64,000 nucleotides of DNA, taken from positions 160,001-224,000 of the forward strand of contig CAXXMV010000001.1 in NCBI GenBank assembly GCA_963662285.2. Reading direction: 5' to 3'. The position numbers and the translations under genes were made by a program. How positions within the stretch are numbered: position 1 is the stretch's first letter; the number at the start of each line of letters is the position of its first letter. Below are positions 1 through 64,000 of this stretch, one piece after another. Below the pieces are notes generated by a model, which saw only the letters and a program-made list of their open reading frames with translations, was not told where the DNA came from and made no database searches. This DNA is from a bacterium (GTDB lineage Bacteria; Hinthialibacterota; Hinthialibacteria; Hinthialibacterales; Hinthialibacteraceae).

Positions 1-2389
1 CGCTGTAATCCTGGTGTTTCGTTAAGAAAGATGGCGCTTCAACCACCATTTCTCCCCGGTTGATTATTTCTACGATTCGGGCGCTGTAATTTCCAAAACG
101 GACAGTGTTATCCCCCGGATCTAACTGAAAATTATTACCAAATATCCTGACCTGAGAATTCACGGGGCCTTCGGAAGGCGTAATACGTGTAATCGATGGA
201 GAAAACGGATCGCCGATTTGCACGAAGCAACTCTCCAGCGGCGTCGGACCGGCGGGCGACAATTCGAGACCAAATACGTTGATTAAATATCCCATCAACG
301 CTGCCGTGCGTTCAGCAACTTTTCCTATGGTAGAGATAGTTTCCAGAGTTCCTAGAACGCGGCTGTACGGAATCAGTAGAGAAGCGATCTCCTCTTTAAT
401 GGCATCGGAAACGCTTGGCATGGCGAGAGCGTTTTCTACGATCTTTTCAGCGATTACTCTAATAATCGTAAAGATAATCTGTACTTGTTGCTCTTCATCC
501 TGGGGCAGCGGATAAATCCGGAGTCCTTGAGCGTTCAAGGACAAAATTGATTCGTGAACGCTTTCGTCAATAATAGAAGTAACGTCGTCTCCCAATAGAT
601 CGCCCAATACGTCCAGCATCCCGGCGGAAATATTCAAGATCAACGCCATCATAGCGTAGTTTGGTCCGTTGTCGATCGATTGGATTATTTCATGATCGCG
701 GGGATCGTTATTACCCAGTGCGCCGCTATAAGCCCGGCACTCATATACACCCATGAATGAATCATTGATAGGGATCAAACGCTCCAGAGGTTCTTCCACA
801 CCCAAAATGCTCGATAGCGCCACAATCGGCGCATCAACAATTACGTCGATCGCCTGCGAGGGAGAGATGTTTGACGCCCATAAGTTGGATGGCAGGAACA
901 CGAGCGTATCGTTTGCCCAGGTTTCCGTTCTGCGGATACCGCGCCGGGCGGTCAAAAACGGATTTTTAAGTCCATCTGGCATATCCGTATAATCGACCGG
1001 GTAGAATGTCACAATCCATTCCAAAGGATTGTAATCATTCTGTACGCGATATTGTACTTGAACCGCGTCTTCATTGGAAATATTTCCCAAATCGACAAAA
1101 TCCATATCGGCCCGTTTTATCGTTGTTAAATTCGACGATGACTGGGCGGGTTGATTGAATTTCTCTGTATTGTGGTCGGGCAGGGAGAATGGCGAACTTA
1201 ACGGAATGGACCAGGGACGGTTCATGCTCTGCGATTGAATCTTCGCGGGCGGACTTCCCAAGTGAAGCACCATACTATCCGGCAGTTCCGTTAATATGGC
1301 GTAGATTGCTTCTTCCCATGCAGTTCCCACCTGATCGTCGTTCAATCCATCCGCGCCTTGGGGATAACGGTTGGCGATCGTTCTGGCAAATTCCTGTACT
1401 TCGGGAACCGTGTCGAGTTTGTCCATCACCCAACGGGCCGCATAAACGTTATTGGTTGCAAAGAAGGGATGCAAAAAAATCAGCGCTTTCGCTGTGGATA
1501 AGGCATTAATCTCCAGCGAATCGGCAACCTGACGCGTTCTAACTTTACCTGTCTGCTCATCAACTTCGATTTCGGGGAAAAGGAAAGCAAAATAGGTATT
1601 CTTACTGTCACCCGCAGGAACCGCTCCAACCAGGGACACGCTGTCCTGAGCGACAGTGACATCAAAATTACCTTCTGCATCGATATCACTCGTCTCATCA
1701 AAACGGTTCACGATAGTCAAATCAGAAAGATTGATACCGTCACCGGTTTCGATGACGCCCTGCACGGTTTTCGTTACGGTAAACGAATCGAGGCTGCTTG
1801 CCTCTCCGCCGGGTGTTATGATTTCAATAATTCCCGATTCCATATCACTGGATATTTCAATCAATAGGGATGAACTGGTTACCTCTAAAACAGGAACAGG
1901 AACGCCTCCCACTTCGACGATATTCAAATCGGGAGCCGTGCGTATAAAATTCCCGCCTTCGATCAATACACGCGTTCCTGGATTTCCAAATTTTGGATCG
2001 AATTGATGAATCACTGGTGCGGAAGCGTATAAGTTGCCATTTAATTCGGCTTCCGGGATCAGGCGTACGGAATAACGCAGAATCTGCCGGACGTCGTCTT
2101 CTGTTAATTGCCCGTCGCCAATAGGCCTGTCACCCGTTCCAGGATTGGGATAAACATCCCCTTGATCTTTTTGATCGTCAGTTAGTGTTTCCAGCCCGGC
2201 GATGGACCGGAGAAGTAGAAGAGCATCCCGGCCATCTATACGCCCATCTCCAGATACGTCTCCACGTTCAACCAGGATCTGCCCATTCAAGCATGGAGAA
2301 AAAAGAACGAAGAGCCCTAAAACGAAAAACACAAAAATTATTCTTTTTACGTGAAAAGAAATGAGTGATCCCCAATTACTCATGGCCAT
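1..2389 (-). CDS. Large secreted protein with N-terminal dockerin-like (duplicated EF-hand) module and IPT/TIG domains; runs off the window start
   Basis: Absent from the ORF track because it has no stop in the window. Manual translation from ATG 2389 (GGAGG upstream) gives a signal peptide, GDVSGDGRIDGRDALLLLRSIAG...GDGQLTEDDVRQILRY (dockerin-like) and APVIHQFDPKFGNPGTRVLIEGGNF (IPT). The same frame near base 1 gives PSITRITPSEGPVNSQVRIFGNNF (second IPT). The middle was not fully translated. Confidence 0.8.
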   Translation of the reverse strand, partial: MAMSNWGSLISFHVKRIIFVFFVLGLFVLFSPCLNGQILVERGDVSGDGRIDGRDALLLLRSIAGLETLTDDQKDQGDVYPNPGTGDRPIGDGQLTEDDVRQILRYSVRLIPEAELNGNLYASAPVIHQFDPKFGNPGTRVLIEGGNFIRTAPDLNIVEVGGVPVPVLEVTSSSLLIEISSDMESGIIEIITPGGEASSLDSFTVTKTVQGVIETGDGINLSDLTIVNRFDETSDIDAEGNFDVTVAQDSVSLVGAVPAGDSKNTYFAFLFPEIEVDEQTGKVRTRQVADSLEINALSTAKALIFLHPFFATNNVYAARWVMDKLDTVPEVQEFARTIANRYPQGADGLNDDQVGTAWEEAIYAILTELPDSMVLHLGSPPAKIQSQSMNRPWSIPLSSPFSLPDHNTEKFNQPAQSSSNLTTIKRADMDFVDLGNISNEDAVQVQYRVQNDYNPLEWIVTFYPVDYTDMPDGLKNPFLTARRGIRRTETWANDTLVFLPSNLWASNISPSQAIDVIVDAPIVALSSILGVEEPLERLIPINDSFMGVYECRAYSGALGNNDPRDHEIIQSIDNGPNYAMMALILNISAGMLDVLGDLLGDDVTSIIDESVHESILSLNAQGLRIYPLPQDEEQQVQIIFTIIRVIAEKIVENALAMPSVSDAIKEEIASLLIPYSRVLGTLETISTIGKVAERTAALMGYLINVFGLELSPAGPTPLESCFVQIGDPFSPSITRITPSEGPVNSQVRIFGNNFQLDPGDNTVRFGNYSARIVEIINRGEMVVEAPSFLTKHQDYS

Positions 2390-2659
2390 ATTCCTCCGAA
2401 TGCTATTTATTTAGAAAATAATATAAAATGTAAAAAATTTTAAATAATCATTATTTATATTAACAGATTTATTTGTATAAAAACACTGAAAAATTCAATT
2501 TTGCATAGGAAAATTTGCAGTCCAGTTTTACCCCAAATCTGTTACTAAATTCTCAAGATACTAAGTAACTCATGTTACGTACCAATAACGTAAACAGGAT
2601 GGTAAGAGAGATGGATTGTATTTCGACTGTTTTTTTATTGAGATGATTAGTAGAAAAAT

Positions 2660-4168
2660 ATGTTTGAATCAAGAACACCCATTTTGCATCCGTGTACCAT
2701 AATAATTGCATTATATTTCTATCTGTTTGCATCGGCATCTATGATAATGGCAACGGAGTTGTTTCCGCTATCTGTGCAAGGGAAAGATATTGTCAATAGT
2801 GAAGGTGATGTCATGTCAATGCGGGGAACAAATTTTGGCGGTTGGTTGATGATGGAAACATGGATTCCCAGCATCGAGATGGAATGGCACGATCACCTTC
2901 CTCGATTAGCCAAAGAAGCCGGAATCGAAAAAGAACTTCATCAAGCCATTAAACACATTGGTGAATTTAATGATGATGATGAAAACATACACGATTATAT
3001 CGAACGGCTGCATCAAACGATTCAGTCATTGGTTGACGCGTCGCGTTATGAACGTTATATGATGTTGTTTCAAAAAGAACCGCCGATTTATGCGGCAAAA
3101 GAGCTCGATGAAGTATTACGGAAACGGTTCGGTGTGTATGGCGCCGCCGAAATATGGAACGCGTTTCATGATGTGTGGATCACTGAAACCGACTTTCAAC
3201 TGTCAAAAGCCTTAGGATTTAATTTTGTGCGCATCCCGTTTTGGTACAAATGGTTTGAGAATGAAGAGAATCCCTATGAATACAGCGATTACGGATTTCA
3301 ATATCTCGACAAAGCCATTGCATGGGCGGAAGAGCATGGTCTTTATATCATGTTGGATTTTCATGGAGCGATAGGTGGTCAAAGCCCGTGGGATCATACC
3401 GGCGAATTGAGCCGTGGAGAATTCTTTGAAAATGAAGAATATCAAAAACGTACTGCATCGTTGTGGCGGGAAATTGCAAAACGCTATGCTGGAAATACAA
3501 CCGTTTTTTCCTATGATTTATTGAATGAACCATTCAGCGCCAAAGGAATTGAGGATTGGACAAAGGCGCATGATTTGATGTATGACATGATTCGTGAAGT
3601 GGATACCGACACCATCATTATAATGGAAGACGGCTATAAGTTAGAAACAGAACCGTGGAAAGAAAAAGGATTTTTCCCGAAACCTGAAGAACAAGGTTGG
3701 AAGCAAATTGTCTATTCCATCCATTTTTATTCCGGTTCCGATCCATTGTTTTCAAGTGATGAAGTATTAGACGAACACATACAATTCGCAGAAGATCTAT
3801 TCCGAATCACAAAGAGGGAACAAGACCGTACCGGAGTTCCCATCTATTTCGGAGAATTCAGTACAATGGATGACCGCCCGAACGATATAGAAGGCATGAA
3901 GCTATTTTTAGAAATGTTTAACAGAGAAGGGTGGCATTGGTCTCCTTGGACATTCAAATATGTGGATGACAACAATGAAGGAACCATTTGGGGAATCTAT
4001 CAATATAATGAGCCTTGGAAAAGAACGCCTAATTTTCACCGCGATTCAAAAGAGTCCATCCTGAACACAATTTCTCAATTGACAATAGATCGTTTCAGTT
4101 TACAGGAAAAGTATGGAAAAATCTTGCAGGAATGTCTATCTCAACCAATCTCATCAGCGAATGAATAG
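2660..4168 (+). CDS. Glycoside hydrolase family 5 (cellulase superfamily), secreted
   Basis: RGTNFGGWL, GFNFVRIPF, MLDFHG, YDLLNEP (acid/base), SIHFY and YFGEF (nucleophile) motifs; exact start uncertain. Confidence 0.9.
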   Translation: MFESRTPILHPCTIIIALYFYLFASASMIMATELFPLSVQGKDIVNSEGDVMSMRGTNFGGWLMMETWIPSIEMEWHDHLPRLAKEAGIEKELHQAIKHIGEFNDDDENIHDYIERLHQTIQSLVDASRYERYMMLFQKEPPIYAAKELDEVLRKRFGVYGAAEIWNAFHDVWITETDFQLSKALGFNFVRIPFWYKWFENEENPYEYSDYGFQYLDKAIAWAEEHGLYIMLDFHGAIGGQSPWDHTGELSRGEFFENEEYQKRTASLWREIAKRYAGNTTVFSYDLLNEPFSAKGIEDWTKAHDLMYDMIREVDTDTIIIMEDGYKLETEPWKEKGFFPKPEEQGWKQIVYSIHFYSGSDPLFSSDEVLDEHIQFAEDLFRITKREQDRTGVPIYFGEFSTMDDRPNDIEGMKLFLEMFNREGWHWSPWTFKYVDDNNEGTIWGIYQYNEPWKRTPNFHRDSKESILNTISQLTIDRFSLQEKYGKILQECLSQPISSANE

Positions 4169-4176
4169 AGTGAAAT

Positions 4177-5133
4177 ATGAAGAGAATCTGGAATATACCA
4201 ATTGTTGAATACATACCTGTGCAAGAGATTGATGAGGCAGCCGATGTAGCGCTTGTTTATACAAAAGGTGCATTGGATGCAGTGGAACATAGTCTTCCAT
4301 TTAAGCCATCATCAAAAATTGAAGTTACACTAGCGGAAGAAGATCATTGGAAGCAATTGATATCTAATATCCAAGGAGATGTGATCTATGCCGTCGGCGG
4401 CGGACTTGCCGTTGATGCAGCTAAGTATATCGCTTGTAAAACTAACAAGCCGCTGAAATGCATTCCAACGGCCATGTCGGTAGACGCATTTTTTACTTGG
4501 GCTTCCGGTTATCGCCAAGATGGATGCGTGGAGTATATGGCTACCAAGCCTCCGGATATCACATTTATCGACCTCGATTTGATTGCGCAAGCTCCAGAGC
4601 CGATCAAAGCAGCAGGGATATGCGATATTCTTTCCATCGCTACGGGCAGTTGGGATTGGAAATACGCACACGACAACGACCGGTTAGATCGTGAAACCCG
4701 ATTTATTCCCTTCGTTTATGACAACGCCGCATCCATTTTACAAGGCGCCTTAGACTGCGCAGAAGCAGCGGGAAAAAGTGATCATGATGGAATGAAACAA
4801 TTGATCGACTGTCTTGCCCTAGAAGTGCAATTGTGCAACCAGATTGGGCATTCGCGTCCGGAAGAAGGCAGTGAACATTATTTCGCTTATTCCGTTGAGA
4901 ATGTAATGGGTAAAGGATTACCACATGGCGATTTGGTGGGTCCAGGAATTTTGATAATGGCTCAATTGCAAGGGCTGGATATCGGCCCCTTGGAAAAGGC
5001 TTTGCGGTCATGTAATATCCCGCTTCATTCTATTCCTGACAATATCATCCAGCAAACGCTATATCGATTGCCGGATTATTGTAATAAACATAAATTTCCT
5101 TTTGGAATCGCACATACTTTGAATGCTCAATAG
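4177..5133 (+). CDS. sn-glycerol-1-phosphate dehydrogenase-like enzyme (EgsA/AraM family)
   Basis: GGGLAVDAAKY, IPTAMSVDA, SRPEEGSEH and HGDLVG motifs. Confidence 0.75.
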   Translation: MKRIWNIPIVEYIPVQEIDEAADVALVYTKGALDAVEHSLPFKPSSKIEVTLAEEDHWKQLISNIQGDVIYAVGGGLAVDAAKYIACKTNKPLKCIPTAMSVDAFFTWASGYRQDGCVEYMATKPPDITFIDLDLIAQAPEPIKAAGICDILSIATGSWDWKYAHDNDRLDRETRFIPFVYDNAASILQGALDCAEAAGKSDHDGMKQLIDCLALEVQLCNQIGHSRPEEGSEHYFAYSVENVMGKGLPHGDLVGPGILIMAQLQGLDIGPLEKALRSCNIPLHSIPDNIIQQTLYRLPDYCNKHKFPFGIAHTLNAQ

Positions 5134-5138
5134 GTGAG

Positions 5139-7133
5139 ATGATGAATACTATTTCCAAATTAACCATGGTATCTCTCTTTTTTGTATTTCAATGTCTCTT
5201 CTCTTTCGGAGATTCTTTGTCTATCAAAGGCATGTCTGTCATCCCACACGTACAGTCCCCTGAAATGAAATATAGGAAAGAAGCTAACTTTAGTTTGGGA
5301 GCACGTGTCCAAATCTTTCTGCAAAATATTTCAGACGAAACGCAAACGGTGGATGCCTGCACGGATATTCGATTAAGAGGCAAAACGCCAAAACAACTAA
5401 TAACAAATGATAAATGGTCTTGGCATGATTTTCCCAGTGCTTACGCTGAGAACTCTTTGAGTCTTCCTCCTGATACACTAACGGTATGGACTTGGAATGG
5501 TAATTATGAAGAATGGGGCGTTGTTGAAACGGTCAACATAGCGATTCCCGATATGCTAGACGCCGAGATCAGAATTGAAACGCCTAAAACCTATCTTTCT
5601 GCCATTACTTTTTTAAGTTGTGAGAATAGTCCTTTCCCTGATTCAATGGTTTTTCATATTGCTAACGATTCCGCATCTGATATTTCCATTGAATCAAGCC
5701 GTTTGTGGCTGCCAAAAACCAATGAAACTTGGAGAACTTTATACCCGCAATCCTGGAACAATGAGTTTAAGCCATTTTCTAAAGGTGGATTTATCTCCTC
5801 AAATGATAAAGGTGGTGCAACAGTTAAAACTGGACGATTACCTTTGACCTATGCTGCAGTCGAAGTGCGGGTGAAAGATGATCAGGGGCAAGTGCAATCT
5901 ATTTGGGGGTATTTGCGAATAAAACGTGAAGTTTTTGATATCAGTGGAGGGTGGGTGAATTCTAATATCAATGGACAAAAATCGCTGACCTACGAGCCTT
6001 ATCTAAAATTATTAAAGCGTATGCACATCAACACCGGGCACATTGCCGATACTTCTGGATATACCGACAATCCCGCTCTCTATACCAAATATCCTCTTAA
6101 ATATTTTAATAAACTCGACAATTTCGACTGGTACGATTCAGATGAAATGCTCCCCAGAATTCATGCTGTAGAGTTTTTGGGGGAACCTCAATATGGCGGC
6201 GGTAAACCCGTTGCTCCGATGGAGGTTTGGAAAGCGTTCTTACCTTACCAAGCCACCCGGCTGCCGACTACGGTTACGCATAGCGAAGAACGAATTTGGC
6301 GGTTTTATTCAGGGCTATCCGATTATCCCCATTTTGATGCTTACCGTGTGACGGCTCCCTCACCAGACAATTGGCGATTATATGATCGTTGGGGGGAAAA
6401 ACGCATTCGCTGGGGAGCGCCGTTAGAAACGATCGGCGTTATGACACGCAGTTTGCGCGATTTGAATCGTCCAATGCCAATCGCGTATTGGTCGCAAGGT
6501 GCGCATGACGGTTGGGGACGTTCTGGGGGACGGGAACGGACTTCACCAACGCCAGTTGAATTACGCGCTCAAGCCTACCACGCTCTCGCGGCTCGAATCA
6601 CATCGTTGTATTGGTTTAATTTAAGTTTTAAGTCGTTGAAGAAATTCCCCGATCTCATTGATCCAATTACGGAAATTGGCCGGGAAATAAAAACGCTTGA
6701 AGATTATTATTTACGTGGTGATGCATATCACTATGAGCGAGTCATCGTTAATCAAACTCCTCAATGGGATTTATCCGTCATTGCGGCCCCGCAAGGCGCC
6801 TTGCTCTTTGCATTGGATTTGAATTATGAAGCCGATGATGATGAAAAAGTATTTCAATTTCAGAATTCAAGAAAGGCAGAATTAGAATTTCCTTTACCGG
6901 AATATTTAAGGAATCCCATTCAAGTGCTTCAAGTTGATGCACATAAAATTACAAAAGCACCATTTGAGACAACCCGAAATGGAGTTCGTTTGAAACAATC
7001 TTTTGGGCCTGTAAATATTTTCGTCGTTACACATGATTCAAAACTGAAGGAAACTTTAGAATCTAAGAGACAATCTCTCATCAAATATGAAGAGTCATTT
7101 GAATTAGAACGAGAAACATTATTTGAAAAATAA
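5139..7133 (+). CDS. Hypothetical secreted protein, possibly glycosidase-like barrel
   Basis: 664-aa ORF with signal peptide and GGTGA RBS, closely spaced after the two upstream genes. Confidence 0.7.
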   Translation: MMNTISKLTMVSLFFVFQCLFSFGDSLSIKGMSVIPHVQSPEMKYRKEANFSLGARVQIFLQNISDETQTVDACTDIRLRGKTPKQLITNDKWSWHDFPSAYAENSLSLPPDTLTVWTWNGNYEEWGVVETVNIAIPDMLDAEIRIETPKTYLSAITFLSCENSPFPDSMVFHIANDSASDISIESSRLWLPKTNETWRTLYPQSWNNEFKPFSKGGFISSNDKGGATVKTGRLPLTYAAVEVRVKDDQGQVQSIWGYLRIKREVFDISGGWVNSNINGQKSLTYEPYLKLLKRMHINTGHIADTSGYTDNPALYTKYPLKYFNKLDNFDWYDSDEMLPRIHAVEFLGEPQYGGGKPVAPMEVWKAFLPYQATRLPTTVTHSEERIWRFYSGLSDYPHFDAYRVTAPSPDNWRLYDRWGEKRIRWGAPLETIGVMTRSLRDLNRPMPIAYWSQGAHDGWGRSGGRERTSPTPVELRAQAYHALAARITSLYWFNLSFKSLKKFPDLIDPITEIGREIKTLEDYYLRGDAYHYERVIVNQTPQWDLSVIAAPQGALLFALDLNYEADDDEKVFQFQNSRKAELEFPLPEYLRNPIQVLQVDAHKITKAPFETTRNGVRLKQSFGPVNIFVVTHDSKLKETLESKRQSLIKYEESFELERETLFEK

Positions 7134-7282
7134 ATTCATATAAACTTCTTCTTTCTATTTTTAGTTCCCACACGATCGAAACTTTGCGAAATGGAGGTTC
7201 GGTTGTAACCGGCGCTAAACATATTGAGGGAGGCGCATACTTGTATATATCCCAGATTGGCACATATACGCCGTTTTTCACT

Positions 7283-8593
7283 TTACAATTCCCATCCTTT
7301 GCGCGGTTTGGGTTTGATATGGCGGTTGGCTTCCCAGTTATTCGTCACCCGCATGTTTGGCCCGTCCCAAAGCAGTTCCCCCTCAGTTCTCAATGCCAGA
7401 TTTCCCAGCAGAACTATTTCGGTATACGGCCCGGAGTAATCGAAATTTGAGCAGGCGGGAATGCCTCCCTTGCAGGCCTGAATCCAATCCTTGTAATGCC
7501 CCATTGAACGTGGAATCACAGCATCCGGTTTCTCATAGTCCTTTGGAAATACTTGGAAATCATCCGCATATTCTTTGCTGATGATGCAGCCCTTTTCACC
7601 GATAAACAGATTACCACTATGAAAGTTCACAAGCGGGTCGTTTTGCACTACCTTCGGAAATTGCGGCTTATAACCACCGTCATACCAATACAGCGTAACT
7701 GCAGGCATGCTGCCCCGTTTTGGGAACTTATAGCGGATAATCGATTTATTCGGATAGGTCTGATCGTTCTTTCCGTCCTGTGTCAGGCATTCCACGCTGA
7801 TCGGATCGCCCAATCGAAGCGCCCAGTATGGAGCATCCATTATATGACAGCCCATGTCTCCCAATGCTCCGGTTCCGAAATCCCACCAGCCCCGCCATTT
7901 GAAGGGCGTGTAGTTCGAATTAAAAGGCCGCCAAGGCGCGGGGCCAAGCCATAAATCCCAATCGATATGATCCGGGACATCCTCTTCCGGCAATGGTTTT
8001 GTGATCCCCTGCGGCCAAATTGGGCGGTCGGTCCAGCAATGCACTTCCCGTACATCTCCAATGATTCCTGCCCACAACACCTCGCAGAATTCACGCAGTT
8101 TGCTGCTGGAATGTCCCTGATTTCCCATTTGTGTTGCGACGTTATATTTCCGCGCCGCAAAGGTCAGCTGCCGCGATTCCCAGATCGAATGCGTCAGCGG
8201 CTTCTGTACGTAAACGTGAATTCCCCGCTCCATACACCTCATCGCAGCAAACGCGTGCATATGATCGGCCGTGGAAATGGTGCAGGCGTCAATATTCTCC
8301 TTGTCCAGCATCTCAAGCAGGTTTTTATACTTATTTGCCTTCGGATAACACTGGAACGTTTCCGCCCCGCGCCTCCAATCGACGTCGCACAGCGCAACGA
8401 TATTTTCGCTTTCGCAGCGTTTTAGATCAGACGCCCCTTTTCCTCCAACGCCGATCCCGGCCACGTTTAGTTTTTCATTTGGGGATTTATAACCGAGCTG
8501 CGTAAGTGACTTCCGGCGTTGAGTCGCGCATCCAGCGAGCGTCCCGATTGATCCCATGAAAAATAAACGTCGAGAAAAAGTTGTTTTCTTCAT
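7283..8593 (-). CDS. Gfo/Idh/MocA oxidoreductase with Tat signal
   Basis: SRRLF Tat motif, GIGVGGKG, STADHMH, HVYVQKP, WDLWLGPAP, GALGDMGCH. Confidence 0.92.
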   Translation of the reverse strand: MKKTTFSRRLFFMGSIGTLAGCATQRRKSLTQLGYKSPNEKLNVAGIGVGGKGASDLKRCESENIVALCDVDWRRGAETFQCYPKANKYKNLLEMLDKENIDACTISTADHMHAFAAMRCMERGIHVYVQKPLTHSIWESRQLTFAARKYNVATQMGNQGHSSSKLREFCEVLWAGIIGDVREVHCWTDRPIWPQGITKPLPEEDVPDHIDWDLWLGPAPWRPFNSNYTPFKWRGWWDFGTGALGDMGCHIMDAPYWALRLGDPISVECLTQDGKNDQTYPNKSIIRYKFPKRGSMPAVTLYWYDGGYKPQFPKVVQNDPLVNFHSGNLFIGEKGCIISKEYADDFQVFPKDYEKPDAVIPRSMGHYKDWIQACKGGIPACSNFDYSGPYTEIVLLGNLALRTEGELLWDGPNMRVTNNWEANRHIKPKPRKGWEL

Positions 8594-8607
8594 TAGAGCG
8601 CCAAGCC

Positions 8608-9510
8608 TTACTCAGTATTTTTTTTATGACATTTAAGAATTTCAATAACAGCGGAATTATCTAAATCACCCAAATCCATCTCAACTCCTTTATTCAAAAT
8701 GGATTCATGCAAATTACTCAAAGGGAGTTGAACATTGTGCTCTAATCCGAGTGTATTGATGATCTTTACATCTTTTAGATGTTGGCGAAGACGGGCCTGA
8801 GGATTAAAATCGCGTTCGATCATTTTTTCCCCTTTTGTATCCATCACTTTTGAGTAGGAAACGCCTGATTTTAACACGTCCAAAATTGTATGCAAATCTA
8901 ACCCAAGCGATTCAGCGAAAACCAGACTTTCACTTAATACCAGGCGGTTTAAACCAATGACAAGATTAACCACTAATTTCGCATCGCTCCCTGTTCCGAC
9001 ATCCCCCATGTGGAATATTTGATTCGTCCAAGAATTTAATAAATCTAGAATTGATTCTAATACATTTTCCTGGGAGCCAATCACAACAACGCTGTCTCCC
9101 TTTTGAATCATCGTGGATGAACCAATAAGACAAGCATCACAATATATAGAATTCCTTTGGGATATTTCTTTTGAAATTTGGCGTACATGAGGAGGATTTC
9201 CTGTTGTTGTATCAATAATTATTCTTGAGATAGAGGTATCTTGCAGGAGCCCATTCTTATCCAGCAGTGCGTTCTCAACAATATAGGAATCAGGAAGTGA
9301 CAACACGATGCGGGAGCATTGTTGTGCAATATCAGAGAGGAACTCTGCAATTTGAATACCTGATTCTTGATTTTTTCGGCATTGATGATGATCGATATCA
9401 AAGCCAAGAATGGAAAAACCGGCTTCTTTCATGCGATATGCTAAAGCGCTGCCTACTAAGCCTAGTCCGATCAAGCCAATTGGTTGAGAACTATTTGCTT
9501 CATCATTCAT
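8608..9510 (-). CDS. NAD(P)-dependent 3-hydroxyisobutyrate dehydrogenase / tartronate semialdehyde reductase family protein
   Basis: GLIGLGLVG Rossmann motif, GTGSDAKLVVN, HLKDV. Confidence 0.88.
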   Translation of the reverse strand: MNDEANSSQPIGLIGLGLVGSALAYRMKEAGFSILGFDIDHHQCRKNQESGIQIAEFLSDIAQQCSRIVLSLPDSYIVENALLDKNGLLQDTSISRIIIDTTTGNPPHVRQISKEISQRNSIYCDACLIGSSTMIQKGDSVVVIGSQENVLESILDLLNSWTNQIFHMGDVGTGSDAKLVVNLVIGLNRLVLSESLVFAESLGLDLHTILDVLKSGVSYSKVMDTKGEKMIERDFNPQARLRQHLKDVKIINTLGLEHNVQLPLSNLHESILNKGVEMDLGDLDNSAVIEILKCHKKNTE

Positions 9511-9522
9511 GTTTGCTGAATC

Positions 9523-11181
9523 CTATAGCATAAGAATTAACTGCGTACCACCAATAAGAAGAAGGACAACGCCCCATGCCGCCACAAATCCCAAACACGA
9601 TACACGATCTGGTTTAACAATGAACAATCCCCCACGATTAAACAAACGCTGTGAAGGAGGAATCGCTTCTGCTAAAGGCAGCGATAATTTGTTTTCTTGG
9701 CCGATGGGTGTATGAATTTTGACGAAAAAGGAATCTACTCGATCTGCTTCTGGCTTTTGAGTGCAAAGACTTATGATCCATCCTGCAATAATTCCAGCAG
9801 GGATAAAGAGCATGGTTTGATACGCGATTGCCGGTGCTACACCAAATTGGGATACAGGGAAAATAAATAGTTTGGCTGTATAAAGTACTGTTGTCGCGAT
9901 TATAAAACTGGCAAAAACACCTGCTGTATTCATTCTTCGCCAGAATATCCCCATCCAGAACGCAATACCGATCGAGGCTGTGGTTTGAAAGAAAGTAAAA
10001 GCTCCTTCAAGGACTGTCGGGAATAAAGATGAAAAAAGGATAGCGGTAACAACAATAACAACACTTGCAATACGTGCAACAAAGAGGTAATGCGCTTCCG
10101 TTTTTCCAGTGTTGAGATGAGCACGATAGAGATTGTCTGTGAATAAAGCAGAGGTCGATATCATCAGGGCATCACATGTGGACATCGCTGCTGACATGAT
10201 ACTGGCCAGCATGATCCCTCGCAGTCCAATAGGTAACAGATCCGCTACGGCATAACCAAACGCATGCTCGGATTGATTTTCCAGACCCAAATTTGGATAA
10301 AGTACAATGGCGCAAACACCGATCAACGCCCATCCAAGCGTGCATATCCGTTTAAGAAAATTTCCATACGTCATACCGACGCGGCCTTCCCATTCGGTTT
10401 TGCCCGCTGATGTCGTAGCCATGACTTGCGATTGCGCAACAATCCCAACCATGGCGTTCAATGATAAAAGAGCAATGACTGGAACTGTTATCGTATGTGC
10501 GGAAATCAGGTTAAGAATATCGGGACCAGCCTGATCACGAATGGCTTGGAATCCTCCAACCGAATACAACGCATATGGCACCATAAGAAACGAGAGTATA
10601 ATAATGAAGATGCCTTGAATCATATCGGTAATAACGGCTGCAACCAAACCGCCCGCAATGCCGTACACAATGAAGGATACAGTCATAAACCCGATGGCCG
10701 TGGATTGGGAGATGGCTCCATCCGTCATGGAAGAGATTACCAATCCTGTCCCTTGAAGCATGATCCCAATATTTAGGGTGATCGAAATAACACTGACAAA
10801 AACGAAAAGTAACGATGCCGATGATCCGTAACGATCATGGAATAATTCGGCAGTAGTAAGACAACGGCTTCGCCGGAACACGGGAGCAAGAAGCCAATAA
10901 AAAGGCGTGGTAAACATCCATTGCCATTGCGCCCATATCCCCGACATTCCATTGCGGTAACACGCGCCTGTTACGGCGACGGCTTGATCGGTATGGGTTC
11001 CAGCGCCAAATGAATGAAAGATCATCAGAACCTTTCCAAAACGGCGTCCGGCCATGTAAAAATCTTCACGAGACCGTATAGACGATTTCGTACGATACCC
11101 GATCCAGGTGATACAAACCAAATAAACGGCAATTGCCGTCCAATCCAAGGAGTGAAGGCCAAACAGATTCATCGCAATCAA
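9523..11181 (-). CDS. Sodium:solute symporter (SSS) family transporter
   Basis: Multi-TM protein with DFYMAGR, AGGLVAAVITDMIQ and GLRGIMLASIMSAAMST. Confidence 0.92.
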   Translation of the reverse strand: MIAMNLFGLHSLDWTAIAVYLVCITWIGYRTKSSIRSREDFYMAGRRFGKVLMIFHSFGAGTHTDQAVAVTGACYRNGMSGIWAQWQWMFTTPFYWLLAPVFRRSRCLTTAELFHDRYGSSASLLFVFVSVISITLNIGIMLQGTGLVISSMTDGAISQSTAIGFMTVSFIVYGIAGGLVAAVITDMIQGIFIIILSFLMVPYALYSVGGFQAIRDQAGPDILNLISAHTITVPVIALLSLNAMVGIVAQSQVMATTSAGKTEWEGRVGMTYGNFLKRICTLGWALIGVCAIVLYPNLGLENQSEHAFGYAVADLLPIGLRGIMLASIMSAAMSTCDALMISTSALFTDNLYRAHLNTGKTEAHYLFVARIASVVIVVTAILFSSLFPTVLEGAFTFFQTTASIGIAFWMGIFWRRMNTAGVFASFIIATTVLYTAKLFIFPVSQFGVAPAIAYQTMLFIPAGIIAGWIISLCTQKPEADRVDSFFVKIHTPIGQENKLSLPLAEAIPPSQRLFNRGGLFIVKPDRVSCLGFVAAWGVVLLLIGGTQLILML

Positions 11182-12111
11182 TTACCTTTTAACAATTTCC
11201 GAAATATACGTTTGGTATTTAGAAATGAGGAAATCATCAGTTATGTTCTTGTTTTGGAAAATATATAAACCGAAACTCAAGGAGAAGCGTTCGCCTTTTT
11301 GGATAGAAATAGTGCTTTTTTCTTTTTGGGTGAATGCGTTTCGCCCAAAGGGATTCGCTGTCAATAATCCATAGTCTCTTGCGTGAAACCATGACGATCG
11401 AAAATTACCTGGTGCGGTCATTAGAAGCGCTCCCAAGAATTCTCCGGAAGTATTTTTTCCATAGTATGCACACCAAGGCGATTGAACTCCCCATACTTTC
11501 TTTTCATTCTGGTATCCCTGCTGATTAAGAATTGTACCGCCATTCTTGGCGATCAAAGGAGTTGCCATCCGAATTCCGAATCCCATTTCTTCCTGATCAC
11601 CAAAGTAGAATGGATCATTTGTTGAAAAGAAAACTGAATCCCAAAAAATATAAACGCCATTATTATCATACGATACACGAATCGAACATTCTTCCTGACA
11701 AATGATTGTGGCATCATTCATATAATGATTTAAAACGGAAAACGAACCTTGCTTGTTTCCTGGTTTTGGTTGTTCGACAAAGCGGACATGCTTAACGTGA
11801 GATTTATTACGCCAAAAGTCATGCCCGTTAAGATCGCCGAATGCCATCCACAAACCGGGATGATATTCGGCATGATCGGTACGGTCTTTTCCTTCGATGG
11901 GAGGATGGTTCCGGGTGATTTGCTCACCTTGAAGCGTTCGTATGGTATGGAAATAGGGCCGGTATATTTGTTTATCCTGGAATACATAGGTGGCAAGCGG
12001 TTTTGTGTTTACGGTGATATCTAACGAATTTGAATTTCGTGAAAATTCAACTTGAGCATACACGAGTGGTGAAACACAAACCAACAAAAAAAGTATAAGT
12101 GTCAATCTCAT
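11182..12111 (-). CDS. PmoA-like (DUF6807) secreted protein
   Basis: RPYFHTIRT, DH..YHPGLW..FGD.NG.DFW, WFHARDYGLLTANPFG. Confidence 0.8.
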   Translation of the reverse strand: MRLTLILFLLVCVSPLVYAQVEFSRNSNSLDITVNTKPLATYVFQDKQIYRPYFHTIRTLQGEQITRNHPPIEGKDRTDHAEYHPGLWMAFGDLNGHDFWRNKSHVKHVRFVEQPKPGNKQGSFSVLNHYMNDATIICQEECSIRVSYDNNGVYIFWDSVFFSTNDPFYFGDQEEMGFGIRMATPLIAKNGGTILNQQGYQNEKKVWGVQSPWCAYYGKNTSGEFLGALLMTAPGNFRSSWFHARDYGLLTANPFGRNAFTQKEKSTISIQKGERFSLSFGLYIFQNKNITDDFLISKYQTYISEIVKR

Positions 12112-12114
12112 GAT

Positions 12115-13389
12115 TTATCCTATCTTGGGCAATTCATAGCCTTTTCGATATTCTCGTCCTAATAGTTTCGCAGCGGAAGAATCATTCGTGATTTCATAAT
12201 TCGAAGAATTAACAAGCAGTTGATTCTGGATTCGAGTGGAAATGTTGCCCAAATGACAAAGCGCAACGGAAAAGAAGCCTTCCGTAATTGGAGCGTTTAA
12301 TGCTTTTGGATTGTTTTCTTTTACACTCAAAATAAAATTTTTGATGTTTGCATCTAAATCACCGCTGCCGCCAAGTTTTTCGCGTGCGCCGTCTTTCCAA
12401 ATGACATGACTGCCATCCCTCCCAATTTCCAGTCGGCCTTCATCGCCGTAGAAGACCGTGCCGTTATCATGGCCTTCCAATTTGTAATCGGTCCATAAAC
12501 GCATTTCATAAACCAAGTGGATACCATTATATTCATAGATTATGGTTTGAGTATCCGGGGTTTGGTGATCGTCTTGATAAAACAGTTGTCCACCGCTTCC
12601 AGATACCCGAGAAGGGTGGATTACCTTAAGGCCCCACCGGGCCACGTCGATTTGATGCGTCCCGTCGTTGCCGATGTCGCCGGTTCCATAATCCCAAAAC
12701 CAATGCCAGTTATAATGCCATCGATTTGGGGTGAAAGCATGAACCGGCGCCGGTCCAAGCCATAAATCATAGTTAACGCCTTGAGGTGGTGATTCAGGAT
12801 TCGCTGTTCCGATTGGTTTGCGCAATTGATGATTGATTGCTTTAGCCATACGGATTTTACCTAACTTGCCGCTTTGTAAAAATTTCATGGATTTTTTAAC
12901 ACCTTCGCCACTGCGGCTTTGGGTTCCATGCTGAATACATTTATTTTCTTGCTTGGCACATTGAACGAGCTGTAAACCTTCATGAATATTGTGGCAGCAG
13001 GGCTTTTCTACATAAACATGCTTTCCCGCCAGCATGGCTTCCATGGCAATTTTTGCGTGCCAATGGTCTGGAGTGGCAATACTTACTGTATCGATTGACG
13101 GATCGGCGAGCAGTTTGCGGTAATCCCCATATATATTTTGCTCTTGGGTGATATTTACCAATCTAGCAGCTTTAACTCTTCGTTTAGGATCGACATCACA
13201 TACCGCAACCACTTGGCAATGGTCGGAAAAAGAGTGAAACCTTTGGCAATGATTCTGCCCCTGATTCCCTAAACCAATTACAGCGTGATTGATTCTTTCA
13301 TTGGCTGTAGAATAAGTTGATTTAGTTGACAAGACCAAGGGCGCCATGGTCGCTATTTTGATCATTCGGCGTCGATTGGTTTTTCTCAT
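12115..13389 (-). CDS. Gfo/Idh/MocA oxidoreductase with Tat-like signal
   Basis: RRR near N-terminus, IGLGNQG, ATPDHWH, HVYVEKP, YDLWLGPAP, GDIGNDGTH. Confidence 0.92.
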   Translation of the reverse strand: MRKTNRRRMIKIATMAPLVLSTKSTYSTANERINHAVIGLGNQGQNHCQRFHSFSDHCQVVAVCDVDPKRRVKAARLVNITQEQNIYGDYRKLLADPSIDTVSIATPDHWHAKIAMEAMLAGKHVYVEKPCCHNIHEGLQLVQCAKQENKCIQHGTQSRSGEGVKKSMKFLQSGKLGKIRMAKAINHQLRKPIGTANPESPPQGVNYDLWLGPAPVHAFTPNRWHYNWHWFWDYGTGDIGNDGTHQIDVARWGLKVIHPSRVSGSGGQLFYQDDHQTPDTQTIIYEYNGIHLVYEMRLWTDYKLEGHDNGTVFYGDEGRLEIGRDGSHVIWKDGAREKLGGSGDLDANIKNFILSVKENNPKALNAPITEGFFSVALCHLGNISTRIQNQLLVNSSNYEITNDSSAAKLLGREYRKGYELPKIG

Positions 13390-13426
13390 GTTACCCTCCT
13401 GCTTTTCTACAGTTTTTAGATAATTT

Positions 13427-13611
13427 GTAACTGGTCAGCCAATTGAAGTGCGTTATCCCTCCCCCAAGCCTGGGGGAAGTCAGGTGGGGGTTGATTCGTT
13501 GAAACGCAACCCCCCCTCTAACTCCCCCCAAACTTGTGGGAAAATTTTAATAAAAAAGCCTTGGATAAAACATAGTTATAGTGTTACTACTTCATATGGC
13601 TGACCTGTTAC
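13427..13611. mobile_element. 185-bp MITE with IS66-type ends
   Basis: 23-bp terminal inverted repeats GTAACTGGTCAGCCAATTGAAGT / GTAACAGGTCAGCCATATGAAGT (3 mismatches); 8-bp direct repeat GATAATTT at 13419-13426 and 13612-13619; internal G/C-run hairpins. Confidence 0.85.
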
Positions 13612-13899
13612 GATAATTTTTATTGCTTAACACTATTGCAAATAGTTCTTAGATGGTTGAATTATCTGAGTTTAATATTCAATCACAACAATCTGTTTTT
13701 TTCAATAGGACTCAAAAGAATTCAGATGAAGATTCGTTTTGATTATGTGATTTCTATACAGTTCCACATAATATTGAGCGTTTTATTCCTCAATATCGAT
13801 TGATTGGCGTGTTTATTTAAGGTGGTGAGAGTTTTATAATGGATAAATTCATGATGAACTGAATATCGATTTTTGGAATTTAGATAAATGGGATTCGAG

Positions 13900-14406
13900 A
13901 TGAAATATACTTTGTTTGTTTTGTTGATTATGCTTGTCGGCGTTTTTGCCAATGTGGGCCTTAGTACTGAACTAGATTGGAATGATGTTGAAAGATTGTA
14001 ACCGCCGAGACTGTATAGTCCTCAGCCTGAGCGTTACCGCTTTGGCCATGTCGATATCCATAATCCAGAGTTTTATCCAATTCCACAAACTCCAGTTACC
14101 CGCGATGCCTATATGAAATGGCTGGAAGATTCGGGAATGTTGGATTATGTGAAACAGCCCAAACACGGACTCAACGGACCGACTCAACTATTGCCTTGTC
14201 TGGCGAAACTCGTTCAAACAGATGACCCCAAATGGGGCGAGGCTTGTATCGTCATGCTGAAGGATTTTCATCGTGCGCTGATTCAAGAAGTAAACGAAAA
14301 AGGTTGGACGGAACAGTTCGCGGAGCCTCCCGCATTTCTTCCCCTGTATAGAAAATACCTCATTTAAGCAAACTTGATGCAGCCGGATGAACCTTGGTTT
14401 AAGGAG
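13900..14406 (+). pseudogene. Secreted hypothetical protein, degraded and 3'-truncated
   Basis: ATG 13900 with signal peptide MKYTLFVLLIMLVGVFA; in-frame TAA at 13999 and 14365 with protein-like sequence continuing in frame up to an IS200 end. Confidence 0.7.
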
Positions 14407-14591
14407 TCATCTACCTCCGGCAAAGCCGGAGGCTTGATATTGTGAACCGCTCAAAGCGGATTATTTTATGCGCCGCCTAAAGGCGACATCTACTATTCAA
14501 ACAAATTCGTCTGATCCAAACGTTTATCCTCTTTCTCCTGTTCCTGAATATATTTTCGAATCATTGCTTCATCTCTTCCTACAGTAGAAAC
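14406..14591 (-). mobile_element. tnpA: IS200/IS605-family remnant: tnpA 3' end plus right-end hairpins
   Basis: Minus-strand VSTVGRDEAMIRKYIQEQEKEDKRLDQTNLFE* matches the TnpA C-terminus carrying the catalytic Tyr helix; hairpins CCTCCGGC-AAA-GCCGGAGG (14414-14432) and CCGCTCAAAGCGG. Confidence 0.8.
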
Positions 14592-15792
14592 TAAATAACT
14601 GATCCTCGATATCAGACACATACAAAAGAATCATGTGAACTTTGATTTAGGATATGGACTTACATCCTCAAGAAACTGTTCAACCGACTGCATTAGCTTT
14701 TCCATTGATGGAAATTGATGATTTCTGGTAATGTTATCATGCAATTGCTTCCAAAGCGTTTCTATCTTGTTTTCGACTGGACTATAGGGAGGGAGAAAAT
14801 GGAGTTTTAATCGTTCTCCATGTTTTTTCATCCAACGCATTGTCTCCTGGCTCTTGTGGATAATGTAATTATCCAAGATAAGGTGAATCACGCGATATCG
14901 ACGATAGCGATAGAGAAGGTCCTTCAACATATCAATGAATAATTTGCTGTTCTTTCGTTTCTCCACCGTCCAAGTCACATTTCCCGTTTTTATATTCAAT
15001 GTCCCGGCGATATAACGTTTTTCATTGACGCCCGGTGTGGGTATTTTTTTTTGTTGATTGGGCAACATATAATCACTTCCTATTCGAGGATTGAGATCAA
15101 CATCTGCTTCATCCTGATAAAAAATCGTTTCGTCATGCGGCATATTTTCCACTAAACGGTGAATCTCTTCAATTCGTTTTTTACGCCCTTTAATAGGGAG
15201 CCTGAGCACCGGACACGCTCGTCTGCGATGGATGTTCAGCCTACGAAGCATTTTCCCCAAGTAGGTTCGCGATAATTCTATCCCGGTTAATTTTTTCATC
15301 TGTTTGGTTAGAAGTTCCTGAGTCCAGGTACTGCGATTCCAACCATAATCTCGAGGAGATTTAGGTATTAATTGTAATAAAGTTGTCAAATAATCAGATG
15401 TGACTTTGCTGGGATGAGCCTCCAATCGTTGATCTTTTAATCCTTGTTCTCCTTCTTCCCGGAACTGGTTGAAAGTTTTGTACACCATTGATCGGGCGCA
15501 CTTTACAGTACGTCGAATATCAGTAGGCGATCTGTTTTCAGCTAACAAAATGATGATTTGATATCGCTGACGAGTATCGGCGCAACGGATTTTTTTTGAT
15601 TGACGCATCAATTTCCTTTTGACTTGCCGTGATATTTTGAATATAATTTGTAACATCAGAAGGCCTCCTTTGGGATTATGATTGATGTCATATCCACATT
15701 ATAAGGGAGGTCTTTTGACTTGTCTGGCCTTTCTGTAACTTATTAGTTTGTTTTTACTTACATAGTGTCCGAGATTTTAAATCATCTATTTA
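14592..15792 (-). mobile_element. IS630-family insertion sequence
   Basis: Imperfect inverted ends TAAATA..TGAT.....AT.TC.GACAC, TA at both extremities, transposase inside. Confidence 0.8.
14631..15656 (-). CDS. IS630-family transposase
   Basis: HTH domains plus DDE motifs FYQDEA, LILDNYIIH and LPPYSPVENKIE. Confidence 0.95.
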   Translation of the reverse strand: MLQIIFKISRQVKRKLMRQSKKIRCADTRQRYQIIILLAENRSPTDIRRTVKCARSMVYKTFNQFREEGEQGLKDQRLEAHPSKVTSDYLTTLLQLIPKSPRDYGWNRSTWTQELLTKQMKKLTGIELSRTYLGKMLRRLNIHRRRACPVLRLPIKGRKKRIEEIHRLVENMPHDETIFYQDEADVDLNPRIGSDYMLPNQQKKIPTPGVNEKRYIAGTLNIKTGNVTWTVEKRKNSKLFIDMLKDLLYRYRRYRVIHLILDNYIIHKSQETMRWMKKHGERLKLHFLPPYSPVENKIETLWKQLHDNITRNHQFPSMEKLMQSVEQFLEDVSPYPKSKFT

Positions 15793-17226
15793 GGCGAAGG
15801 CGTCATGTTCCTTCTCCAGGAAGCCCTGGATGCGGTTTATAAAGCCTTTAATGTTTACCCAGGTAAACCGGAGAAATACCCTACCTTCGAAGACATTCTG
15901 GAATGGCTGGAAAAACACCCTGCCAAAGGCCGAAAAGCTCTTTGGATGGATTCCACCATGCGAGGCGTAAAATCCATCTGCTTCGGTCACATGGGAAAAG
16001 TCGTCAACACCGCCGTTCAACCAAACCTCGCGTCGCTCCTAGAGAAAAACGTGATCCTGGAATTAGACGGCCTCACCAATGCCGATAAAACCTTCATCAT
16101 CGAATCACTATTGCTCTGGATTCACCATTACCGCCTAGCACAACCACAACGGGAAACCTTCAAGCACGCCATGATCATCGAAGAAGCCCACCACATCCTT
16201 TTAAAAAGAACTGGCGGTCAGGGAGGAGAAGCAGTCACCGACACTATCCTGCGAGAAATCCGCGAACTAGGCGAAGCCATCATCCTGGTCGATCAACACC
16301 CCAGCCTGATCTCCATCCCCGCCTTGGGAAACACCTACACAACCATCGCCATGAACCTTAAACATCGATCAGATGTCAACGCCATCGGAGCAGCCATGTT
16401 GATGGATAACGAAGAAAAAGACATCTTTGGACGTCTCCCCATCGGAATGGCGGTCATCAAACTCCAAGGGCGCTGGCTACAACCATTCCAAATCAAGATC
16501 CCACACCGAAACATACCAAAAGGAGCAATCAACGATTCAAAACTCGCCTGCATCATGAAAGAGAGAAATCCCTTTTCGAATCAAAAACCAGATAAATCGA
16601 GCGTAAGTATCCAACCGGAAGAACAACCAATCGAATTATCCGAGAAAGAACTCGGATTCCTCGTTCACGTACACGAGCAACCGTTCCTCGGAACTGTCGA
16701 GCGCTACCGGCAATTAAACCTAAGCCGCCGTAAAGGAAACGCGATCCGGCAGCAATGTCTGGATAAAGGCCTACTTAAAACAGTCGATATCCCCACTAAA
16801 AGCGGCAAAGTTGTCCTCGTCGAGTTATCCGAGAAAGGAAGAAAACAACTCGTCTTACTCGGACACACCATCCCGAATCGATCTCGCTGGGGAAGCACGG
16901 AACACGAGTTCTGGAAACACAAAGCCGCAAGAAAAATCAGAGATCGAGGATGGAAAGCGGCAATCGAAGAATCCAACCAAGGATTTACCGATATCGTTGC
17001 AACAAAAGCAAAACACAAAATCGCGGTTGAAATCGAAACCGGCAAGTCAGACTGGCGATCCAACATTCAAAAAAACATCCAAAGCGGATTCAAAAACATA
17101 CTGATCCTGGCCACAAACCAAACCACACTCCAAAAAATCACCCAAGAAATCCTGGAAATGAAAACCAAAATCAACATCAAAACCATAACAGCCCAAGAAT
17201 TCCTGGAATTACCCGAAACAAAATGA
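15793..17226 (+). pseudogene. 5'-truncated HerA/VirB4-like ATPase fused to wHTH and C-terminal PD-(D/E)xK-like nuclease domain
   Basis: Frame begins at the IS630 end (GEGVMFLLQEAL). Walker B MIIEEAHH and REIRELGEAIILVDQHP are present, Walker A is absent. C-terminal EHEFW...DIVATK...AVEIETGKS is shared with 54625-56598. Confidence 0.8.
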
Positions 17227-17580
17227 AATAAGTCAAAACTCGAAAAAGAAGGATGAATTGAAGAGATATCACCGATTCCAAAGCGAAATGGTCGATTAAA
17301 CTGATATAGAGATAGTATTAGGTCATTCCCTCTAATGATAAGAATCTTGGAATCCAAGCGGAATCTCCGATTCAGACTTCAATTCCAAGATTCTATGATC
17401 AATATCCAAAGAGGATATCTCTGTATTTATAAAAATCTGACTACATTTTTTTCCTTCTCTGTTATTTCGATTGAGTGATTAAAAAGTGTGTTAAGACAAT
17501 AAAATCTTGAAATTCACTAAAATGTGTCGTAACATACTTAAAACATTTAATTAATTGAAAGTCGAAGAACAAAGGTTCTA

Positions 17581-19596
17581 GTGAAAAGAACACCAATCAG
17601 TCAAAAAACAGTGAAACGTCTTTTCGCGGCCTCTGGCGGAATTTGTGCATTTCCAGGTTGCAATACGAGACTGGTTGATCCAGATTCTGGTGCACTACTC
17701 GGTGAGATGTGCCATATTCACGCTGCTTCACTTGGCGGTCCGCGATATGATCCTTCATTATCTGACGATGATCGAAATAAAGACAGCAACTTGATTATTC
17801 TCTGCCCTACCCATCACAGCCTAATCGATCAGGATGAGGAGACTTATACCTCAGCAAAGTTGAAATCCATCAAAAATACCCACGAAGAGACTGTAATTGC
17901 GATTTTATCCGCAAGCAACACATCGACTATCAAAGAAACTCAGACTTCAGACCTTGCTCGCCAAATTGATTCTGAGTCGGTTGATTTTGCTATTGTGGTA
18001 GCACTCAAAAAAGAATTTGAGGCATTACAACACTACATACCTGAACTTGAACAAGTCACAAGTACCAACGAAGACATGCGGTCATATTACAAAGCAACAC
18101 TTTCTGCAGTTGGAGGTAGCTGTTACAGAATAGTTGTTACCCTATTACCAACTATGGGTAATCTCGATGCTGCACATGCAACAGCTGATTTAATCAATCG
18201 CTGGAATCCACGATACATTCTTGTTACGGGATTAGCAGGAGGTCTGAACCGACAATCTCAGAATTTTGGTGATATTGTTGCTTCTGAAGCGATTGTTTAC
18301 TACGAGCCGGGGAAAGTGCAAGATGGCACAATTGAACCTAGAAACAGACAGTTCTTAGCAGACCGTCGGCTTCTCGATGGATTGCAGAATCTTCGGGACA
18401 CAAACTGGAAGTATTCACTTCCAGAACGCCCTGATGGTAAACCTTCATCCATTGAAATTCCGAGAATACACATTGGCCCAATCGCATCTGGTGAGAAGGT
18501 TATTGCATCGGATGAAGAAGTTTCCAGGCTTTTGTCAAGTCAACGTAACCTAATCGGTATTGAAATGGAGAGCGCAGGAGTGGCTTCCGCCGCTTTTAGT
18601 GCTTTAAAAAAGATTGGATTTATCACCATTAGATCGATTTGTGACTTCGCAGATAACCAGAAAAACGACAACTGGCATTCATATGCGGCACATGCAGCCG
18701 CGGCTTGTCTCCGAGCATTCCTAGTGAGTCGTCCAGTTGGACCATCCGAAGGAGATTGGCCCACACCCCAAACCAGAGGTGAATCTCTTTCGGAAGATCC
18801 TTTAAAACAGAGAAAATTACTTTTTAATGAATTATGCTCGGCTTTTGATATGGAAGATTTTAAGAGTTTTTGCTTCGTCCTTGGGGTGGACGTAGATGAA
18901 TTACCTGGTGATAAGAAATCGGCAAGAGTAAGGGAACTGATATTGCTTTTCGAGCGACAAGGACAAATAGATGCCTTGGAGGAAGCGTTCAGCGATTTCC
19001 GTTTTAATTCAATCGATACTCAGATTAACAACGTAGAAATTATTCAATCAGAGAAAAAAGATAGCATACTACTTAAAGATTACTTTTTAATTGGATGTGG
19101 GATTGGAAATCGCATGGTTATTTTACCAGTTCCACCAGGAAACGCTGAAGACAAAGCTTTATCTGAGTTTGCAGAAAAACTTCATAAACTTGATTTAGGC
19201 AATTCCGAAATACCACAACGGCTTTCAAATATCGCGAAAACTTTGGCAGACAATGAAAACAAGGAAAAAGTCAAATCTGCTTTAGATCAATATTTTGATA
19301 TAATGAACGACTTACCAGATCTTATACACAAAGTAAGTACAGATGAACAGTATAAAGTTATGAACCTTGGTAAACTACTTTTTGAAATTCCAACACTTGC
19401 ATATATTGAAAAAAATAATAATGAGTTGTTACCAACAATTATTGCGTTAGAATCAATAGTGGCACAAGTCGAAATAACCCCAAATATAAAAAAAGAACTA
19501 CTAAATCATATAAAATCTATTCGTGAAGAAGAAGATTATGAATTGTTGATGGATCAGACAAACAAACTTTCAAGAACTATTTACATGGTGCTCTAA
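17581..19596 (+). CDS. HNH endonuclease - MTA/SAH nucleosidase (PNP_UDP_1) - EAD7-like fusion, putative defence protein
   Basis: LFAASGGICAFPGC...GEMCHIHA...NLIILCPTHH (HNH); IVVALKKEF, GLAGG, FGDIV, GPIASGEKVI, IGIEMESAG, IRSICDFAD (nucleosidase); FDMEDFKSFCFVLGVDVDELPGDKKSARVRELI (EAD7-like). Confidence 0.85.
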   Translation: MKRTPISQKTVKRLFAASGGICAFPGCNTRLVDPDSGALLGEMCHIHAASLGGPRYDPSLSDDDRNKDSNLIILCPTHHSLIDQDEETYTSAKLKSIKNTHEETVIAILSASNTSTIKETQTSDLARQIDSESVDFAIVVALKKEFEALQHYIPELEQVTSTNEDMRSYYKATLSAVGGSCYRIVVTLLPTMGNLDAAHATADLINRWNPRYILVTGLAGGLNRQSQNFGDIVASEAIVYYEPGKVQDGTIEPRNRQFLADRRLLDGLQNLRDTNWKYSLPERPDGKPSSIEIPRIHIGPIASGEKVIASDEEVSRLLSSQRNLIGIEMESAGVASAAFSALKKIGFITIRSICDFADNQKNDNWHSYAAHAAAACLRAFLVSRPVGPSEGDWPTPQTRGESLSEDPLKQRKLLFNELCSAFDMEDFKSFCFVLGVDVDELPGDKKSARVRELILLFERQGQIDALEEAFSDFRFNSIDTQINNVEIIQSEKKDSILLKDYFLIGCGIGNRMVILPVPPGNAEDKALSEFAEKLHKLDLGNSEIPQRLSNIAKTLADNENKEKVKSALDQYFDIMNDLPDLIHKVSTDEQYKVMNLGKLLFEIPTLAYIEKNNNELLPTIIALESIVAQVEITPNIKKELLNHIKSIREEEDYELLMDQTNKLSRTIYMVL

Positions 19597-19619
19597 ACAT
19601 GCAACAATTTCTAAAAATA

Positions 19620-19726
19620 TCTTAACAATGCTGAGCGGTTCGTACCTTTGCTCCCTCGCTAAGCTTCGGGAGAACAAAAACACTCGATCGGAATCCCTAC
19701 GGGCATCGCTCAGCGCCGCATTATCT
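19620..19726 (+). repeat. attC-like site
   Basis: TCTTAAC inverse core, GCTGAGCG/CGCTCAGC stem, degenerate core ATTATCT. Confidence 0.65.
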
Positions 19727-19732
19727 CCTAAT

Positions 19733-20746
19733 ATGATGCCACAAGAATATTCAGAAGATTTTGAGACTAAAAATGCAAACTTTGACCGACCCCATATAAT
19801 TTTGCTGGGCGCTGGTGCAAGTTATGCGGCATTTCCTAATGGGGATCGTAATGGTAATAAGTTACCTTTACTTAGAGATTTTGTGAATGTAATTGGCTTA
19901 GAAAAAGAAATGAAGGAAGCAAAAGTTTCTCCACCATATAAGGATTTTGAAAGCATCTATTCAGCAATACATTCTAATCCAGACTTAATACGAGTCAAAG
20001 AATCTATTGATAAGAAAGTTACCGACTACTTTTCAAACTTAGAATTACCCGATGAACCAACCCTGTATGATCACTTGGTTCTTTCTTTAAGGCCAAAAGA
20101 TGTAATCGCTACTTTTAACTGGGATCCTTTTCTATGGGATGCCCTTCATCGTAATCATAAATTTACAGAGGGCCCCTGTGCTCTTTTTTTACATGGTTCG
20201 GTAGCAATATCCAGGTGCCCTGCTTGTGAAATAGTGGTTTCTCGTAGCGCTATAAGATGCCATAAATGTGCTGTCGATCTTGAAAATATTCCCATTCTTT
20301 TCCCTGTAGACAAAAAAGAATATATAACAGATCCTGTTATTGCTGGTTACTGGCGTACTTTAAAAAGAGCCATGAAGATTGCTTGGGTATTTACCGTATT
20401 CGGTTATAGCGCACCAAAGACTGACGTGGAAGCTATAGCACTTCTAAAAGAAGGATGGGGTAGTGCTAATAATCGAGAGTTAGAACAGATAGAAATTATT
20501 GATATCGTAGATGAAGATGCTCTAATAAAATCATGGGAAGAGTTTATACATACTCATCATTATTCTGTTTTAGATGATTTTTATAAATCTTTTGTTGGTG
20601 AGCATCCTCGAAGGAGTTGCGAGGCGTATTGGAATCAAAATATGGAATGCATGTTTATAGAGCCTTACCCAATGCCTCATAATGTACAATTCAATGAACT
20701 TTATGATTGGTTACGACCTCGAATAAATGCTGAGAAAAAGAGATAA
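19733..20746 (+). CDS. SIR2-like NADase-family protein with zinc-ribbon insert
   Basis: ILLGAGAS, ATFNWD, FLHGS, CPAC...CHKC, VFGYS; start moved to ATG 19733 because the longer ORF start lies within the attC. Confidence 0.85.
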   Translation: MMPQEYSEDFETKNANFDRPHIILLGAGASYAAFPNGDRNGNKLPLLRDFVNVIGLEKEMKEAKVSPPYKDFESIYSAIHSNPDLIRVKESIDKKVTDYFSNLELPDEPTLYDHLVLSLRPKDVIATFNWDPFLWDALHRNHKFTEGPCALFLHGSVAISRCPACEIVVSRSAIRCHKCAVDLENIPILFPVDKKEYITDPVIAGYWRTLKRAMKIAWVFTVFGYSAPKTDVEAIALLKEGWGSANNRELEQIEIIDIVDEDALIKSWEEFIHTHHYSVLDDFYKSFVGEHPRRSCEAYWNQNMECMFIEPYPMPHNVQFNELYDWLRPRINAEKKR

Positions 20747-20807
20747 CAAAGCGCTCGTTCGGACGCAAACTACTCTTCGCTTGCGCCGCACATCTTAAAC
20801 GTTAAGG
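20741..20807 (+). repeat. attC site
   Basis: AGATAAC-AAAGCGCTCGTTCGGACGCAA...TTGCGCCGCACATCTTAAAC-GTTAAGG; overlaps the SIR2 stop codon as is typical of cassettes. Confidence 0.8.
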
Positions 20808-20820
20808 AGGAATCACAGCC

Positions 20821-21861
20821 ATGAGCAGGCCGATCTTCATAAGTCATACCGTAGCGAACAAAGAGTTGGCCGATAAGTTTGTGGATCTCCTTGAGACCGG
20901 CGTCGGAATTCCCGACCGTGATATCTTCTGTTCGTCGTTGGAAGGCATGGGAATCCCAAGTGGCCGAAACTTCGTGGATTTCATTCGCGCCCAAATCAAA
21001 GAGCCACGTGTTGTGATACTCCTGCTGTCGCCACAGTATTTTGATAGCCAATTTTGCCTCTGTGAGCTGGGAGCTGCTTGGGTTCTTACCCACCAGCTCA
21101 TCCCACTGCTTGTCCCGCCTCTGGAGTTCAGTGACGTGAAAGCTGTTCTTACAGGAGTCCAAGTCCTCAAGATCAATGACGGTGCCGCGCTCAACCAAAT
21201 GCAGCAGGACTTGATTGATGGCTTGAGTATCAAGGGCAAAGCATTTGCCCGATGGGAGGCCAAGAGGAACAAGTTTTTGGAGTCTATTGAGGGAATCGAG
21301 AAGAGTAGCCCGGTTGCTTCTACAGTCAGCCGAAAAGAATATGACGAACTGAAGCAAAAGTATGATGGCGCTGTGTCCGAAATCGAGTATATGGGTGAAG
21401 AGATTGAGGAGAAAGACGGACTGATAGAGAAACTAAAATCTGCGAAAGACTCAGAGGATGTGAAGGCCATTGTCGCAGAATCTCTCAGCGAAAGAGAGCA
21501 ATTTGATGAGATTGTCTATCGGGCGAAGAACGCTCTGAAACCGTTGCCCTCAATTGTGGAAGAAGCACTGTATTACCATTTCCGAGATGAGTATCTCCCT
21601 TGGCCAAACCCGTTAGATAACGACCGAAAAGACGAAGTCAATCAGGCTATCGAGGAGGACTATTTGGAGGGCCGTGATGAAGGTGTCGAAGTGGTTGAGG
21701 AGGATCCTCGGATTGCCGGGGCCCGCTCGGAACTCTGGGAACTCCGGTCATTTGTGAGCAGTATTGACGAGGAATCAGAATTCAACGACTACTATTCAGA
21801 AACGTATAGTCACCGACTCAATTTCGAGTCGAGACGCTTTTGGGATACACATCTATTTTGA
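20821..21861 (+). CDS. TIR-domain protein with coiled coil and acidic C-terminal domain
   Basis: IFISH, IFCSS, LLSPQYFDSQFCLCELGAAW (catalytic Glu retained); AGGAGG RBS. Confidence 0.9.
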   Translation: MSRPIFISHTVANKELADKFVDLLETGVGIPDRDIFCSSLEGMGIPSGRNFVDFIRAQIKEPRVVILLLSPQYFDSQFCLCELGAAWVLTHQLIPLLVPPLEFSDVKAVLTGVQVLKINDGAALNQMQQDLIDGLSIKGKAFARWEAKRNKFLESIEGIEKSSPVASTVSRKEYDELKQKYDGAVSEIEYMGEEIEEKDGLIEKLKSAKDSEDVKAIVAESLSEREQFDEIVYRAKNALKPLPSIVEEALYYHFRDEYLPWPNPLDNDRKDEVNQAIEEDYLEGRDEGVEVVEEDPRIAGARSELWELRSFVSSIDEESEFNDYYSETYSHRLNFESRRFWDTHLF

Positions 21862-22040
21862 CCTTAACAATGCCTTACACCCGGACGGTGAAGGCCGCGT
21901 TCAGTAAAAGAAGATGTAAAAGAAGAAGATGATGTTGATCTTGAAAAGGAAAAGAAAGAAGCAGAAAAAACAATTATCAAATACTGGAATGAAACAAAAT
22001 AAAATGGCCTAATCCGCGGTTCCACCTGCCCGCTTCAACA
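21862..22040 (+). repeat. Truncated attC, 3' remnant of a further cassette gene and a second partial attC
   Basis: CCTTAACAATGCCTTACACCCGGACGG directly after the TIR stop; then ...KEDVKEEDDVDLEKEKKEAEKTIIKYWNETK* followed by GCCTAATCCGCGGTTCCACCTG. Confidence 0.5.
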
Positions 22041-22198
22041 TCTTTTTAACCAATCAATAATTAGAAAATCGTTACTTTTATATAGTAGTGACAATTCTCC
22101 TTTTCTCATGGAAAAGGAAACCACTAAACAACGATATTATCATATCTCGGACTTCTTGGAGCAGCAGCTGAGAGAGATCAACCTGAAAGTCGAACATC

Positions 22199-22807
22199 TC
22201 ATTTTCCGGTTGCGGTATGAAGATCCACCAATCTGGATGAAACGCGATGAGAACAGAGAAAGCGATCAAGGTTGACGGTTTCCCCTTGCAGAACGGAAAC
22301 AACTGCGTCTTCTAATTCATTCTTCCAAGTTTCGATCCCCGATTCATTTATCTGAAAGACGCCGCCGTGATATTGAATGACTCCCTCTGAATCGAGTACA
22401 AAAACCTCCGGCGTAATTGTGGCTCCAAAATATTTCGCCGTTCCCCCCGAAGGATCTCGGTATATAGGGAAAATGATGCCGTTGTTTTGAGCGTACTCTC
22501 TGAGTTCATCACCGGTCTCTTCTTCATTGAAACAGAGGCCGACAAACAAGAATTCTTGTAAACGGTATTCGTTGTGTATGGTGATGACGGCGTCCAAAAC
22601 ATGATCGGTATACTCACAACGACTCGACAGGAAGACAATCGCTATCCCTTTTCGCTCGTTAAAATTATCAAGGGAAATGCTGGCACCGTTGATCGTTAAA
22701 ACATCGAAGGATTCAATGCGTCTTTCTTCAGCAGTAAAAGCATTGGGTATTGAAATAAAAAAGATAGCAATTGCGACCATGAGTGTCTGAAACATAGCAT
22801 CTCCCAA
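22199..22807 (-). CDS. Redoxin (AhpC/TSA, thioredoxin-fold) protein, probably 3'-truncated
   Basis: Signal peptide, IVFLSSRCEY, FPIYRDP, FGATITPEVFVLD..G.IQYHG; the tail looks chimeric. Confidence 0.7.
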   Translation of the reverse strand: MGDAMFQTLMVAIAIFFISIPNAFTAEERRIESFDVLTINGASISLDNFNERKGIAIVFLSSRCEYTDHVLDAVITIHNEYRLQEFLFVGLCFNEEETGDELREYAQNNGIIFPIYRDPSGGTAKYFGATITPEVFVLDSEGVIQYHGGVFQINESGIETWKNELEDAVVSVLQGETVNLDRFLCSHRVSSRLVDLHTATGK

Positions 22808-22892
22808 TTTGTCTTTTTCACATTTTCAATACATAATAGTATATTCAGACAACTTACTCAATTTTATATTCTTAGGTTATTACAGAAACATC

Positions 22893-22914
22893 CAGCTAAT
22901 CGAGCTGAAGCTCT
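22893..22914. repeat. tRNA-anticodon-stem mimic palindrome 1
   Basis: CAGC-TAATCGA-GCTGAAGCTCT, starting 198 bp before the att fragment at 23091. Confidence 0.6.
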
Positions 22915-23090
22915 ATTCGGCCAGAAATTATTGAATTAGATAACATGCTGATTTGTATACAATTAAAGAAAATCCAAAAGCAGAGGATTAATGATTTTAG
23001 ATTCAATATTTTAAAAAAGAGTGGTCAGAAGGGTGGATAGCGATAAATAATAAATTTTAAAACAACACCATAAGTTCAATAAAATCTAAT

Positions 23091-23133
23091 AGCGGGAGAC
23101 GGGGTTCGAACCCGCGACCCTCAGCTTGGGAAT
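23091..23133 (-). repeat. att site: 3' half of tRNA-Gly(CCC), not a functional tRNA
   Basis: Minus strand TTCCCAAGCTGAGGGTCGCGGGTTCGAACCCCGTCTCCCGCT runs from anticodon loop through T-arm to acceptor; 5' half absent; identical copy at 45569-45611. Confidence 0.92.
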
Positions 23134-23249
23134 AAGGTCTCCCGGTGGTGGAATATGGAGGAATATCGTGCTAAATGACGTACTTTCAGACTCTTCTGAA
23201 GAGCACGAATCCGAAACATAGTTGACTTTGGAGCCCTTAGAGGGAACCG

Positions 23250-23270
23250 AAGGGTTCCCAAAAGGGTTCC
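23250..23270. repeat. Putative integrase arm-type direct repeats
   Basis: AAGGGTTCC at 23250 and 23262; same pair and spacing at 45496 and 45508. Confidence 0.6.
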
Positions 23271-23340
23271 TGGCAGAATCACTCAACATACTCGAAATAG
23301 AATTGTTATTTCGGGGTAGATTGATAAGAAATGTATATGG

Positions 23341-23362
23341 CCCTCAGCCTAACTAGCTGATG
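23341..23362. repeat. tRNA-anticodon-stem mimic palindrome 2
   Basis: CCCTCAGC-CTAACTA-GCTGATG. Confidence 0.6.
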
Positions 23363-23463
23363 TCCTCTTTGATATGATCACTCTGGTCGTGTATCTTTTT
23401 AATATGAAGAAATTCCATTTTATATGCTGAAATTCTTTTCAAATCTATAACATTCTGAGATTA

Positions 23464-23495
23464 AAAAAGCCCTTCCAACAATTGATAGGGCTTTT
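23464..23495. terminator. Possible bidirectional intrinsic terminator
   Basis: AAAAGCCCT...AGGGCTTTT stem flanked by A and T runs. Confidence 0.45.
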
Positions 23496-23515
23496 CTATT
23501 TAACATTTAAATATC

Positions 23516-25047
23516 GTAACGATTTAGTCTTCTGAAAAAATAAATTACACCGAGCGTTACTTCAGGGGCGGTTTCGAAGTTTTATGTAGTATGAACCGAA
23601 ACAAGGAAACCGCGCAGAGAATTCTCCAGGAAATCCTGAAAGGCGTACGGGAACTGACCGAAGAGTCGATTCGCGATCTCATTCAGGAAGACCCGGAAGC
23701 AGCAGTTTTTCTCATTCTCGAACAGGCCCTCCGACTCAAGAAGGCTCTGGCGGCGCAACAAACCAAGAAAATCAGTACGCCATCCGGGATGGTTCCTCCA
23801 TACGAGAAAACCGCCAAAGAAAAAAAGGATAAAAAACGCGGGCGAAAACGGGGACATCCTGGAAGCGGGCGCAAGAAAAACACGAAAATCACGAATCGAG
23901 TACAGCATCCTCCACTGGAGCGATGCCCGGATTGCGGAGGACCCGTCACTCCTTGCCAGGGCGAAACCGCCAAACGAACCCGCGTGATCGAAGACATCCC
24001 GGCGAATATCGAACCGGAGGTCACCGAACACGAAATTCCCCGCTGTTATTGCCCGCACTGCAAAAAACTGGTGGAGCCCAAAGTCGAAGACGCGCTGCCC
24101 AACGCGCGATTGGGAAATCGGGCGCTGGCTCTGTCCGCCCATTGGCACTATGGACTGGGAATGCCCTCCCGGCAGATTGTCGACCTCCTGAGCGGACACC
24201 TAAACACCGTCGTCTCTCCGGGAGGATTGTTCGGTATGTGGAAACGCCTAGCCGATTGGCTGCAACCGTGGTGCGAGCAGTTGATTGATGAAATGCTGGA
24301 AAGCACGGTCCTGCATGCGGATGAGACAGGCTGGCGCGTCAACGGGAAAACGCACTGGCTCTGGTGTTTCACCAACCCGGATGCCACGTTTTACATGATT
24401 CATCCCAGCCGGGGCGATCCAGCGCTGTTCGAATTTTTTCGGGAGACCTTCGAGGGCGTTCTGGTAAGCGATTTCTGGGCGTGTTACGCGCACGTCGACT
24501 CGACGCATCAGTATTGCCTGGCGCATTTGTTGCGCGAATTCAAAAAGGTGGATGGAACCAACGCATCGGCGGTTTGGAAAGAGTTTTCCAAGAAAGCGAA
24601 GCGGCTGTTTGGCGATGCGCTTCGATTGTACCATCGGGAGGGATACGATCCCCAACGGTTTCAATCGCGCATCGACCGGCTCCACGAACGCTTGATTGAT
24701 TTGATGCTGATTCAATCTACAGACAAGGATGTCAAGCGGATCGCCAAACGCCTGGAAAAATACTGGGACGAACTGTTGGTCTTTTTGACTCACCCGGAAG
24801 TTCCTCCCACCAACAATCACGGCGAACGGGAAATTCGCCCGGCGGTGATTATGCGCAAGATGATTCAAGGAAACCAAAGCGAAGCGGGAGCGAAAACGCA
24901 GTCGATTCTGATGACGGTTTTTCGCACTCTCAAACGCCGCGGCTACAATCCGGTGGACGCGGTGGTGGATTCGCTGAAAACCGCCATCCGCACCGGTCAA
25001 TTGCCCCCTTTACCATTTCCACTGCCTTCAAACAACTAAATCGTTAC
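23516..25047 (+). mobile_element. IS66-family element (single-ORF, ISBst12-like)
   Basis: TIRs GTAACGATTTAGT...; 8-bp TSD TAAATATC at 23508-23515 and 25048-25055. Confidence 0.93.
23591..25039 (+). CDS. IS66-family transposase
   Basis: CPDCG/CPHC zinc finger, LHADETGW, LVSDFW, QYCLAHLLR, PTNNHGEREIR. Confidence 0.95.
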   Translation: MNRNKETAQRILQEILKGVRELTEESIRDLIQEDPEAAVFLILEQALRLKKALAAQQTKKISTPSGMVPPYEKTAKEKKDKKRGRKRGHPGSGRKKNTKITNRVQHPPLERCPDCGGPVTPCQGETAKRTRVIEDIPANIEPEVTEHEIPRCYCPHCKKLVEPKVEDALPNARLGNRALALSAHWHYGLGMPSRQIVDLLSGHLNTVVSPGGLFGMWKRLADWLQPWCEQLIDEMLESTVLHADETGWRVNGKTHWLWCFTNPDATFYMIHPSRGDPALFEFFRETFEGVLVSDFWACYAHVDSTHQYCLAHLLREFKKVDGTNASAVWKEFSKKAKRLFGDALRLYHREGYDPQRFQSRIDRLHERLIDLMLIQSTDKDVKRIAKRLEKYWDELLVFLTHPEVPPTNNHGEREIRPAVIMRKMIQGNQSEAGAKTQSILMTVFRTLKRRGYNPVDAVVDSLKTAIRTGQLPPLPFPLPSNN

Positions 25048-25060
25048 TAAATATCAAGGT

Positions 25061-26476
25061 TTAGATTGTATAACCATTAAAATATTCGGGTTTGAGAAAC
25101 GGTTCTGCTCTATCGGTATTGGTTGCTTTCATGTTTTCACTATCCCAATAAAGTATCTCGCGTGTTCCAATTGCCGCGTTGCCAAGCATCGCCATTTCTG
25201 TTAAATACGCGCCATACTCAAAATTAGCGCTTGCCGGTTCGCCGCCTTTGCACGCATTAATCCAATCGCGCATATGGCCCTTCGAGCGCTTAATGGTCTT
25301 TGGTGGACGTTTATAATTTTCATTCAATGAATGAGGCAATAGAACTGGATCTCCCGCCCAACCAGGACACATTATCTTACCCTTGCTCCCACAAAACAGA
25401 ATCCCATTTCCACGGCCAACAAGTCTTTCTCTCGGACCGAGTTCTTCCGGTTTTGGCGGGTCCATTTCGGTGTACCAAGTCAATTTGACAGGAGGCTTAT
25501 TGGCTCGTGCCGGGAACTGATAATAGATGATATATGCCAGCGGGAAAGTGTATTTAGTAACACCATATTGCGTTGCCTGGACAGTGGTTGGTTGTCCCAG
25601 GTCAAGCGAATAAAATGCGGGATCGGCATTATGGCAGAAGAAATCGCCCATTGAGCCGGTGCCGAAATCCCACCAGCCGCGCCATGTATATGGCGTATAG
25701 TCGCTATGATAGGGACGTTTCTTTGCAGGACCAAGCCAGAGGTCCCAATCCATGCCTTCAGGAACAGTCATTTCTTCTGCTGGAAAACTATCACGACGAC
25801 CGACGCGAGCACGGCTATTTGTCCAGGCATGCACTTCCGTTACTTCTCCAATCACTCCATCGTCAATCCATTCTTTCGTAGCGCGAATCCCCTCACCGCT
25901 GTGGCCTTGGTTACCCAACTGGGTGGCGACACCATTTTTCTTTGCGCATTCAGCGATTTTACGGCATTCATAGACTGTGCGTGCAAGAGGTTTTTCGCAA
26001 TAAATGTGTTTACCAAGATTCATTGAATCGATCGCAATAACCGCGTGAGTGTGATCCGGTGTTGCAATGACGCAAGCATCAATCTCTTTCTCTTGTTCGA
26101 GCATCTTACGATAATCAAGATACTCCTTACATTTTGGATAATCCGTCGATTCGTAACGAGTGTTAACCATTTCCAATGCGGGGATACGGCCTGCTTTCCC
26201 TCGGTAGTAAAAGCGGCTGTAGTCATTGGTTGCAGAAACATCACATATCGCAACGATTCGGCAATCGTCTTCCCGAGTAATTGATCTCGTATGCTGTAAA
26301 CCGCGACCACCAGTTCCGATCATGGCAATGTTTAATAAGTCGCTTGGAGGAGTATTTCCTTCTCCACCAAGCACGTGCCGTGGCATAAACGCTATCGAAG
26401 AAAGCGCCACTCCACTGATTAATGCTTCTCGACGAGATATTTTATTGCTCGGTTCTTTGTTTTTATTCGATTTCAT
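25061..26476 (-). CDS. Gfo/Idh/MocA oxidoreductase with Tat-like signal
   Basis: SRREAL, IGTGGRG, ATPDHTH, HIYCEKP, WDLWLGPA. Confidence 0.92.
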   Translation of the reverse strand: MKSNKNKEPSNKISRREALISGVALSSIAFMPRHVLGGEGNTPPSDLLNIAMIGTGGRGLQHTRSITREDDCRIVAICDVSATNDYSRFYYRGKAGRIPALEMVNTRYESTDYPKCKEYLDYRKMLEQEKEIDACVIATPDHTHAVIAIDSMNLGKHIYCEKPLARTVYECRKIAECAKKNGVATQLGNQGHSGEGIRATKEWIDDGVIGEVTEVHAWTNSRARVGRRDSFPAEEMTVPEGMDWDLWLGPAKKRPYHSDYTPYTWRGWWDFGTGSMGDFFCHNADPAFYSLDLGQPTTVQATQYGVTKYTFPLAYIIYYQFPARANKPPVKLTWYTEMDPPKPEELGPRERLVGRGNGILFCGSKGKIMCPGWAGDPVLLPHSLNENYKRPPKTIKRSKGHMRDWINACKGGEPASANFEYGAYLTEMAMLGNAAIGTREILYWDSENMKATNTDRAEPFLKPEYFNGYTI

Positions 26477-26483
26477 AGTGGCC

Positions 26484-27995
26484 CACTACTGTCCCAACAT
26501 TTGAAACAAAAAATGCTGTAAGTATCTTAAATGCATGAGAATAGGTGCTCTCGTGAGCGTAATCGATTTGAAAACCATTTGGTCCGTGCCCCATAATTCC
26601 ACAAACGAGTGGAAGGAGAATGGGGTTGAATTCAGGCCAAACCGTCTTTTCTCAAATCATGGATTTCCTCCCGAAGCACGAATTTCGGCGATTCGTCAAA
26701 CGCTATCGGGGGCATTACAAAGTCAAATCGTTTTCCTGCATGGATCAGTACCTTTGTATGGCGTTCGCCCAACTCACGTATCGAGAAAGTTTGCGAGATA
26801 TAGAAGCGTGTCTTCGATCCGTGCCAAGCAAACTGTACCACATGGGCTTCCGAAGCATCGTTTCACGCAATACATTGGCCAATGCCAACGAACAACGCGA
26901 TTGGCGCATCTACGCCGACCTGGCTCAGGTTCTGATTCGACAGGCGCGCGAGTTATACGCGGGCGAGCCGACCTTCTCAGATCTCGACCAAACCGTTTAC
27001 GCGTTCGATGCCTCTACCATCGACCTTTGCTTATCTCTTTTTCCTTGGGCTCGATTTCGAAAGCGCAAAGCCGCCGTCAAACTCCACACGCTGATCGATC
27101 TGCGTGGCAACATTCCCGTGTTTATTCGGATAACCGATGGAAAAGTTCACGACGTCAATGCGCTGGACAACCTGGTTTTCGAACCCGGTTCGATTTATGT
27201 AATGGACCGGGGATATCTCGATTTCGCACGTCTATACCGCATCCATCAGCATCAAGCGGTTTTTGTCATCCGGGCCAAATCCAACATGCAATACCGCCGT
27301 TTGTATTCCCATCCCGTCGACAAGGCGACCGGATTGCGAAGCGATCAAACCATCAAACTCAAGGGATACTATCCCTCACAAGACTATCCCGACACGCTTC
27401 GCCGGATTCGGTATTTCGACGCCGTAAAAGAGAAGCATCTCACCTTTCTCACAAATCAGTTGACCTATCCCGCCCTCACGATAGCCGACTTGTACCGGAG
27501 TCGCTGGCAGGTGGAACTCTTTTTCAAATGGATCAAACAACACCTTCGCATCAAAGCCTTTTTCGGGACGTCCGAGAATGCCGTCAAGACGCAAATTTGG
27601 ATCGCCGTATCGGTTTACGTTCTCGTCGCGATTCTCAAGAAGCGGTTGAATTTGGAGACCAGCCTTTACTCCATCCTTCAAATCTTGAGCGTGACGCTGT
27701 TCGAAAAAAACTCTCTTCTCCAGTTATTTACCGAACCGGAAACGAAAATTCCCGGTCTCGACGATTTAGATCGCTTTCCTTTATTCGAAGATCTTTGAGC
27801 CATGTCCAAGAAGATTATTTTTTTCTCAGACGCAAATTGAATCCGTTTAATTTCTACACTTTTTGGCAACGTCGAAACGATGTAGAAACGCGAAAAAGGC
27901 CTATTTTCGGGCTTTTCGAAATGCAGTTTACACTTTTTCAGATACTGCATTTTGTAAATCCTTTAAAATCAATCACTAATACTGGGACACTAGTG
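26484..27995 (+). mobile_element. IS4-family insertion sequence
   Basis: 18-bp TIRs CACTACTGTCCCAACATT / CACTAGTGCCC-type CACTAGTGTCCCAGTATT; 9-bp TSD ATAGTGGCC at 26475-26483 and 27996-28004. Confidence 0.92.
26620..27798 (+). CDS. IS4-family transposase (DUF4372 plus DDE_Tnp_1)
   Basis: FDASTIDL, VMDRGY and LYRSRWQVELFFKWIKQ (YREK motif). Confidence 0.95.
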   Translation: MGLNSGQTVFSQIMDFLPKHEFRRFVKRYRGHYKVKSFSCMDQYLCMAFAQLTYRESLRDIEACLRSVPSKLYHMGFRSIVSRNTLANANEQRDWRIYADLAQVLIRQARELYAGEPTFSDLDQTVYAFDASTIDLCLSLFPWARFRKRKAAVKLHTLIDLRGNIPVFIRITDGKVHDVNALDNLVFEPGSIYVMDRGYLDFARLYRIHQHQAVFVIRAKSNMQYRRLYSHPVDKATGLRSDQTIKLKGYYPSQDYPDTLRRIRYFDAVKEKHLTFLTNQLTYPALTIADLYRSRWQVELFFKWIKQHLRIKAFFGTSENAVKTQIWIAVSVYVLVAILKKRLNLETSLYSILQILSVTLFEKNSLLQLFTEPETKIPGLDDLDRFPLFEDL

Positions 27996-28133
27996 ATAGT
28001 GGCCATCTCCTAATATAGTTTAAGATTGCCTATGATGGTGATTAAACGACTGCCAGGATAAGCATCTTATTTATTTTCACAGAATTTCCTTATTGCTTAC
28101 TGAAGCCTTAATACATGGCAACTATACGAAAAA

Positions 28134-31100
28134 TTATTCAGGTTCATCGATACGGACATGAGGTCCAACAATGGCACCAAGAAACATACCATCACGAACA
28201 GCGGATGTGATGATTGTAGCGTCAGCATCGCCTACAAGAGTTTTCCAGTCACTGTCCTTCGTCTTGTATTCAAAAGAACAGGTAGCCTTATCTGCTTTAA
28301 CACGTAAATCGATTTCATTTAGCGACGATAACTCTACTTCACCGACTCGGTTTACATCCCGGCCTTCGACTTTTTCGAGATAGAGTTGAGTCTTACCGTT
28401 TTTATACTGTACCGCCAGAAAATAGTGATATCTCTCATTCATGAAAAGCACTAATCCCGAAGAAATCCCCTCATTCTTTGGAATGCCAACTGATAGAGCA
28501 GCCATGTACTTAGCATGTCGAACTCGTCGTCCCAAAAAGCTGGGATTGCCAGAACCTCTTAGTGTTTCTGAACGGGGAGTTAATTCGAGTCGTTCGGTTG
28601 TTGTATTTACGTTCCACCATTCCTCCTCAGGTTCACGGAGCATAATCCACTCCAATGAAAGATCCTTCTGTTTGAAATCATCACTCCAAGTAAAACTGCC
28701 ATTGAGAGGTGCATCTGATGCTTGAATTTCAACGCCATTGGGTGATTTGCTTACAAGTGGCACTCGCTCGCCCGGCGGCAAGATGATCGGCCAATCATCA
28801 TCTGTCCAATTGACTGGCAGCAAGAACGTTTCTCGTCCCATTGGAGAAAGCCCATTTTTGTATGGACGCACGGCAAGAAATACTGCCCACCAATTATTGT
28901 CCGGCCCAATAACCAAATCGGCATGTCCCGTACAAGTAACAGCGTTGGGTGCATTGCTATCCAAATCACGTTGAGTTAGGATCGGATTCTTATCCCAAGG
29001 GATGTAGGGACCATCGACTTCTTTGCTGCGAAAAATGACTTGTGAATGCTGCGTACTCGTGCCACCCTCAGCACAGCAGAGATAGTACCAACCTTTGAGT
29101 TTATAGATATGCGGTCCTTCTATCCAAACCGGCTTTTTTGAAATATCGACACCGCCATTAATGAGCAACTTACGCGACTCATACATTTTTTTGTTTTTAG
29201 GATCAAACTGCTGAATCCAAACTGCACGGTGCCCATCATATAATGGTCTGCCTTCAGGAGCATCATTATAGACAATCCAGGCTGTTCCATCTTCATCAAA
29301 GAAGATCGAAGGATCAATTCCGCCAAACCTTAAGGGCATGGGATCAGACCAAGGGCCAGCCGGATTTTCAGCTGTTACTACGAAATTGCCTGGGCCGTCG
29401 ATCTTGGTACATACAACGTAAAAAAGTCCATCATGATAAGTGATAGCTGGGGCGAATAGTCCTGCACTTACTCGGCGGTTCCTAAAGTTGAGTTGTTCAG
29501 GGCGATGAATAACATGGCCAATCTGTTTCCAATTTACAAGATCGGTACTATGAAAGATCGGTAAACCAGGAAAGTATTCGAAGGTCGAATTAATCAGGTA
29601 GTAGTCCTTGCCTGCGCGGCAAATACTCGGATCAGGGTGAAAACCGGCGAGAATCGGATTACGATACTGATCGGAAGAAAGTGGAGCAGTTGCATTGATA
29701 TCTTCTCCCGTGTATTCGAAATTATCGAAAAATACTGGCTTTATTTGTTGCGCGGACTTATCATCCGTCAAAATAAAGGAATCTACATCAACAAAACCCG
29801 CACTAGACTCAGGATTATAGTAAAAGATAGCGAACTGCTGTCCTTGAAATGTTCCGGTTTGCCAATCGAATTGGAGTGGAAATTCTTGTCCTGCATCAGA
29901 CCAATTCTGACCATCCAAACTATATGAACATTTTCCCTTATGGATTTCGAAGTCCATCTCCGTGCGGAGCATAATAAAATCGGTTTGAATGGAAGTTAGT
30001 ATTTCGCTTTCATGTGTTTTCTGACCGTTTTTTATATCTTCTATCACTTGTTTTCCAAGAGTTAATTCACCTTGTTCATTGCAAGTAATGAATATGTGTC
30101 CGTTAAATTTCCCTAATGTTCCAAAACCGCAGATGTCTCCAGGCTTGAGATGACTCAAATCCAAAGTCACGGTACCTTGGCACCACGGCCCCCATCCCTT
30201 TTGGGTGAGCGTATTGCGTGCTGTCCAAAATTGATCGGATTGTGTTGCTTTGAGACGAAGATAGCCGGGCCGTTCGGTAAGCGACCAGCGATTATCGTCA
30301 GGATTGTGATTCCACTGCCATTGCAATCCCAATATATCAGAATCGAATTGATCCGATGTTGCTGGCTCTAAGACCGGTTTGCCTTGAATTGGTTTGGTTG
30401 CAACATCCGGCACAGTGCCTGGAGCGTCTGGCGTTCCCCACATGGGCCAATCATCTTGCCAAAAGATGGGACTGATATTAGTGATTCTGCCCACCGACTT
30501 GAAATCACACATCACGAATCCGTACCAACTCCCATCAGGCAGATCGACAATGGCTCCCTGATGACCACCGGTTCTATCGTCGATAGACCGTTTTGTTTCC
30601 CAAGGGCCATTTAGACTTTTAGCACGCGATATATCCATTCCCAATCTTCTGGGTATGGATTGAAACAAGTAGTACCAATCTCCACGTTTGATAATCTTTG
30701 ATCCTTCAGCGCCTCTGTTAAAAAAAACCTTTTTTGCTTCTTCTATTTCAGTGTAATCTTCATTTAGAGTTAATAGAGTGAGTGTTCCGTCGTATCCAGC
30801 CGATGTCGCAACATAACCCTTGCCGTCATCATCGAAAAATAAGGCTGGATCAAATGCACCGCGGTCTAATTCTATATAATTCCATGGGCCTCTTGCATCT
30901 TTGGCTGTGTATATTCTTGTCTTTTGTCCCACTGGAGTTACAGCCACATAGAAAGTGCCATTATGGTATCGAAGGCTTGGTGCAAATATTCCAGATCGGT
31001 AGGCTGTACCTTTTTGAAGATCGTATTCTGACCGTCCATTCAACCGTTTGATGACATGGGAAAGATATCTCCAGTTAACTAAATCTTGCGAGTGCAGAAT

Positions 31101-31316
31101 CGTTAATCCTGGTGTGTTCACAAAGGTGGTTGTCGCAAAATAAAAATCATCACCAACTCTAATGATGTCTGGATCTGGGAAATCGGCATAAAGAGGTGGA
31201 TTGGAATAGGTTCCGTCACCATTGTCCGATTGCCTTGCCAAAAGAGTACTTGTGAAAACAACAAGTAAGCAAAAGAGTGTGAGTGATGATATAAGTTTCT
31301 TGAAAAGATTTTCCAC
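28134..31316 (-). CDS. Tandem GH43-GH43 beta-xylosidase/arabinofuranosidase
   Basis: Two catalytic modules (DFPDPDIIRVG and GFHPDPSICRAG), each followed by a beta-sandwich; GTG start after AGAGGAG. Confidence 0.92.
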   Translation of the reverse strand: MENLFKKLISSLTLFCLLVVFTSTLLARQSDNGDGTYSNPPLYADFPDPDIIRVGDDFYFATTTFVNTPGLTILHSQDLVNWRYLSHVIKRLNGRSEYDLQKGTAYRSGIFAPSLRYHNGTFYVAVTPVGQKTRIYTAKDARGPWNYIELDRGAFDPALFFDDDGKGYVATSAGYDGTLTLLTLNEDYTEIEEAKKVFFNRGAEGSKIIKRGDWYYLFQSIPRRLGMDISRAKSLNGPWETKRSIDDRTGGHQGAIVDLPDGSWYGFVMCDFKSVGRITNISPIFWQDDWPMWGTPDAPGTVPDVATKPIQGKPVLEPATSDQFDSDILGLQWQWNHNPDDNRWSLTERPGYLRLKATQSDQFWTARNTLTQKGWGPWCQGTVTLDLSHLKPGDICGFGTLGKFNGHIFITCNEQGELTLGKQVIEDIKNGQKTHESEILTSIQTDFIMLRTEMDFEIHKGKCSYSLDGQNWSDAGQEFPLQFDWQTGTFQGQQFAIFYYNPESSAGFVDVDSFILTDDKSAQQIKPVFFDNFEYTGEDINATAPLSSDQYRNPILAGFHPDPSICRAGKDYYLINSTFEYFPGLPIFHSTDLVNWKQIGHVIHRPEQLNFRNRRVSAGLFAPAITYHDGLFYVVCTKIDGPGNFVVTAENPAGPWSDPMPLRFGGIDPSIFFDEDGTAWIVYNDAPEGRPLYDGHRAVWIQQFDPKNKKMYESRKLLINGGVDISKKPVWIEGPHIYKLKGWYYLCCAEGGTSTQHSQVIFRSKEVDGPYIPWDKNPILTQRDLDSNAPNAVTCTGHADLVIGPDNNWWAVFLAVRPYKNGLSPMGRETFLLPVNWTDDDWPIILPPGERVPLVSKSPNGVEIQASDAPLNGSFTWSDDFKQKDLSLEWIMLREPEEEWWNVNTTTERLELTPRSETLRGSGNPSFLGRRVRHAKYMAALSVGIPKNEGISSGLVLFMNERYHYFLAVQYKNGKTQLYLEKVEGRDVNRVGEVELSSLNEIDLRVKADKATCSFEYKTKDSDWKTLVGDADATIITSAVRDGMFLGAIVGPHVRIDEPE

Positions 31317-31365
31317 GTTTTTCTCCTCTAAGCGGATAACAACTGTCAAAAAAGTTGTGTTTTGA

Positions 31366-32448
31366 TTATTTCTGATTTAGTTTCAAGAGACCAAGCCGAT
31401 AGGGTAAAAGTTCGTATCGACCACCGGACGATGGATAGCGTCCCTGAAAAAGCAACTGTAGGTTATTGGGATCAATTGTCATCGTTTCATCATATCCATC
31501 GCGGAGTAATTCTCCATGACTGATATCCTTAGTCCAGGCTTCAACCCCTTCTGTAAAGGAGACATTGTTGATCCCGGCAAACGGTGTATCCCATGTGTTC
31601 GCGTTAGTTACTTCCGTCCAATCTCCATTTAGGTGATCAGCAATCCAGGCACGGTAATAGCGGGCAGGACCAATCGCTTCGACAAGTGTTATATATTTAT
31701 CAGTGCCTTTGATTTTGTAGGTCATGCTGCCTTCAAAAACATCAAATCGTCTTCCTTCAATAATAACTTCCGGTTCGCTCATGCCTTTGGGGAAATCTTC
31801 GATCTTGGTTTGGCTACGATACGTACGTCCGTTATCACCAGTGAAAAACAGATAGGCGTGTGTATCGTCACAAATCACCCAATAGTCAATCCATAAGCGT
31901 GGAGCGGTGGTAGGTTTTGAATCAAAAAAGTCTTGCGGCTTGGTCCAGGTTTCCGGTTTGGAAAGATCATCCGTTGTACAATACTGAGGCTGTTGCGATT
32001 GAAAAATTAAATACCATTTCTTATGCGGACGGAAATAGAACAAATGCGGAGCACAATGATATCCGGTTAAATATGGATTTTGATCGACAAAATGTAATTT
32101 GGCATTAGGTGCATCAGACCAATCTTTAAAATTCAGGTAAACCATATTCCAGGTTTTGGCGGATGTTGAGTAGACCGTGGCATAGATGTGCCACAAATCA
32201 TTGTAACGAACCACTGTAGGATCTTTAACCGATACTATACTGTGGGTTTCATCAGAGACAGGCTTGACCAGGATATCCGAAGATATCCATTTCAGCGGTG
32301 TGTCAAAAGGCGCTTCGACCGTGGTTTTATTTTCTGCTTCGGGAGCATCCGCTTGGTTTTGTGATGCTGAATCTAAAATATAGGTAAAAAGAACACAGCA
32401 GACGAACGCCATTGAGACCGCAAAATGATTAACTTTTGATTTTTTCAT
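31366..32448 (-). CDS. GH62 alpha-L-arabinofuranosidase
   Basis: SVKDPTVV, APHLFYFRPHKKW, IDYWVICD, FEGSMTYK, WTKDISHGELLR, LPYRLGLL. Confidence 0.9.
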   Translation of the reverse strand: MKKSKVNHFAVSMAFVCCVLFTYILDSASQNQADAPEAENKTTVEAPFDTPLKWISSDILVKPVSDETHSIVSVKDPTVVRYNDLWHIYATVYSTSAKTWNMVYLNFKDWSDAPNAKLHFVDQNPYLTGYHCAPHLFYFRPHKKWYLIFQSQQPQYCTTDDLSKPETWTKPQDFFDSKPTTAPRLWIDYWVICDDTHAYLFFTGDNGRTYRSQTKIEDFPKGMSEPEVIIEGRRFDVFEGSMTYKIKGTDKYITLVEAIGPARYYRAWIADHLNGDWTEVTNANTWDTPFAGINNVSFTEGVEAWTKDISHGELLRDGYDETMTIDPNNLQLLFQGRYPSSGGRYELLPYRLGLLKLNQK

Positions 32449-32485
32449 TAGTAGACCTTTCAATAAAATTATTTTAGTTGTTGAT

Positions 32486-33199
32486 TTATTTCCCGTTTTC
32501 TTTAAGGCTAACAGTATATCCCTGTAAGGGCTCATCATTCGCATCAAGAAATCTAGCGCAGAAATCTGTGGCTCCACCGCCATTAATTACGGCGCATCGT
32601 ATAATATTCGGGCCCTTCTTGAGCGTCAGGCGTTTGGAAATACCATCGTCAATGACCGTTTGTCGGTCATTATAAATGCCAATAACCTCTTGCCCATTAA
32701 CCCACCAAACCGATGCTGCGTTAGAGCCGATCGCCAAACGAACATCTTTCATCTCCTGCGAGCAATGGATGATTGTGACGCCCCAGAATAGGACGTTTGA
32801 TGTAGGTTTGCCGAAACTCTTGGCGAAATAATAAAGATTAACGTTATATTCATTCGTTTGCACGGTATGCCAAATGAATTCCTTACCGTCGATCGTAACC
32901 TTGTCTCCATCGTTTGGAATCACCGTAAACTGATTGGGAAAATACTCGCGCTTTACAGATGCCTGGACCGCGCTATCCGTTAGGCCGATAACGCTGATCG
33001 GATCAAGAATAATCCATTGTTGAATAAAACCATCAGCATGAGGAACTATTCCAACTGATGCTGAAAGCGAGTCTGGAGTTATCGGTCCGCGACTTACGCA
33101 ACCAGTTGCTAATATCAGCAACACGGCTCCTGTTAAGATGATAAATACTGATGTTTTTTGGATGTATGGAAAAGTATTCATGAGAATCCTTCTTTTCAT
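32486..33199 (-). CDS. Putative lipoprotein with beta-sandwich domain in the xylan cluster
   Basis: Lipobox-like LATGC; GSNAASVWWVNG and LKKGPNIIRCAVINGGG; no catalytic motif recognised. Confidence 0.65.
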   Translation of the reverse strand: MKRRILMNTFPYIQKTSVFIILTGAVLLILATGCVSRGPITPDSLSASVGIVPHADGFIQQWIILDPISVIGLTDSAVQASVKREYFPNQFTVIPNDGDKVTIDGKEFIWHTVQTNEYNVNLYYFAKSFGKPTSNVLFWGVTIIHCSQEMKDVRLAIGSNAASVWWVNGQEVIGIYNDRQTVIDDGISKRLTLKKGPNIIRCAVINGGGATDFCARFLDANDEPLQGYTVSLKENGK

Positions 33200-33237
33200 T
33201 ATTGTTACTAAAACTCAGATGATCTTTTTCTCGATTG

Positions 33238-34716
33238 TCAGGGAGTCTTCAATAGCCAACGATGTTTATCCGATTGGGGATCGTATTTAGAAAGCGTAGC
33301 GAAACTTGAACCGATCGCCGAAAGCGCTAGCGTCTCCTTGGAATTCGGAATATTTTTGGCCATGATTCGCCAGGAGCCATCGGCAAGTTGATCGAGACGC
33401 CAGAGTTGTTCGGGTTTACCAGTAAAAGCGGGGATGGCGACCAGCTCGGCATCTTCGTCAACCGCTAACGTTCGGCCTGTACCAGCAACAGTAATCTTAA
33501 AATAGGGTGAGCCGAAATAGCCTCCGGCATCAGCAACGGGTTCAATGTTCCATTTTTGTTGTGCTTGGCACATATAATTGGCCATACGCACTCCAACATT
33601 TCCGGAAGGCCATTTTGCTGATACTTCCATAACATCTTGTGGTGGAATCACACCACCGCTCCCGCTGAACATACCGCCTCCAGGTCTTCTACGTAAGCGT
33701 CTACCTCCAACCGGTACGCCCTCAACGGCCAGTTCGAGCGCTGTACCTGTGCGCACTGATTCGATCTCATACGTACCTTCTTTGCAGTTTTCACCTGCGA
33801 TGGGCCATCCGTCTCTCCATAGTAATGGACGAATATCCATTACACTGGCACCACCTCTATCAAGGTCTGCTTCATAATGACAGGAGAATTTCTGAACGCC
33901 ATCGCCTTGATCGATCAGACCAAAATGACCTGGACCAATAACACGGCCACCGGAGCCGACAAAGAGTTTACCGCCGCCCAGGAGCATATCGATACCCAGA
34001 TGGTCGATGTATGGACCTGTTACTTGCTGAGCACGACCCGCACGAATATTGTAACCTGAGTCGGCACCACGGCAGCAACTTCCATGAGTTGCAAGTAAGT
34101 AATACCAGCCTTCGTGATAAATTATGATTGACGCTTCACAGTTAATTGCAATATCGAGAGGTGTGTCGTTCGGATCAATACGCTTACCAGTGGCTGGATC
34201 GAGTTCGACCAAGCGTATATACCCAAAATATGAACCATAAACCATCCATAATCTCCCATCAGTAGGATCGAGAAAGAGTCCTGGATCAATGGCGTTGCAA
34301 AACTCTTCTCCATTGGACGAAGCGATAAGTCCTTCTTCCACCCATTCATAGCCGGGAGAATTCGGATCGAGGGTCTTGTTCGATATCAAATTGATTTCCG
34401 CTCTGGGTTGTCCTCCCACATTTGCAGATACGTACATATAGTAGCGATCACCAAGGTTTATGATGTCGGGGGCCATACCTCGACGAGATGGCGTTTCTCC
34501 TCGACTCCAAGTCCACCCATCGTCAGAGACTAAACAAGTGCCTCCTGTACCATAGGTGTAGAATTTCCCATCGCACTCAACGATTGTAGAGGGATCATGA
34601 ATTTGAACCTGCCCGTCAAGAGAGTACGATTGTGATATCAAGATAAGTGAAAATCCTATCAAACATACGCTAATTTTCATGCATTGGATAGACGGAGTAT
34701 TATTCATTGCTTTCAT
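33238..34716 (-). CDS. GH43 (arabinanase-like) with ricin-type beta-trefoil carbohydrate-binding module
   Basis: IHDPST, NAIDPG, GSYFG, CEAS, GPGH; C-terminal QKW/QLW/HRW repeats. Confidence 0.85.
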   Translation of the reverse strand: MKAMNNTPSIQCMKISVCLIGFSLILISQSYSLDGQVQIHDPSTIVECDGKFYTYGTGGTCLVSDDGWTWSRGETPSRRGMAPDIINLGDRYYMYVSANVGGQPRAEINLISNKTLDPNSPGYEWVEEGLIASSNGEEFCNAIDPGLFLDPTDGRLWMVYGSYFGYIRLVELDPATGKRIDPNDTPLDIAINCEASIIIYHEGWYYLLATHGSCCRGADSGYNIRAGRAQQVTGPYIDHLGIDMLLGGGKLFVGSGGRVIGPGHFGLIDQGDGVQKFSCHYEADLDRGGASVMDIRPLLWRDGWPIAGENCKEGTYEIESVRTGTALELAVEGVPVGGRRLRRRPGGGMFSGSGGVIPPQDVMEVSAKWPSGNVGVRMANYMCQAQQKWNIEPVADAGGYFGSPYFKITVAGTGRTLAVDEDAELVAIPAFTGKPEQLWRLDQLADGSWRIMAKNIPNSKETLALSAIGSSFATLSKYDPQSDKHRWLLKTP

Positions 34717-34810
34717 AGTCAGTCCTCTATTTATGTTTTGTATAAAGAATCGTGTCACTATTCAATTTCCACTTCCTTGCATTACTTTGAATGATTCTCT
34801 ATCAGCATTG

Positions 34811-37132
34811 TCATTGAATTATGTTCAAATCATGATCCAGTATGATTTTATTCCCTGCATCAATCTGCAGGTTTTTCGTTTGTTCGTTATACCGGATATT
34901 GCACTTATTACCATTTTTACTATGGATTATGGCTTTTGCCAGTTTTTCGTTTTTCCACTCCAGGTCAATTTCAAATCCACCTTTGGCGCATAAACCTTGA
35001 ACTGATCCATTAGCAAAAGTTTTTGGTAAAGCGGGAAGAAGCAAGATTTCATTTTGCATGCACTGTAAAAACATTTCTGCTATACCGGATGTACCGCCGA
35101 AATTACCATCGATCTGAAAAGGCGGATGAGCATCGAACATATTTGGATACGTCCGCTGAGGGTGTATCAGCATCGTGAGTATTTTATAGGTGTGTTCAGC
35201 ATCGTGGAGGCGCGCCCAGAGGTTTAAACGCCAGCCGATTCCCCAACCGGTAGCGTTGTCACCTCGAATCTCAAGTGATTCACGAACCGCTTTGGCCAAA
35301 TCCGGTGTATGGATGACATTGATCTGGTCGCTGGGATAAAGCCCATAGAGATGGGATACATGGCGATGGTGAATATCTCTCGCTTCCATATCCCAGTCTT
35401 CAATCCATTCCTGAAGTTGACCTTCTTTTCCGATCTGATTTGGCGCAAGCCTTTCACGAGCAGACGCCAATTTACTGCGGAAATCGTTATCTTTCTTCAG
35501 GATTTCTGAGGCATTGATACAGTACGTAAACAGATCGCGGACGATCTGCATATCCATAGTTGGACCGGCGCAGATACTCACACCGTATTTGTGTCCGTTT
35601 TCCGGTGAAAGCGAAGGGCAGGTAACAAGCCATTTGAATTTTGGATGTTCAACTAGCGTATCAAGGAAAAACTGCGATGCGCCTTTGAGTACAGGATAAA
35701 TCTTTTTTAGATATTCATTATCTCCGCCATATTCGTATCGTTCCCAAAGGTGCTTGCATAACCATGCACCGCCGGTTGGCCAGAATCCCCATGCGGGACC
35801 ATCGATAGGGGCTGTTGCACGCCACAGGTCCGTATTGTGATGGCAGACCCAGCCGCCTGCGCCCCATTGCACTTCTGCTGTTCGTTTTCCCGTTTCAGTG
35901 AGATCCATAACCATCCCGATCAACGGTTCAGTACATTCCGCCAAGTTGGTTGGTTCAGCGGGCCAGTAATTCATTTCTGTATTAATGTTGATTGTGTATT
36001 TACTGTCCCATGGCGGTCTCATACTTTCATTCCAGATTCCCTGCAAATTAGCAGGCTGACTACCTGGTCGTGAACTGGAAATCAGCAAATAACGTCCAAA
36101 CTGAAAATACAAACTTGCCAGTTGGGGATCATTACCATTGGCAAATTTCTTTATGCGTTCATCGGTTGGAAGTTTCATCGCATCGCTGGTACCCAGATCA
36201 AGCGATACACGGCGAAAAAGTCGTTGATGTTCAGTGATATGTTCTTGTTTGAGGTCTTGATAAGACTTTAAATTTGCCGACTTGATAGTTTCTTTTGTTA
36301 GTTCCGCTGGATTACCACTTACATCGTTGTATCTTTTGAAACTAGTATTGACGGCAATGAAAAGTATGGCCGAATCAGCTTTTTCTACGGTAATTAGGTT
36401 CTCATTTTCTATCAACTCGCCGCCGGTCTGTTTTACTCTCACACGAGCCTGGAATGTCAACGCGCCTTTTATCCCCATAGCATCACCGTTGACGCCATCC
36501 AGGAGTAACGTCCCTGGTGATTCAACAGAAACAGATGCAGACTGAGGTGTTTTCATTCCTGCTGAAAATGAAATGCAGCCTGGTTTATTGGCTTTTAATT
36601 GAATAACGATTACCTGATCGACCGGACTGGAAAAAAATTCTCTGGAGTACTCAACATCATCTTGAGTATATGAAACGCTGGCGATTGCTGTATCAAGATT
36701 GAGAGTTCTCCGATAATTTGTAAGCGAGTTTCCTTCCGGAAACGTAAGGAGCAGGTCACCAACCACTTGATAGGGCAACTGCTTTAGTGGTTTCGCCATC
36801 ATTTTCTGACCAATCAGGCGATCCGCTTCTCGATACTTGCCTTCAAAAATTAGTTGCTGCGCTTTGGGCAATGCTTCCAATGCTTCCGAATTATTCGGAT
36901 CGTATGGTCCACCGGCCCATAAGGTGTCTTCATTCAGTTGAATTCGTTCTTGACTGACGCCGCCGAAAATCATTCCACCCAAACGCCCATTACCGATTGG
37001 AAGCGCTTCCGTCCATCGTTTAGCTGCTTGTCGATACCAAAGGCTGAGCGGTTCAGATGGGGCCTGCGCGAAAATCACATTACTTGATAGAAGGAAAAAT
37101 AATACAAGGAGTGTAACACGTCTTGATTGCAT
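34811..37132 (-). CDS. GH95 alpha-L-fucosidase/alpha-L-galactosidase
   Basis: ALPIGNGRLG, FQFGRYLLISSSR, ININTEMNYW, HRHVSHL, PFQIDGNFG. Confidence 0.93.
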   Translation of the reverse strand: MQSRRVTLLVLFFLLSSNVIFAQAPSEPLSLWYRQAAKRWTEALPIGNGRLGGMIFGGVSQERIQLNEDTLWAGGPYDPNNSEALEALPKAQQLIFEGKYREADRLIGQKMMAKPLKQLPYQVVGDLLLTFPEGNSLTNYRRTLNLDTAIASVSYTQDDVEYSREFFSSPVDQVIVIQLKANKPGCISFSAGMKTPQSASVSVESPGTLLLDGVNGDAMGIKGALTFQARVRVKQTGGELIENENLITVEKADSAILFIAVNTSFKRYNDVSGNPAELTKETIKSANLKSYQDLKQEHITEHQRLFRRVSLDLGTSDAMKLPTDERIKKFANGNDPQLASLYFQFGRYLLISSSRPGSQPANLQGIWNESMRPPWDSKYTININTEMNYWPAEPTNLAECTEPLIGMVMDLTETGKRTAEVQWGAGGWVCHHNTDLWRATAPIDGPAWGFWPTGGAWLCKHLWERYEYGGDNEYLKKIYPVLKGASQFFLDTLVEHPKFKWLVTCPSLSPENGHKYGVSICAGPTMDMQIVRDLFTYCINASEILKKDNDFRSKLASARERLAPNQIGKEGQLQEWIEDWDMEARDIHHRHVSHLYGLYPSDQINVIHTPDLAKAVRESLEIRGDNATGWGIGWRLNLWARLHDAEHTYKILTMLIHPQRTYPNMFDAHPPFQIDGNFGGTSGIAEMFLQCMQNEILLLPALPKTFANGSVQGLCAKGGFEIDLEWKNEKLAKAIIHSKNGNKCNIRYNEQTKNLQIDAGNKIILDHDLNIIQ

Positions 37133-37426
37133 AGTGATATTCCGGACACCTTTCAAAGAGATTACTTTTATTTGTCTTCGATTGTATAGAAAAAGTTGCA
37201 AATTCTCTATATAAACGAGAATCGTGAAACTCAATTCATCCCATAAACGCTCAATTTTTCAGTATTCGTATGATATTTGCCAAATATCCAGAAAATACCA
37301 GTTAATATTGCAATGTGTATTAAATATGTATTTTTTGTTTTAAATCAGTTAATGATTCTCATTGCATTTCACTTTCAGATTGATGAGATATATTAAGAAA
37401 TTCCAATGCTTTCACCTATCAATTGA

Positions 37427-40117
<2,691 letters not shown>

Positions 40118-40150
40118 ATACACATCTTACTTGAAGAATGGGAGTAGTCC

Positions 40151-41269
40151 GTGAAAACAAAACGAATAATCACACTAATGAGCGCATTAATTCTGTTGAA
40201 TTGCGCACTTTCAAATGCGGCTGAACAGGATGTCCCCGTGTTAAAAGAAGTATTCAAGAATCACTTCCTCATAGGCGGGGCGATGAATCGATGGGTGATT
40301 GCTGGACGAGATGCCAATGCGGCAGCACTCGCCGAAAAACATTTTAATACTGCGACTGCAGAAAACGCCATGAAATGGCAGCGCATTTATCCCCGGATCG
40401 ACCAATACAACTGGGGACCGGCTGACGAGTTTATGGAGTTCTGCAAGAAAAATAAAATGGCAGCCATCGGCCATTGCCTAGTCTGGCATAGTCAGGTTCC
40501 GCGCTGGGTGTTTCTTGATAATGAAGGAAATGACCTAACGAGAGACGCGCTTTTAAACCGCATGAAGAATCATATCGACACAGTCGTCGGTCGCTATAAA
40601 GGCAGAATCAAGGGTTGGGATGTTGTCAATGAAGCGCTGGAAGGCGACGGCTCGCTAAGGAAAAGCAAATGGCTAGAGATCATTGGTGAAGATGCTGAAG
40701 AAAAGAAATACGATTACATCGAAAAGGCTTTTCAATGGGCTCAGGAAGCCGATCCCGACACTGAGTTATACTACAATGACTACGGTTTGGAAACCTCAAA
40801 AAAGAAAACCGATGGAGCGGTCGAGATCGTAAAGCATTTAAAGTCCAAGGGCATCCGCATCGATGCTGTTGGTATCCAACTGCACGGGGGATTGGAGTAC
40901 CCCAGCGCAGAAGGTCTTGAATACGCGATCACCAGTCTGGCAGCAACCGGCGTCAAAGTAATGATTACGGAATTAGATATCCGAACACGGCGGCGAGGAT
41001 ATCGCGGTGCCGATATCAGCCGGGTCAACCGGCAAAGCACGACCGATTCAAATGCGAATTCCGAGGAAACTCAGAAAAAAGTTGCAGAGAAATATACCGA
41101 GATTTTTTCGATCCTGAACAAACACAAAGACGATGTTAAACGGGTCACGTTTTGGGGCATCTATGATGGCGCATCCTGGATTGGAGGCTCTCCCTTGTTG
41201 TTTGATCGGAGTTACCAGCCCAAGGAGGCGTTTTTTGCCGTAGTAAAGACAGCACAGGATAACAAGTAG
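40151..41269 (+). CDS. GH10 endo-1,4-beta-xylanase
   Basis: ENAMKW, GHCLVWHSQ, WDVVNEA, LYYNDY, GIQLH, ITELDI. Confidence 0.95.
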   Translation: MKTKRIITLMSALILLNCALSNAAEQDVPVLKEVFKNHFLIGGAMNRWVIAGRDANAAALAEKHFNTATAENAMKWQRIYPRIDQYNWGPADEFMEFCKKNKMAAIGHCLVWHSQVPRWVFLDNEGNDLTRDALLNRMKNHIDTVVGRYKGRIKGWDVVNEALEGDGSLRKSKWLEIIGEDAEEKKYDYIEKAFQWAQEADPDTELYYNDYGLETSKKKTDGAVEIVKHLKSKGIRIDAVGIQLHGGLEYPSAEGLEYAITSLAATGVKVMITELDIRTRRRGYRGADISRVNRQSTTDSNANSEETQKKVAEKYTEIFSILNKHKDDVKRVTFWGIYDGASWIGGSPLLFDRSYQPKEAFFAVVKTAQDNK

Positions 41270-41311
41270 ACACACTTACGATAAGCGGGGAACACTGTTT
41301 ATTGTATTTCA

Positions 41312-42571
41312 TCAAAAATCTGTTTTGATACGGTAAGTGACTTCACCATTTTCATTGGAAATGCTACCGCCGTTTTCAAGAATCGCAATCTCTGCTATTG
41401 CTACTAATCGGTTAACTATATCCGAAATTTTGTTGAAATTTGGAAGGTTATCCCTTGAATAATTAATGTAGGTATCGTTGAAAGGCTTTTCCCATTTTCC
41501 ACGAGAAGGTAGTTCTTTGGTAAATTTATCTGGAATTGAAGTTCCACCATTAATGACACCGAGTAATCCTCCAAATGTCGCCGCCTGGTTGTCGCAGTCA
41601 TAACCGGATGTGGTGGCAATTCCAACAGTCTTGGTAAAATCTCCATCACCATATAAGAGCGCCATGACGCCATTCAATCCATTGATCACGGCACCACCGA
41701 CCGGATAGGGAATTTTAAAACCACCCACTTCATTGAAGTATTTATCATGAATTAACTGCCTTGTCACTTTCCAGTCGTCATTCTCCTTTGACCATTTCAC
41801 TAAATCTTTAAATGCTGTCAAGTATGGACTGTCATCAGGTAATTTACTCATACCTATTTTGAGCAATTTGTATGGATTTTTTTCAAAGAATGCAGCGCTG
41901 TACATCGTGACGATTACTTTCGTACCATGCGTCCCCCAACTGTCATTGTTGATTCTGGCACCCCATTCAGCTCGTTCGGCTGCTTTGTCGGTCATACCCG
42001 GATAAACAGCTCCCCAGATCTCGTTAGTGAGTTGAGATGAAATACGATACCAGTAATCATTGAATTCTTTGCTCCCGGTTTTTGGCGGTAAATATCCTTG
42101 GTTAATCAAATCTCTCACTCGGGCATTAGACGACCAGATGAACCTTTTAACATGTTCTTTTCGCATCGCGGCAATTTCTTCATAATTTAAGTCAAGCCCA
42201 TATTTTTCAATAGCGTGAAGGGTTACAAATTCAATATCCGTGTCATCATCGCTCCAGGAGCCGCCCATCGCATCGGCCATGATGTTGACAAAACTTCGCC
42301 GGTCGTTGAGGTTCATCTTTAAACCAAGGCTTTCAGCGTCTTTGTAATTGAAATAATGGTCAATAAAAACGGGGATGGGTTCATCGGTGTAGAGGTTTTC
42401 AAAAGGAAATCCAACGTAATTTCCTGCGAGTTGCCCTATCCAGTAGCCATGTATTTTATCAGTAAGTTCAGCCTTTGAAATAGTCCGATAATTCTGTGAA
42501 AAAGAGAAATTATCAGCCATGAAACAAACGAAAAAAGCAAGGATTAGTAATTTTAAAAAAGAAATTTTCAT
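41312..42571 (-). CDS. Secreted ADP-ribosylglycohydrolase-family protein
   Basis: Signal peptide, SDDDTDIE, ALLYGDGDF, GYDCDNQAATFGGLLG. Confidence 0.82.
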   Translation of the reverse strand: MKISFLKLLILAFFVCFMADNFSFSQNYRTISKAELTDKIHGYWIGQLAGNYVGFPFENLYTDEPIPVFIDHYFNYKDAESLGLKMNLNDRRSFVNIMADAMGGSWSDDDTDIEFVTLHAIEKYGLDLNYEEIAAMRKEHVKRFIWSSNARVRDLINQGYLPPKTGSKEFNDYWYRISSQLTNEIWGAVYPGMTDKAAERAEWGARINNDSWGTHGTKVIVTMYSAAFFEKNPYKLLKIGMSKLPDDSPYLTAFKDLVKWSKENDDWKVTRQLIHDKYFNEVGGFKIPYPVGGAVINGLNGVMALLYGDGDFTKTVGIATTSGYDCDNQAATFGGLLGVINGGTSIPDKFTKELPSRGKWEKPFNDTYINYSRDNLPNFNKISDIVNRLVAIAEIAILENGGSISNENGEVTYRIKTDF

Positions 42572-42840
42572 GATTGCATACTTTCAATAGTATTTGATAT
42601 TATTGGATTTGTAGAATCTCCAGTAAACACGCTCTGTTAAAAAGGATTTCTATTCAACAGCGTCCTTGATTTTTATGTAAAATTACCCTGATAGACAGGA
42701 ATAATTTTTACTTTCACCCATTCATTTGATCAATTTATCAAATAATTGAATCATGAACAAGGTGGTGCAGAGAGTGAGAGGTAACTGTGTTTTGTAGGAT
42801 TTATGATAAAAACTAATAATCCAACTTTACACAAAAAATC

Positions 42841-43440
42841 GTAAGCATTTAGCGGAGTGAAGAGAAAGGAGGGAGCGAACCAGAGAAAAGCGAGTCATGA
42901 TGGGCGGAGAAAAGAGTGTCAACGGGGTTGAGATCCCGCCTTTTGAGTGTGCGGAAGATGGACATCAAAATGGCCTGAGTGTGGGCTCCGGTCATGCTAC
43001 GGTTGCCTTGAATTACTTTGCGCATGATGACCGCAGGCCGGATTTCCCGCTCGGCATGGTTGTTCGTCGGTGGAACGTTGGGATATTCCAGAAAGGTCAA
43101 CAATTCGTCCCAATATTTTTGCAAGCGCTTGGTCAGCCGTTGAACATCGCCATCGTTCGATGGAATCAACATAAGATCAACCAAGCGCTCATAGAGCCGT
43201 TCGATCCGGGATGTATAAGTGTCCGGTGAGAAATCATCCCGCTGGCGTAAGCGTTAGGCGTCTTTGAACAAACGTTTGGTTTTCTTGGAAAAGGTGGGCC
43301 ACTCCGCTGACGAGTTGGAAACATCGACCTTCTCGAACTCGCGCAACAGATCGACCAGACAGAATTGCCGTTTTCCATTGGCGATGGAATCGTAAGCGGC
43401 CCAAAAATCGGTGACCAAGCCGCCTTCGCTGATCGGGAAA
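42841..43440 (-). pseudogene. IS66-family transposase remnant (3' part and one end)
   Basis: GTAAGCATTTAG end at 42841; frameshifted fragments LVTDFWAAY, QFCLVDLLRE and PTNNHAEREIRP, paralogous to 23591-25039. Confidence 0.85.
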
Positions 43441-43446
43441 TGAAGA

Positions 43447-44322
43447 TGGGAGTGGAAGGATGGCGATACAGTTGATGTGAACTTACCCATGCGCACACAC
43501 GTTGAACGTCTACCTGACGGTTCTGATTGGGTGGCTATTCTAAATGGCCCGATTGTACTCGCCAAGCCTGACGGGACAGATCAATTGGAGGGGTTGTTTG
43601 CTGACGAAGGCCGAATGGCGCACGTTGCCAATGGCCCGACGAGACCACTCGATAAAGTTCCGGCCTTACTGACCAATGAAAAGGAACTTCTCAATCATAT
43701 CGTTCCCGATCTGGCTGCCGGATCGCTTCACTTCCGTATTAAAGATGTGATCGAGCCACCTGAATCAGAGGGCTTACCTTTAATACCGTTCTTCAGAATA
43801 CATGAATGTCGCTACCATATGTACTGGGAACTCACCAGTATTGAAAAGATCAAGGCCCGCAAAGAAAAAATCGCCGCTCAGGAACGTGCCCGCGCCGCAC
43901 TCGAAGCAGCTACACTCGACGCTGTCGCTGTGGGAGAACAGCAACCCGAAGTGGAGCATGACCTGAAAGGCGAAGGAATGGAGTCGGGAACTCATAATGG
44001 TCGACGCTGGCGGCATGGAGACTGGATTCAATACACCCTCAACACACAAGGTGTGAAGGAAGTCACTTTAGCCGTAACCTACTCCGGTGACGACCGGGGC
44101 CGGGAATTCGATATCTTGGTTAACGGAACGGCAATCGCTACACAGAAACTGACCGGGGAAAAACCAAACAGTTTTATTGAAAAGCGGTATGCGATTCCCT
44201 CTGAGATCCTTGAAAAGGCAAGCACTGGCCGACTAACGGTTCGGTTTTCTGTAAAACGGTGGCTCGCTGGAGGGTTGTATGATGTGCGTCTGCTCAAGCC
44301 AGGCGCTCCGGAAACAAAGTAG
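43447..44322 (+). pseudogene. C-terminal fragment of a GH127/GH146-like beta-L-arabinofuranosidase
   Basis: EWKDGDTVDVNLPM...NGPIVLA, LIPFFRIHECRY, GEQQPEVEH; N-terminal catalytic part missing at the IS66 junction. Confidence 0.75.
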
Positions 44323-44362
44323 TATTTTCTTAAATCATCAAAATAAACCATAGGAGATCGCT

Positions 44363-45241
44363 ATGGTTCAGAAAATTAAAGCCGCTTTACTAGTACTGAT
44401 AGCCTTACCCCTGTTCATTGTTAGTGTGTTCGGCGATCCCGATCCGAATTTTTATATTTTCCTTTGTTTCGGTCAATCCAATATGGAGAGTGGAGGAAAA
44501 ATGGAAGAGGTGGACCGAACCGTCGATTCGCGTTTTCAGGTCATGGCTGATTTTGACAATCCAGAACGCGGGTGGAAAAAGAATAACTGGTATGATGCGA
44601 TCCCGCCTTTATCTGCACGAGGCAAGGGGATTTGTCTGGTCGATTACTTCGGGAGAACGTTGGTCGCCAACCTGCCGGAGAAGTTTCGCCTGGGGATCAT
44701 TTAAGTCACTGTCCCAGGTTGCAAAATCGAACTGTTCGAGAAAGATACGTTCATGACGTACCTTGATACAGAGCGGGACTGGATGAAGAACATTGTCAAG
44801 AACTACAACAATAATCCCTATCAATATCTTCTCGATATGGCCAAAGCGGCGCAGAAGGATGGTGTGATCAAGGGAATCCTGCTCCATCAAGGGGAGTCTA
44901 ATCCCAACGACAATCAATGGCCGAACAAAGTGAAAGGCGTTTACGACAATCTGATCAACGATCTTCATCTCAAGGCTGATGATGTTCCGTTGCTGGCGGG
45001 TGAAACCGTGAACGCCGATCAGGGAGGCGTTTGTGCAGGTTTCAACAAAATTATGGCGAAGTTACCCACGGTTCTTCCCAATTCTTATGTCGTATCTTCA
45101 GCGGGTTGCACATGCCATCCAGACCATTTGCATTTCAATTCAGCAGGATCAAGAATGTTTGATAAGAGATATGGAAAAACTATGCTATCGTTGCTCGCAA
45201 GCAAGACTCCCGATTCAAGCCAGCCTGTCCCATCAATATGA
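44363..45241 (+). pseudogene. CE6/SASA-type acetylxylan esterase with internal nonsense codon
   Basis: FGQSNME, HQGES and DHLHF in one frame, interrupted by TAA at 44702-44704. Confidence 0.85.
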
Positions 45242-45366
45242 TTAAGAGATTTCTCGTGAGTAAGTCGAAGACTTATTCAAAAGACTTTATGCAAACATCA
45301 TCTCCAATTAATAAAGATATGTTCAGATAACTGACTCAAATTTCTATTTATAGGTTTTTAAGGGAA

Positions 45367-45391
45367 CCCTCAGCTCATTGAGCTGATGCTC
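45367..45391. repeat. tRNA-anticodon-stem mimic palindrome 3
   Basis: CCCTCAGC-TCATTGA-GCTGATGCTC; CAGC starts 198 bp before the att fragment at 45569. Confidence 0.65.
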
Positions 45392-45495
45392 CCCCTCATG
45401 ATAAAAAAGGGCTTTTTCGTAACTTAATATTTTTAAGGGGATTACGAAATTGAGTATTTCAATCAAATGCCGGAAAATTGCCGATATTTTTTTAA

Positions 45496-45516
45496 AAGGG
45501 TTCCTGAAAGGGTTCC
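45496..45516. repeat. Putative integrase arm-type direct repeats
   Basis: AAGGGTTCC twice, 12 bp apart; positionally equivalent AAGAGTGG/AAGGGTGG pair at 23017-23036. Confidence 0.6.
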
Positions 45517-45568
45517 CAGGGCAGATTCTGTTAAAATAAAAATTTTCGTAAGTCCAATAAAATCAGTA

Positions 45569-45611
45569 AGCGGGAGACGGGGTTCGAACCCGCGACCCTC
45601 AGCTTGGGAAT
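45569..45611 (-). repeat. att site: 3' half of tRNA-Gly(CCC)
   Basis: Identical to 23091-23133; about 200 bp from the tyrosine integrase gene. Confidence 0.92.
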
Positions 45612-45763
45612 CTGTTGCTCCTATATAAAAAATTTACTTATCTACTTGATTTTTCAATACTTTTTTATTATAATAACGTATTGAATATACTAGGTATAAA
45701 AAATTAATAACTACCTGTATTTTCTAGTTTTTTCTCTTGGTTTCTTATGTGTTCCTGTGGTCT

Positions 45764-45811
45764 AAACATGACAAAAACATGACAAGGAGGCCATCAGCTT
45801 GAAGCTGATGG
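45764..45811. promoter_or_regulatory. Tandem 11-bp repeat and anticodon-stem-like palindrome 4 in the integrase leader
   Basis: AAACATGACAA twice (45764-45785), AAGGAGG, then CCATCAGC-TTGAA-GCTGATGG (45791-45811). Confidence 0.55.
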
Positions 45812-45824
45812 TAATTTGAGAATT

Positions 45825-46946
45825 ATGGTTCGAAAACAATACCCTTATACTCTTAAACAAGAACGTGGATTTGGCTCCTTGAAACAAGAAGGGCCAAAAG
45901 CGAATTTTAGAATTTTTTATACTCAATCGGATGGAAATACGGGGAAAAAATCGACCAAAACAAGTGTTCCAGAAGAAGCCATTGAAATTTTTGATAGATG
46001 GATAAACGAACAAAAAGCGGGGCGTTATGGAATTCATCAACCTCAATTTCGTCCTGTTATCTTAAAAGAAATCGTCCCTAAATATTTAAGTGAAAAGAAA
46101 GAGCGAGTTAGTGAGAGATACTTTAAGTATGAAGAAAGCACATGGAAAAAAATTATCATGCCCTTCTTTGGTGACGATTCTCTAATAGGAAGCATTTCAG
46201 AAGAATGCATTGAAGAATATCTCCGTACTCGAAAAGAAAAAGGCTTATCGGCTTCAGCAATAAACCATGAGTTGCAATGGATTGACCTATTATTTAAATA
46301 TGCCATCCGAAAAAAGTGGTTACCGGATTATCTAAAACCAACGGTTCGGAAACTACCTTTAAAGAAGACTCTTCCAAATGTACTCAAATCCCCTAAGGAT
46401 TTTATCACTTTACTCGAAGCAGCAAAAAACCAATCAACTCACATGTATTATTTAATTTCATTTGCTCTTTATACGGGAATGCGAGCCGGAGAAATTTTGA
46501 AACTTGATTGGGAAGATATTGATCTAAGTAATGCTTCTCTTATAGTACGCGATCCAAAAAACAAGCACGACCGCATTGTATACTTAACCAAAACACTTTG
46601 TTCTATCTTAGAAGAAACCACTACAGGGAAACGAACAGGCCCTATCATTAAGAATCCACAAACCGGAAATCGTTTACAAGAATATAAAAAAGCATGGAAA
46701 ACTATACGAGAAAAAGCAGGTATCCCAACAACCGGGTCCAATCGAATCCGCTTTCACGATCTGCGTCACTCCTTTGCTACAATTAATCACGCTAACGGAG
46801 TCGATATAAAAATCATCAAAGATCTCATCGGCCACAAGAAAATAGACTCAACGTTAATTTATACACACCTTGTTGATCAGGTTCAAAAAGATGCTATAGA
46901 AAAAATGGATGAGATTATAAGTGACCGGGATCAAAGAAAAACTTAA
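45825..46946 (+). CDS. Tyrosine recombinase/integrase
   Basis: ALYTGMRAGE, PKNKHDR, FHDLRHSFAT, LIGHKKIDSTLIY (R-K-HxxR-H-Y); start ATG 45825 or TTG 45816. Confidence 0.95.
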   Translation: MVRKQYPYTLKQERGFGSLKQEGPKANFRIFYTQSDGNTGKKSTKTSVPEEAIEIFDRWINEQKAGRYGIHQPQFRPVILKEIVPKYLSEKKERVSERYFKYEESTWKKIIMPFFGDDSLIGSISEECIEEYLRTRKEKGLSASAINHELQWIDLLFKYAIRKKWLPDYLKPTVRKLPLKKTLPNVLKSPKDFITLLEAAKNQSTHMYYLISFALYTGMRAGEILKLDWEDIDLSNASLIVRDPKNKHDRIVYLTKTLCSILEETTTGKRTGPIIKNPQTGNRLQEYKKAWKTIREKAGIPTTGSNRIRFHDLRHSFATINHANGVDIKIIKDLIGHKKIDSTLIYTHLVDQVQKDAIEKMDEIISDRDQRKT

Positions 46947-46954
46947 GATGTATT

Positions 46955-47146
46955 TTATTTTTGCGGAATTTCTTGTGAATTTATTACCCAGTTTTCAATA
47001 TCTGATAATTTGAATCGAATATATTTACCACTATTTCCTCCGATTTTGATGAAGGGAATCCGTTTTGCATGCGTTAGTTTATATATATACGATTTAGGGA
47101 CCTGGAGATATTCTGCTACTTGATCAACAGTCATTAAGGTTTCCAT
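46955..47146 (-). CDS. Excisionase-like HTH_17 DNA-binding protein
   Basis: LMTVDQVAEYLQVPKSYIYKL...IPFIKIG...IRF...DIENW. Confidence 0.9.
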   Translation of the reverse strand: METLMTVDQVAEYLQVPKSYIYKLTHAKRIPFIKIGGNSGKYIRFKLSDIENWVINSQEIPQK

Positions 47147-47229
47147 TTTTATTTCCCAATCCTTTACATCTATTCCGTTTCGCATCAGGATTGGCGAGAA
47201 AACCTCACCAATCCTCATTCGGACCGGAA

Positions 47230-47496
47230 CTAGGATCGATTGGATGGAGTACCGCGTCCTTTAGATTTCGGATTTAACTTCGCAAACATGTAAAGATCGT
47301 CTTTGGACGTTGAACTTATTCCATACAGAGCAAGCAAACTCTCAGGAAGTTCGCTTCCAGGTATTTGGATTAAGGATTGGATCTCCTTCCCAATCTTTTT
47401 GAAGACATCACCGATGGGATTTCTTTCATAGTGGATTTGCCCCTGTTCACTTTGTACTTTTTTCGAAACGCCGACAAAAACCATAGTCTCATCCAT
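47230..47496 (-). CDS. Hypothetical protein
   Basis: ORF with AAGGA RBS, co-oriented in the operon. Confidence 0.5.
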   Translation of the reverse strand: MDETMVFVGVSKKVQSEQGQIHYERNPIGDVFKKIGKEIQSLIQIPGSELPESLLALYGISSTSKDDLYMFAKLNPKSKGRGTPSNRS

Positions 47497-47619
47497 TATC
47501 AGATTCCTTTCTTTAAATGAAATTATTTGATGAATACAAACTGAATTCTGATTTTTACTACTGAAAAGGTCTTTAATCTTTTGATTGATTGTTTTTGACT
47601 GTTGCTGAAACATCGCCTT

Positions 47620-48003
47620 CTAATCTTTTTGCATGGTATAGCGAGGATCGTTATGGGAATAAACATTTACAACATTGGCAAAAACACGATCATCGGACTC
47701 TCTGTGTCTGATCTGAATGAAACAATGCGCTCCTATAATACCTTCGAAATCAAGGTTTTTCCCAAGTTCGAAATCTTGATTCGTAAGTTTTAGAGCCCAT
47801 CGAACCAAACGAGAGGAACGATTCATTTCTACTTTACACATCCCATTAACATAAGGATTTTGAAGGTCTTTTTGTAAAATGCGAAAATCGTATTGGGCGT
47901 AATCATTAATGATTGACATTCCAATACATTCTGCTGGATAGACGCCTTCTGGAACAAGTTTGTCTTCTTGCATGATAATGGTTGGGAATTCACTATTTTC
48001 CAT
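47620..48003 (-). CDS. Putative phage-type ssDNA-binding/replication protein (DUF669-like)
   Basis: VPEGVYPAECIG...IIGAHCFIQIRH...FANVVNV pattern; AAGGAG RBS. Confidence 0.55.
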   Translation of the reverse strand: MENSEFPTIIMQEDKLVPEGVYPAECIGMSIINDYAQYDFRILQKDLQNPYVNGMCKVEMNRSSRLVRWALKLTNQDFELGKNLDFEGIIGAHCFIQIRHRESDDRVFANVVNVYSHNDPRYTMQKD

Positions 48004-48030
48004 GATTTTGTCTCCTTAATTTAAATTGTT

Positions 48031-48546
48031 TTACCATTCATTACGGATATGATTTTTAATGTAAGGCGGGAACTCATTCATGACTGGAGATTGCAAAAGT
48101 GTTGGTGATTTAGATCTGGCAAGCCCAATCCATTTATTAAAATCGAATGGACGTTCCAAAAGATAAGATAAAACAATTAAATATGCGTAAGCTTGTTCTC
48201 GTTCGAATTCAGATAATAAATCATGCTGGAGGTTCGATAAAACAGTAATGGATTCCTCATAATTTCCTTGATGATAGGATCGAATCCCTGATTGCATTTT
48301 TAATCTGGATATTTTTAACATGTAAGAATTATTACGAGTGTTGCTATTTGATGGACTGACCGGAACCACGACAGGAAAAGACCTTGATATGGAGGAAATA
48401 GTAGATACTCGGTTCCATGATGATTTTGTTGAACTGGTTCTACATCCACTTGAGAGGATTAACAAAACCAAAAGCGTTCCTGCCATAAGAAAACGAAATC
48501 CCGCCGGAATGGAAATTGCTTTTTTATTGCGTTCCAAGTGATTCAT
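48031..48546 (-). CDS. Lipoprotein with TPR-like helices
   Basis: Lipobox LSSGC, Ser-rich linker, GIRSYHQGNYEESI...AYAYL. Confidence 0.7.
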   Translation of the reverse strand: MNHLERNKKAISIPAGFRFLMAGTLLVLLILSSGCRTSSTKSSWNRVSTISSISRSFPVVVPVSPSNSNTRNNSYMLKISRLKMQSGIRSYHQGNYEESITVLSNLQHDLLSEFEREQAYAYLIVLSYLLERPFDFNKWIGLARSKSPTLLQSPVMNEFPPYIKNHIRNEW

Positions 48547-49403
48547 TTTTTCACCTCAATGATTTGAAATGTTCCTAAAGATAGGTTGACAATGATTCGT
48601 AGATTCTGTTGATCCAAAAGGAGAAAATCACGTTGCATGGGTCTATAGCCTTCTTTTTGAATTGAAAAGTGATGTTTTCCTTCTGATAACGTGAATCTTC
48701 GTGTTGGTACTTCTTGGCTTATTTCTAAAACACCATTAGCGTCTCGAATTGTGAACGAAGCCCAGGGATCACTATGAACCTGCAAAAAGCCAAATCCTTG
48801 TTGATGTGAAGTCCCTTCACTAGGAGTTACAGGAGAGGGAGTTTTGAAGTATTTTTTTTGGGGATTTTGGGAATTATTTTCTTTTTGTGTGTTTGGTTGA
48901 TTTGAATGAGGTAACGAAGCATACAAAAACAAAACCGTTATTCCAAGAAAAGTAGTCAAGGAAATGATATGTAGCAATTTGATTAATTTGAAATTAACAC
49001 TTTTTCTAAATTCCTGAAACCACTTCTTGTAAGAATGAAAATTGAACCTGCGCTTATAATTTTGTATCAGTTCAACGAATTCTTTGAAATCTTTCTTTAA
49101 TTGATTCCAGGAAAAGTTCTTGTCACCTGAATTGCTTTGATAAATTTGATCCCAATTTTTTTTAACAACATCGAGATTTTCCTTAATTTTCGTGTAAGCC
49201 ATTTTCAAGGCATTTATCTCGACTCTTGATGATATTTCATGCAGTTTACGATGAAACGCGCTATCTAAATGCTCTGGAGTCAAAGGCGATGCATCGACAT
49301 CAATGTTCAACGTATCCAAATATTGGCGTAATTGGATGAATTGTTTTTTCATAATCGCCTGCCCATAATACAGGAATGGGTCAGATACGGTGAACGGATT
49401 CAC
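48543..49403 (-). CDS. Membrane protein: degenerate J-like domain, TM helix and PEGA-like domain
   Basis: YLDTLNIDVDAS...LDSAFHRKL...ALKMAYTKI (J-like, no HPD); one TM; GFLQVHSDPWA...LSEGKHHFSIQKEGY. Confidence 0.6.
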   Translation of the reverse strand: MNPFTVSDPFLYYGQAIMKKQFIQLRQYLDTLNIDVDASPLTPEHLDSAFHRKLHEISSRVEINALKMAYTKIKENLDVVKKNWDQIYQSNSGDKNFSWNQLKKDFKEFVELIQNYKRRFNFHSYKKWFQEFRKSVNFKLIKLLHIISLTTFLGITVLFLYASLPHSNQPNTQKENNSQNPQKKYFKTPSPVTPSEGTSHQQGFGFLQVHSDPWASFTIRDANGVLEISQEVPTRRFTLSEGKHHFSIQKEGYRPMQRDFLLLDQQNLRIIVNLSLGTFQIIEVKK

Positions 49404-50376
49404 CGTATCTCATCCAGGCCGGTATTATCATTGGCGGAAATCAATATTTTCAATTTTATGAGTTAGGATTTCGACTTTGCCAGTAGCAAGATCTTTGACT
49501 TCGACAGTTAAAAGAGCGTCGTTATCAATATTGGCTTGAAGTTCAACCTGCGGAGTAGCGTTTTTTTCGAGAGGTTTCAAGTTAATTGTTGCTTGTAAAA
49601 GGATGGCATCTACATTTTCCTCAATAAATTTAGATTTAGGCTCAGAACTGGTAATGGTTATTTTTACTTGTTGCTGTCCTGGACTTTCCGTTCGATATTG
49701 TCCGATTTGTTTATGAGTAGGAATCGGCGTATTTCGAAGGAGAATTGGATCGTTTAACATATCACCGGAATATATATCTTTAATAACAACGCAAATGTCC
49801 CAGGGAAGTACATTATCAATTTTGGGTTTAGGAAGACACTTTTCTGTTCCTTCCGGTTTGATCGTCTCCTCCTCACGCCACAAGCAAGCCAAAACATTGC
49901 CTAAAGCTACATCATGTTGTGGATAATCACTCATCACAATTTCTGCATGAGGAAACATTTCTGCAATTGAACGAATAAAGAGAGGAATTCGTGATGTTCC
50001 ACCGGTTAAAATTACGGTTGAAATATCCATTGAAGAACATTTTGCATTTTGTACGGTCAAACCAACATCATGAAGAATTTTGTCAACAAGAGATTGGAAT
50101 TTTTCTTCGACCTCACTTAAAGATATATCACAGATTAAAAGATCTTTGCTAGATAAAACCACTTTTGCTTTTTCCATTTCTGTCAATTGATGCTTTGCAT
50201 CTTTAGCCGCATATTTAATTTCCGAATTAAGATGGGGATCTTTGGGTGTTTGACCATTAAATAGTTTTTCGACAATTAATTCACAGATGGCATTATCAAA
50301 GTCGATTCCAGCAATGGAGACAGCATGAGTTGATAGAATTTGAAAATGCTTATTGATGGGATCATGCGATCCAATA

Positions 50377-52607
50377 TCAGACCTCCTGATCTGGTGGAAT
50401 TTCATCCGATACCAGTTTGTAGATTAGTCGCAATTCCGTGCCGGGGTAGATGGTTTCTGTGGCGTTGAGATTCGCTGCTAAGTTGCGGGCGGCTTGATCC
50501 GATAGGTGGTTGGTCAAATGGTGCAACTGCACCGTTAAGGTTTTGTTTTCCTCATCCGGAATGAGATCCGCTTCCGTCGCAAATATTTCCCGGATCAATG
50601 AGCGGGCATCGTCGCTTCGGGCCAATTTTGTTCGCACAATCATCGCCATGGCCGTCTCCGCCCGATAGGCGATCATTTTAATCGCATCGAGAAATTGTTT
50701 GCGCGTCGGAGCGAGTTGCAAAAACCGTTCCGGCTCCGGCAGTTGATTAAGCGGCAAGTGCTTGTCAACCGTTTTACGTTCCTCCTTCATCCCGGCCAGT
50801 TCATGCTCCAACTGCTCGATATCTTCTTTGATTTCCCCCTTTTTTTGTTCAAAGGATAAGATATCTTTCTCCTCCACCTGGGATTCCGTCAGCGCCAAAT
50901 TTCCAAACTCCGCCTTCTTTCTTCCCAATCGTCCCGCTTGTTTTTTTATCCGGCCTTCCAAAGAACGATAGGCGGGATTGACCACTTTCACGGTATCATC
51001 CGGCTTGACGAGATCGTAGTCGATAAGCCGATCAATTCCATAGTGTTGCATCATATAACGGAAAAAGTTTTCCTGTGACCATCGCGAGAACATATGCGCC
51101 GCAATACGGGTGAAATCAGAGGCGTAATCCGTACTGATCACCGAGGTTTGGTGACCGCTTTCTGTGAGTTTCCGGATTTCCCTTACCCACAAAACCCGGC
51201 CCAGGAACACCCCTCGCTCAGCCAATTTCATGCGGGATGAATGGCCGCCGGGCATCTCCACATTGACCTCGGTGAATTCCGCTTCCGGCCAATCTTCTTT
51301 GGGATACTTGTTGTAGGTTTGGCAGGCGATGCGGAGCGTCCGCATCTCCGCGAAGAAGGTTGGGCTGTATCCCTCACGGTCAAAGATCATGACAAACCGA
51401 TGGCAATAAGGATTCGCTTCGAGTTGTTGCGGGCTGGGCTGGTTGGGAACATCCTGCAGCAGTTGCGGCGCGATCTCGCGTTTCAACATATCCAGCAATC
51501 CCGCGGTGAACGGCGTGCTCACCACGAAGAACGGATCGCCCTGCTGATCGTTTACCCAATAGTCGGTCGTGCCCCGCATGCACAAGCGGTCGCGCGCCAC
51601 GTACCGTTTGGGGAGCGGAGTTTGCGAGCCGTGATAGACGCGTACGTGTCCATCGATATACAGAACTCCCGCCGCCTCTGGATTGTTATCCATCCAATGC
51701 CGTGACAAGATGCGGCTCCATTGCGCGACCGATTCGGGCGCCGCCAGGATTTTGATCTTTTCCCGCAAGGTCCGCACTTCGGGGATTCGATCCAATCCCA
51801 GCCATTTGCCCCCTTCTCCCGCCGGAAAATAGCGCAACTGTTCGTTGGTCTTGATCCGGATCAAGGCCATGAAAGCTAACAGCAGGAAAATATGAATGCA
51901 GGAATAATAACCTTTGGGCAGGGAGAACAAGGCTTCTGTTTTGGTCAACAATCCATTGGCCGATAACGCCGGCAGCGCCCAAAGCACGCCGCCATTGCAG
52001 ACGTCCAGCGAGGTCTCGAAACGGGTGGGCGCTTCGCTGAGTTGCCCCGTCGCCGCACAGACCCGCTCCACGACCCGCGTACATCCCATCCCCATGGGAG
52101 CGGCATGATCCGCCGCGCTGCGCTGGCTTTTGTTGCTGCCGTTCAGGTCTTTTTTTTTACCGGTTCGGTCAAGCGGCCTGCGCAGATCGCCTTCGACAAG
52201 GTATTCGATTTTAGATTCATTTGCTTCGCTGCTTCGGAACGGCTCACGCCCTGCGATAAGAGGTCTTGGGTTTTTTGCAACACCTCCGGCGTCAGGACAT
52301 GTTCGCTGCGTCGGCGCTGAGTTTTGAAGAATGCTTCCGGGCCTTCCTCGCGGTATTTCTTGACCCATCGCTTCATACTGATGGCGCTGATGCCAAAGGC
52401 TCTAACGATGTCAACTTGGCGGCAGACTCCACTGACCGCCAACTGGCTGGTGAACATGCGAAAACTTTTAAGGTCGGTTTCCCCATGACTGAAAACCGGT
52501 AATCCGGCATGAAAGTAGTACACCGATCCATCTTTTTTTTGATAGGAAATCAACTCGGATATGAATCCTTCGCCTGATGCGAATAGAGGTAATAAGGTCT
52601 GCGGCAT
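50377..52607 (-). CDS. Transposase encoded as orfA (HTH, 52143-52607) plus orfB (DDE), probably joined by a -1 frameshift
   Basis: A9G run at 52149-52158 (PVKKKT* versus GKKKDLN); LYIDGH, IFDREGY, RWSQENFF. Confidence 0.8.
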
Positions 52608-52706
52608 TTTTTTAACTCCCTCATACTCTGCAGGATTGGCCTTCCCTCCAGTATCCTAACAAAATCCCGCGAGAACCGCAAACCACGGGTGAGCTCAGGA
52701 GGTCTG
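50378..52706 (-). mobile_element. Insertion sequence of unassigned (ISNCY-like) family
   Basis: TIR CAGACCTCCTGA at both ends; 5-bp TSD AATAT at 50373-50377 and 52707-52711. Confidence 0.9.
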
Positions 52707-53316
52707 AATATAATTGTCACTCGTTCCTGCTCCGAGATCGATTACAAGCACGTTTCCTCGATTCTGGAGATCAGCCATGAATGAGAGCATCGCAGCAGTA
52801 GGTTCTTCTTGCATACCTACAATGTTGAATCCTGCCTGATTCATAATCTCATTGAGAGTCCTACGCTCATTGGAATCAAAATTAGCAGGATAAGAAAAAA
52901 AACAAGGAATGTCTTGAATGGATATTTTCAAAAGGTTTTCAATCCGCTTTTTTATTTCTTGAAGAAATAACAGGAGTGTTTCATTGGATGTAAAACATGC
53001 CGATTCGCTTGCAGCGTACGTTATTTCGGTATTTTTCAGCCCATTCTTGCCAATAAGAGAAATAATCCCATTACCTAATAACGCGCTGTTTTCGGCTTCA
53101 ATACCTATCAGGTACGAATCCTTTTCCTCAAAACTAATCAAACTGGGTATCAAAAGGTGCCCATTAAAAGAAAGGATATAGAAATAATGCGTTCCATTTT
53201 TTTCAATTGCGAGAATAACCTTGAGACCGCCGTTGCCGATATCGATCCCAAGCCACATTTTACCAATCCCTGAAAGATCAAGCTCCGGGCTGAAGATAGA
53301 CAGATTATCGCGTTTT

Positions 53317-53886
53317 TTACTGGTTATCATTGTTTTCCTCCTCTTTTGGGGATTCATCTTTGGCAAGAATTACGAGGGTTGGTTGAAAATAATGATTTCC
53401 AACGGATGCCCCAAACTGATAAATTTCGACAATAGAGCCCTCTGTGTGATTCTTGTCTGATTCAACCGTATCAAATATCTGTTGGTTCGTAGGATCGAAC
53501 GGATTTTTTTCCAATTCAAATGGATCAGGAATGATAATGCCAATCTGATTCAGGGAATGGAGAAGGATGTCGAGCTGTTTTTTTGCTGTCTTGTGCTGAT
53601 TGGAACGCATATCCTTGGTTTTAACAATCTTATAAAGATTCGTTAAGACTAAACAAAGGTTATGAATACCTATTGTTGCTTCCAGAAGCCGGTCAATATC
53701 TTCACGAATTCGAGTGATCGAGTCGGCGTAACTACCCAAATCATTGATTTGCTTGGAAAATCCATTTTCTTTTATTTCCAGAAGCAATACTTTCATCTCT
53801 TTCAAGAGTTGGATCAGTTGATTGTTTTGATTGTCCGGAAATGCTGAATTGAGTAATTGTTCATCTTGGGAATTCTTCTGACTCAT
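53317..53886 (-). CDS. GrpE-like nucleotide exchange factor
   Basis: Coiled coil followed by PFDPTNQQIFDTVE...GSIVEIYQFGASVGNHYFQPTLVILAK; overlaps the Hsp70 start. Confidence 0.8.
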   Translation of the reverse strand: MSQKNSQDEQLLNSAFPDNQNNQLIQLLKEMKVLLLEIKENGFSKQINDLGSYADSITRIREDIDRLLEATIGIHNLCLVLTNLYKIVKTKDMRSNQHKTAKKQLDILLHSLNQIGIIIPDPFELEKNPFDPTNQQIFDTVESDKNHTEGSIVEIYQFGASVGNHYFQPTLVILAKDESPKEEENNDNQ

Positions 53887-54148
53887 TTTCTTGGTCCTTT
53901 CTTTATTGTTTATTCGAGAACACGCCCTACGAATAAAAGCAAAATATTCCTTCAATCTTCATTGTTTGAATCCACGTTTTACTTTTTTTAAAAAAAATGA
54001 GCAAAACCTGGAAACTAAAAGTAAAAGGTGAAAAGAAAGTAAAAATTGAATTCTCTTATCACTTATAGGAATCGGAGGGTGGTTTTGCTCAAAAAAACTT
54101 TTTGCTTTTCAAAAAGATAATTACTGAAGTAACAGGAATGGGAATGCT

Positions 54149-54613
54149 ATGAACAGATTCAAACGAAACATACTCAAAGAGGTATGCGAGTCTACGGGTA
54201 TTGATGTCGAGAATATATGTGAATCGAAGTTATATCTGGCTATCGTGCAACTATCCAAAGAATTTCGAATGGAAATTATTGTTGGGAGTATAACAGCAGA
54301 AGCCGGTGATTCCGGTGAACTGACTTTGATTATCCAACCCAAATTTCCTTGTGCGACTTGCATGCGGCTCATGGACAAACCTCAGACACAAATTATTGGA
54401 TTAACACAATGCTGCAGAAGAATCTACTGCAAAAGTTGCGTTTCTTCTCATACAACCTGCCGGAAGTGTGGAACAAAAGTATGCGCATACTGTGGTGAAG
54501 ATTTGCGGCCAATACGAAGAGGATTGGTGATTCACAAAGGGAAATGTTTTGATGAAATGATAAATTCTTTGGAAAACGGCGGACATCTGAATTGGATAAC
54601 CTATAAAAAATAG
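54149..54613 (+). CDS. Multi-cysteine zinc-finger (RING-like) protein
   Basis: CATC, CC..YCKSC, CRKC, CAYC, HKGKC. Confidence 0.65.
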   Translation: MNRFKRNILKEVCESTGIDVENICESKLYLAIVQLSKEFRMEIIVGSITAEAGDSGELTLIIQPKFPCATCMRLMDKPQTQIIGLTQCCRRIYCKSCVSSHTTCRKCGTKVCAYCGEDLRPIRRGLVIHKGKCFDEMINSLENGGHLNWITYKK

Positions 54614-54624
54614 AGCGAGTATCA

Positions 54625-56598
54625 ATGATGAAATTTGATACACCTGAATTCCAAAAAGCAATCGAAAAAATTCGTTTTTTACTCTCGACTCCAGCAGCAC
54701 AAAATGATTGCAGATTGCAACGATACTACGCTCAATTTATCAAACGGCAATCAGAAAAAAAACTAAAGAGGATATTAGAGTATATTAAAAAGAAAGGTTA
54801 TGACAATTATAACCCACATGGAATTCGTATCGTCGATAAGAACGATCCAATTTCTAAGGGAGAGATTCCTCTTGGACATGATTCGGATTATAAAAATCCG
54901 GTTTATTTGACGCTGGATGAAATGGTCAGAAGTGCTTTAATCTGCGCTGAACCAGGTGCGGGGAAAACCTCTGAATTAATCCCACTCATAGAATCAAGTA
55001 TACACCATGGAATCAATCCATTAATTTTTGTAAAAAAACTGCATCAATTTGAATATATTGCAGATCCAAATAACGAACCATTTACTGTATTTGGATTGAA
55101 TGAGTTACGGTATTCAATGTTCGAATGTGATGATGAAACGGATTTTACTTTGTGGTGTCAGTTTATTGCCGGTCTTATCGTAAACATTTACAGTTTACAA
55201 AACAGTGCGGGATATTTGCTGAAAGCGGCAAAACTTTTAGCAGCGGATTGGCCTTTGGAGCGGCGGTTACAAGAAGGATTTCCAACCTGTTTTGATTTAT
55301 CTCAAAAACTCACCTCTCTGAAAACACCTTATCACGACAAAAAATATATTCATAGCGCTAACACCATTTTAATGACTATTTCGGAATCAACAGACCTCTT
55401 TCATGCAAGAAATGGAATGTACCAGTCCATCCTCTCACGGCCAACAATTGTCTATTATGAACCGGGAAAAACACAACTGGTTGAATTACTTCTTTCTTTA
55501 ATGGCGTATCGCTTTAAAAATGAGAATCAGAGATTACAACATGATCAGCGAAAATATTGGCTGATTATTTGGGATGATGCACAGGAATTTTTACTGGGCC
55601 GGATCAGTGATCGACTACCACCGATTGTGGAACTTATTTCCATCTTACGTGAGTTTTTGCTTGGATTTATTTTTTCATTTCAAACATTAAAGCAGATTGA
55701 TCCTCAAATTGCCGCGATTCCATGTACACGGATTGTTGGACGATTATCTGATGCTCACGAAGCCTACAACGCGACCAAAATTTTGGGGATTGACGAAACG
55801 TATGCGCCCCATATTTCCATACTGAACGACGGCCAATTTTTGGTGAAATCGCCGAACAGCCAAGGTGTTGTTTTATTTAAGGGTATTTATAAACCAATTC
55901 CGTTCCCTAAAGATCTGCAACAATGGATGTTGGATAATGAGCAAAGGAAAAGCCTGTATCAATGGACGCCATTTGAATTACAACAAGATGAATCTTTTAG
56001 CAAAAATAATGAAGATATATCAGAACTAGAAACCCGAATTTTCTGGCAGATTTTGAATCATCCTTTTGACACGAGAGACGAACACCAAAAATCTCTTAGC
56101 CTTTCTTCTTCAACAATCAATAAAAACACTCAAAAACTTGTTGATCGGCAATATCTGAAAAAACATAAAATTTCTCATTGGGTTGCTTATGAAATTTTGG
56201 AACAAGGATGGATCTTTTCCAATCAAAAACCGACGGTGCATAAAGGCGGTTACCCGCATGAATTCGCTGTAGATAGAATCCAGCGCATGTTGAACGCAAA
56301 TGGATTCACCGTTCAACGAGAACAAACACTGCCCCCAACAAACCACCCCATCGATCTTGTCGCAATAAAAGATGGCATAATCGTGGCTGTTGAAATCGAA
56401 ACGGGGAAATCAAATATTGTTTCAAATATCTTAAACTGCAAAAAAACAACGGCAAACCAAATTGTTATCGTCGGAATTACGGATATTACAACGAGAAAAA
56501 TTTGTAAAGACATTAAAGATAATCCTGAATTGGAGCCTTCAGTCATGACCAATCGTCTCCAAGTAATCAGCCTGTGGAATTTTTTGCATGAAAAATAA
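54625..56598 (+). CDS. HerA/VirB4/VirD4-like ATPase fused to wHTH and PD-(D/E)xK-like nuclease domain
   Basis: Walker A AEPGAGKT, Walker B LIIWDDAQ, LREFLLGFIFSFQ; C-terminal HEFAV...PIDLVAIK...AVEIETGKS. Confidence 0.85.
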   Translation: MMKFDTPEFQKAIEKIRFLLSTPAAQNDCRLQRYYAQFIKRQSEKKLKRILEYIKKKGYDNYNPHGIRIVDKNDPISKGEIPLGHDSDYKNPVYLTLDEMVRSALICAEPGAGKTSELIPLIESSIHHGINPLIFVKKLHQFEYIADPNNEPFTVFGLNELRYSMFECDDETDFTLWCQFIAGLIVNIYSLQNSAGYLLKAAKLLAADWPLERRLQEGFPTCFDLSQKLTSLKTPYHDKKYIHSANTILMTISESTDLFHARNGMYQSILSRPTIVYYEPGKTQLVELLLSLMAYRFKNENQRLQHDQRKYWLIIWDDAQEFLLGRISDRLPPIVELISILREFLLGFIFSFQTLKQIDPQIAAIPCTRIVGRLSDAHEAYNATKILGIDETYAPHISILNDGQFLVKSPNSQGVVLFKGIYKPIPFPKDLQQWMLDNEQRKSLYQWTPFELQQDESFSKNNEDISELETRIFWQILNHPFDTRDEHQKSLSLSSSTINKNTQKLVDRQYLKKHKISHWVAYEILEQGWIFSNQKPTVHKGGYPHEFAVDRIQRMLNANGFTVQREQTLPPTNHPIDLVAIKDGIIVAVEIETGKSNIVSNILNCKKTTANQIVIVGITDITTRKICKDIKDNPELEPSVMTNRLQVISLWNFLHEK

Positions 56599-56641
56599 AG
56601 CATTTTATTCATCCATTTATTTTCGAGAAAGGATATTGATC

Positions 56642-56872
56642 ATGAACAGTGCAGAACGATTTGAGTATTGGGTATCGATGGCCGTTGCCTTAGCACTTAT
56701 TTTGGTAGGTGCAAACTATTACCCCGGCGTCGAAAAAATCTTCTTTGAGCGGGGAGGTATTTTAATCTTTATCATTGTGGCTATTTGGATACCGTTTAGG
56801 ACTCCTTCTTCCAATGAAAAAGGAAAAAAACCGGTCTTTTTCTGGGATGATGACAACGATGAAAAGAGGTAG
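56642..56872 (+). CDS. Small two-TM membrane protein
   Basis: Two hydrophobic segments, AAGGA RBS, operonic with the ATPase. Confidence 0.55.
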   Translation: MNSAERFEYWVSMAVALALILVGANYYPGVEKIFFERGGILIFIIVAIWIPFRTPSSNEKGKKPVFFWDDDNDEKR

Positions 56873-56875
56873 AAA

Positions 56876-57103
56876 ATGAATGGTTTCGATAAACAAAAAA
56901 AGATGAATTCAGAACACCGTGATTATCATAAAAAAATTGTTCTGGACAGTTTTTGCGATCCATTTGTGCGGATTGTGCAGGAAGACCAAGAGTTTTCGGA
57001 TAACTCACAACCTGGCCCATCCCGCTGGTCTATTGAAAGGAAAACATTTTATGCGATCCTCATTTTTGCTCTACTGGCACTTATACTTGTTCTTCGGCTA
57101 TAG
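56876..57103 (+). CDS. Small C-terminally anchored membrane protein
   Basis: GAGG RBS, C-terminal TM helix. Confidence 0.55.
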   Translation: MNGFDKQKKMNSEHRDYHKKIVLDSFCDPFVRIVQEDQEFSDNSQPGPSRWSIERKTFYAILIFALLALILVLRL

Positions 57104-57152
57104 GAAAAACAAGTATTGTCGTGAACATTTTTTGCCATAAGCAACCATAGTT

Positions 57153-57190
57153 AACGCAGAACAGAAATTGTTCTGCGTTTTATTTTTATT
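57153..57190 (+). terminator. Intrinsic terminator
   Basis: AACGCAGAACA-GAAAT-TGTTCTGCGTT followed by a T-rich tract. Confidence 0.7.
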
Positions 57191-57630
57191 TCCCAGGCTC
57201 ATATAACTCTAAAAAAGAAAATAAAATCCATCATACAACGGTCGATTCAACGAAATGACCACTAATGCAATTATTGCAAACAAGTACCCCACTCTCAGAA
57301 TGAAAAGGAAGGGGAAACTTGAAAATCAAAAACCAAATATCCGGTCCAATGGGTCGGATTCCCAATCAATAAAAGCCCTCAAGGGCTATCATGAAAACAC
57401 ATCATATCGCCCGTTCCGAAGGAACGGGCCTCAATAAATGAGTCCGAAGGACCATCATGAGGTCAAAATAAATCGCTCATCCAAAAGAACAGGTTTCAAA
57501 AAATGAGCCAATACATTCATCAATTATTCTAATATTCTGCATCATCTGTGCTGAAATAAATAAGTTCGATACACATCTATTATCCATTAATGGATCGAAC
57601 CAATAATCGTAAAAATGAAAAAAGAGGGGA

Positions 57631-57900
57631 TTATCCCCTCAATATTTTCACTTTTCGACAGAACGCCTGAACACGTTGTTGCTCCCATGGGTGAATAACA
57701 CGGGCCTTACGTTCCCGTTCAATCTCCTTATAAACCTCGGTAGCCGCACGAGGATTTATATCGCAAAACTCCTCTTGGAGATCAGGATCGCTTGCTCTTG
57801 CAAGACTCCTTTCTTGCTCAACACCGTCGAGTCCCAAATCGTCCGATTCGTCACTGCTGTTGTTGATGCTAAAACACAATTCAAATTCTCTTATATCCAT
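57631..57900 (-). CDS. Small hypothetical protein
   Basis: GGAGG RBS 8 nt before ATG 57900. Confidence 0.55.
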   Translation of the reverse strand: MDIREFELCFSINNSSDESDDLGLDGVEQERSLARASDPDLQEEFCDINPRAATEVYKEIERERKARVIHPWEQQRVQAFCRKVKILRG

Positions 57901-58151
57901 TTTCATTACCTCCGAAGGAGACCATCTTTGTTGGCTCTTCACATCTCGAAGAGCCACAAAGGAATGGACTATCAAATAATCCAGCGAAATAGAAAGAGTC
58001 GGAGCGTTAAGTGGGCCACAACGATAAATGTTTCGTTCTCGACTATCAAAAATTGTGAATAAATCGAAGAACGAACCATTTACGTTTGTGGACTGCGGCT
58101 CAGACCAAACCTTAAAAATCGCGGATTCTTTGATCTATAAAGACTCAAAAA

Positions 58152-58526
58152 TCACTTTTTCTTCTCCAGATCAATTCCAACATCATGAAAGAAACGCCTG
58201 AATAAAACAAAAGATCGCTGTAACACATGTAAATCAAAAGAGATGTTCCCATCCTTCGTTTCTTCTTCCACAAGTTTCTTGTGGTAATAACTCAAAACCT
58301 TCTTTTCTAAAAGCGATGCAAACTGCGACAATCGAACAAACTCAAAAAAATCGAGAACCAGCGGTTCCCCAAGATACTTTGCATATGTTTTCTCGTAATA
58401 TCGCTTTTCCTGGTTATAGGGTTCAAGCCCGGATGAATACAATCCGGTATTGTTCGTATAGCCATTGAACTTGTCATATTTCCCTTCAATGGGAGAGTTA
58501 AAATACTTATCAATGTTGATACTCAT
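58152..58526 (-). CDS. Hypothetical protein
   Basis: AGGAGG RBS before ATG 58526. Confidence 0.6.
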   Translation of the reverse strand: MSINIDKYFNSPIEGKYDKFNGYTNNTGLYSSGLEPYNQEKRYYEKTYAKYLGEPLVLDFFEFVRLSQFASLLEKKVLSYYHKKLVEEETKDGNISFDLHVLQRSFVLFRRFFHDVGIDLEKKK

Positions 58527-58618
58527 TTTTCCATCCTCCTGTGAACCACTCAATTCGGTGGTTCTCCTATCAATGGAGAGAAACCACCGAAAAACAGTAT
58601 TCTAAGAAAACAACGCCC

Positions 58619-58912
58619 CTATTGGAGCGTTGTTTGAAGCAATTGCTCTTCTTCCAGGTTCAACTCTGGATTTCCCTCATTGAACAGATCCATGACGGAA
58701 AAAAGACTGCGCAGATCGTCTGCTTGACACCAGATTTGCTGATTGTTCCATTCACCAGTTGAGCGATTCTTCTGGCTGTATTGAATACACACCCGGAATG
58801 TTTCGATTATCCTATCGGTCTGAAATGATTCATTCCGAATTACTTTCTCTTGTTTCCAGAGACTGATCTGGAAGCGGCCATTTCGCGTTTTGTATATAGG
58901 TTTTGTTTTCAT
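58619..58912 (-). CDS. Small beta-rich putative nucleic-acid-binding protein (paralog of 59753-60064)
   Basis: KPIYKTRNGRFQISLW...YSQKNRSTGEW...DDL; GAGGTG RBS. Confidence 0.65.
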   Translation of the reverse strand: MKTKPIYKTRNGRFQISLWKQEKVIRNESFQTDRIIETFRVCIQYSQKNRSTGEWNNQQIWCQADDLRSLFSVMDLFNEGNPELNLEEEQLLQTTLQ

Positions 58913-58999
58913 TGATTTCACCTCTTGTCCAATCGGACGTTTCTACTCAGTAAAACGTTCGATTCTAGAGAGGTGAAATATTCAATGAAACAATCCTAT
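58896..58999. promoter_or_regulatory. 104-bp imperfect inverted repeat covering the RBS and start of 58619-58912
   Basis: ATAGG-TTGTTT-TCATTGA-TTTCACCTCT-AATCG-ACGTTT pairs with AAACGT-CGATT-AGAGGTGAAA-TCAATGA-AACAA-CCTAT. Confidence 0.75.
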
Positions 59000-59036
59000 C
59001 AAAGAGCGTTTGACGCTTCAGCTGTGTCGTTGGAAT

Positions 59037-59357
59037 TCAGGTGGGTGAATAATGATCGGGGGAATCGGGCCCTCGTTTGAATTTATCAATTGGCAAAAAA
59101 CCCATTTCAAGGAAGATCTTATCCAAAATAGAAAATCCCTTTCGAGCGAGCCTCCATCTACAGCGCAATTCTGCGATATGATCCCGATTTGGCTTTTCAG
59201 AAAGTCTCTCTTTTCTGATCCGATTTCGAAAGTACTCATCGATTTTCTTTTCTAAATATCCTTGGCGTGAATAGCATTTCCAAAGGAAATGATGTTCAGC
59301 CATTTTTTCATTTATCTTCTTTATGATTTCATCTTCTCTTTTTTCATTCACTCTCAA
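59037..59357 (-). CDS. Hypothetical basic protein
   Basis: ORF overlaps the upstream gene stop (ATTGA-type coupling). Confidence 0.5.
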   Translation of the reverse strand: MRVNEKREDEIIKKINEKMAEHHFLWKCYSRQGYLEKKIDEYFRNRIRKERLSEKPNRDHIAELRCRWRLARKGFSILDKIFLEMGFLPIDKFKRGPDSPDHYSPT

Positions 59358-59752
59358 TCACCTTTGTTGTGACCGATCATATTTAATGGCCGGTCGCATT
59401 CATACCTTAAGGAAAACTCTCGTCTGAGATCTTCCCAATTGTCGTCAATAAACACAAACCGATTGTTCTTTGGAACCAGCAATACTCCAAAACATTTCGA
59501 ATCAAACACAAAAAAACCTAAATGAGAGATGGCATGCGGATTATCTCTTACGTAGCATTCAATTACGTTATCTTTGGGATGAAAAAGCGTATGTCCTTTC
59601 GTTGGTTGAAGAATGTACGCTCCATCTGGGTCATCAAGGCGCCTGATCTGGTCAAATCCGGTTTCAGCAAGCGCCTGAATGGCGGGAGCCGGGAGAAAAT
59701 CAAACTCCCGGCTAATCCAATCCCCAATGGGCTCTTTTTGCTTGGATTCCAT
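59354..59752 (-). CDS. Hypothetical protein of mobile-element type
   Basis: GAGGTG RBS, abuts the upstream stop. Confidence 0.6.
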   Translation of the reverse strand: MESKQKEPIGDWISREFDFLPAPAIQALAETGFDQIRRLDDPDGAYILQPTKGHTLFHPKDNVIECYVRDNPHAISHLGFFVFDSKCFGVLLVPKNNRFVFIDDNWEDLRREFSLRYECDRPLNMIGHNKGD

Positions 59753-60064
59753 TTATATCACCTCAAGCCACTCATCACCTTGCATTTCTGCGTAGTATTG
59801 ATCCGTCTCTTCAATTGGCTGCTCGGAGCGATAGTTTGATAGTTCCAGGTAAGTTTCTGCCCGCATCAAGACATAAAGCGCCTTTCGTATATCTCTTGGT
59901 TCAAATACCGTACTTGTCCGCCATTTTCCATCCTTCTTGTATCGTTTGCCAAACGATATTTGAAGGGTTCTTATCTCTTTCCCATCCTTCTTGAAACTCA
60001 CCGGAAATAACGATGCCCGGACATTTTCTCTATCAAATACCTGTACTGGTTTTTTCTTTTCCAT
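59753..60064 (-). CDS. Small beta-rich putative nucleic-acid-binding protein
   Basis: KPVQVFDRENVRASLF...KRYKKDGKWRTSTVF..RDI with acidic tail; GAGGTG RBS. Confidence 0.65.
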   Translation of the reverse strand: MEKKKPVQVFDRENVRASLFPVSFKKDGKEIRTLQISFGKRYKKDGKWRTSTVFEPRDIRKALYVLMRAETYLELSNYRSEQPIEETDQYYAEMQGDEWLEVI

Positions 60065-60512
60065 GTTTTCACCTCGCAACGATGGCGATACCCGATTGTC
60101 CATCGTTGCACAAAGCTTAAATAGAAGTTCATGCACTCTTTATGAGTCCTAAGTGACAACGATTTTGACCGGCTACAGAACCCGCAACATGCGCTAATCC
60201 AACAAAAAAGAGCAGCGATATATTCGAACGCTAATGGAAAGGAGACGTCTATGGTGCAATACTCAAGCCCACCAATAACCGACATCTTTCAGGATTTGGA
60301 AGTTTGGGTGATTCATCACCCATTAGGAGCAGTATTGCTCGTTTTGATAGCATGGGGCCTCTGGTTCCGCAAAGATCGCGGGTATTAACCAGTGATCTGG
60401 TCAAAATCAGGCGATGCGAGGATTCATCTTCGCATCGCTACTTTCTTTTAGGGGTGAATCTTTTGCACAAAAGATTGGGTGGGTGGGATTCAATTAATCA
60501 AAAAAAGCCGCA

Positions 60513-60695
60513 TCAATGAATCGGCAAACTAACGCTCATTTTGTTCCATATCGTAAAAAAAAGGTCATCTTTGAACGTTTCAACGACCTCACCGTTTATT
60601 GAATCACTTATCTTGGACTTCGGGCATTCTTGGTCATCACAGTATGCGCAATCAAGGTACTCATTGTATTTAGAGCAATATTTTCCTTCACTCAT
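60513..60695 (-). CDS. Small cysteine-rich protein
   Basis: C..YNEYLDCAYCDDQEC, AAGG RBS. Confidence 0.35.
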   Translation of the reverse strand: MSEGKYCSKYNEYLDCAYCDDQECPKSKISDSINGEVVETFKDDLFFTIWNKMSVSLPIH

Positions 60696-60920
60696 TTCTT
60701 TTTTCCTTTCAAAACCAACTATCTGAATGACTTATATGGGCAACAAAATTCGCCTTCTGGAAATAGAAGAGAAAATATCCTTTCTATATACACACGGTGG
60801 CAGATGATTTTGAATAAAAAATTCTTCAAAACTCTGATCTGAAAAATATATATAGAAGGCACAAAACAATTTTTTGGTGGTATTTCTCCGATAACTTTAA
60901 AGAAAATAAGGGGTTATGTC

Positions 60921-61292
60921 ATGAATTCCGTGATTCTTTATTCCCGGTGTGGAATTACTCGTGAGGTATTCTTGATTGTCTTTTGTCCAAATCAATCAAA
61001 CGGTTACGACTTTATCGAAACGAGAAAGGCCTATAGTTCACAGAATGGAATTACAAACAACAAGAGAATAGTGATTGGGAACATGAATTGGACCAATTAT
61101 AGCGGCTGTCCCTATTGCGAAAACCTCTGGCTTGTGAAGTGTAATCGATGTAGCTACCTGACCTGTCTAGGTCATATTATTGGCAAAAATTTTGTTTGCC
61201 AGTGGTGCCTAAGTCCTGGAATTATTGATGGCGTCTTTACGGAATTGGAAGGAACTCAACAACAAATGCCAACCGGTATTACGAGGTTTTGA
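60921..61292 (+). CDS. TerY-C-like metal-binding protein
   Basis: GCPYC...KCNRC..LTC...CQWC...G cysteine pattern. Confidence 0.65.
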   Translation: MNSVILYSRCGITREVFLIVFCPNQSNGYDFIETRKAYSSQNGITNNKRIVIGNMNWTNYSGCPYCENLWLVKCNRCSYLTCLGHIIGKNFVCQWCLSPGIIDGVFTELEGTQQQMPTGITRF

Positions 61293-61295
61293 ATC

Positions 61296-61880
61296 ATGCA
61301 AACAAATATTGTAGGAGTAGAGGAATCTTGGAATCCTGTGACCGATTGTAACAAATCGAGCTTTGGAAACCAGAATAACCAGGCAGATCAAATGCCTTAC
61401 CGGCTGCAGGCTAAGGGGAAACAGGACAATTCAAAAAGATTTCAAGTGACTTGTCACAGTGCCGAACTCAAACGCCCGTTTTCGTGGAAAAATCCCCGCT
61501 TGGTGTTCGTCAATTCTACAGTTGATCTATTTCATGACGATGTCCCTTTGAATTTCATTTACGGAGCATTTCTTGTCATGTCTCATACGAGACAACACAC
61601 TTATCAAATATTGACGAAGCATTCTGAACGGCTTCTTGAACTTAACTCCGAACTTCGCTGGGAATCGAACATCTGGATGGGAGTTTGCGTGGAAGATCAA
61701 GAACATCTTTACCGGATTGAACATCTCCGTAGAACCGGTGCTACCAATAAACTTGTATCGTTCAAACCAACGTTTGAATCAGTGACAGACATTGATCTGA
61801 CCGGTATTGATTGGGTGATATCTGGTGGTGAATCCGGTCCAAGATTCCGGCCAGTAGATCGGAAGTGGGTGCGAAGATGA
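61296..61880 (+). CDS. DUF5131 / phage Gp37Gp68-family protein, degenerate
   Basis: SWNPVT, FVNSTVDLFH, HTYQILTK, NIWMGVCVE, IDWVISGGESG; cysteine motif lost and C-terminus short. Confidence 0.8.
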   Translation: MQTNIVGVEESWNPVTDCNKSSFGNQNNQADQMPYRLQAKGKQDNSKRFQVTCHSAELKRPFSWKNPRLVFVNSTVDLFHDDVPLNFIYGAFLVMSHTRQHTYQILTKHSERLLELNSELRWESNIWMGVCVEDQEHLYRIEHLRRTGATNKLVSFKPTFESVTDIDLTGIDWVISGGESGPRFRPVDRKWVRR

Positions 61881-61920
61881 AAATTGTCGGTCGTAATGTT
61901 CAAGGAAAGGATAATAAAAA

Positions 61921-62235
61921 ATGAAAAAGCAAGATATTAAATTAGGGAAATTTTATGTGGTTCGAAGAAGAGGATATCGGACAATTGCAAAAATTGTTAG
62001 AAGAATGCCAACACAAAAGATGTTTTTCTTTTCAAATCACCCTCCACGCCAATATTTACTTGTTGGCGGTTATGACTTTGCAATTGGGAAACAATTTGAG
62101 GTTTTACCTCAAAATGCTCTATGCGAAGTAACAGAACAACAAGCAAAGGACTTTGCAAAAACGAACGGGATTAAATTTGATTCTTGCCCAGAAGTAAAAC
62201 ATTACGACGAAAACCGGAAAACTTCTCTATTTTGA
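61921..62235 (+). CDS. Hypothetical protein
   Basis: AAGGA RBS, operonic position. Confidence 0.5.
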   Translation: MKKQDIKLGKFYVVRRRGYRTIAKIVRRMPTQKMFFFSNHPPRQYLLVGGYDFAIGKQFEVLPQNALCEVTEQQAKDFAKTNGIKFDSCPEVKHYDENRKTSLF

Positions 62236-62260
62236 TAAAAGATAAGCATTCACAAAGGAT

Positions 62261-63601
62261 TTGAAAATGACAATTCATATTCGACACGATGAAGAAAAAA
62301 TTATTTCTTCGCTTTTTTCGCATAATTCGCATGGTGAAGATGAGATTAACTTACCAAGCAAACCATCTTTATCACCCGATGCGATTCCAGGAGAACTGGG
62401 TGATTTCATCCATAGCGCCACATGTAATAGTGAAGCAAATCCGGCAGCTGTTCTTGCCACTTTTCTTGTGCGATTCAGCACTGAAATTGGAAATGGACCA
62501 CATATTTATGTTGGAGACGAACCACATTTCGCGCGTTTGTATGTGGCAATCGTTGGAACCAGTTCAAAAGCACGCAAAGGAACATCAATGGCTTCAGTTC
62601 GAAGCCTTTTTGAATTAAAGGATTGCACCCATTGCCAAATTACTCCCGGACCACTTAGCACGGGAGAAGGGCTTATTTACTCCGTACGCGATCCGATAAA
62701 CAAATGGATTCCTGGCGATTTAGCCGATGAAGGCAGATTTGAAATGATTGATCCCGGTATCGAAGATAAAAGAATCTTCGTTATTGAAGAAGAATTCGCA
62801 GCCTCTCTTGCGAACGCACAAAAAAAACAAAATACGCTAAGCCCTATTTTAAGATTACTTTGGGATAGTGGCTCATGCTCACCAATAACAAAAACCAACA
62901 AAATTTCAACAACCAATGCGCATGTTGGGATTGTTAGTCACATCACTACAACGGAATTGCACTCACGGCTTGGAAATACCGATATACACAATGGTTTTGC
63001 GAACCGGTTCATTTGGATTCTTTCATATAGAAATAAAAAAGTTTCGTTTCCCCGCTCCATCCCGGAAGATGACATGAACCGCTACAAACAGTGGTTATTT
63101 GAAACACTGAAAATCGCCCAATCAAAACAGAAAATTGAATTTAGTGAAGACGCAATCCAATTATGGGATGAGATCTATGAACAAATATCTGATGAAAAAC
63201 CGGGGATCATTGGCTCCATTTGCAATCGGGCCGAAGCTCAACTGATCCGCCTTTCTTTGATCTATGCATTAATTGACCGCAAATCAATTATTGAGCCAAA
63301 CCACATTAAATCTGCATTGGCATTTTGGAAATACGCTGAAGAATCCGTCAAATATATATTTGCCTATAAATCACAAAATTCGCTCTCTAATCGAATCATG
63401 GACTAGATGAAAGAAAAAAGAGAATCCTCGTTAACCGATATTCACGCACTTTTCCAAAGACACGAAAAAGCGGAACACATCAATCTTACAATCCAAGAAC
63501 TCGAATCAAGCGGATTTATTGAAATCGTTAAAGAACAAACCAATGGAAGGCCTAAAACCATTTTTAAATTAAGCGAAAAATGCGAAGAAAGAGATAATTG
63601 A
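62261..63601 (+). pseudogene. DUF3987/YfjI-like P-loop replication protein with C-terminal wHTH, split by an in-frame TAG
   Basis: IVGTSSKARKGT, STGEGL, VIEEEF, GFANRF; TAG at 63404-63406 is followed in the same frame by LTDIHALFQRH...GRPK. Confidence 0.75.
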
Positions 63602-64000
63602 GAACAAGTATTTTTTTCTATATGGTAATTTATGATTTATCAGCGGGTACTTCGAAATATCAAGCATTTGTAGCAGAAAACCCGTATGATGATATATTGA
63701 TAAATCCACATCGCTTGCGATTATTTTCCAAATCTGGCTTATTTTATTACTCATTGGTCTGTGTTGTGAAGGGAACTCAGCCTTGGAGTAAAAAGATAAT
63801 GTTTGAATAAAAACAAATTAGTGATGAAACATTTTGGGCCGATAATTCCTTTCTACAAGAATATTAAACCTGATTCAAATTGAACAACAACCCGTTTTCA
63901 ACAGGATTCAGTGGACTGACCATACAAAATGAGCCGAAATTGATCTTTTCTATGGCTTGGTAAATAATAACGCTTTCACTCGGATGAGGCGAATCAGGTG

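Follow-up and report, generated by a model that had tools for sequence, protein, structure and literature searches.

Spacer-altered copies of a tRNA-Gly(CCC) anticodon stem in bacterial att arms as putative core-type integrase sites

Why would att junctions carry, at a distance from a displaced tRNA fragment, further copies of the anticodon stem built around other spacers? The question is raised by a window of bacterial DNA (the whole stretch analysed, 64,000 nucleotides) that holds two of the three displaced 3' halves of tRNA-Gly(CCC) found in all; these fragments lie at C1 183091, 205568 and 277986, on the same contig as the window. ARAGORN detected no tRNA in the window. The intact tRNA-Gly(CCC), which reads GACCCTCAGC-TTGGGAA-GCTGATGCTCTACC on the + strand, was retrieved 75 kb past it (G000:C1 c[299180-299252], G000 being this genome), at one end of the array; it continues as GCTGATGCTC, with both the GCTGA and the TGCTC that a sequence-only reading of the locus had predicted. 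Two copies of a 63-nt direct repeat, at 23071-23133 and 45549-45611 and 92% identical, make up the att duplication. The repeat ends in TTGGGAA+T, which bears out the claim that it stops at the 7-nt anticodon loop, and its tRNA-derived part begins at 23091 and 45569. Junction 1 (23091-23132, - strand, loop TTGGGAA at 23126-23132) spans the tRNA from its 3' end to the anticodon loop and shows 100% identity to the intact gene over 42 nt; junction 2 (45569-45610, - strand, loop at 45604-45610) is the second such displaced 3' part. This is the layout of tRNA-targeting islands, with the 3' part of the tRNA repeated directly at the island ends and an intact tRNA closing the array on one side. The window may cross integrative islands arrayed in tandem in tRNA-Gly(CCC), a reading that, taken jointly with our account of the stem copies below, we consider evenly poised.

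Island B, between the two junctions, carries two GH43 genes and genes for GH62, GH95, GH10, an esterase-malectin protein, an ADP-ribosylglycohydrolase and a split SASA esterase (25061-45241). No integrase or other tyrosine recombinase was found among the 16 ORFs scanned there. The earlier expectation of an integrase between mimics 2 and 3 (see below) is not supported on comparison: relatives sharing the left arm have a pair of genes for an RHH antitoxin and a Fic/Doc toxin at that place, which is occupied here by an IS66-family transposase gene (23591-25039, + strand, Pfam PF03050) with further copies in the genome. Island C has a tyrosine integrase gene at one end (45825-46946, + strand, Pfam PF00589), its start set by alignment to a homologue in G014 (64% identical), and then a gene for an HTH_17 protein, a possible excisionase (46955-47218, - strand, Pfam PF12728).

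The four stem copies, or mimics, were all located and spelled as the sequence-only reading had reported them. Mimic 1, the left-arm site or mimic L, occupies 22893-22915 as CAGC-TAATCGA-GCTGAAGCTCTA (CAGC-TAATCGA-GCTGAAGCTCT at 22893 in the earlier spelling), where it bounds a P-arm-like flank on the outside; mimic 3 and sites in G001, G004 and G016 are its homologues. Mimic 2, the right-arm site or mimic R, occupies 23339-23365 as GGCCCTCAGC-CTAACTA-GCTGATGTCC (earlier, CCCTCAGC-CTAACTA-GCTGATG at 23341). Mimic 3, the mimic L of island B (45363-45391), consists of an inverted GGGTTCC abutting CCCTCAGC-TCATTGA-GCTGATGCTC, with the palindrome at 45367. Mimic 4, CATCAGC-TTGAA-GCTGATG (45792-45810), ends 15 nt before the integrase start codon and is the sole CATCAGC-N3-9-GCTGATG of the genome; it has a counterpart at the same offset in G014 and others ahead of integrase genes in G009 and G017.

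The resemblance goes beyond a shared palindrome. Around an altered 7-nt spacer, mimic 2 matches the tRNA over 8+7 bases and mimic 3 over 8+10, non-stem bases included, which supports the earlier view of the mimics as look-alikes of the attB core. Over 22 tRNA flank positions mimic 3 has three mismatches, mimic 2 four, and mimics 1 and 4 five; scored alone, the last two do not rise above background, as 17 other places in the genome reach 5/22 mismatches. Four of the six non-tRNA places with at most 4/22 mismatches in the 7.29-Mb genome are island-associated. The window has four occurrences of CAGC-N7-GCTG where 0.38 would be expected, a count of four being attained in 1 of 100 shuffles; they are mimics 1-3 and a site at 41968, within an ORF. 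The longer TCAGC-N7-GCTGA occurs 13 times in the whole 7.29-Mb genome, including two tRNA-Gly genes, mimics 2 and 3, and a paralogue of mimic 2.

At both junctions the left mimic does have its CAGC exactly 198 bp before the att fragment, as had been pointed out, but the distance serves neither as a rule nor as independent evidence: the left flanks of the two junctions are homologous (79% mean column identity), and the spacing is equal because mimics 1 and 3 are copies by common descent. The 12-bp-spaced repeat pairs noted before att are also present, starting ~70-73 bp ahead of the tRNA part. At the first junction the arm-type-like pair is GTGGTC/GTGGAT (23021-23038, + strand, starts 23021/23033, 12 bp apart); its counterpart in relatives is GGGTGGAC, with GGGTGGAC/GGGTGGAT at the same place in G001, G004 and G016, and in both arms in G016. 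The left (P') arm of island B holds GGGAACC, GGGTTCC and GGGTTCC (23243-23270), and the same GGGTTCC pair, 12 bp apart, recurs in its right (P) arm (45498-45516, + strand). Island C has a pair of ACATGACAA spaced 11 bp apart (45766-45785, + strand), a repeat that recurs ~69 bp before the third tRNA fragment. In islands B and C alike, the two arms of the element share short repeats, GGGTTCC in island B at 23252/23264 and 45498/45510, and CATGACAA in island C at 45767/45778 and C1 277917/277928, and we predict these to be arm-type sites. The att arms end outwards in the mimics, which lie beyond the short, arm-type-like direct repeats; these repeats differ by island type. Measured from the loop start, mimic L lies at -233/-234 (G000, G016, G001), mimic R at +218 to +239, and the leader-type palindrome at +190 in G000 and +191 in G014.

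Alignment of nine related P' arms, which carry three different arm repeats (GGGTTCC, GGGTGGAC and TAACAAC), gave an identity of 0.85 for the mimic block, their best conserved (half-sites 0.94, spacer 0.66), 0.50 for the arm and 0.34 beyond it. Across seven P arms the corresponding values were 0.84 for the mimic block, with 0.94 for the right half-site, 0.57 for the arm and 0.34 beyond. Both alignments support the proposition that the mimics are kept more strongly than the surrounding arm. The spacer of mimic L (0.82 in the seven P arms) is as conserved as its half-sites, which may simply reflect recent descent. The spacer TAATCGA is common to the arms at junction 1, G001:C253, G004:C9 and G001:C288, and the adjoining cargo differs. 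Half-sites are poor in some copies (the right half in G014, the left half in G001 and G004), and the spacer varies from 4 to 8 nt among palindrome copies, which is awkward for two protomers in a fixed geometry.

Enrichment of the motif near att sites, another expectation of the sequence-only reading, was borne out in relatives: [CT]CAGC-N5-9-GCTG[AG] falls within 450 bp of 8/22 tRNA-Gly fragment junctions vs 1/46 intact tRNA genes (background 0.027 per 900 bp; binomial P = 5e-8, Fisher P = 3e-4), the eight junctions representing only about four lineages. The palindrome is missing at the other 14 of the 22 junctions, from the arms of island D and the P arm of island C, from a tRNA-Arg island of this genome, and from all 13 IMG/VR contigs with a tRNA-Gly junction, six of which had <310 nt on one side. 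The mimic sites are not universal and, missing as they are from many islands, cannot be required for recombination.

One explanation is that the mimics are relics without function, tRNA- or core-derived sequence having been duplicated into the arms once and carried by descent. Mimics 1 and 3 belong to one homologous family and all copies of mimic R to another, several copies are decaying (C2 1511733, C8 1273100, G004:C54 with a 4-nt spacer and G011:C110 with CTTAGC), and many islands at the same tRNA have no mimics. We nevertheless regard this as rather unlikely, given half-sites so far above their arms in identity (0.94 vs 0.50). Mimic 3 differs from the tRNA at 5/7 loop positions with its 18 flanking positions intact, which is not how a tRNA copy would decay neutrally, and leader palindromes recur in three lineages with unrelated arm repeats and unalignable leaders.

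These leaders were found at P'-side junctions bearing a PF00589 integrase, where in four of five cases (G000, G014, G009 and G017) a palindrome ends 13-20 nt before the start codon; the fifth, G022, has a leader without one. The palindromes adjoin lineage-specific direct repeats (CATGACA, CTGCCACGG and TGTAACC) and belong to three integrase lineages that are only 26-28% identical, with stems that always keep the CAGC/GCTG of the tRNA. Direct repeats and a core-like palindrome make up predicted integrase sites between a putative promoter and the start codon in four of the five P'-side leaders, a prediction drawn from sequence. In island C a promoter-like site, TTGATT-17-TATAAT (45646-45674, + strand, 10/12 consensus positions), faces the integrase gene. 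Consensus matches of this kind, and they are matches to consensus only, were found at +42 to +70 in G000, at +43 to +70 in G014, three times in G009 and not in G017; in the first three genomes, but not in G017, one lies between core and palindrome.

That leader palindromes end so close to the start codon would also suit RNA-level hairpins, either leader structures that alter how the integrase mRNA is translated or how stable it is, or, at the arm edges, weak terminators or insulators. A simple, lax scan scored mimic 1 (- strand), mimic 2 (+ strand) and one G017 palindrome as terminator-like. A G+C-rich hairpin with a T run kept in homologues, as in an intrinsic terminator, was not found: only mimics 1 and 2 of the window passed the lax scan, the T-rich tail is not kept in their homologues, and mimic 3 and G016 have none. 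Hairpins also seem very unlikely to us on other grounds. The tRNA stem bases are held in every lineage, whereas a hairpin conserved for structure only would covary; the palindrome does not keep one place with respect to the ribosome-binding site, lying 3' of GGAGG in G000 and 5' of the purine-rich stretch in G014, G009 and G017; and a search with Rfam models matched no family, returning chance-level matches far under gathering scores, none of them on a mimic.

The sequence-only reading had further suggested that the mimics are inner, spacer-coded recombination sites for swapping cargo. On this view identical half-sites would combine with a spacer that codes for the partner, and an integrase would exchange or delete what lies between. 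Such a scheme resembles the lox, FRT and att spacer variants used for cassette exchange, which combine the same half-sites with differing central spacers; in HK022 Int cassette exchange a 7-bp overlap sets partner choice (PMC7736782). In keeping with it, homology between island variants stops exactly at mimic L (in G001:C253 and G004:C9 homology to the window starts at query position 694/695, that is 22893), and arms sharing TAATCGA adjoin different cargo. Homology would break off at the outermost constrained site just as readily if that site is only the edge of the functional att region. Unlike in those variants, no natural pair with matching spacers surrounds cargo here: the cargo of island B is bounded by CTAACTA and TCATTGA, so that these two sites cannot recombine together if overlap identity is needed, and no same-spacer pair brackets a segment anywhere in this genome. 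At leader-type sites the spacer is 5 or 6 nt long, and a gene follows. Cargo swapping coded by spacers is unsupported, and we hold it to be highly improbable. More remote still is the view that the mimics are operators of another island DNA-binding protein (the HTH_17 excisionase-like protein or the RHH antitoxin) with a chance likeness to the tRNA stem, for although the sites are palindromes adjoining promoters, mimic R lies ~60 nt upstream of a promoter-like site of the RHH-Doc pair in G001:C498, G004:C54 and G011:C110, and an HTH_17 gene follows the integrase gene in island C, the tRNA identity reaches non-palindromic bases (CCC on the left, TGCTC on the right), mimic R is kept in arms without an RHH-Doc pair (island B, C8 1139443, G016 and G008), and the RHH-Doc promoter region, read by eye, has a palindrome of its own, TTTCATGAAA, between its hexamers.

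We favour the interpretation that the mimics are non-crossover, core-type putative integrase-binding sites which, in integrase leaders, may act as autoregulatory operators, a proposal that could equally well hold or fail. The integrases would cross over in the 7-nt anticodon loop, with the anticodon stem providing inverted core sites; the mimics would be extra copies of this core that retain the two half-sites around a changed spacer, placed in the att arms ~190-240 bp from the real core and outside the arm-type repeats. Binding by the core-binding and catalytic domains of the integrases, and its effect, we infer from the sequences, conservation, position and enrichment described above. Strand exchange with the tRNA probably could not be completed, given a spacer of different sequence and often of different length.

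Extra copies of a recombinase motif that undergo no exchange flank the crossover site in the TnpI/IRS system of Tn4430 and in resolvase res sites, where they directly adjoin the core and take part in resolution. The arrangement proposed here is similar in having extra copies of one motif, without exchange at them, around a crossover site; it differs in that the copies lie ~200 bp off on both sides of an integrative att site with separate arm-type repeats. Islands B and C also recall the CIMEs of Streptococcus thermophilus ICEs, in which, by accretion, an integrase-less att-flanked element stands in tandem with an integrase-bearing one. Island B, complete with two att arms and lacking an integrase, directly adjoins island C, which uses the same core; unlike in that model, the arm repeats differ (GGGTTCC in island B, CATGACA in island C), which makes mobilisation of island B by the island C integrase doubtful.

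The junctions agree with lambda-type att sites of heterobivalent integrases, for which the two-domain binding model is summarised in PMC2951348, in the PF00589 integrase, the duplicated segment from tRNA 3' end to anticodon loop, the stem-derived inverted core sites around a 7-bp overlap and the lineage-specific direct repeats in both arms. They depart from them in adding complete core look-alikes ~190-240 bp from the crossover core; full-text searches of literature outside subscription journals gave no description of such look-alikes in att arms. IntS of KplE1 represses its own gene, whose promoter is overlapped by attL (Panis et al. 2010, PMC2951348), and the same paper predicts autoregulation for most tRNA-associated integrases, with intergenic distances of 208-228 nt in the predicted pairs. 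The island C integrase gene likewise faces away from the tRNA-derived junction, with a promoter-like site inside the att arm, predicted integrase sites between core and start codon and an intergenic distance of ~214 nt, within the range given there. In KplE1, repression is ascribed to integrase bound to the promoter near the -10 box, on the arm-type P' sites; the additional element here is a core-type palindrome by the start codon, with a putative regulatory role.

The earlier suggestion of decoys or autoregulatory operators survives in part: the leader class, spread over three distant integrase lineages, fits an autoregulatory operator. The sites are not general, with 14/22 junctions lacking them. 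In island C and three other loci, where the palindrome follows the arm-type repeats, precedes the start codon of the integrase gene and, except in G017, stands downstream of a promoter-like site, it would serve as an operator or roadblock by which the integrase limits its own synthesis. In arms of the A/B type (mimics 1-3), where conservation of the att region stops at the palindrome, it may assist the recombination complex as an accessory site or regulate the first promoter that faces outward. Arm repeats that vary by island type beside half-sites that stay tRNA-like are what would be expected if the mimics are bound by the part of the protein that recognises the same tRNA.

In the source genome (G000; 7.29 Mb, 44% G+C, eight contigs), one tRNA-Gly(CCC) is occupied by a 116-kb tandem array of three integrative islands at G000:C1 183091-299252 (C denotes a contig), that is, from window position 23091 onward. 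The intact gene, at C1 c[299180-299252], reads GACCCTCAGC-TTGGGAA-GCTGATGCTCTACC on the plus strand, so that the continuation beyond the anticodon loop that the sequence-only reading had predicted is correct. ARAGORN found no tRNA inside the 64-kb window (C1 160001-224000), which contains two 63-nt direct repeats (23071-23133 and 45549-45611, 92% identical); in both, the final 42 nt correspond to the 3' portion of a minus-strand tRNA-Gly(CCC) and end with the anticodon loop. These displaced parts mark junctions 1 and 2 (23091 and 45569), and a third fragment lies at C1 277986. Island B (23133-45611, 22.5 kb) holds hemicellulose cargo and an IS66 transposase, and no integrase was found within it; island C runs from 45612 to C1 277985 with an integrase at 45825-46946; and the integrase of island D (C1 278029-299179) adjoins the intact tRNA. 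The integrases of these two islands are unrelated (26% identical). Short direct repeats occur in both arms of each island and differ island by island (GGGTTCC in B, CATGACAA in C and GTACACAA in D); in each of the three left-hand arms they begin ∼70 bp ahead of the tRNA 3' end. We read them as candidate arm-type sites. Containment of the window in sequencing runs was 0.99 in two runs of one sample, probably the source, and at most 0.10 in others.

Four palindromes resembling the tRNA anticodon stem, mimics 1-4, were confirmed from the window sequence at 22893, 23341, 45367 and 45792, the last in the leader of the island C integrase. CAGC-N7-GCTG occurs four times in the window, against an expectation of 0.38. 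When the genome was scored against the 22 tRNA positions flanking the anticodon loop, mimic 3 showed three mismatches and mimic 2 four; six places outside tRNAs reach four mismatches or fewer, and four of the six are island-associated. Mimics 1 and 4 have five mismatches each, a level shared with 17 other places in the genome. In mimic 3, 18 flanking positions are retained and five of the seven loop positions differ from those of the tRNA, which is not the pattern that a decaying tRNA copy would be predicted to leave. A genome-wide repeat element was ruled out, with only 13 TCAGC-N7-GCTGA sites in the 7.29 Mb, as were a terminator (the T run is not conserved) and a degenerate tRNA or tRNA-like gene (none called by ARAGORN, spacers without U33 on either strand, no Rfam match).

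The equal distance of 198 bp reported for the left mimic at both junctions is indeed identical, but it was inherited: the left flanks of the two window tRNA fragments are homologous, so that mimics 1 and 3 represent two copies of one element. In related genomes (the other G numbers), the 240-bp arm including the mimic recurs: G001:C253 and G004:C9 have it next to an intact tRNA-Gly, and G016:C65 and G001:C288 next to a tRNA-Gly fragment, so that the flank left of junction 1 is itself an island-type arm. The homology of the G001 and G004 sequences to the window starts exactly at the mimic. Mimic 2 represents a second family, with copies in the source genome at C8 1139443 and, in decayed form, C8 1273100, and in the relatives G016, G008, G001 (two), G011 (two) and G004. 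Hereafter, mimic L denotes the P-arm family of mimics 1 and 3, and mimic R the P'-arm family of mimic 2. Across nine P' arms with three different arm repeats, identity in the 24-nt mimic R block is 0.85 (half-sites 0.94, spacer 0.66), with 0.50 in the arm outside it and 0.34 beyond the arm. Across seven P arms, the mimic L block reaches 0.84 (right half-site 0.94, spacer 0.82, left half-site 0.74), with 0.57 in the arm and 0.34 beyond. By these figures, no part of the arms outside the core (the anticodon loop and stem) is better preserved than the mimics, which mark the arms' outer edge.

Some further features of such arms were observed. A weaker second half-palindrome (CATCAGCC...) recurs ∼70-75 nt beyond mimic R in P' arms, with GTTGAT or TCTGAT opposite it in some copies; examples are at C8 1139500 and at +275 of the scanned locus L335. 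On C8, the block 1137686-1139470 (L142 9686-11470) comprises an integrase gene and an HTH_17 gene, then a 13-nt core look-alike, CTCAGCTTGGGAA, without the tRNA 3' half, then a P' arm that carries a copy of mimic R. Transposase fragments enclose the whole block, which resembles an attP-like junction that has moved or decayed. At G014:C111 (L141 2798-3526), the C-terminal ORF of a GGGTGGAC-type integrase stays open across both the arm repeats and the tRNA fragment, with no stop, the gene being seemingly split into 123-aa and 242-aa ORFs.

Mimic 4 has a counterpart in G014, GACCCTCAGC-CTGGAA-GCTGA, at an offset of +191 (+190 in the source genome), in the leader of an integrase 64% identical to that of island C. 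This is the one relative of the island C integrase among the 35 phylum genomes; none was found in viral contigs, and the best match in a phage collection is 27% identical. Two more loci, G009:C62 (CATCAGC-TAATCAA-GCTGATG with CTGCCACGG repeats) and G017:C380 (two palindromes with TGTAACC repeats), share this arrangement, in which the core is followed by lineage-specific direct repeats, a palindrome and the start of the integrase gene; their integrases are 28% and 26% identical to the island C enzyme, respectively; all belong to PF00589. The leader palindromes end 13-20 nt before the integrase start codon. In G000, G014 and G009, the stretch from core to palindrome contains promoter-like sites, and none was seen there in G017; a fifth P'-side integrase, of P4 type (G022:C170), has no palindrome. 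The leader stems keep the tRNA's CAGC/GCTG in every case, which argues for sequence-specific recognition rather than an RNA hairpin.

For a census in relatives, we drew on 35 genomes of the phylum, took the surroundings of tRNA-Gly-like matches and scanned 95 loci. The 72 distinct tRNA-Gly matches were divided into 46 intact genes and 26 fragments with a rough criterion, the bases that follow the loop, in place of ARAGORN. Four fragments were set aside, two cut by contig ends (L331, L365) and two intact-looking with one substitution (L332, L360), leaving 22; L011 ends 250 nt after the loop, and degenerate copies (L335, L346 and the mimic L copies of L002 and L003) were not scored as matches. 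The palindrome [CT]CAGC-N5-9-GCTG[AG] was found within 450 bp of 8/22 fragments versus 1/46 intact genes, and its background in the source genome is 0.027 per 900 bp. The P values for enrichment at fragments (binomial 5e-8, Fisher 3e-4) make it look stronger than it is, because the eight fragments come from about four lineages.

The palindrome is missing at the remaining 14 of the 22 fragment junctions, and nine palindrome-less junctions show no obvious integrase ORF, as judged by eye only. Mimic sites were likewise not found in the arms of island D, the P arm of island C, a tRNA-Arg island of the source genome, the integrase-bearing form of the GGGTGGAC-type arm in G014, or any of 13 IMG/VR contigs with this tRNA-Gly junction (∼7 distinct flanks). 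Given their absence from many junctions, the sites are not needed for recombination at tRNA-Gly(CCC). A pattern scan of genome contigs, which included tRNAs, returned at least 118 stretches, mostly real anticodon arms (tRNA-Gly(UCC), tRNA-Arg and others), with no new family members among the matches listed. With a tRNA-excluding pattern, viral contigs also gave at least 118 stretches, none beside a tRNA-Gly junction among the matches listed; viral contig L205 has a core-like word 142 nt from its match. The mimic R pattern had no match in viral contigs and 18 in metagenome contigs (16 by chance and two in a tRNA-Pro-like arm); the mimic L pattern gave three matches, all in unrelated high-GC coding sequence.

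The cargo of island B (25061-45241) is a hemicellulose-degrading set of two GH43 genes, one of them encoding 1071 aa with two GH43 modules, together with GH62, GH95, GH10 and esterase-malectin genes; the island also encodes an ADP-ribosylglycohydrolase and a SASA esterase split into two ORFs (44363-44704 and 44753-45241). An integrase had been expected right after mimic R; none was found there in G016 or G008, and the next genes in G001:C498, G004:C54 and G011:C110 are RHH and Fic/Doc. This RHH antitoxin (72 aa) and Fic/Doc toxin (129 aa) form a conserved first operon inside the B-type left arm (L304, L335, L346 and L377 7977-8584), and the source genome has an IS66 element in their place. Directly left of junction 1 lie genes for a TIR-domain protein (20821-21861) and an AhpC/TSA-like protein (22199-22807); the start and promoter region of the latter is duplicated at 45290-45345, in the right arm of island B, truncated to four codons. 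The 72-nt stretch 22199-22270, at the 3' end region of the AhpC-like gene, has short repeated matches, 85-90% identical, in G001:C119 (twice), G014:C89 and G016, and may be a small dispersed repeat. In island C (49428-53366), an Hsp70-like gene with a GrpE-like ORF upstream is apparently split into halves (49428-50405 and 52695-53366) by a Transposase_29 gene (50377-52368). Genes with an N-terminal methylation motif, FG-GAP repeats and Reg_prop/Y_Y_Y hybrid kinases also occur near the islands.

The best reading of the mimics, to which we give an even chance, is that they are copies of the integrase core site at which no crossover takes place. For the leader-type sites, the nearest precedent is KplE1, in which attL and the integrase promoter overlap and the IntS protein represses the gene that encodes it (PMC2951348). 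What would be new in leaders of the G000 type is the putative operator, a core-type palindrome beside arm-type repeats. For mimics 1-3, our guess is an accessory site with an architectural or regulatory role; the RHH-Fic/Doc operon follows mimic R in intact relatives, and an outward-facing promoter-like site follows mimic L. The full-text literature searched, which has subscription journals outside its coverage, gave no description of core look-alikes within att arms. We consider improbable a natural spacer-coded system, in which integrases would also act on arm-borne stem copies with private 7-nt spacers. Recombination between copies that share a spacer, whether on separate islands or on an excised circle, would then swap or remove the cargo lying between two arms and leave the att scaffold where it is, a natural equivalent of recombinase-mediated cassette exchange; the cargo swapping proposed from sequence depends above all on identical spacers at the two ends, and these are lacking. 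In a related bold and equally improbable reading, the arm-borne copy would be an intramolecular pseudo-substrate that occupies the core-binding domains of the integrase and thereby gates integration or excision.

If the integrases bind these non-crossover core copies, they would constitute a third class of site in the att regions of tRNA-targeting islands, core-type in sequence, beside the crossover core and the arm-type sites. They would then be a simple indicator, readable from sequence, of integrase autoregulation and of where attP really ends, and would help to explain how islands that carry metabolic cargo (here a xylan-degrading gene set) and no integrase keep recognisable ends within tandem arrays.

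Follow-up and report, generated by a model that had tools for sequence, protein, structure and literature searches.

The role of lidless or truncated DnaK derivatives is posed as an open question in the available text of PMC13580251, and the locus described here raises it in a specific form: what does a lidless Hsp70 do in the operon of an integrative element, between a GrpE-like protein and a membrane-linked partner? The window, i.e. the whole 64,000-nucleotide stretch of bacterial DNA that was analysed, carries on its minus strand a grpE-like gene followed by genes for an Hsp70, a J-like protein, a lipoprotein, an ssb-like protein, a small ORF and xis, spaced from grpE to xis by an overlap of 14 nt, a gap of 24 nt, an overlap of 4 nt, and gaps of 27, 6 and 11 nt. 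The preliminary description of co-oriented, tightly packed genes reaching into an ssb-like and an excisionase gene is thus borne out in order, strand and spacing. The downstream part is comprised of an ssb/OB-like element gene (47620..48003), whose product may be read as an OB-fold protein (NCBIfam NGO0469 replication initiation family, E 2.6e-7, below the cut-off), a small ORF without family match (47230..47613), and an excisionase of the HTH_17 type (46955..47218; Pfam E 3e-13; TIGR01764 E 1.7e-14). Scans for promoters and terminators gave results at chance level only.

The Hsp70 gene is split by a 2331 bp insertion sequence on the minus strand (50377..52707), which is delimited by 16-nt inverted repeats and a 3-bp target duplication, differs in GC content (53% against 36-38%) and in GC3 (0.62, against 0.26-0.39 in the module genes), and contains a Transposase_29 ORF (50377-52368; PF21804, E 1.5e-201) and an HTH ORF (52143-52607); matches to it were absent from the plasmid and phage collections. 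When the IS element is removed, the two Hsp70 halves read in frame to give a protein of 522 aa, and across the junction it is neither longer nor shorter than P0003, a homolog whose gene is intact. Because the IS element has inactivated Hsp70, the module is probably dead in this copy. The text of the preliminary description does not mention this disruption.

The 5' part of the gene (52708..53330; Pfam HSP70, E 3e-14, with Hsp70 matches in the PDB) encodes the NBD up to the phosphate-2 motif, and the 3' part (49428..50376; Pfam HSP70, E 5.5e-21), which aligns to DnaK 214-502, encodes the rest of the NBD, a degenerate linker and SBD-beta. Both halves score above the Pfam HSP70 cut-off, and the features that define the superfamily, an actin-like NBD with phosphate-1, EPxxA, phosphate-2 and adenosine motifs plus an SBD-beta, could be mapped. 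Those of canonical DnaK could not: the lid is absent, the DVLLLD linker is replaced by KPKIDN, and each half reaches 47-73 bits with the NCBIfam DnaK models, as compared to cut-offs of 648-822. As proposed earlier, this is a divergent Hsp70 of about 522 aa that ends after SBD-beta, with no residue past the column of DnaK 507; its identity to DnaK is about 25%. Together with seven database representatives (E 1e-296 to 4e-61; next match 5e-51) it forms a clade with 100% support in a FastTree tree, of which the five full-length homologs measure 508-556 aa and are all lidless. Identities within the clade of 29-49% indicate fast divergence, and a structure model of P0003 retrieved only Hsp70 structures among the matches listed (E down to 3e-28). 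The plasmid and phage collections contained distant Hsp70s only, and a GTDB scan with the clade motifs matched 152 stretches, none of them relatives. Lidless DnaK derivatives in a wider sense are common among bacteria: a survey of 148 non-self proteins counted 68 with a length of 485-560 aa.

The catalytic residues D8, K70, E171, D194, T199 and D201 (DnaK numbering) are retained in the window protein and kept in all scorable clade rows (7/7 or 8/8). At the contacts by which DnaK docks its J partner (R167, Q378, L391, P419 and D477; PMC8215388), R167 is changed to G, Q378 to A and D477 to N, while P419 is kept; R167 is absent from 8/8 clade rows, in which the DVLLLD linker is also replaced. One alternative explanation is that the genes are merely what decay has left of a dnaK operon and have no role of their own. 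This would agree with the IS-broken gene and with the scores of all components except HSP70, which lie below the curated family cut-offs. It is highly improbable, given that the same catalytic residues are kept in five intact homologs, which are just as divergent and likewise have no lid, and that the four genes from grpE to the lipoprotein gene contain no frameshift or stop besides the IS insertion; largely refuted for the family, decay applies only to the current state of the window copy. Another alternative is cargo for general stress tolerance: an additional DnaK system would support host proteostasis, for instance as an Hsp110-like co-chaperone of the host DnaK. Such a role has been proposed for truncated DnaK paralogues (PMC13580251), and ordinary dnaK operons are found on plasmids. 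For the present Hsp70 we consider this improbable, as it has lost its lid together with the conserved linker, R167 and T11/T12, and as the protein comes with its own GrpE, a membrane-linked partner and co-oriented ssb-like and xis genes.

The nucleotide-exchange partner is encoded by 53317..53886, whose 189-aa product is best read, from its profile matches, as a putative GrpE-like protein (PF01025, E 8e-5, 22.8 bits with a curated cut-off of 25.8; NCBIfam GrpE, E 1.6e-5). A profile built from nine element-borne GrpE-like proteins found it as the sole match among 732 frames of the window (E 0.007), and the alignment of the protein with these nine relatives matches solved GrpE (E 3e-8). A word-index search for its homologs returned the protein itself only (1 of 63 candidates).

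The gene that follows Hsp70 (48543..49403) encodes a protein of 286 aa, which is read as a J-like domain (residues ~25-82), a helical linker, a TM helix (146-164), a Pro/Ser-rich linker and a PEGA-like beta domain (~205-286). An HPD-less J-like domain had been claimed; the HPD motif is indeed absent from a shortened loop and the domain resembles HPD-less J domains, but it has no match in Pfam, NCBIfam or the PDB. Its alignment to J domains by hhalign has a probability of 10% (E 0.003), and 22 of 1000 shuffled sequences reach its score on a profile of HPD-bearing DnaJ. Against the HPD-less J of a cyanobacterial plasmid cassette, itself recognized by Pfam DnaJ (E 7.6e-8), it shows 16 identities over 55 positions (E 2e-5), a score that none of 3000 shuffles attained. 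The putative J fold of this N-terminus has moderate support. A single-sequence AlphaFold model of the protein (pLDDT 38) was unusable and its fold search meaningless, and when the J-like domain and both halves of Hsp70 were modelled as a complex, the outcome (score 0.00, "no answer") is evidence neither way. A strict co-variation between loss of HPD and loss of R167 was rejected, since only three of six HPD-less partners have an Hsp70 with a changed R167.

The single TM helix that was said to lead to a PEGA-like domain is present, and it probably has an N-in orientation because four K/R residues precede it and one follows; the PEGA assignment itself is weakly supported, with a PF08308 match (E 0.012, 15.9 bits) below the cut-off of 20.8 and with PEGA clusters as atlas neighbours at 0.75-0.76, which is a lead only. 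Similarly, of the proposed TPR lipoprotein (48031..48546) the lipoprotein part is probable, based on a hydrophobic stretch and LSSGC at Cys35 (a strict lipobox regex failed), but the TPR part is unconfirmed: its helical C-terminal part has no match to Pfam TPR, its TPR-profile score is reached by 65 of 1000 shuffles, and the NCBIfam TssQ lipoprotein model gives E 0.18. These low PEGA and TPR scores would suit a reading in which only the GrpE-like and Hsp70 genes form a conserved unit, the genes for the J-like/TM/PEGA protein and the lipoprotein being unrelated cargo downstream, as would the word-index search for homologs of the 286-aa protein, which returned only the protein itself among 184 candidates. 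We regard unrelated cargo as quite doubtful: in a reverse search of 5220 locus ORFs the best two were HPD-less J domains located beside plasmid GrpE and Hsp70, and the J-like gene, which starts 24 nt past the Hsp70 stop and overlaps the lipoprotein gene, has a matching GC3.

The module resides on a tRNA-integrated mobile element, which displays an integrase, an excisionase, a tRNA 3' fragment at its boundary and a GC shift. The tyrosine integrase gene (45816..46946, plus strand; Pfam Phage_integrase, E 2.5e-31) is located next to an attachment site made up of the 3' half of a tRNA-Gly(CCC) (45549..45611, minus strand; partial Rfam tRNA match, E 0.48), which recurs at 23071-23133 as a direct repeat of 63 nt with 92% identity. 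The element extends beyond the window end, its far boundary being outside the window. Divergent from grpE, a Cys-rich zinc-finger-like gene recognized from its sequence (54149..54613, plus strand) precedes the gene for a fusion of a HerA/FtsK-superfamily ATPase, a wHTH and a PD-(D/E)xK-like domain (54625..56598, plus strand). This ATPase has Walker A and B motifs, matches the HerA and CedD/CedB families and coupling proteins, is recovered by a profile of the ATPases of related elements (E 4.7e-29), and has no match in the plasmid and phage collections; a Replic_Relax/MOB_C identity of its C-terminal domain was discarded for want of Pfam support. A PC4/ssb-like gene at 59753-60136 also matches the related loci (E 2.9e-9).

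The related loci were obtained from a second GTDB motif scan, which is dominated by Patescibacteria DnaK, and all counts given for them apply to the matches listed. Among these 119 loci none scored at clade level. Eighty of the listed loci had flanking sequence and 12 of them a complete Hsp70 of at most 560 aa, with a GrpE-like gene directly upstream of the lidless Hsp70 in 10 of the 12, mostly from Planctomycetota and Verrucomicrobiota. Two short myxobacterial loci (L037 and L079) were set aside because they belong to another tree branch and showed no upstream gene of the GrpE-like type. Among the 10 listed loci, eight carry a vWA gene directly downstream of Hsp70, in the slot of the J-like gene, seven a gene for a small YggT-like membrane protein, six a HerA-like ATPase and none the J-TM-PEGA gene; five have a gene for an integrase or a serine recombinase in the part of the flanks that was fetched. 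No vWA gene was found in the whole window. The vWA-type Hsp70s fall on the same side of a 91/92 branch as the clade, in a polytomy and not as a resolved sister group. A Cys-rich gene occupies the equivalent position in L035, L051 and L070, with no detected homology to 54149..54613, and the ATPase is a backbone marker common to the window element and the vWA-type elements.

The Hsp70/GrpE pair sits in the backbone operon of the element, whose backbone also comprises a HerA/Ced-like translocase, ssb/PC4-like genes, xis and an integrase. The gene after Hsp70 is exchangeable, being vWA plus YggT-like in the relatives and J-like/TM/PEGA-like plus lipoprotein here, which suggests that a vWA protein can stand in for a J protein. 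The earlier proposal of a dedicated, non-housekeeping Hsp70 system agrees with the distinct lidless clade and the recurrence of the pair on related integrative elements. It had suggested a search for four-gene loci in other genomes: the exact cluster was not found elsewhere, but the GrpE-like/lidless Hsp70 pair occurs at at least 10 GTDB loci. For the trans-envelope arm, conservation was not seen: the 184 candidates contained no homolog of the J-TM-PEGA protein, the lipoprotein had no family match, and the relatives have vWA and YggT-like genes in that slot.

Our best explanation, tentative and somewhat short of an even chance, is a private Hsp70/GrpE module of the backbone of a compact integrative-element family, with a swappable membrane-linked adaptor and inactivated in the present copy. 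The lidless Hsp70 would bind clients briefly and cycle with its own GrpE; the J-like adaptor, fixed in the envelope by the PEGA-like domain and the lipoprotein, would recruit it to the inner membrane as a tether and not via the canonical HPD-R167 trigger; and Hsp70 could there remodel or assemble the membrane and nucleoprotein machinery of the element (translocase, excision or replication complexes). Stabilization of the TorI excisionase by DnaJ is a precedent for chaperone-aided excision (PMC3509656).

A close rival, possible but less probable, is a defence or conflict cassette in which Hsp70 serves as an NTP-dependent sensor or threshold switch and phage proteins or envelope damage are sensed via the J-TM-PEGA/lipoprotein or vWA arm. 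In favour of this rival, defence-type cargo accompanies both a second element remnant in the window with an ATPase of the same family, which adjoins HNH-PNP-EAD7 and TIR genes, and several relatives (STAND-TPR flanking L051, Schlafen L086 and NYN L011). The fast divergence of the clade points the same way, as do its weak scores with the PADLOC model PDC-M61B (E from 8.5e-7 to 0.03), and the available texts offer precedents in the HSP70/GrpE/DnaJ theme of GAP1-N2 systems (PMC7159879), fusions of EACC1 proteases to a DnaK-like domain without a lid (PMC12642450), and Hsp70-like domains with TerY vWA in CoCoNuTs (PMC11090510). Against it, the cassette lacks a recognisable effector, no GTPase, GAP1, protease or McrB adjoins it, the L035 Hsp70, GrpE and vWA have no PADLOC match, and the Hsp70/GrpE pair holds a fixed place in the backbone operon of the related elements.

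The locus ties one class of lidless Hsp70 to a backbone operon that integrative elements carry, in which it has its own GrpE and a third partner, J-like or vWA, that can be swapped. This context makes the role of lidless Hsp70s testable with short natural cassettes. The locus is also a natural case of an Hsp70 and a J-like domain from which both the HPD motif and the docking residue are gone. Should the module act in DNA transfer or in defence, Hsp70 would join the machinery that mobile elements bring along.

In the mitochondrial import motor (mtHsp70-Mge1-Pam18/Pam16), a membrane-tethered Hsp70 works with both a GrpE and a J-like subunit that lacks HPD. An undescribed element family may encode a lidless Hsp70/GrpE motor that belongs to the core of a minimal HerA/Ced-like DNA-transfer machine and is coupled to the envelope via swappable adaptors. 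Such a motor would be an element-encoded, bacterial counterpart to membrane-tethered Hsp70 motors of translocation or assembly; we rate this as unlikely. The likeness to the mitochondrial motor is an analogy only: the window module encodes no HPD-bearing J partner, and homology to Pam16 was not detected. The DnaK-DnaJ-GrpE system likewise combines in one operon a catalytically conserved NBD plus SBD-beta with GrpE-like and J-like proteins, whereas the window module is element-borne, has neither lid nor DVLLLD, has T11/T12 and R167 changed and HPD absent, and scores far below the NCBIfam DnaK and GrpE cut-offs. E. coli HscC (550-580 aa) keeps a shortened lid and does not use GrpE (PMC8215388). 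With its partners DjlB/DjlC it resembles the present system as a specialised Hsp70 with a lobe I deletion and its own membrane-associated J partner, for which the canonical HPD is dispensable (HPE instead; PMC8215388). Membership was rejected: the window Hsp70 has no lid, a GrpE-like gene is adjacent, the HPD loop is deleted, and no family match points to HscC. In the available text of PMC7159879, the GAP1-N2 GTPase conflict systems, with PEGA among their extracellular fusions and PEGA, TPR and vWA in the wider system, share a theme of HSP70, GrpE and DnaJ-FNIII/TPR, i.e. a J fused to a beta-sandwich in a membrane-proximal role. That theme is mainly actinobacterial/firmicute, the cassette described here is embedded in an element backbone with integrase, xis and HerA genes, and no TRAFAC GTPase or GAP1 was found among the ORFs scanned at 45.8-63.6 kb, which speaks against membership for the part of the element inside the window. 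The lidless DnaK-like domain fused to an EACC1 protease, a proposed sensor about 50% identical to DnaK (PMC12642450), is joined to protease and effector, in contrast to the stand-alone, effector-free and far more divergent window Hsp70. In the literature outside most subscription papers, no description was found of integrative elements that carry GrpE and a lidless Hsp70 in one cassette with vWA or J-PEGA. Similar in layout are plasmid cassettes known from database annotation only, the cyanobacterial ones (NZ_CP064921 and NZ_CP151103; TPR, HPD-less J, GrpE, Hsp70) and that of Rhodococcus (NZ_CP070617; Hsp70, J-TPR, GrpE, FtsK): both types are mobile, with a dedicated Hsp70, GrpE and J, and the cyanobacterial HPD-less J is the best match of the window J-like domain. 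Their J is soluble, without TM or PEGA, and their Hsp70s belong to other branches, the cyanobacterial ones keeping ~94 residues past SBD-beta. Judged by its proteins, the Hsp70/GrpE cassette is apparently a variant of known accessory Hsp70 systems.

The genes of the cassette lie on the minus strand in the order, from 53886 to 46955, GrpE-like protein (189 aa), Hsp70, membrane protein (286 aa, 48543-49403), probable lipoprotein (171 aa, 48031-48546), two ORFs of 127 aa each and excisionase, and from the GrpE-like gene to the excisionase gene the intergenic gaps or overlaps do not exceed 27 nt. The excisionase gene is followed, on the plus strand, by a tyrosine integrase gene, which adjoins a tRNA-Gly(CCC) fragment corresponding to the 3' half (45549-45611), and at this boundary the GC content changes from 44% to 36-39%. 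The tRNA 3' half, the integrase and the drop in GC content together mark the left end of an element integrated at a tRNA gene, with the module located there and the opposite end lying beyond the window. A second tRNA-Gly(CCC) 3' half is located 22.5 kb away (23071-23133), which suggests tandem integration at one site, and the 22-kb segment between the copies, which carries many glycoside hydrolases (GH43, GH62, GH95 and GH10), may itself be an island. Adjoining the attachment site, a SASA-family esterase (44363-45241) is present as two ORFs resulting from an apparent frameshift. The replication-side genes of the cassette-bearing element are found at 60921-63601, and comprise a TerY-C-like metal-binding ORF, a DUF5131 (radical-SAM-like) gene and a DUF3987 primase/helicase-like gene with a wHTH ORF.

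An IS element of 2331 bp (50377-52707), bounded by 16-nt inverted repeats and flanked by a target duplication of 3 bp, interrupts the Hsp70 gene directly after the phosphate-2 motif, so that the gene is broken in this genome. With the IS skipped, the Hsp70 is in-frame and 522 aa long, and the junction is equal in length to the matching stretch of its intact homolog P0003. The HTH and transposase ORFs of the IS overlap at an A run (52143-52165), possibly a programmed frameshift site.

Both halves of the Hsp70 match Pfam HSP70 above the cut-off, and both score far under the NCBIfam cut-offs for DnaK and HscA. When 1.84 billion representatives were searched with a profile, seven close relatives were obtained (P0003 and P0006-P0011; E values from 1e-296, that of the seed, to 4e-61), after which the next match falls to E 5e-51, and these form with the window Hsp70 a single clade having 100% support in three trees. 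Five of them are full-length (508-556 aa) and end at most six residues from the end of SBD-beta; the other two are partial. Lidless length is not rare (68 of 148 surveyed proteins have 485-560 aa), and lidless DnaK derivatives of unknown function have been described (PMC13580251, in the part available). The AlphaFold model of P0003 (mean pLDDT 54) retrieved only Hsp70 structures among the matches listed; subdomain IB of this closest intact homolog contains, around residues 105-145, a short, internal tandem repeat as an insertion. With E. coli DnaK as reference, D8, G10 and K70 are conserved in all seven clade rows with an N-terminus, and E171, D194, T199, D201, G341 and G342 in all eight rows, while the T11 position is occupied by N (7/7), R167 is missing throughout (8/8), and other sequence stands in place of the DVLLLD linker. 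At the positions described as J-domain contacts on DnaK (R167, Q378, L391, P419 and D477; PMC8215388, available part), the corresponding residues of the window Hsp70 are G, A, I, P and N.

The GrpE-like protein falls slightly below the Pfam cut-off; aligned with nine element-borne relatives it matches a solved GrpE (E 3e-8), and it is the sole window match of a profile built from these nine. The 286-aa protein, for which no database homolog was found, is a membrane protein as the preliminary description had it, with a single TM helix (residues 146-164) oriented N-in. Its proposed PEGA-like domain scores below the cut-off (E 0.012), and of the proposed TPR lipoprotein a plausible signal ending in LSSGC was found, the TPR part being unconfirmed. 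The N-terminus of the 286-aa protein has no J match in Pfam, NCBIfam or PDB; DnaJ was its best named family in the atlas (0.81, taken as a lead only), and with a narrow profile of HPD-containing DnaJ, 22 of 1000 shuffles reached its score. Better support is given by two cyanobacterial plasmid cassettes, composed of TPR, J, GrpE and Hsp70 genes, which encode J domains lacking HPD (L004:6072-6368 and L005:5824-6120), one of which matches Pfam DnaJ at E 7.6e-8. The window domain shares 16 identities over 55 columns with this Pfam-matching J domain (E 2e-5 as a single comparison), and its score of 63 was reached by none of 3000 shuffles (maximum 43). Since this match was noticed after the fact, the fairer figure is that of the reverse search of 5220 locus ORFs, in which the two cyanobacterial J proteins ranked first and second (E 0.034 and 1.2). 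On these sequence comparisons, the window domain likely has a J-derived fold. The Hsp70s of both cyanobacterial cassettes have Q at DnaK position 167. A Rhodococcus plasmid (L001:6989-13859) carries a lidless Hsp70, J-TPR, GrpE, FtsK/SpoIIIE and small helical proteins, adjoining Tn7-like tniB/tniQ.

Scanning GTDB with the clade motifs found no relative, and a pattern scan gave at least 119 loci (80 with flanks), mainly Patescibacteria DnaK among the matches listed, none of these 119 attaining a clade-level Hsp70 score. Among the matches listed, at least 12 loci have a complete Hsp70 of at most 560 aa; two are myxobacterial, belong to another tree branch and were left out. Of the other ten (L011, L018, L029, L035, L051, L058, L059, L070, L083 and L086), seven are from Planctomycetota, one is from Verrucomicrobiota, one is unclassified and one is from a Woesearchaeota bin. 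In all ten the GrpE-like gene is directly upstream of the Hsp70 gene, which is directly followed by a vWA gene in eight; L011 stops at the contig edge, and in L058 an ssb gene is followed by an ORF that by eye is vWA-like. Next comes a small YggT-like membrane gene in 7/10, a HerA-like ATPase-wHTH gene is present in 6/10, an integrase or serine recombinase occurs within the sequence covered in 5/10, and no HPD-type J ORF was found by motif in the ten. The conserved cassette of GrpE-like, lidless Hsp70, vWA and YggT-like genes (L018, L029, L035, L051, L059, L070, L083 and L086) resides on integrative elements, mostly of Planctomycetota; commoner than the window form and without a J domain, it merits a study of its own.

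The window element, in which no vWA gene was found, encodes an ATPase (54625-56598) of the same family as those of the related loci (E 4.7e-29) and a member of their PC4/ssb-like family (59753-60136; E 2.9e-9). The ATPase gene is divergent from grpE, as in L035, and the best matches of its family are HerA, the DNA-translocating ATPases CedD/CedB and coupling proteins. In a careful tree, a 91/92 branch has on one side the window clade together with the Hsp70s of vWA type, arranged as a polytomy, and on the other DnaK and the plasmid cassettes of J type. Within this element family it is the GrpE-like and lidless Hsp70 pair that recurs, the full four-gene form first proposed being known so far only from the window. 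A second ATPase-wHTH-nuclease gene of the family (E 7e-30), 5'-truncated and adjoining IS630, lies within 15805-21861 and is followed by an HNH-PNP-EAD7 fusion, a 372-aa ORF of no assigned family and a TIR (SpbK-like) protein; these genes resemble a defence cassette carried by a remnant of an element.

A role of the cassette in defence is a close, somewhat less probable alternative: the Hsp70 clade diverges fast, defence cargo lies close to related ATPases and there are precedents (PMC7159879, PMC12642450, PMC11090510 and bioRxiv 10.64898/2026.10.19.760177, in their available parts), but the cassette has no recognisable effector and no strong PADLOC match. Alongside the domain content, residue losses, linkage to the element backbone and exchangeable third gene, which are observed, we tentatively prefer an Hsp70/GrpE module that would work on the element's own complexes and be positioned at the membrane by an adaptor. 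The lidless Hsp70 would hold its clients only briefly, the lid being reported to slow client release (PMC8215388, available part), and would cycle with its own GrpE, while the adaptor, unable to use the HPD-R167 contact, would place it at the inner membrane. The predicted clients are most likely the element's own complexes because the pair's operon also contains the translocase gene and the ssb-like and xis genes, and the action of host DnaJ on the TorI excisionase offers a precedent (PMC3509656, available part). The adaptor-Hsp70 interaction is likewise predicted, and the coincidence of HPD loss and R167 loss in only three of six cases counts against this reading.

No description of the window cassette or of the vWA form was found in the main texts searched. 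The accessible text of PMC10410713 says nothing of PEGA and leaves J domains without HPD out of the main set, that of PMC11019930 deals with canonical DnaK duplicates, and that of bioRxiv 10.64898/2026.01.13.699239 mentions neither HerA, Hsp70 nor planctomycetes. The parts of the cassette are of known kinds, and plasmids also bear accessory cassettes of Hsp70, GrpE and J. Among such dedicated Hsp70 modules, the window cassette represents a real, undescribed variant, of which the copy present here is inactivated by an IS.
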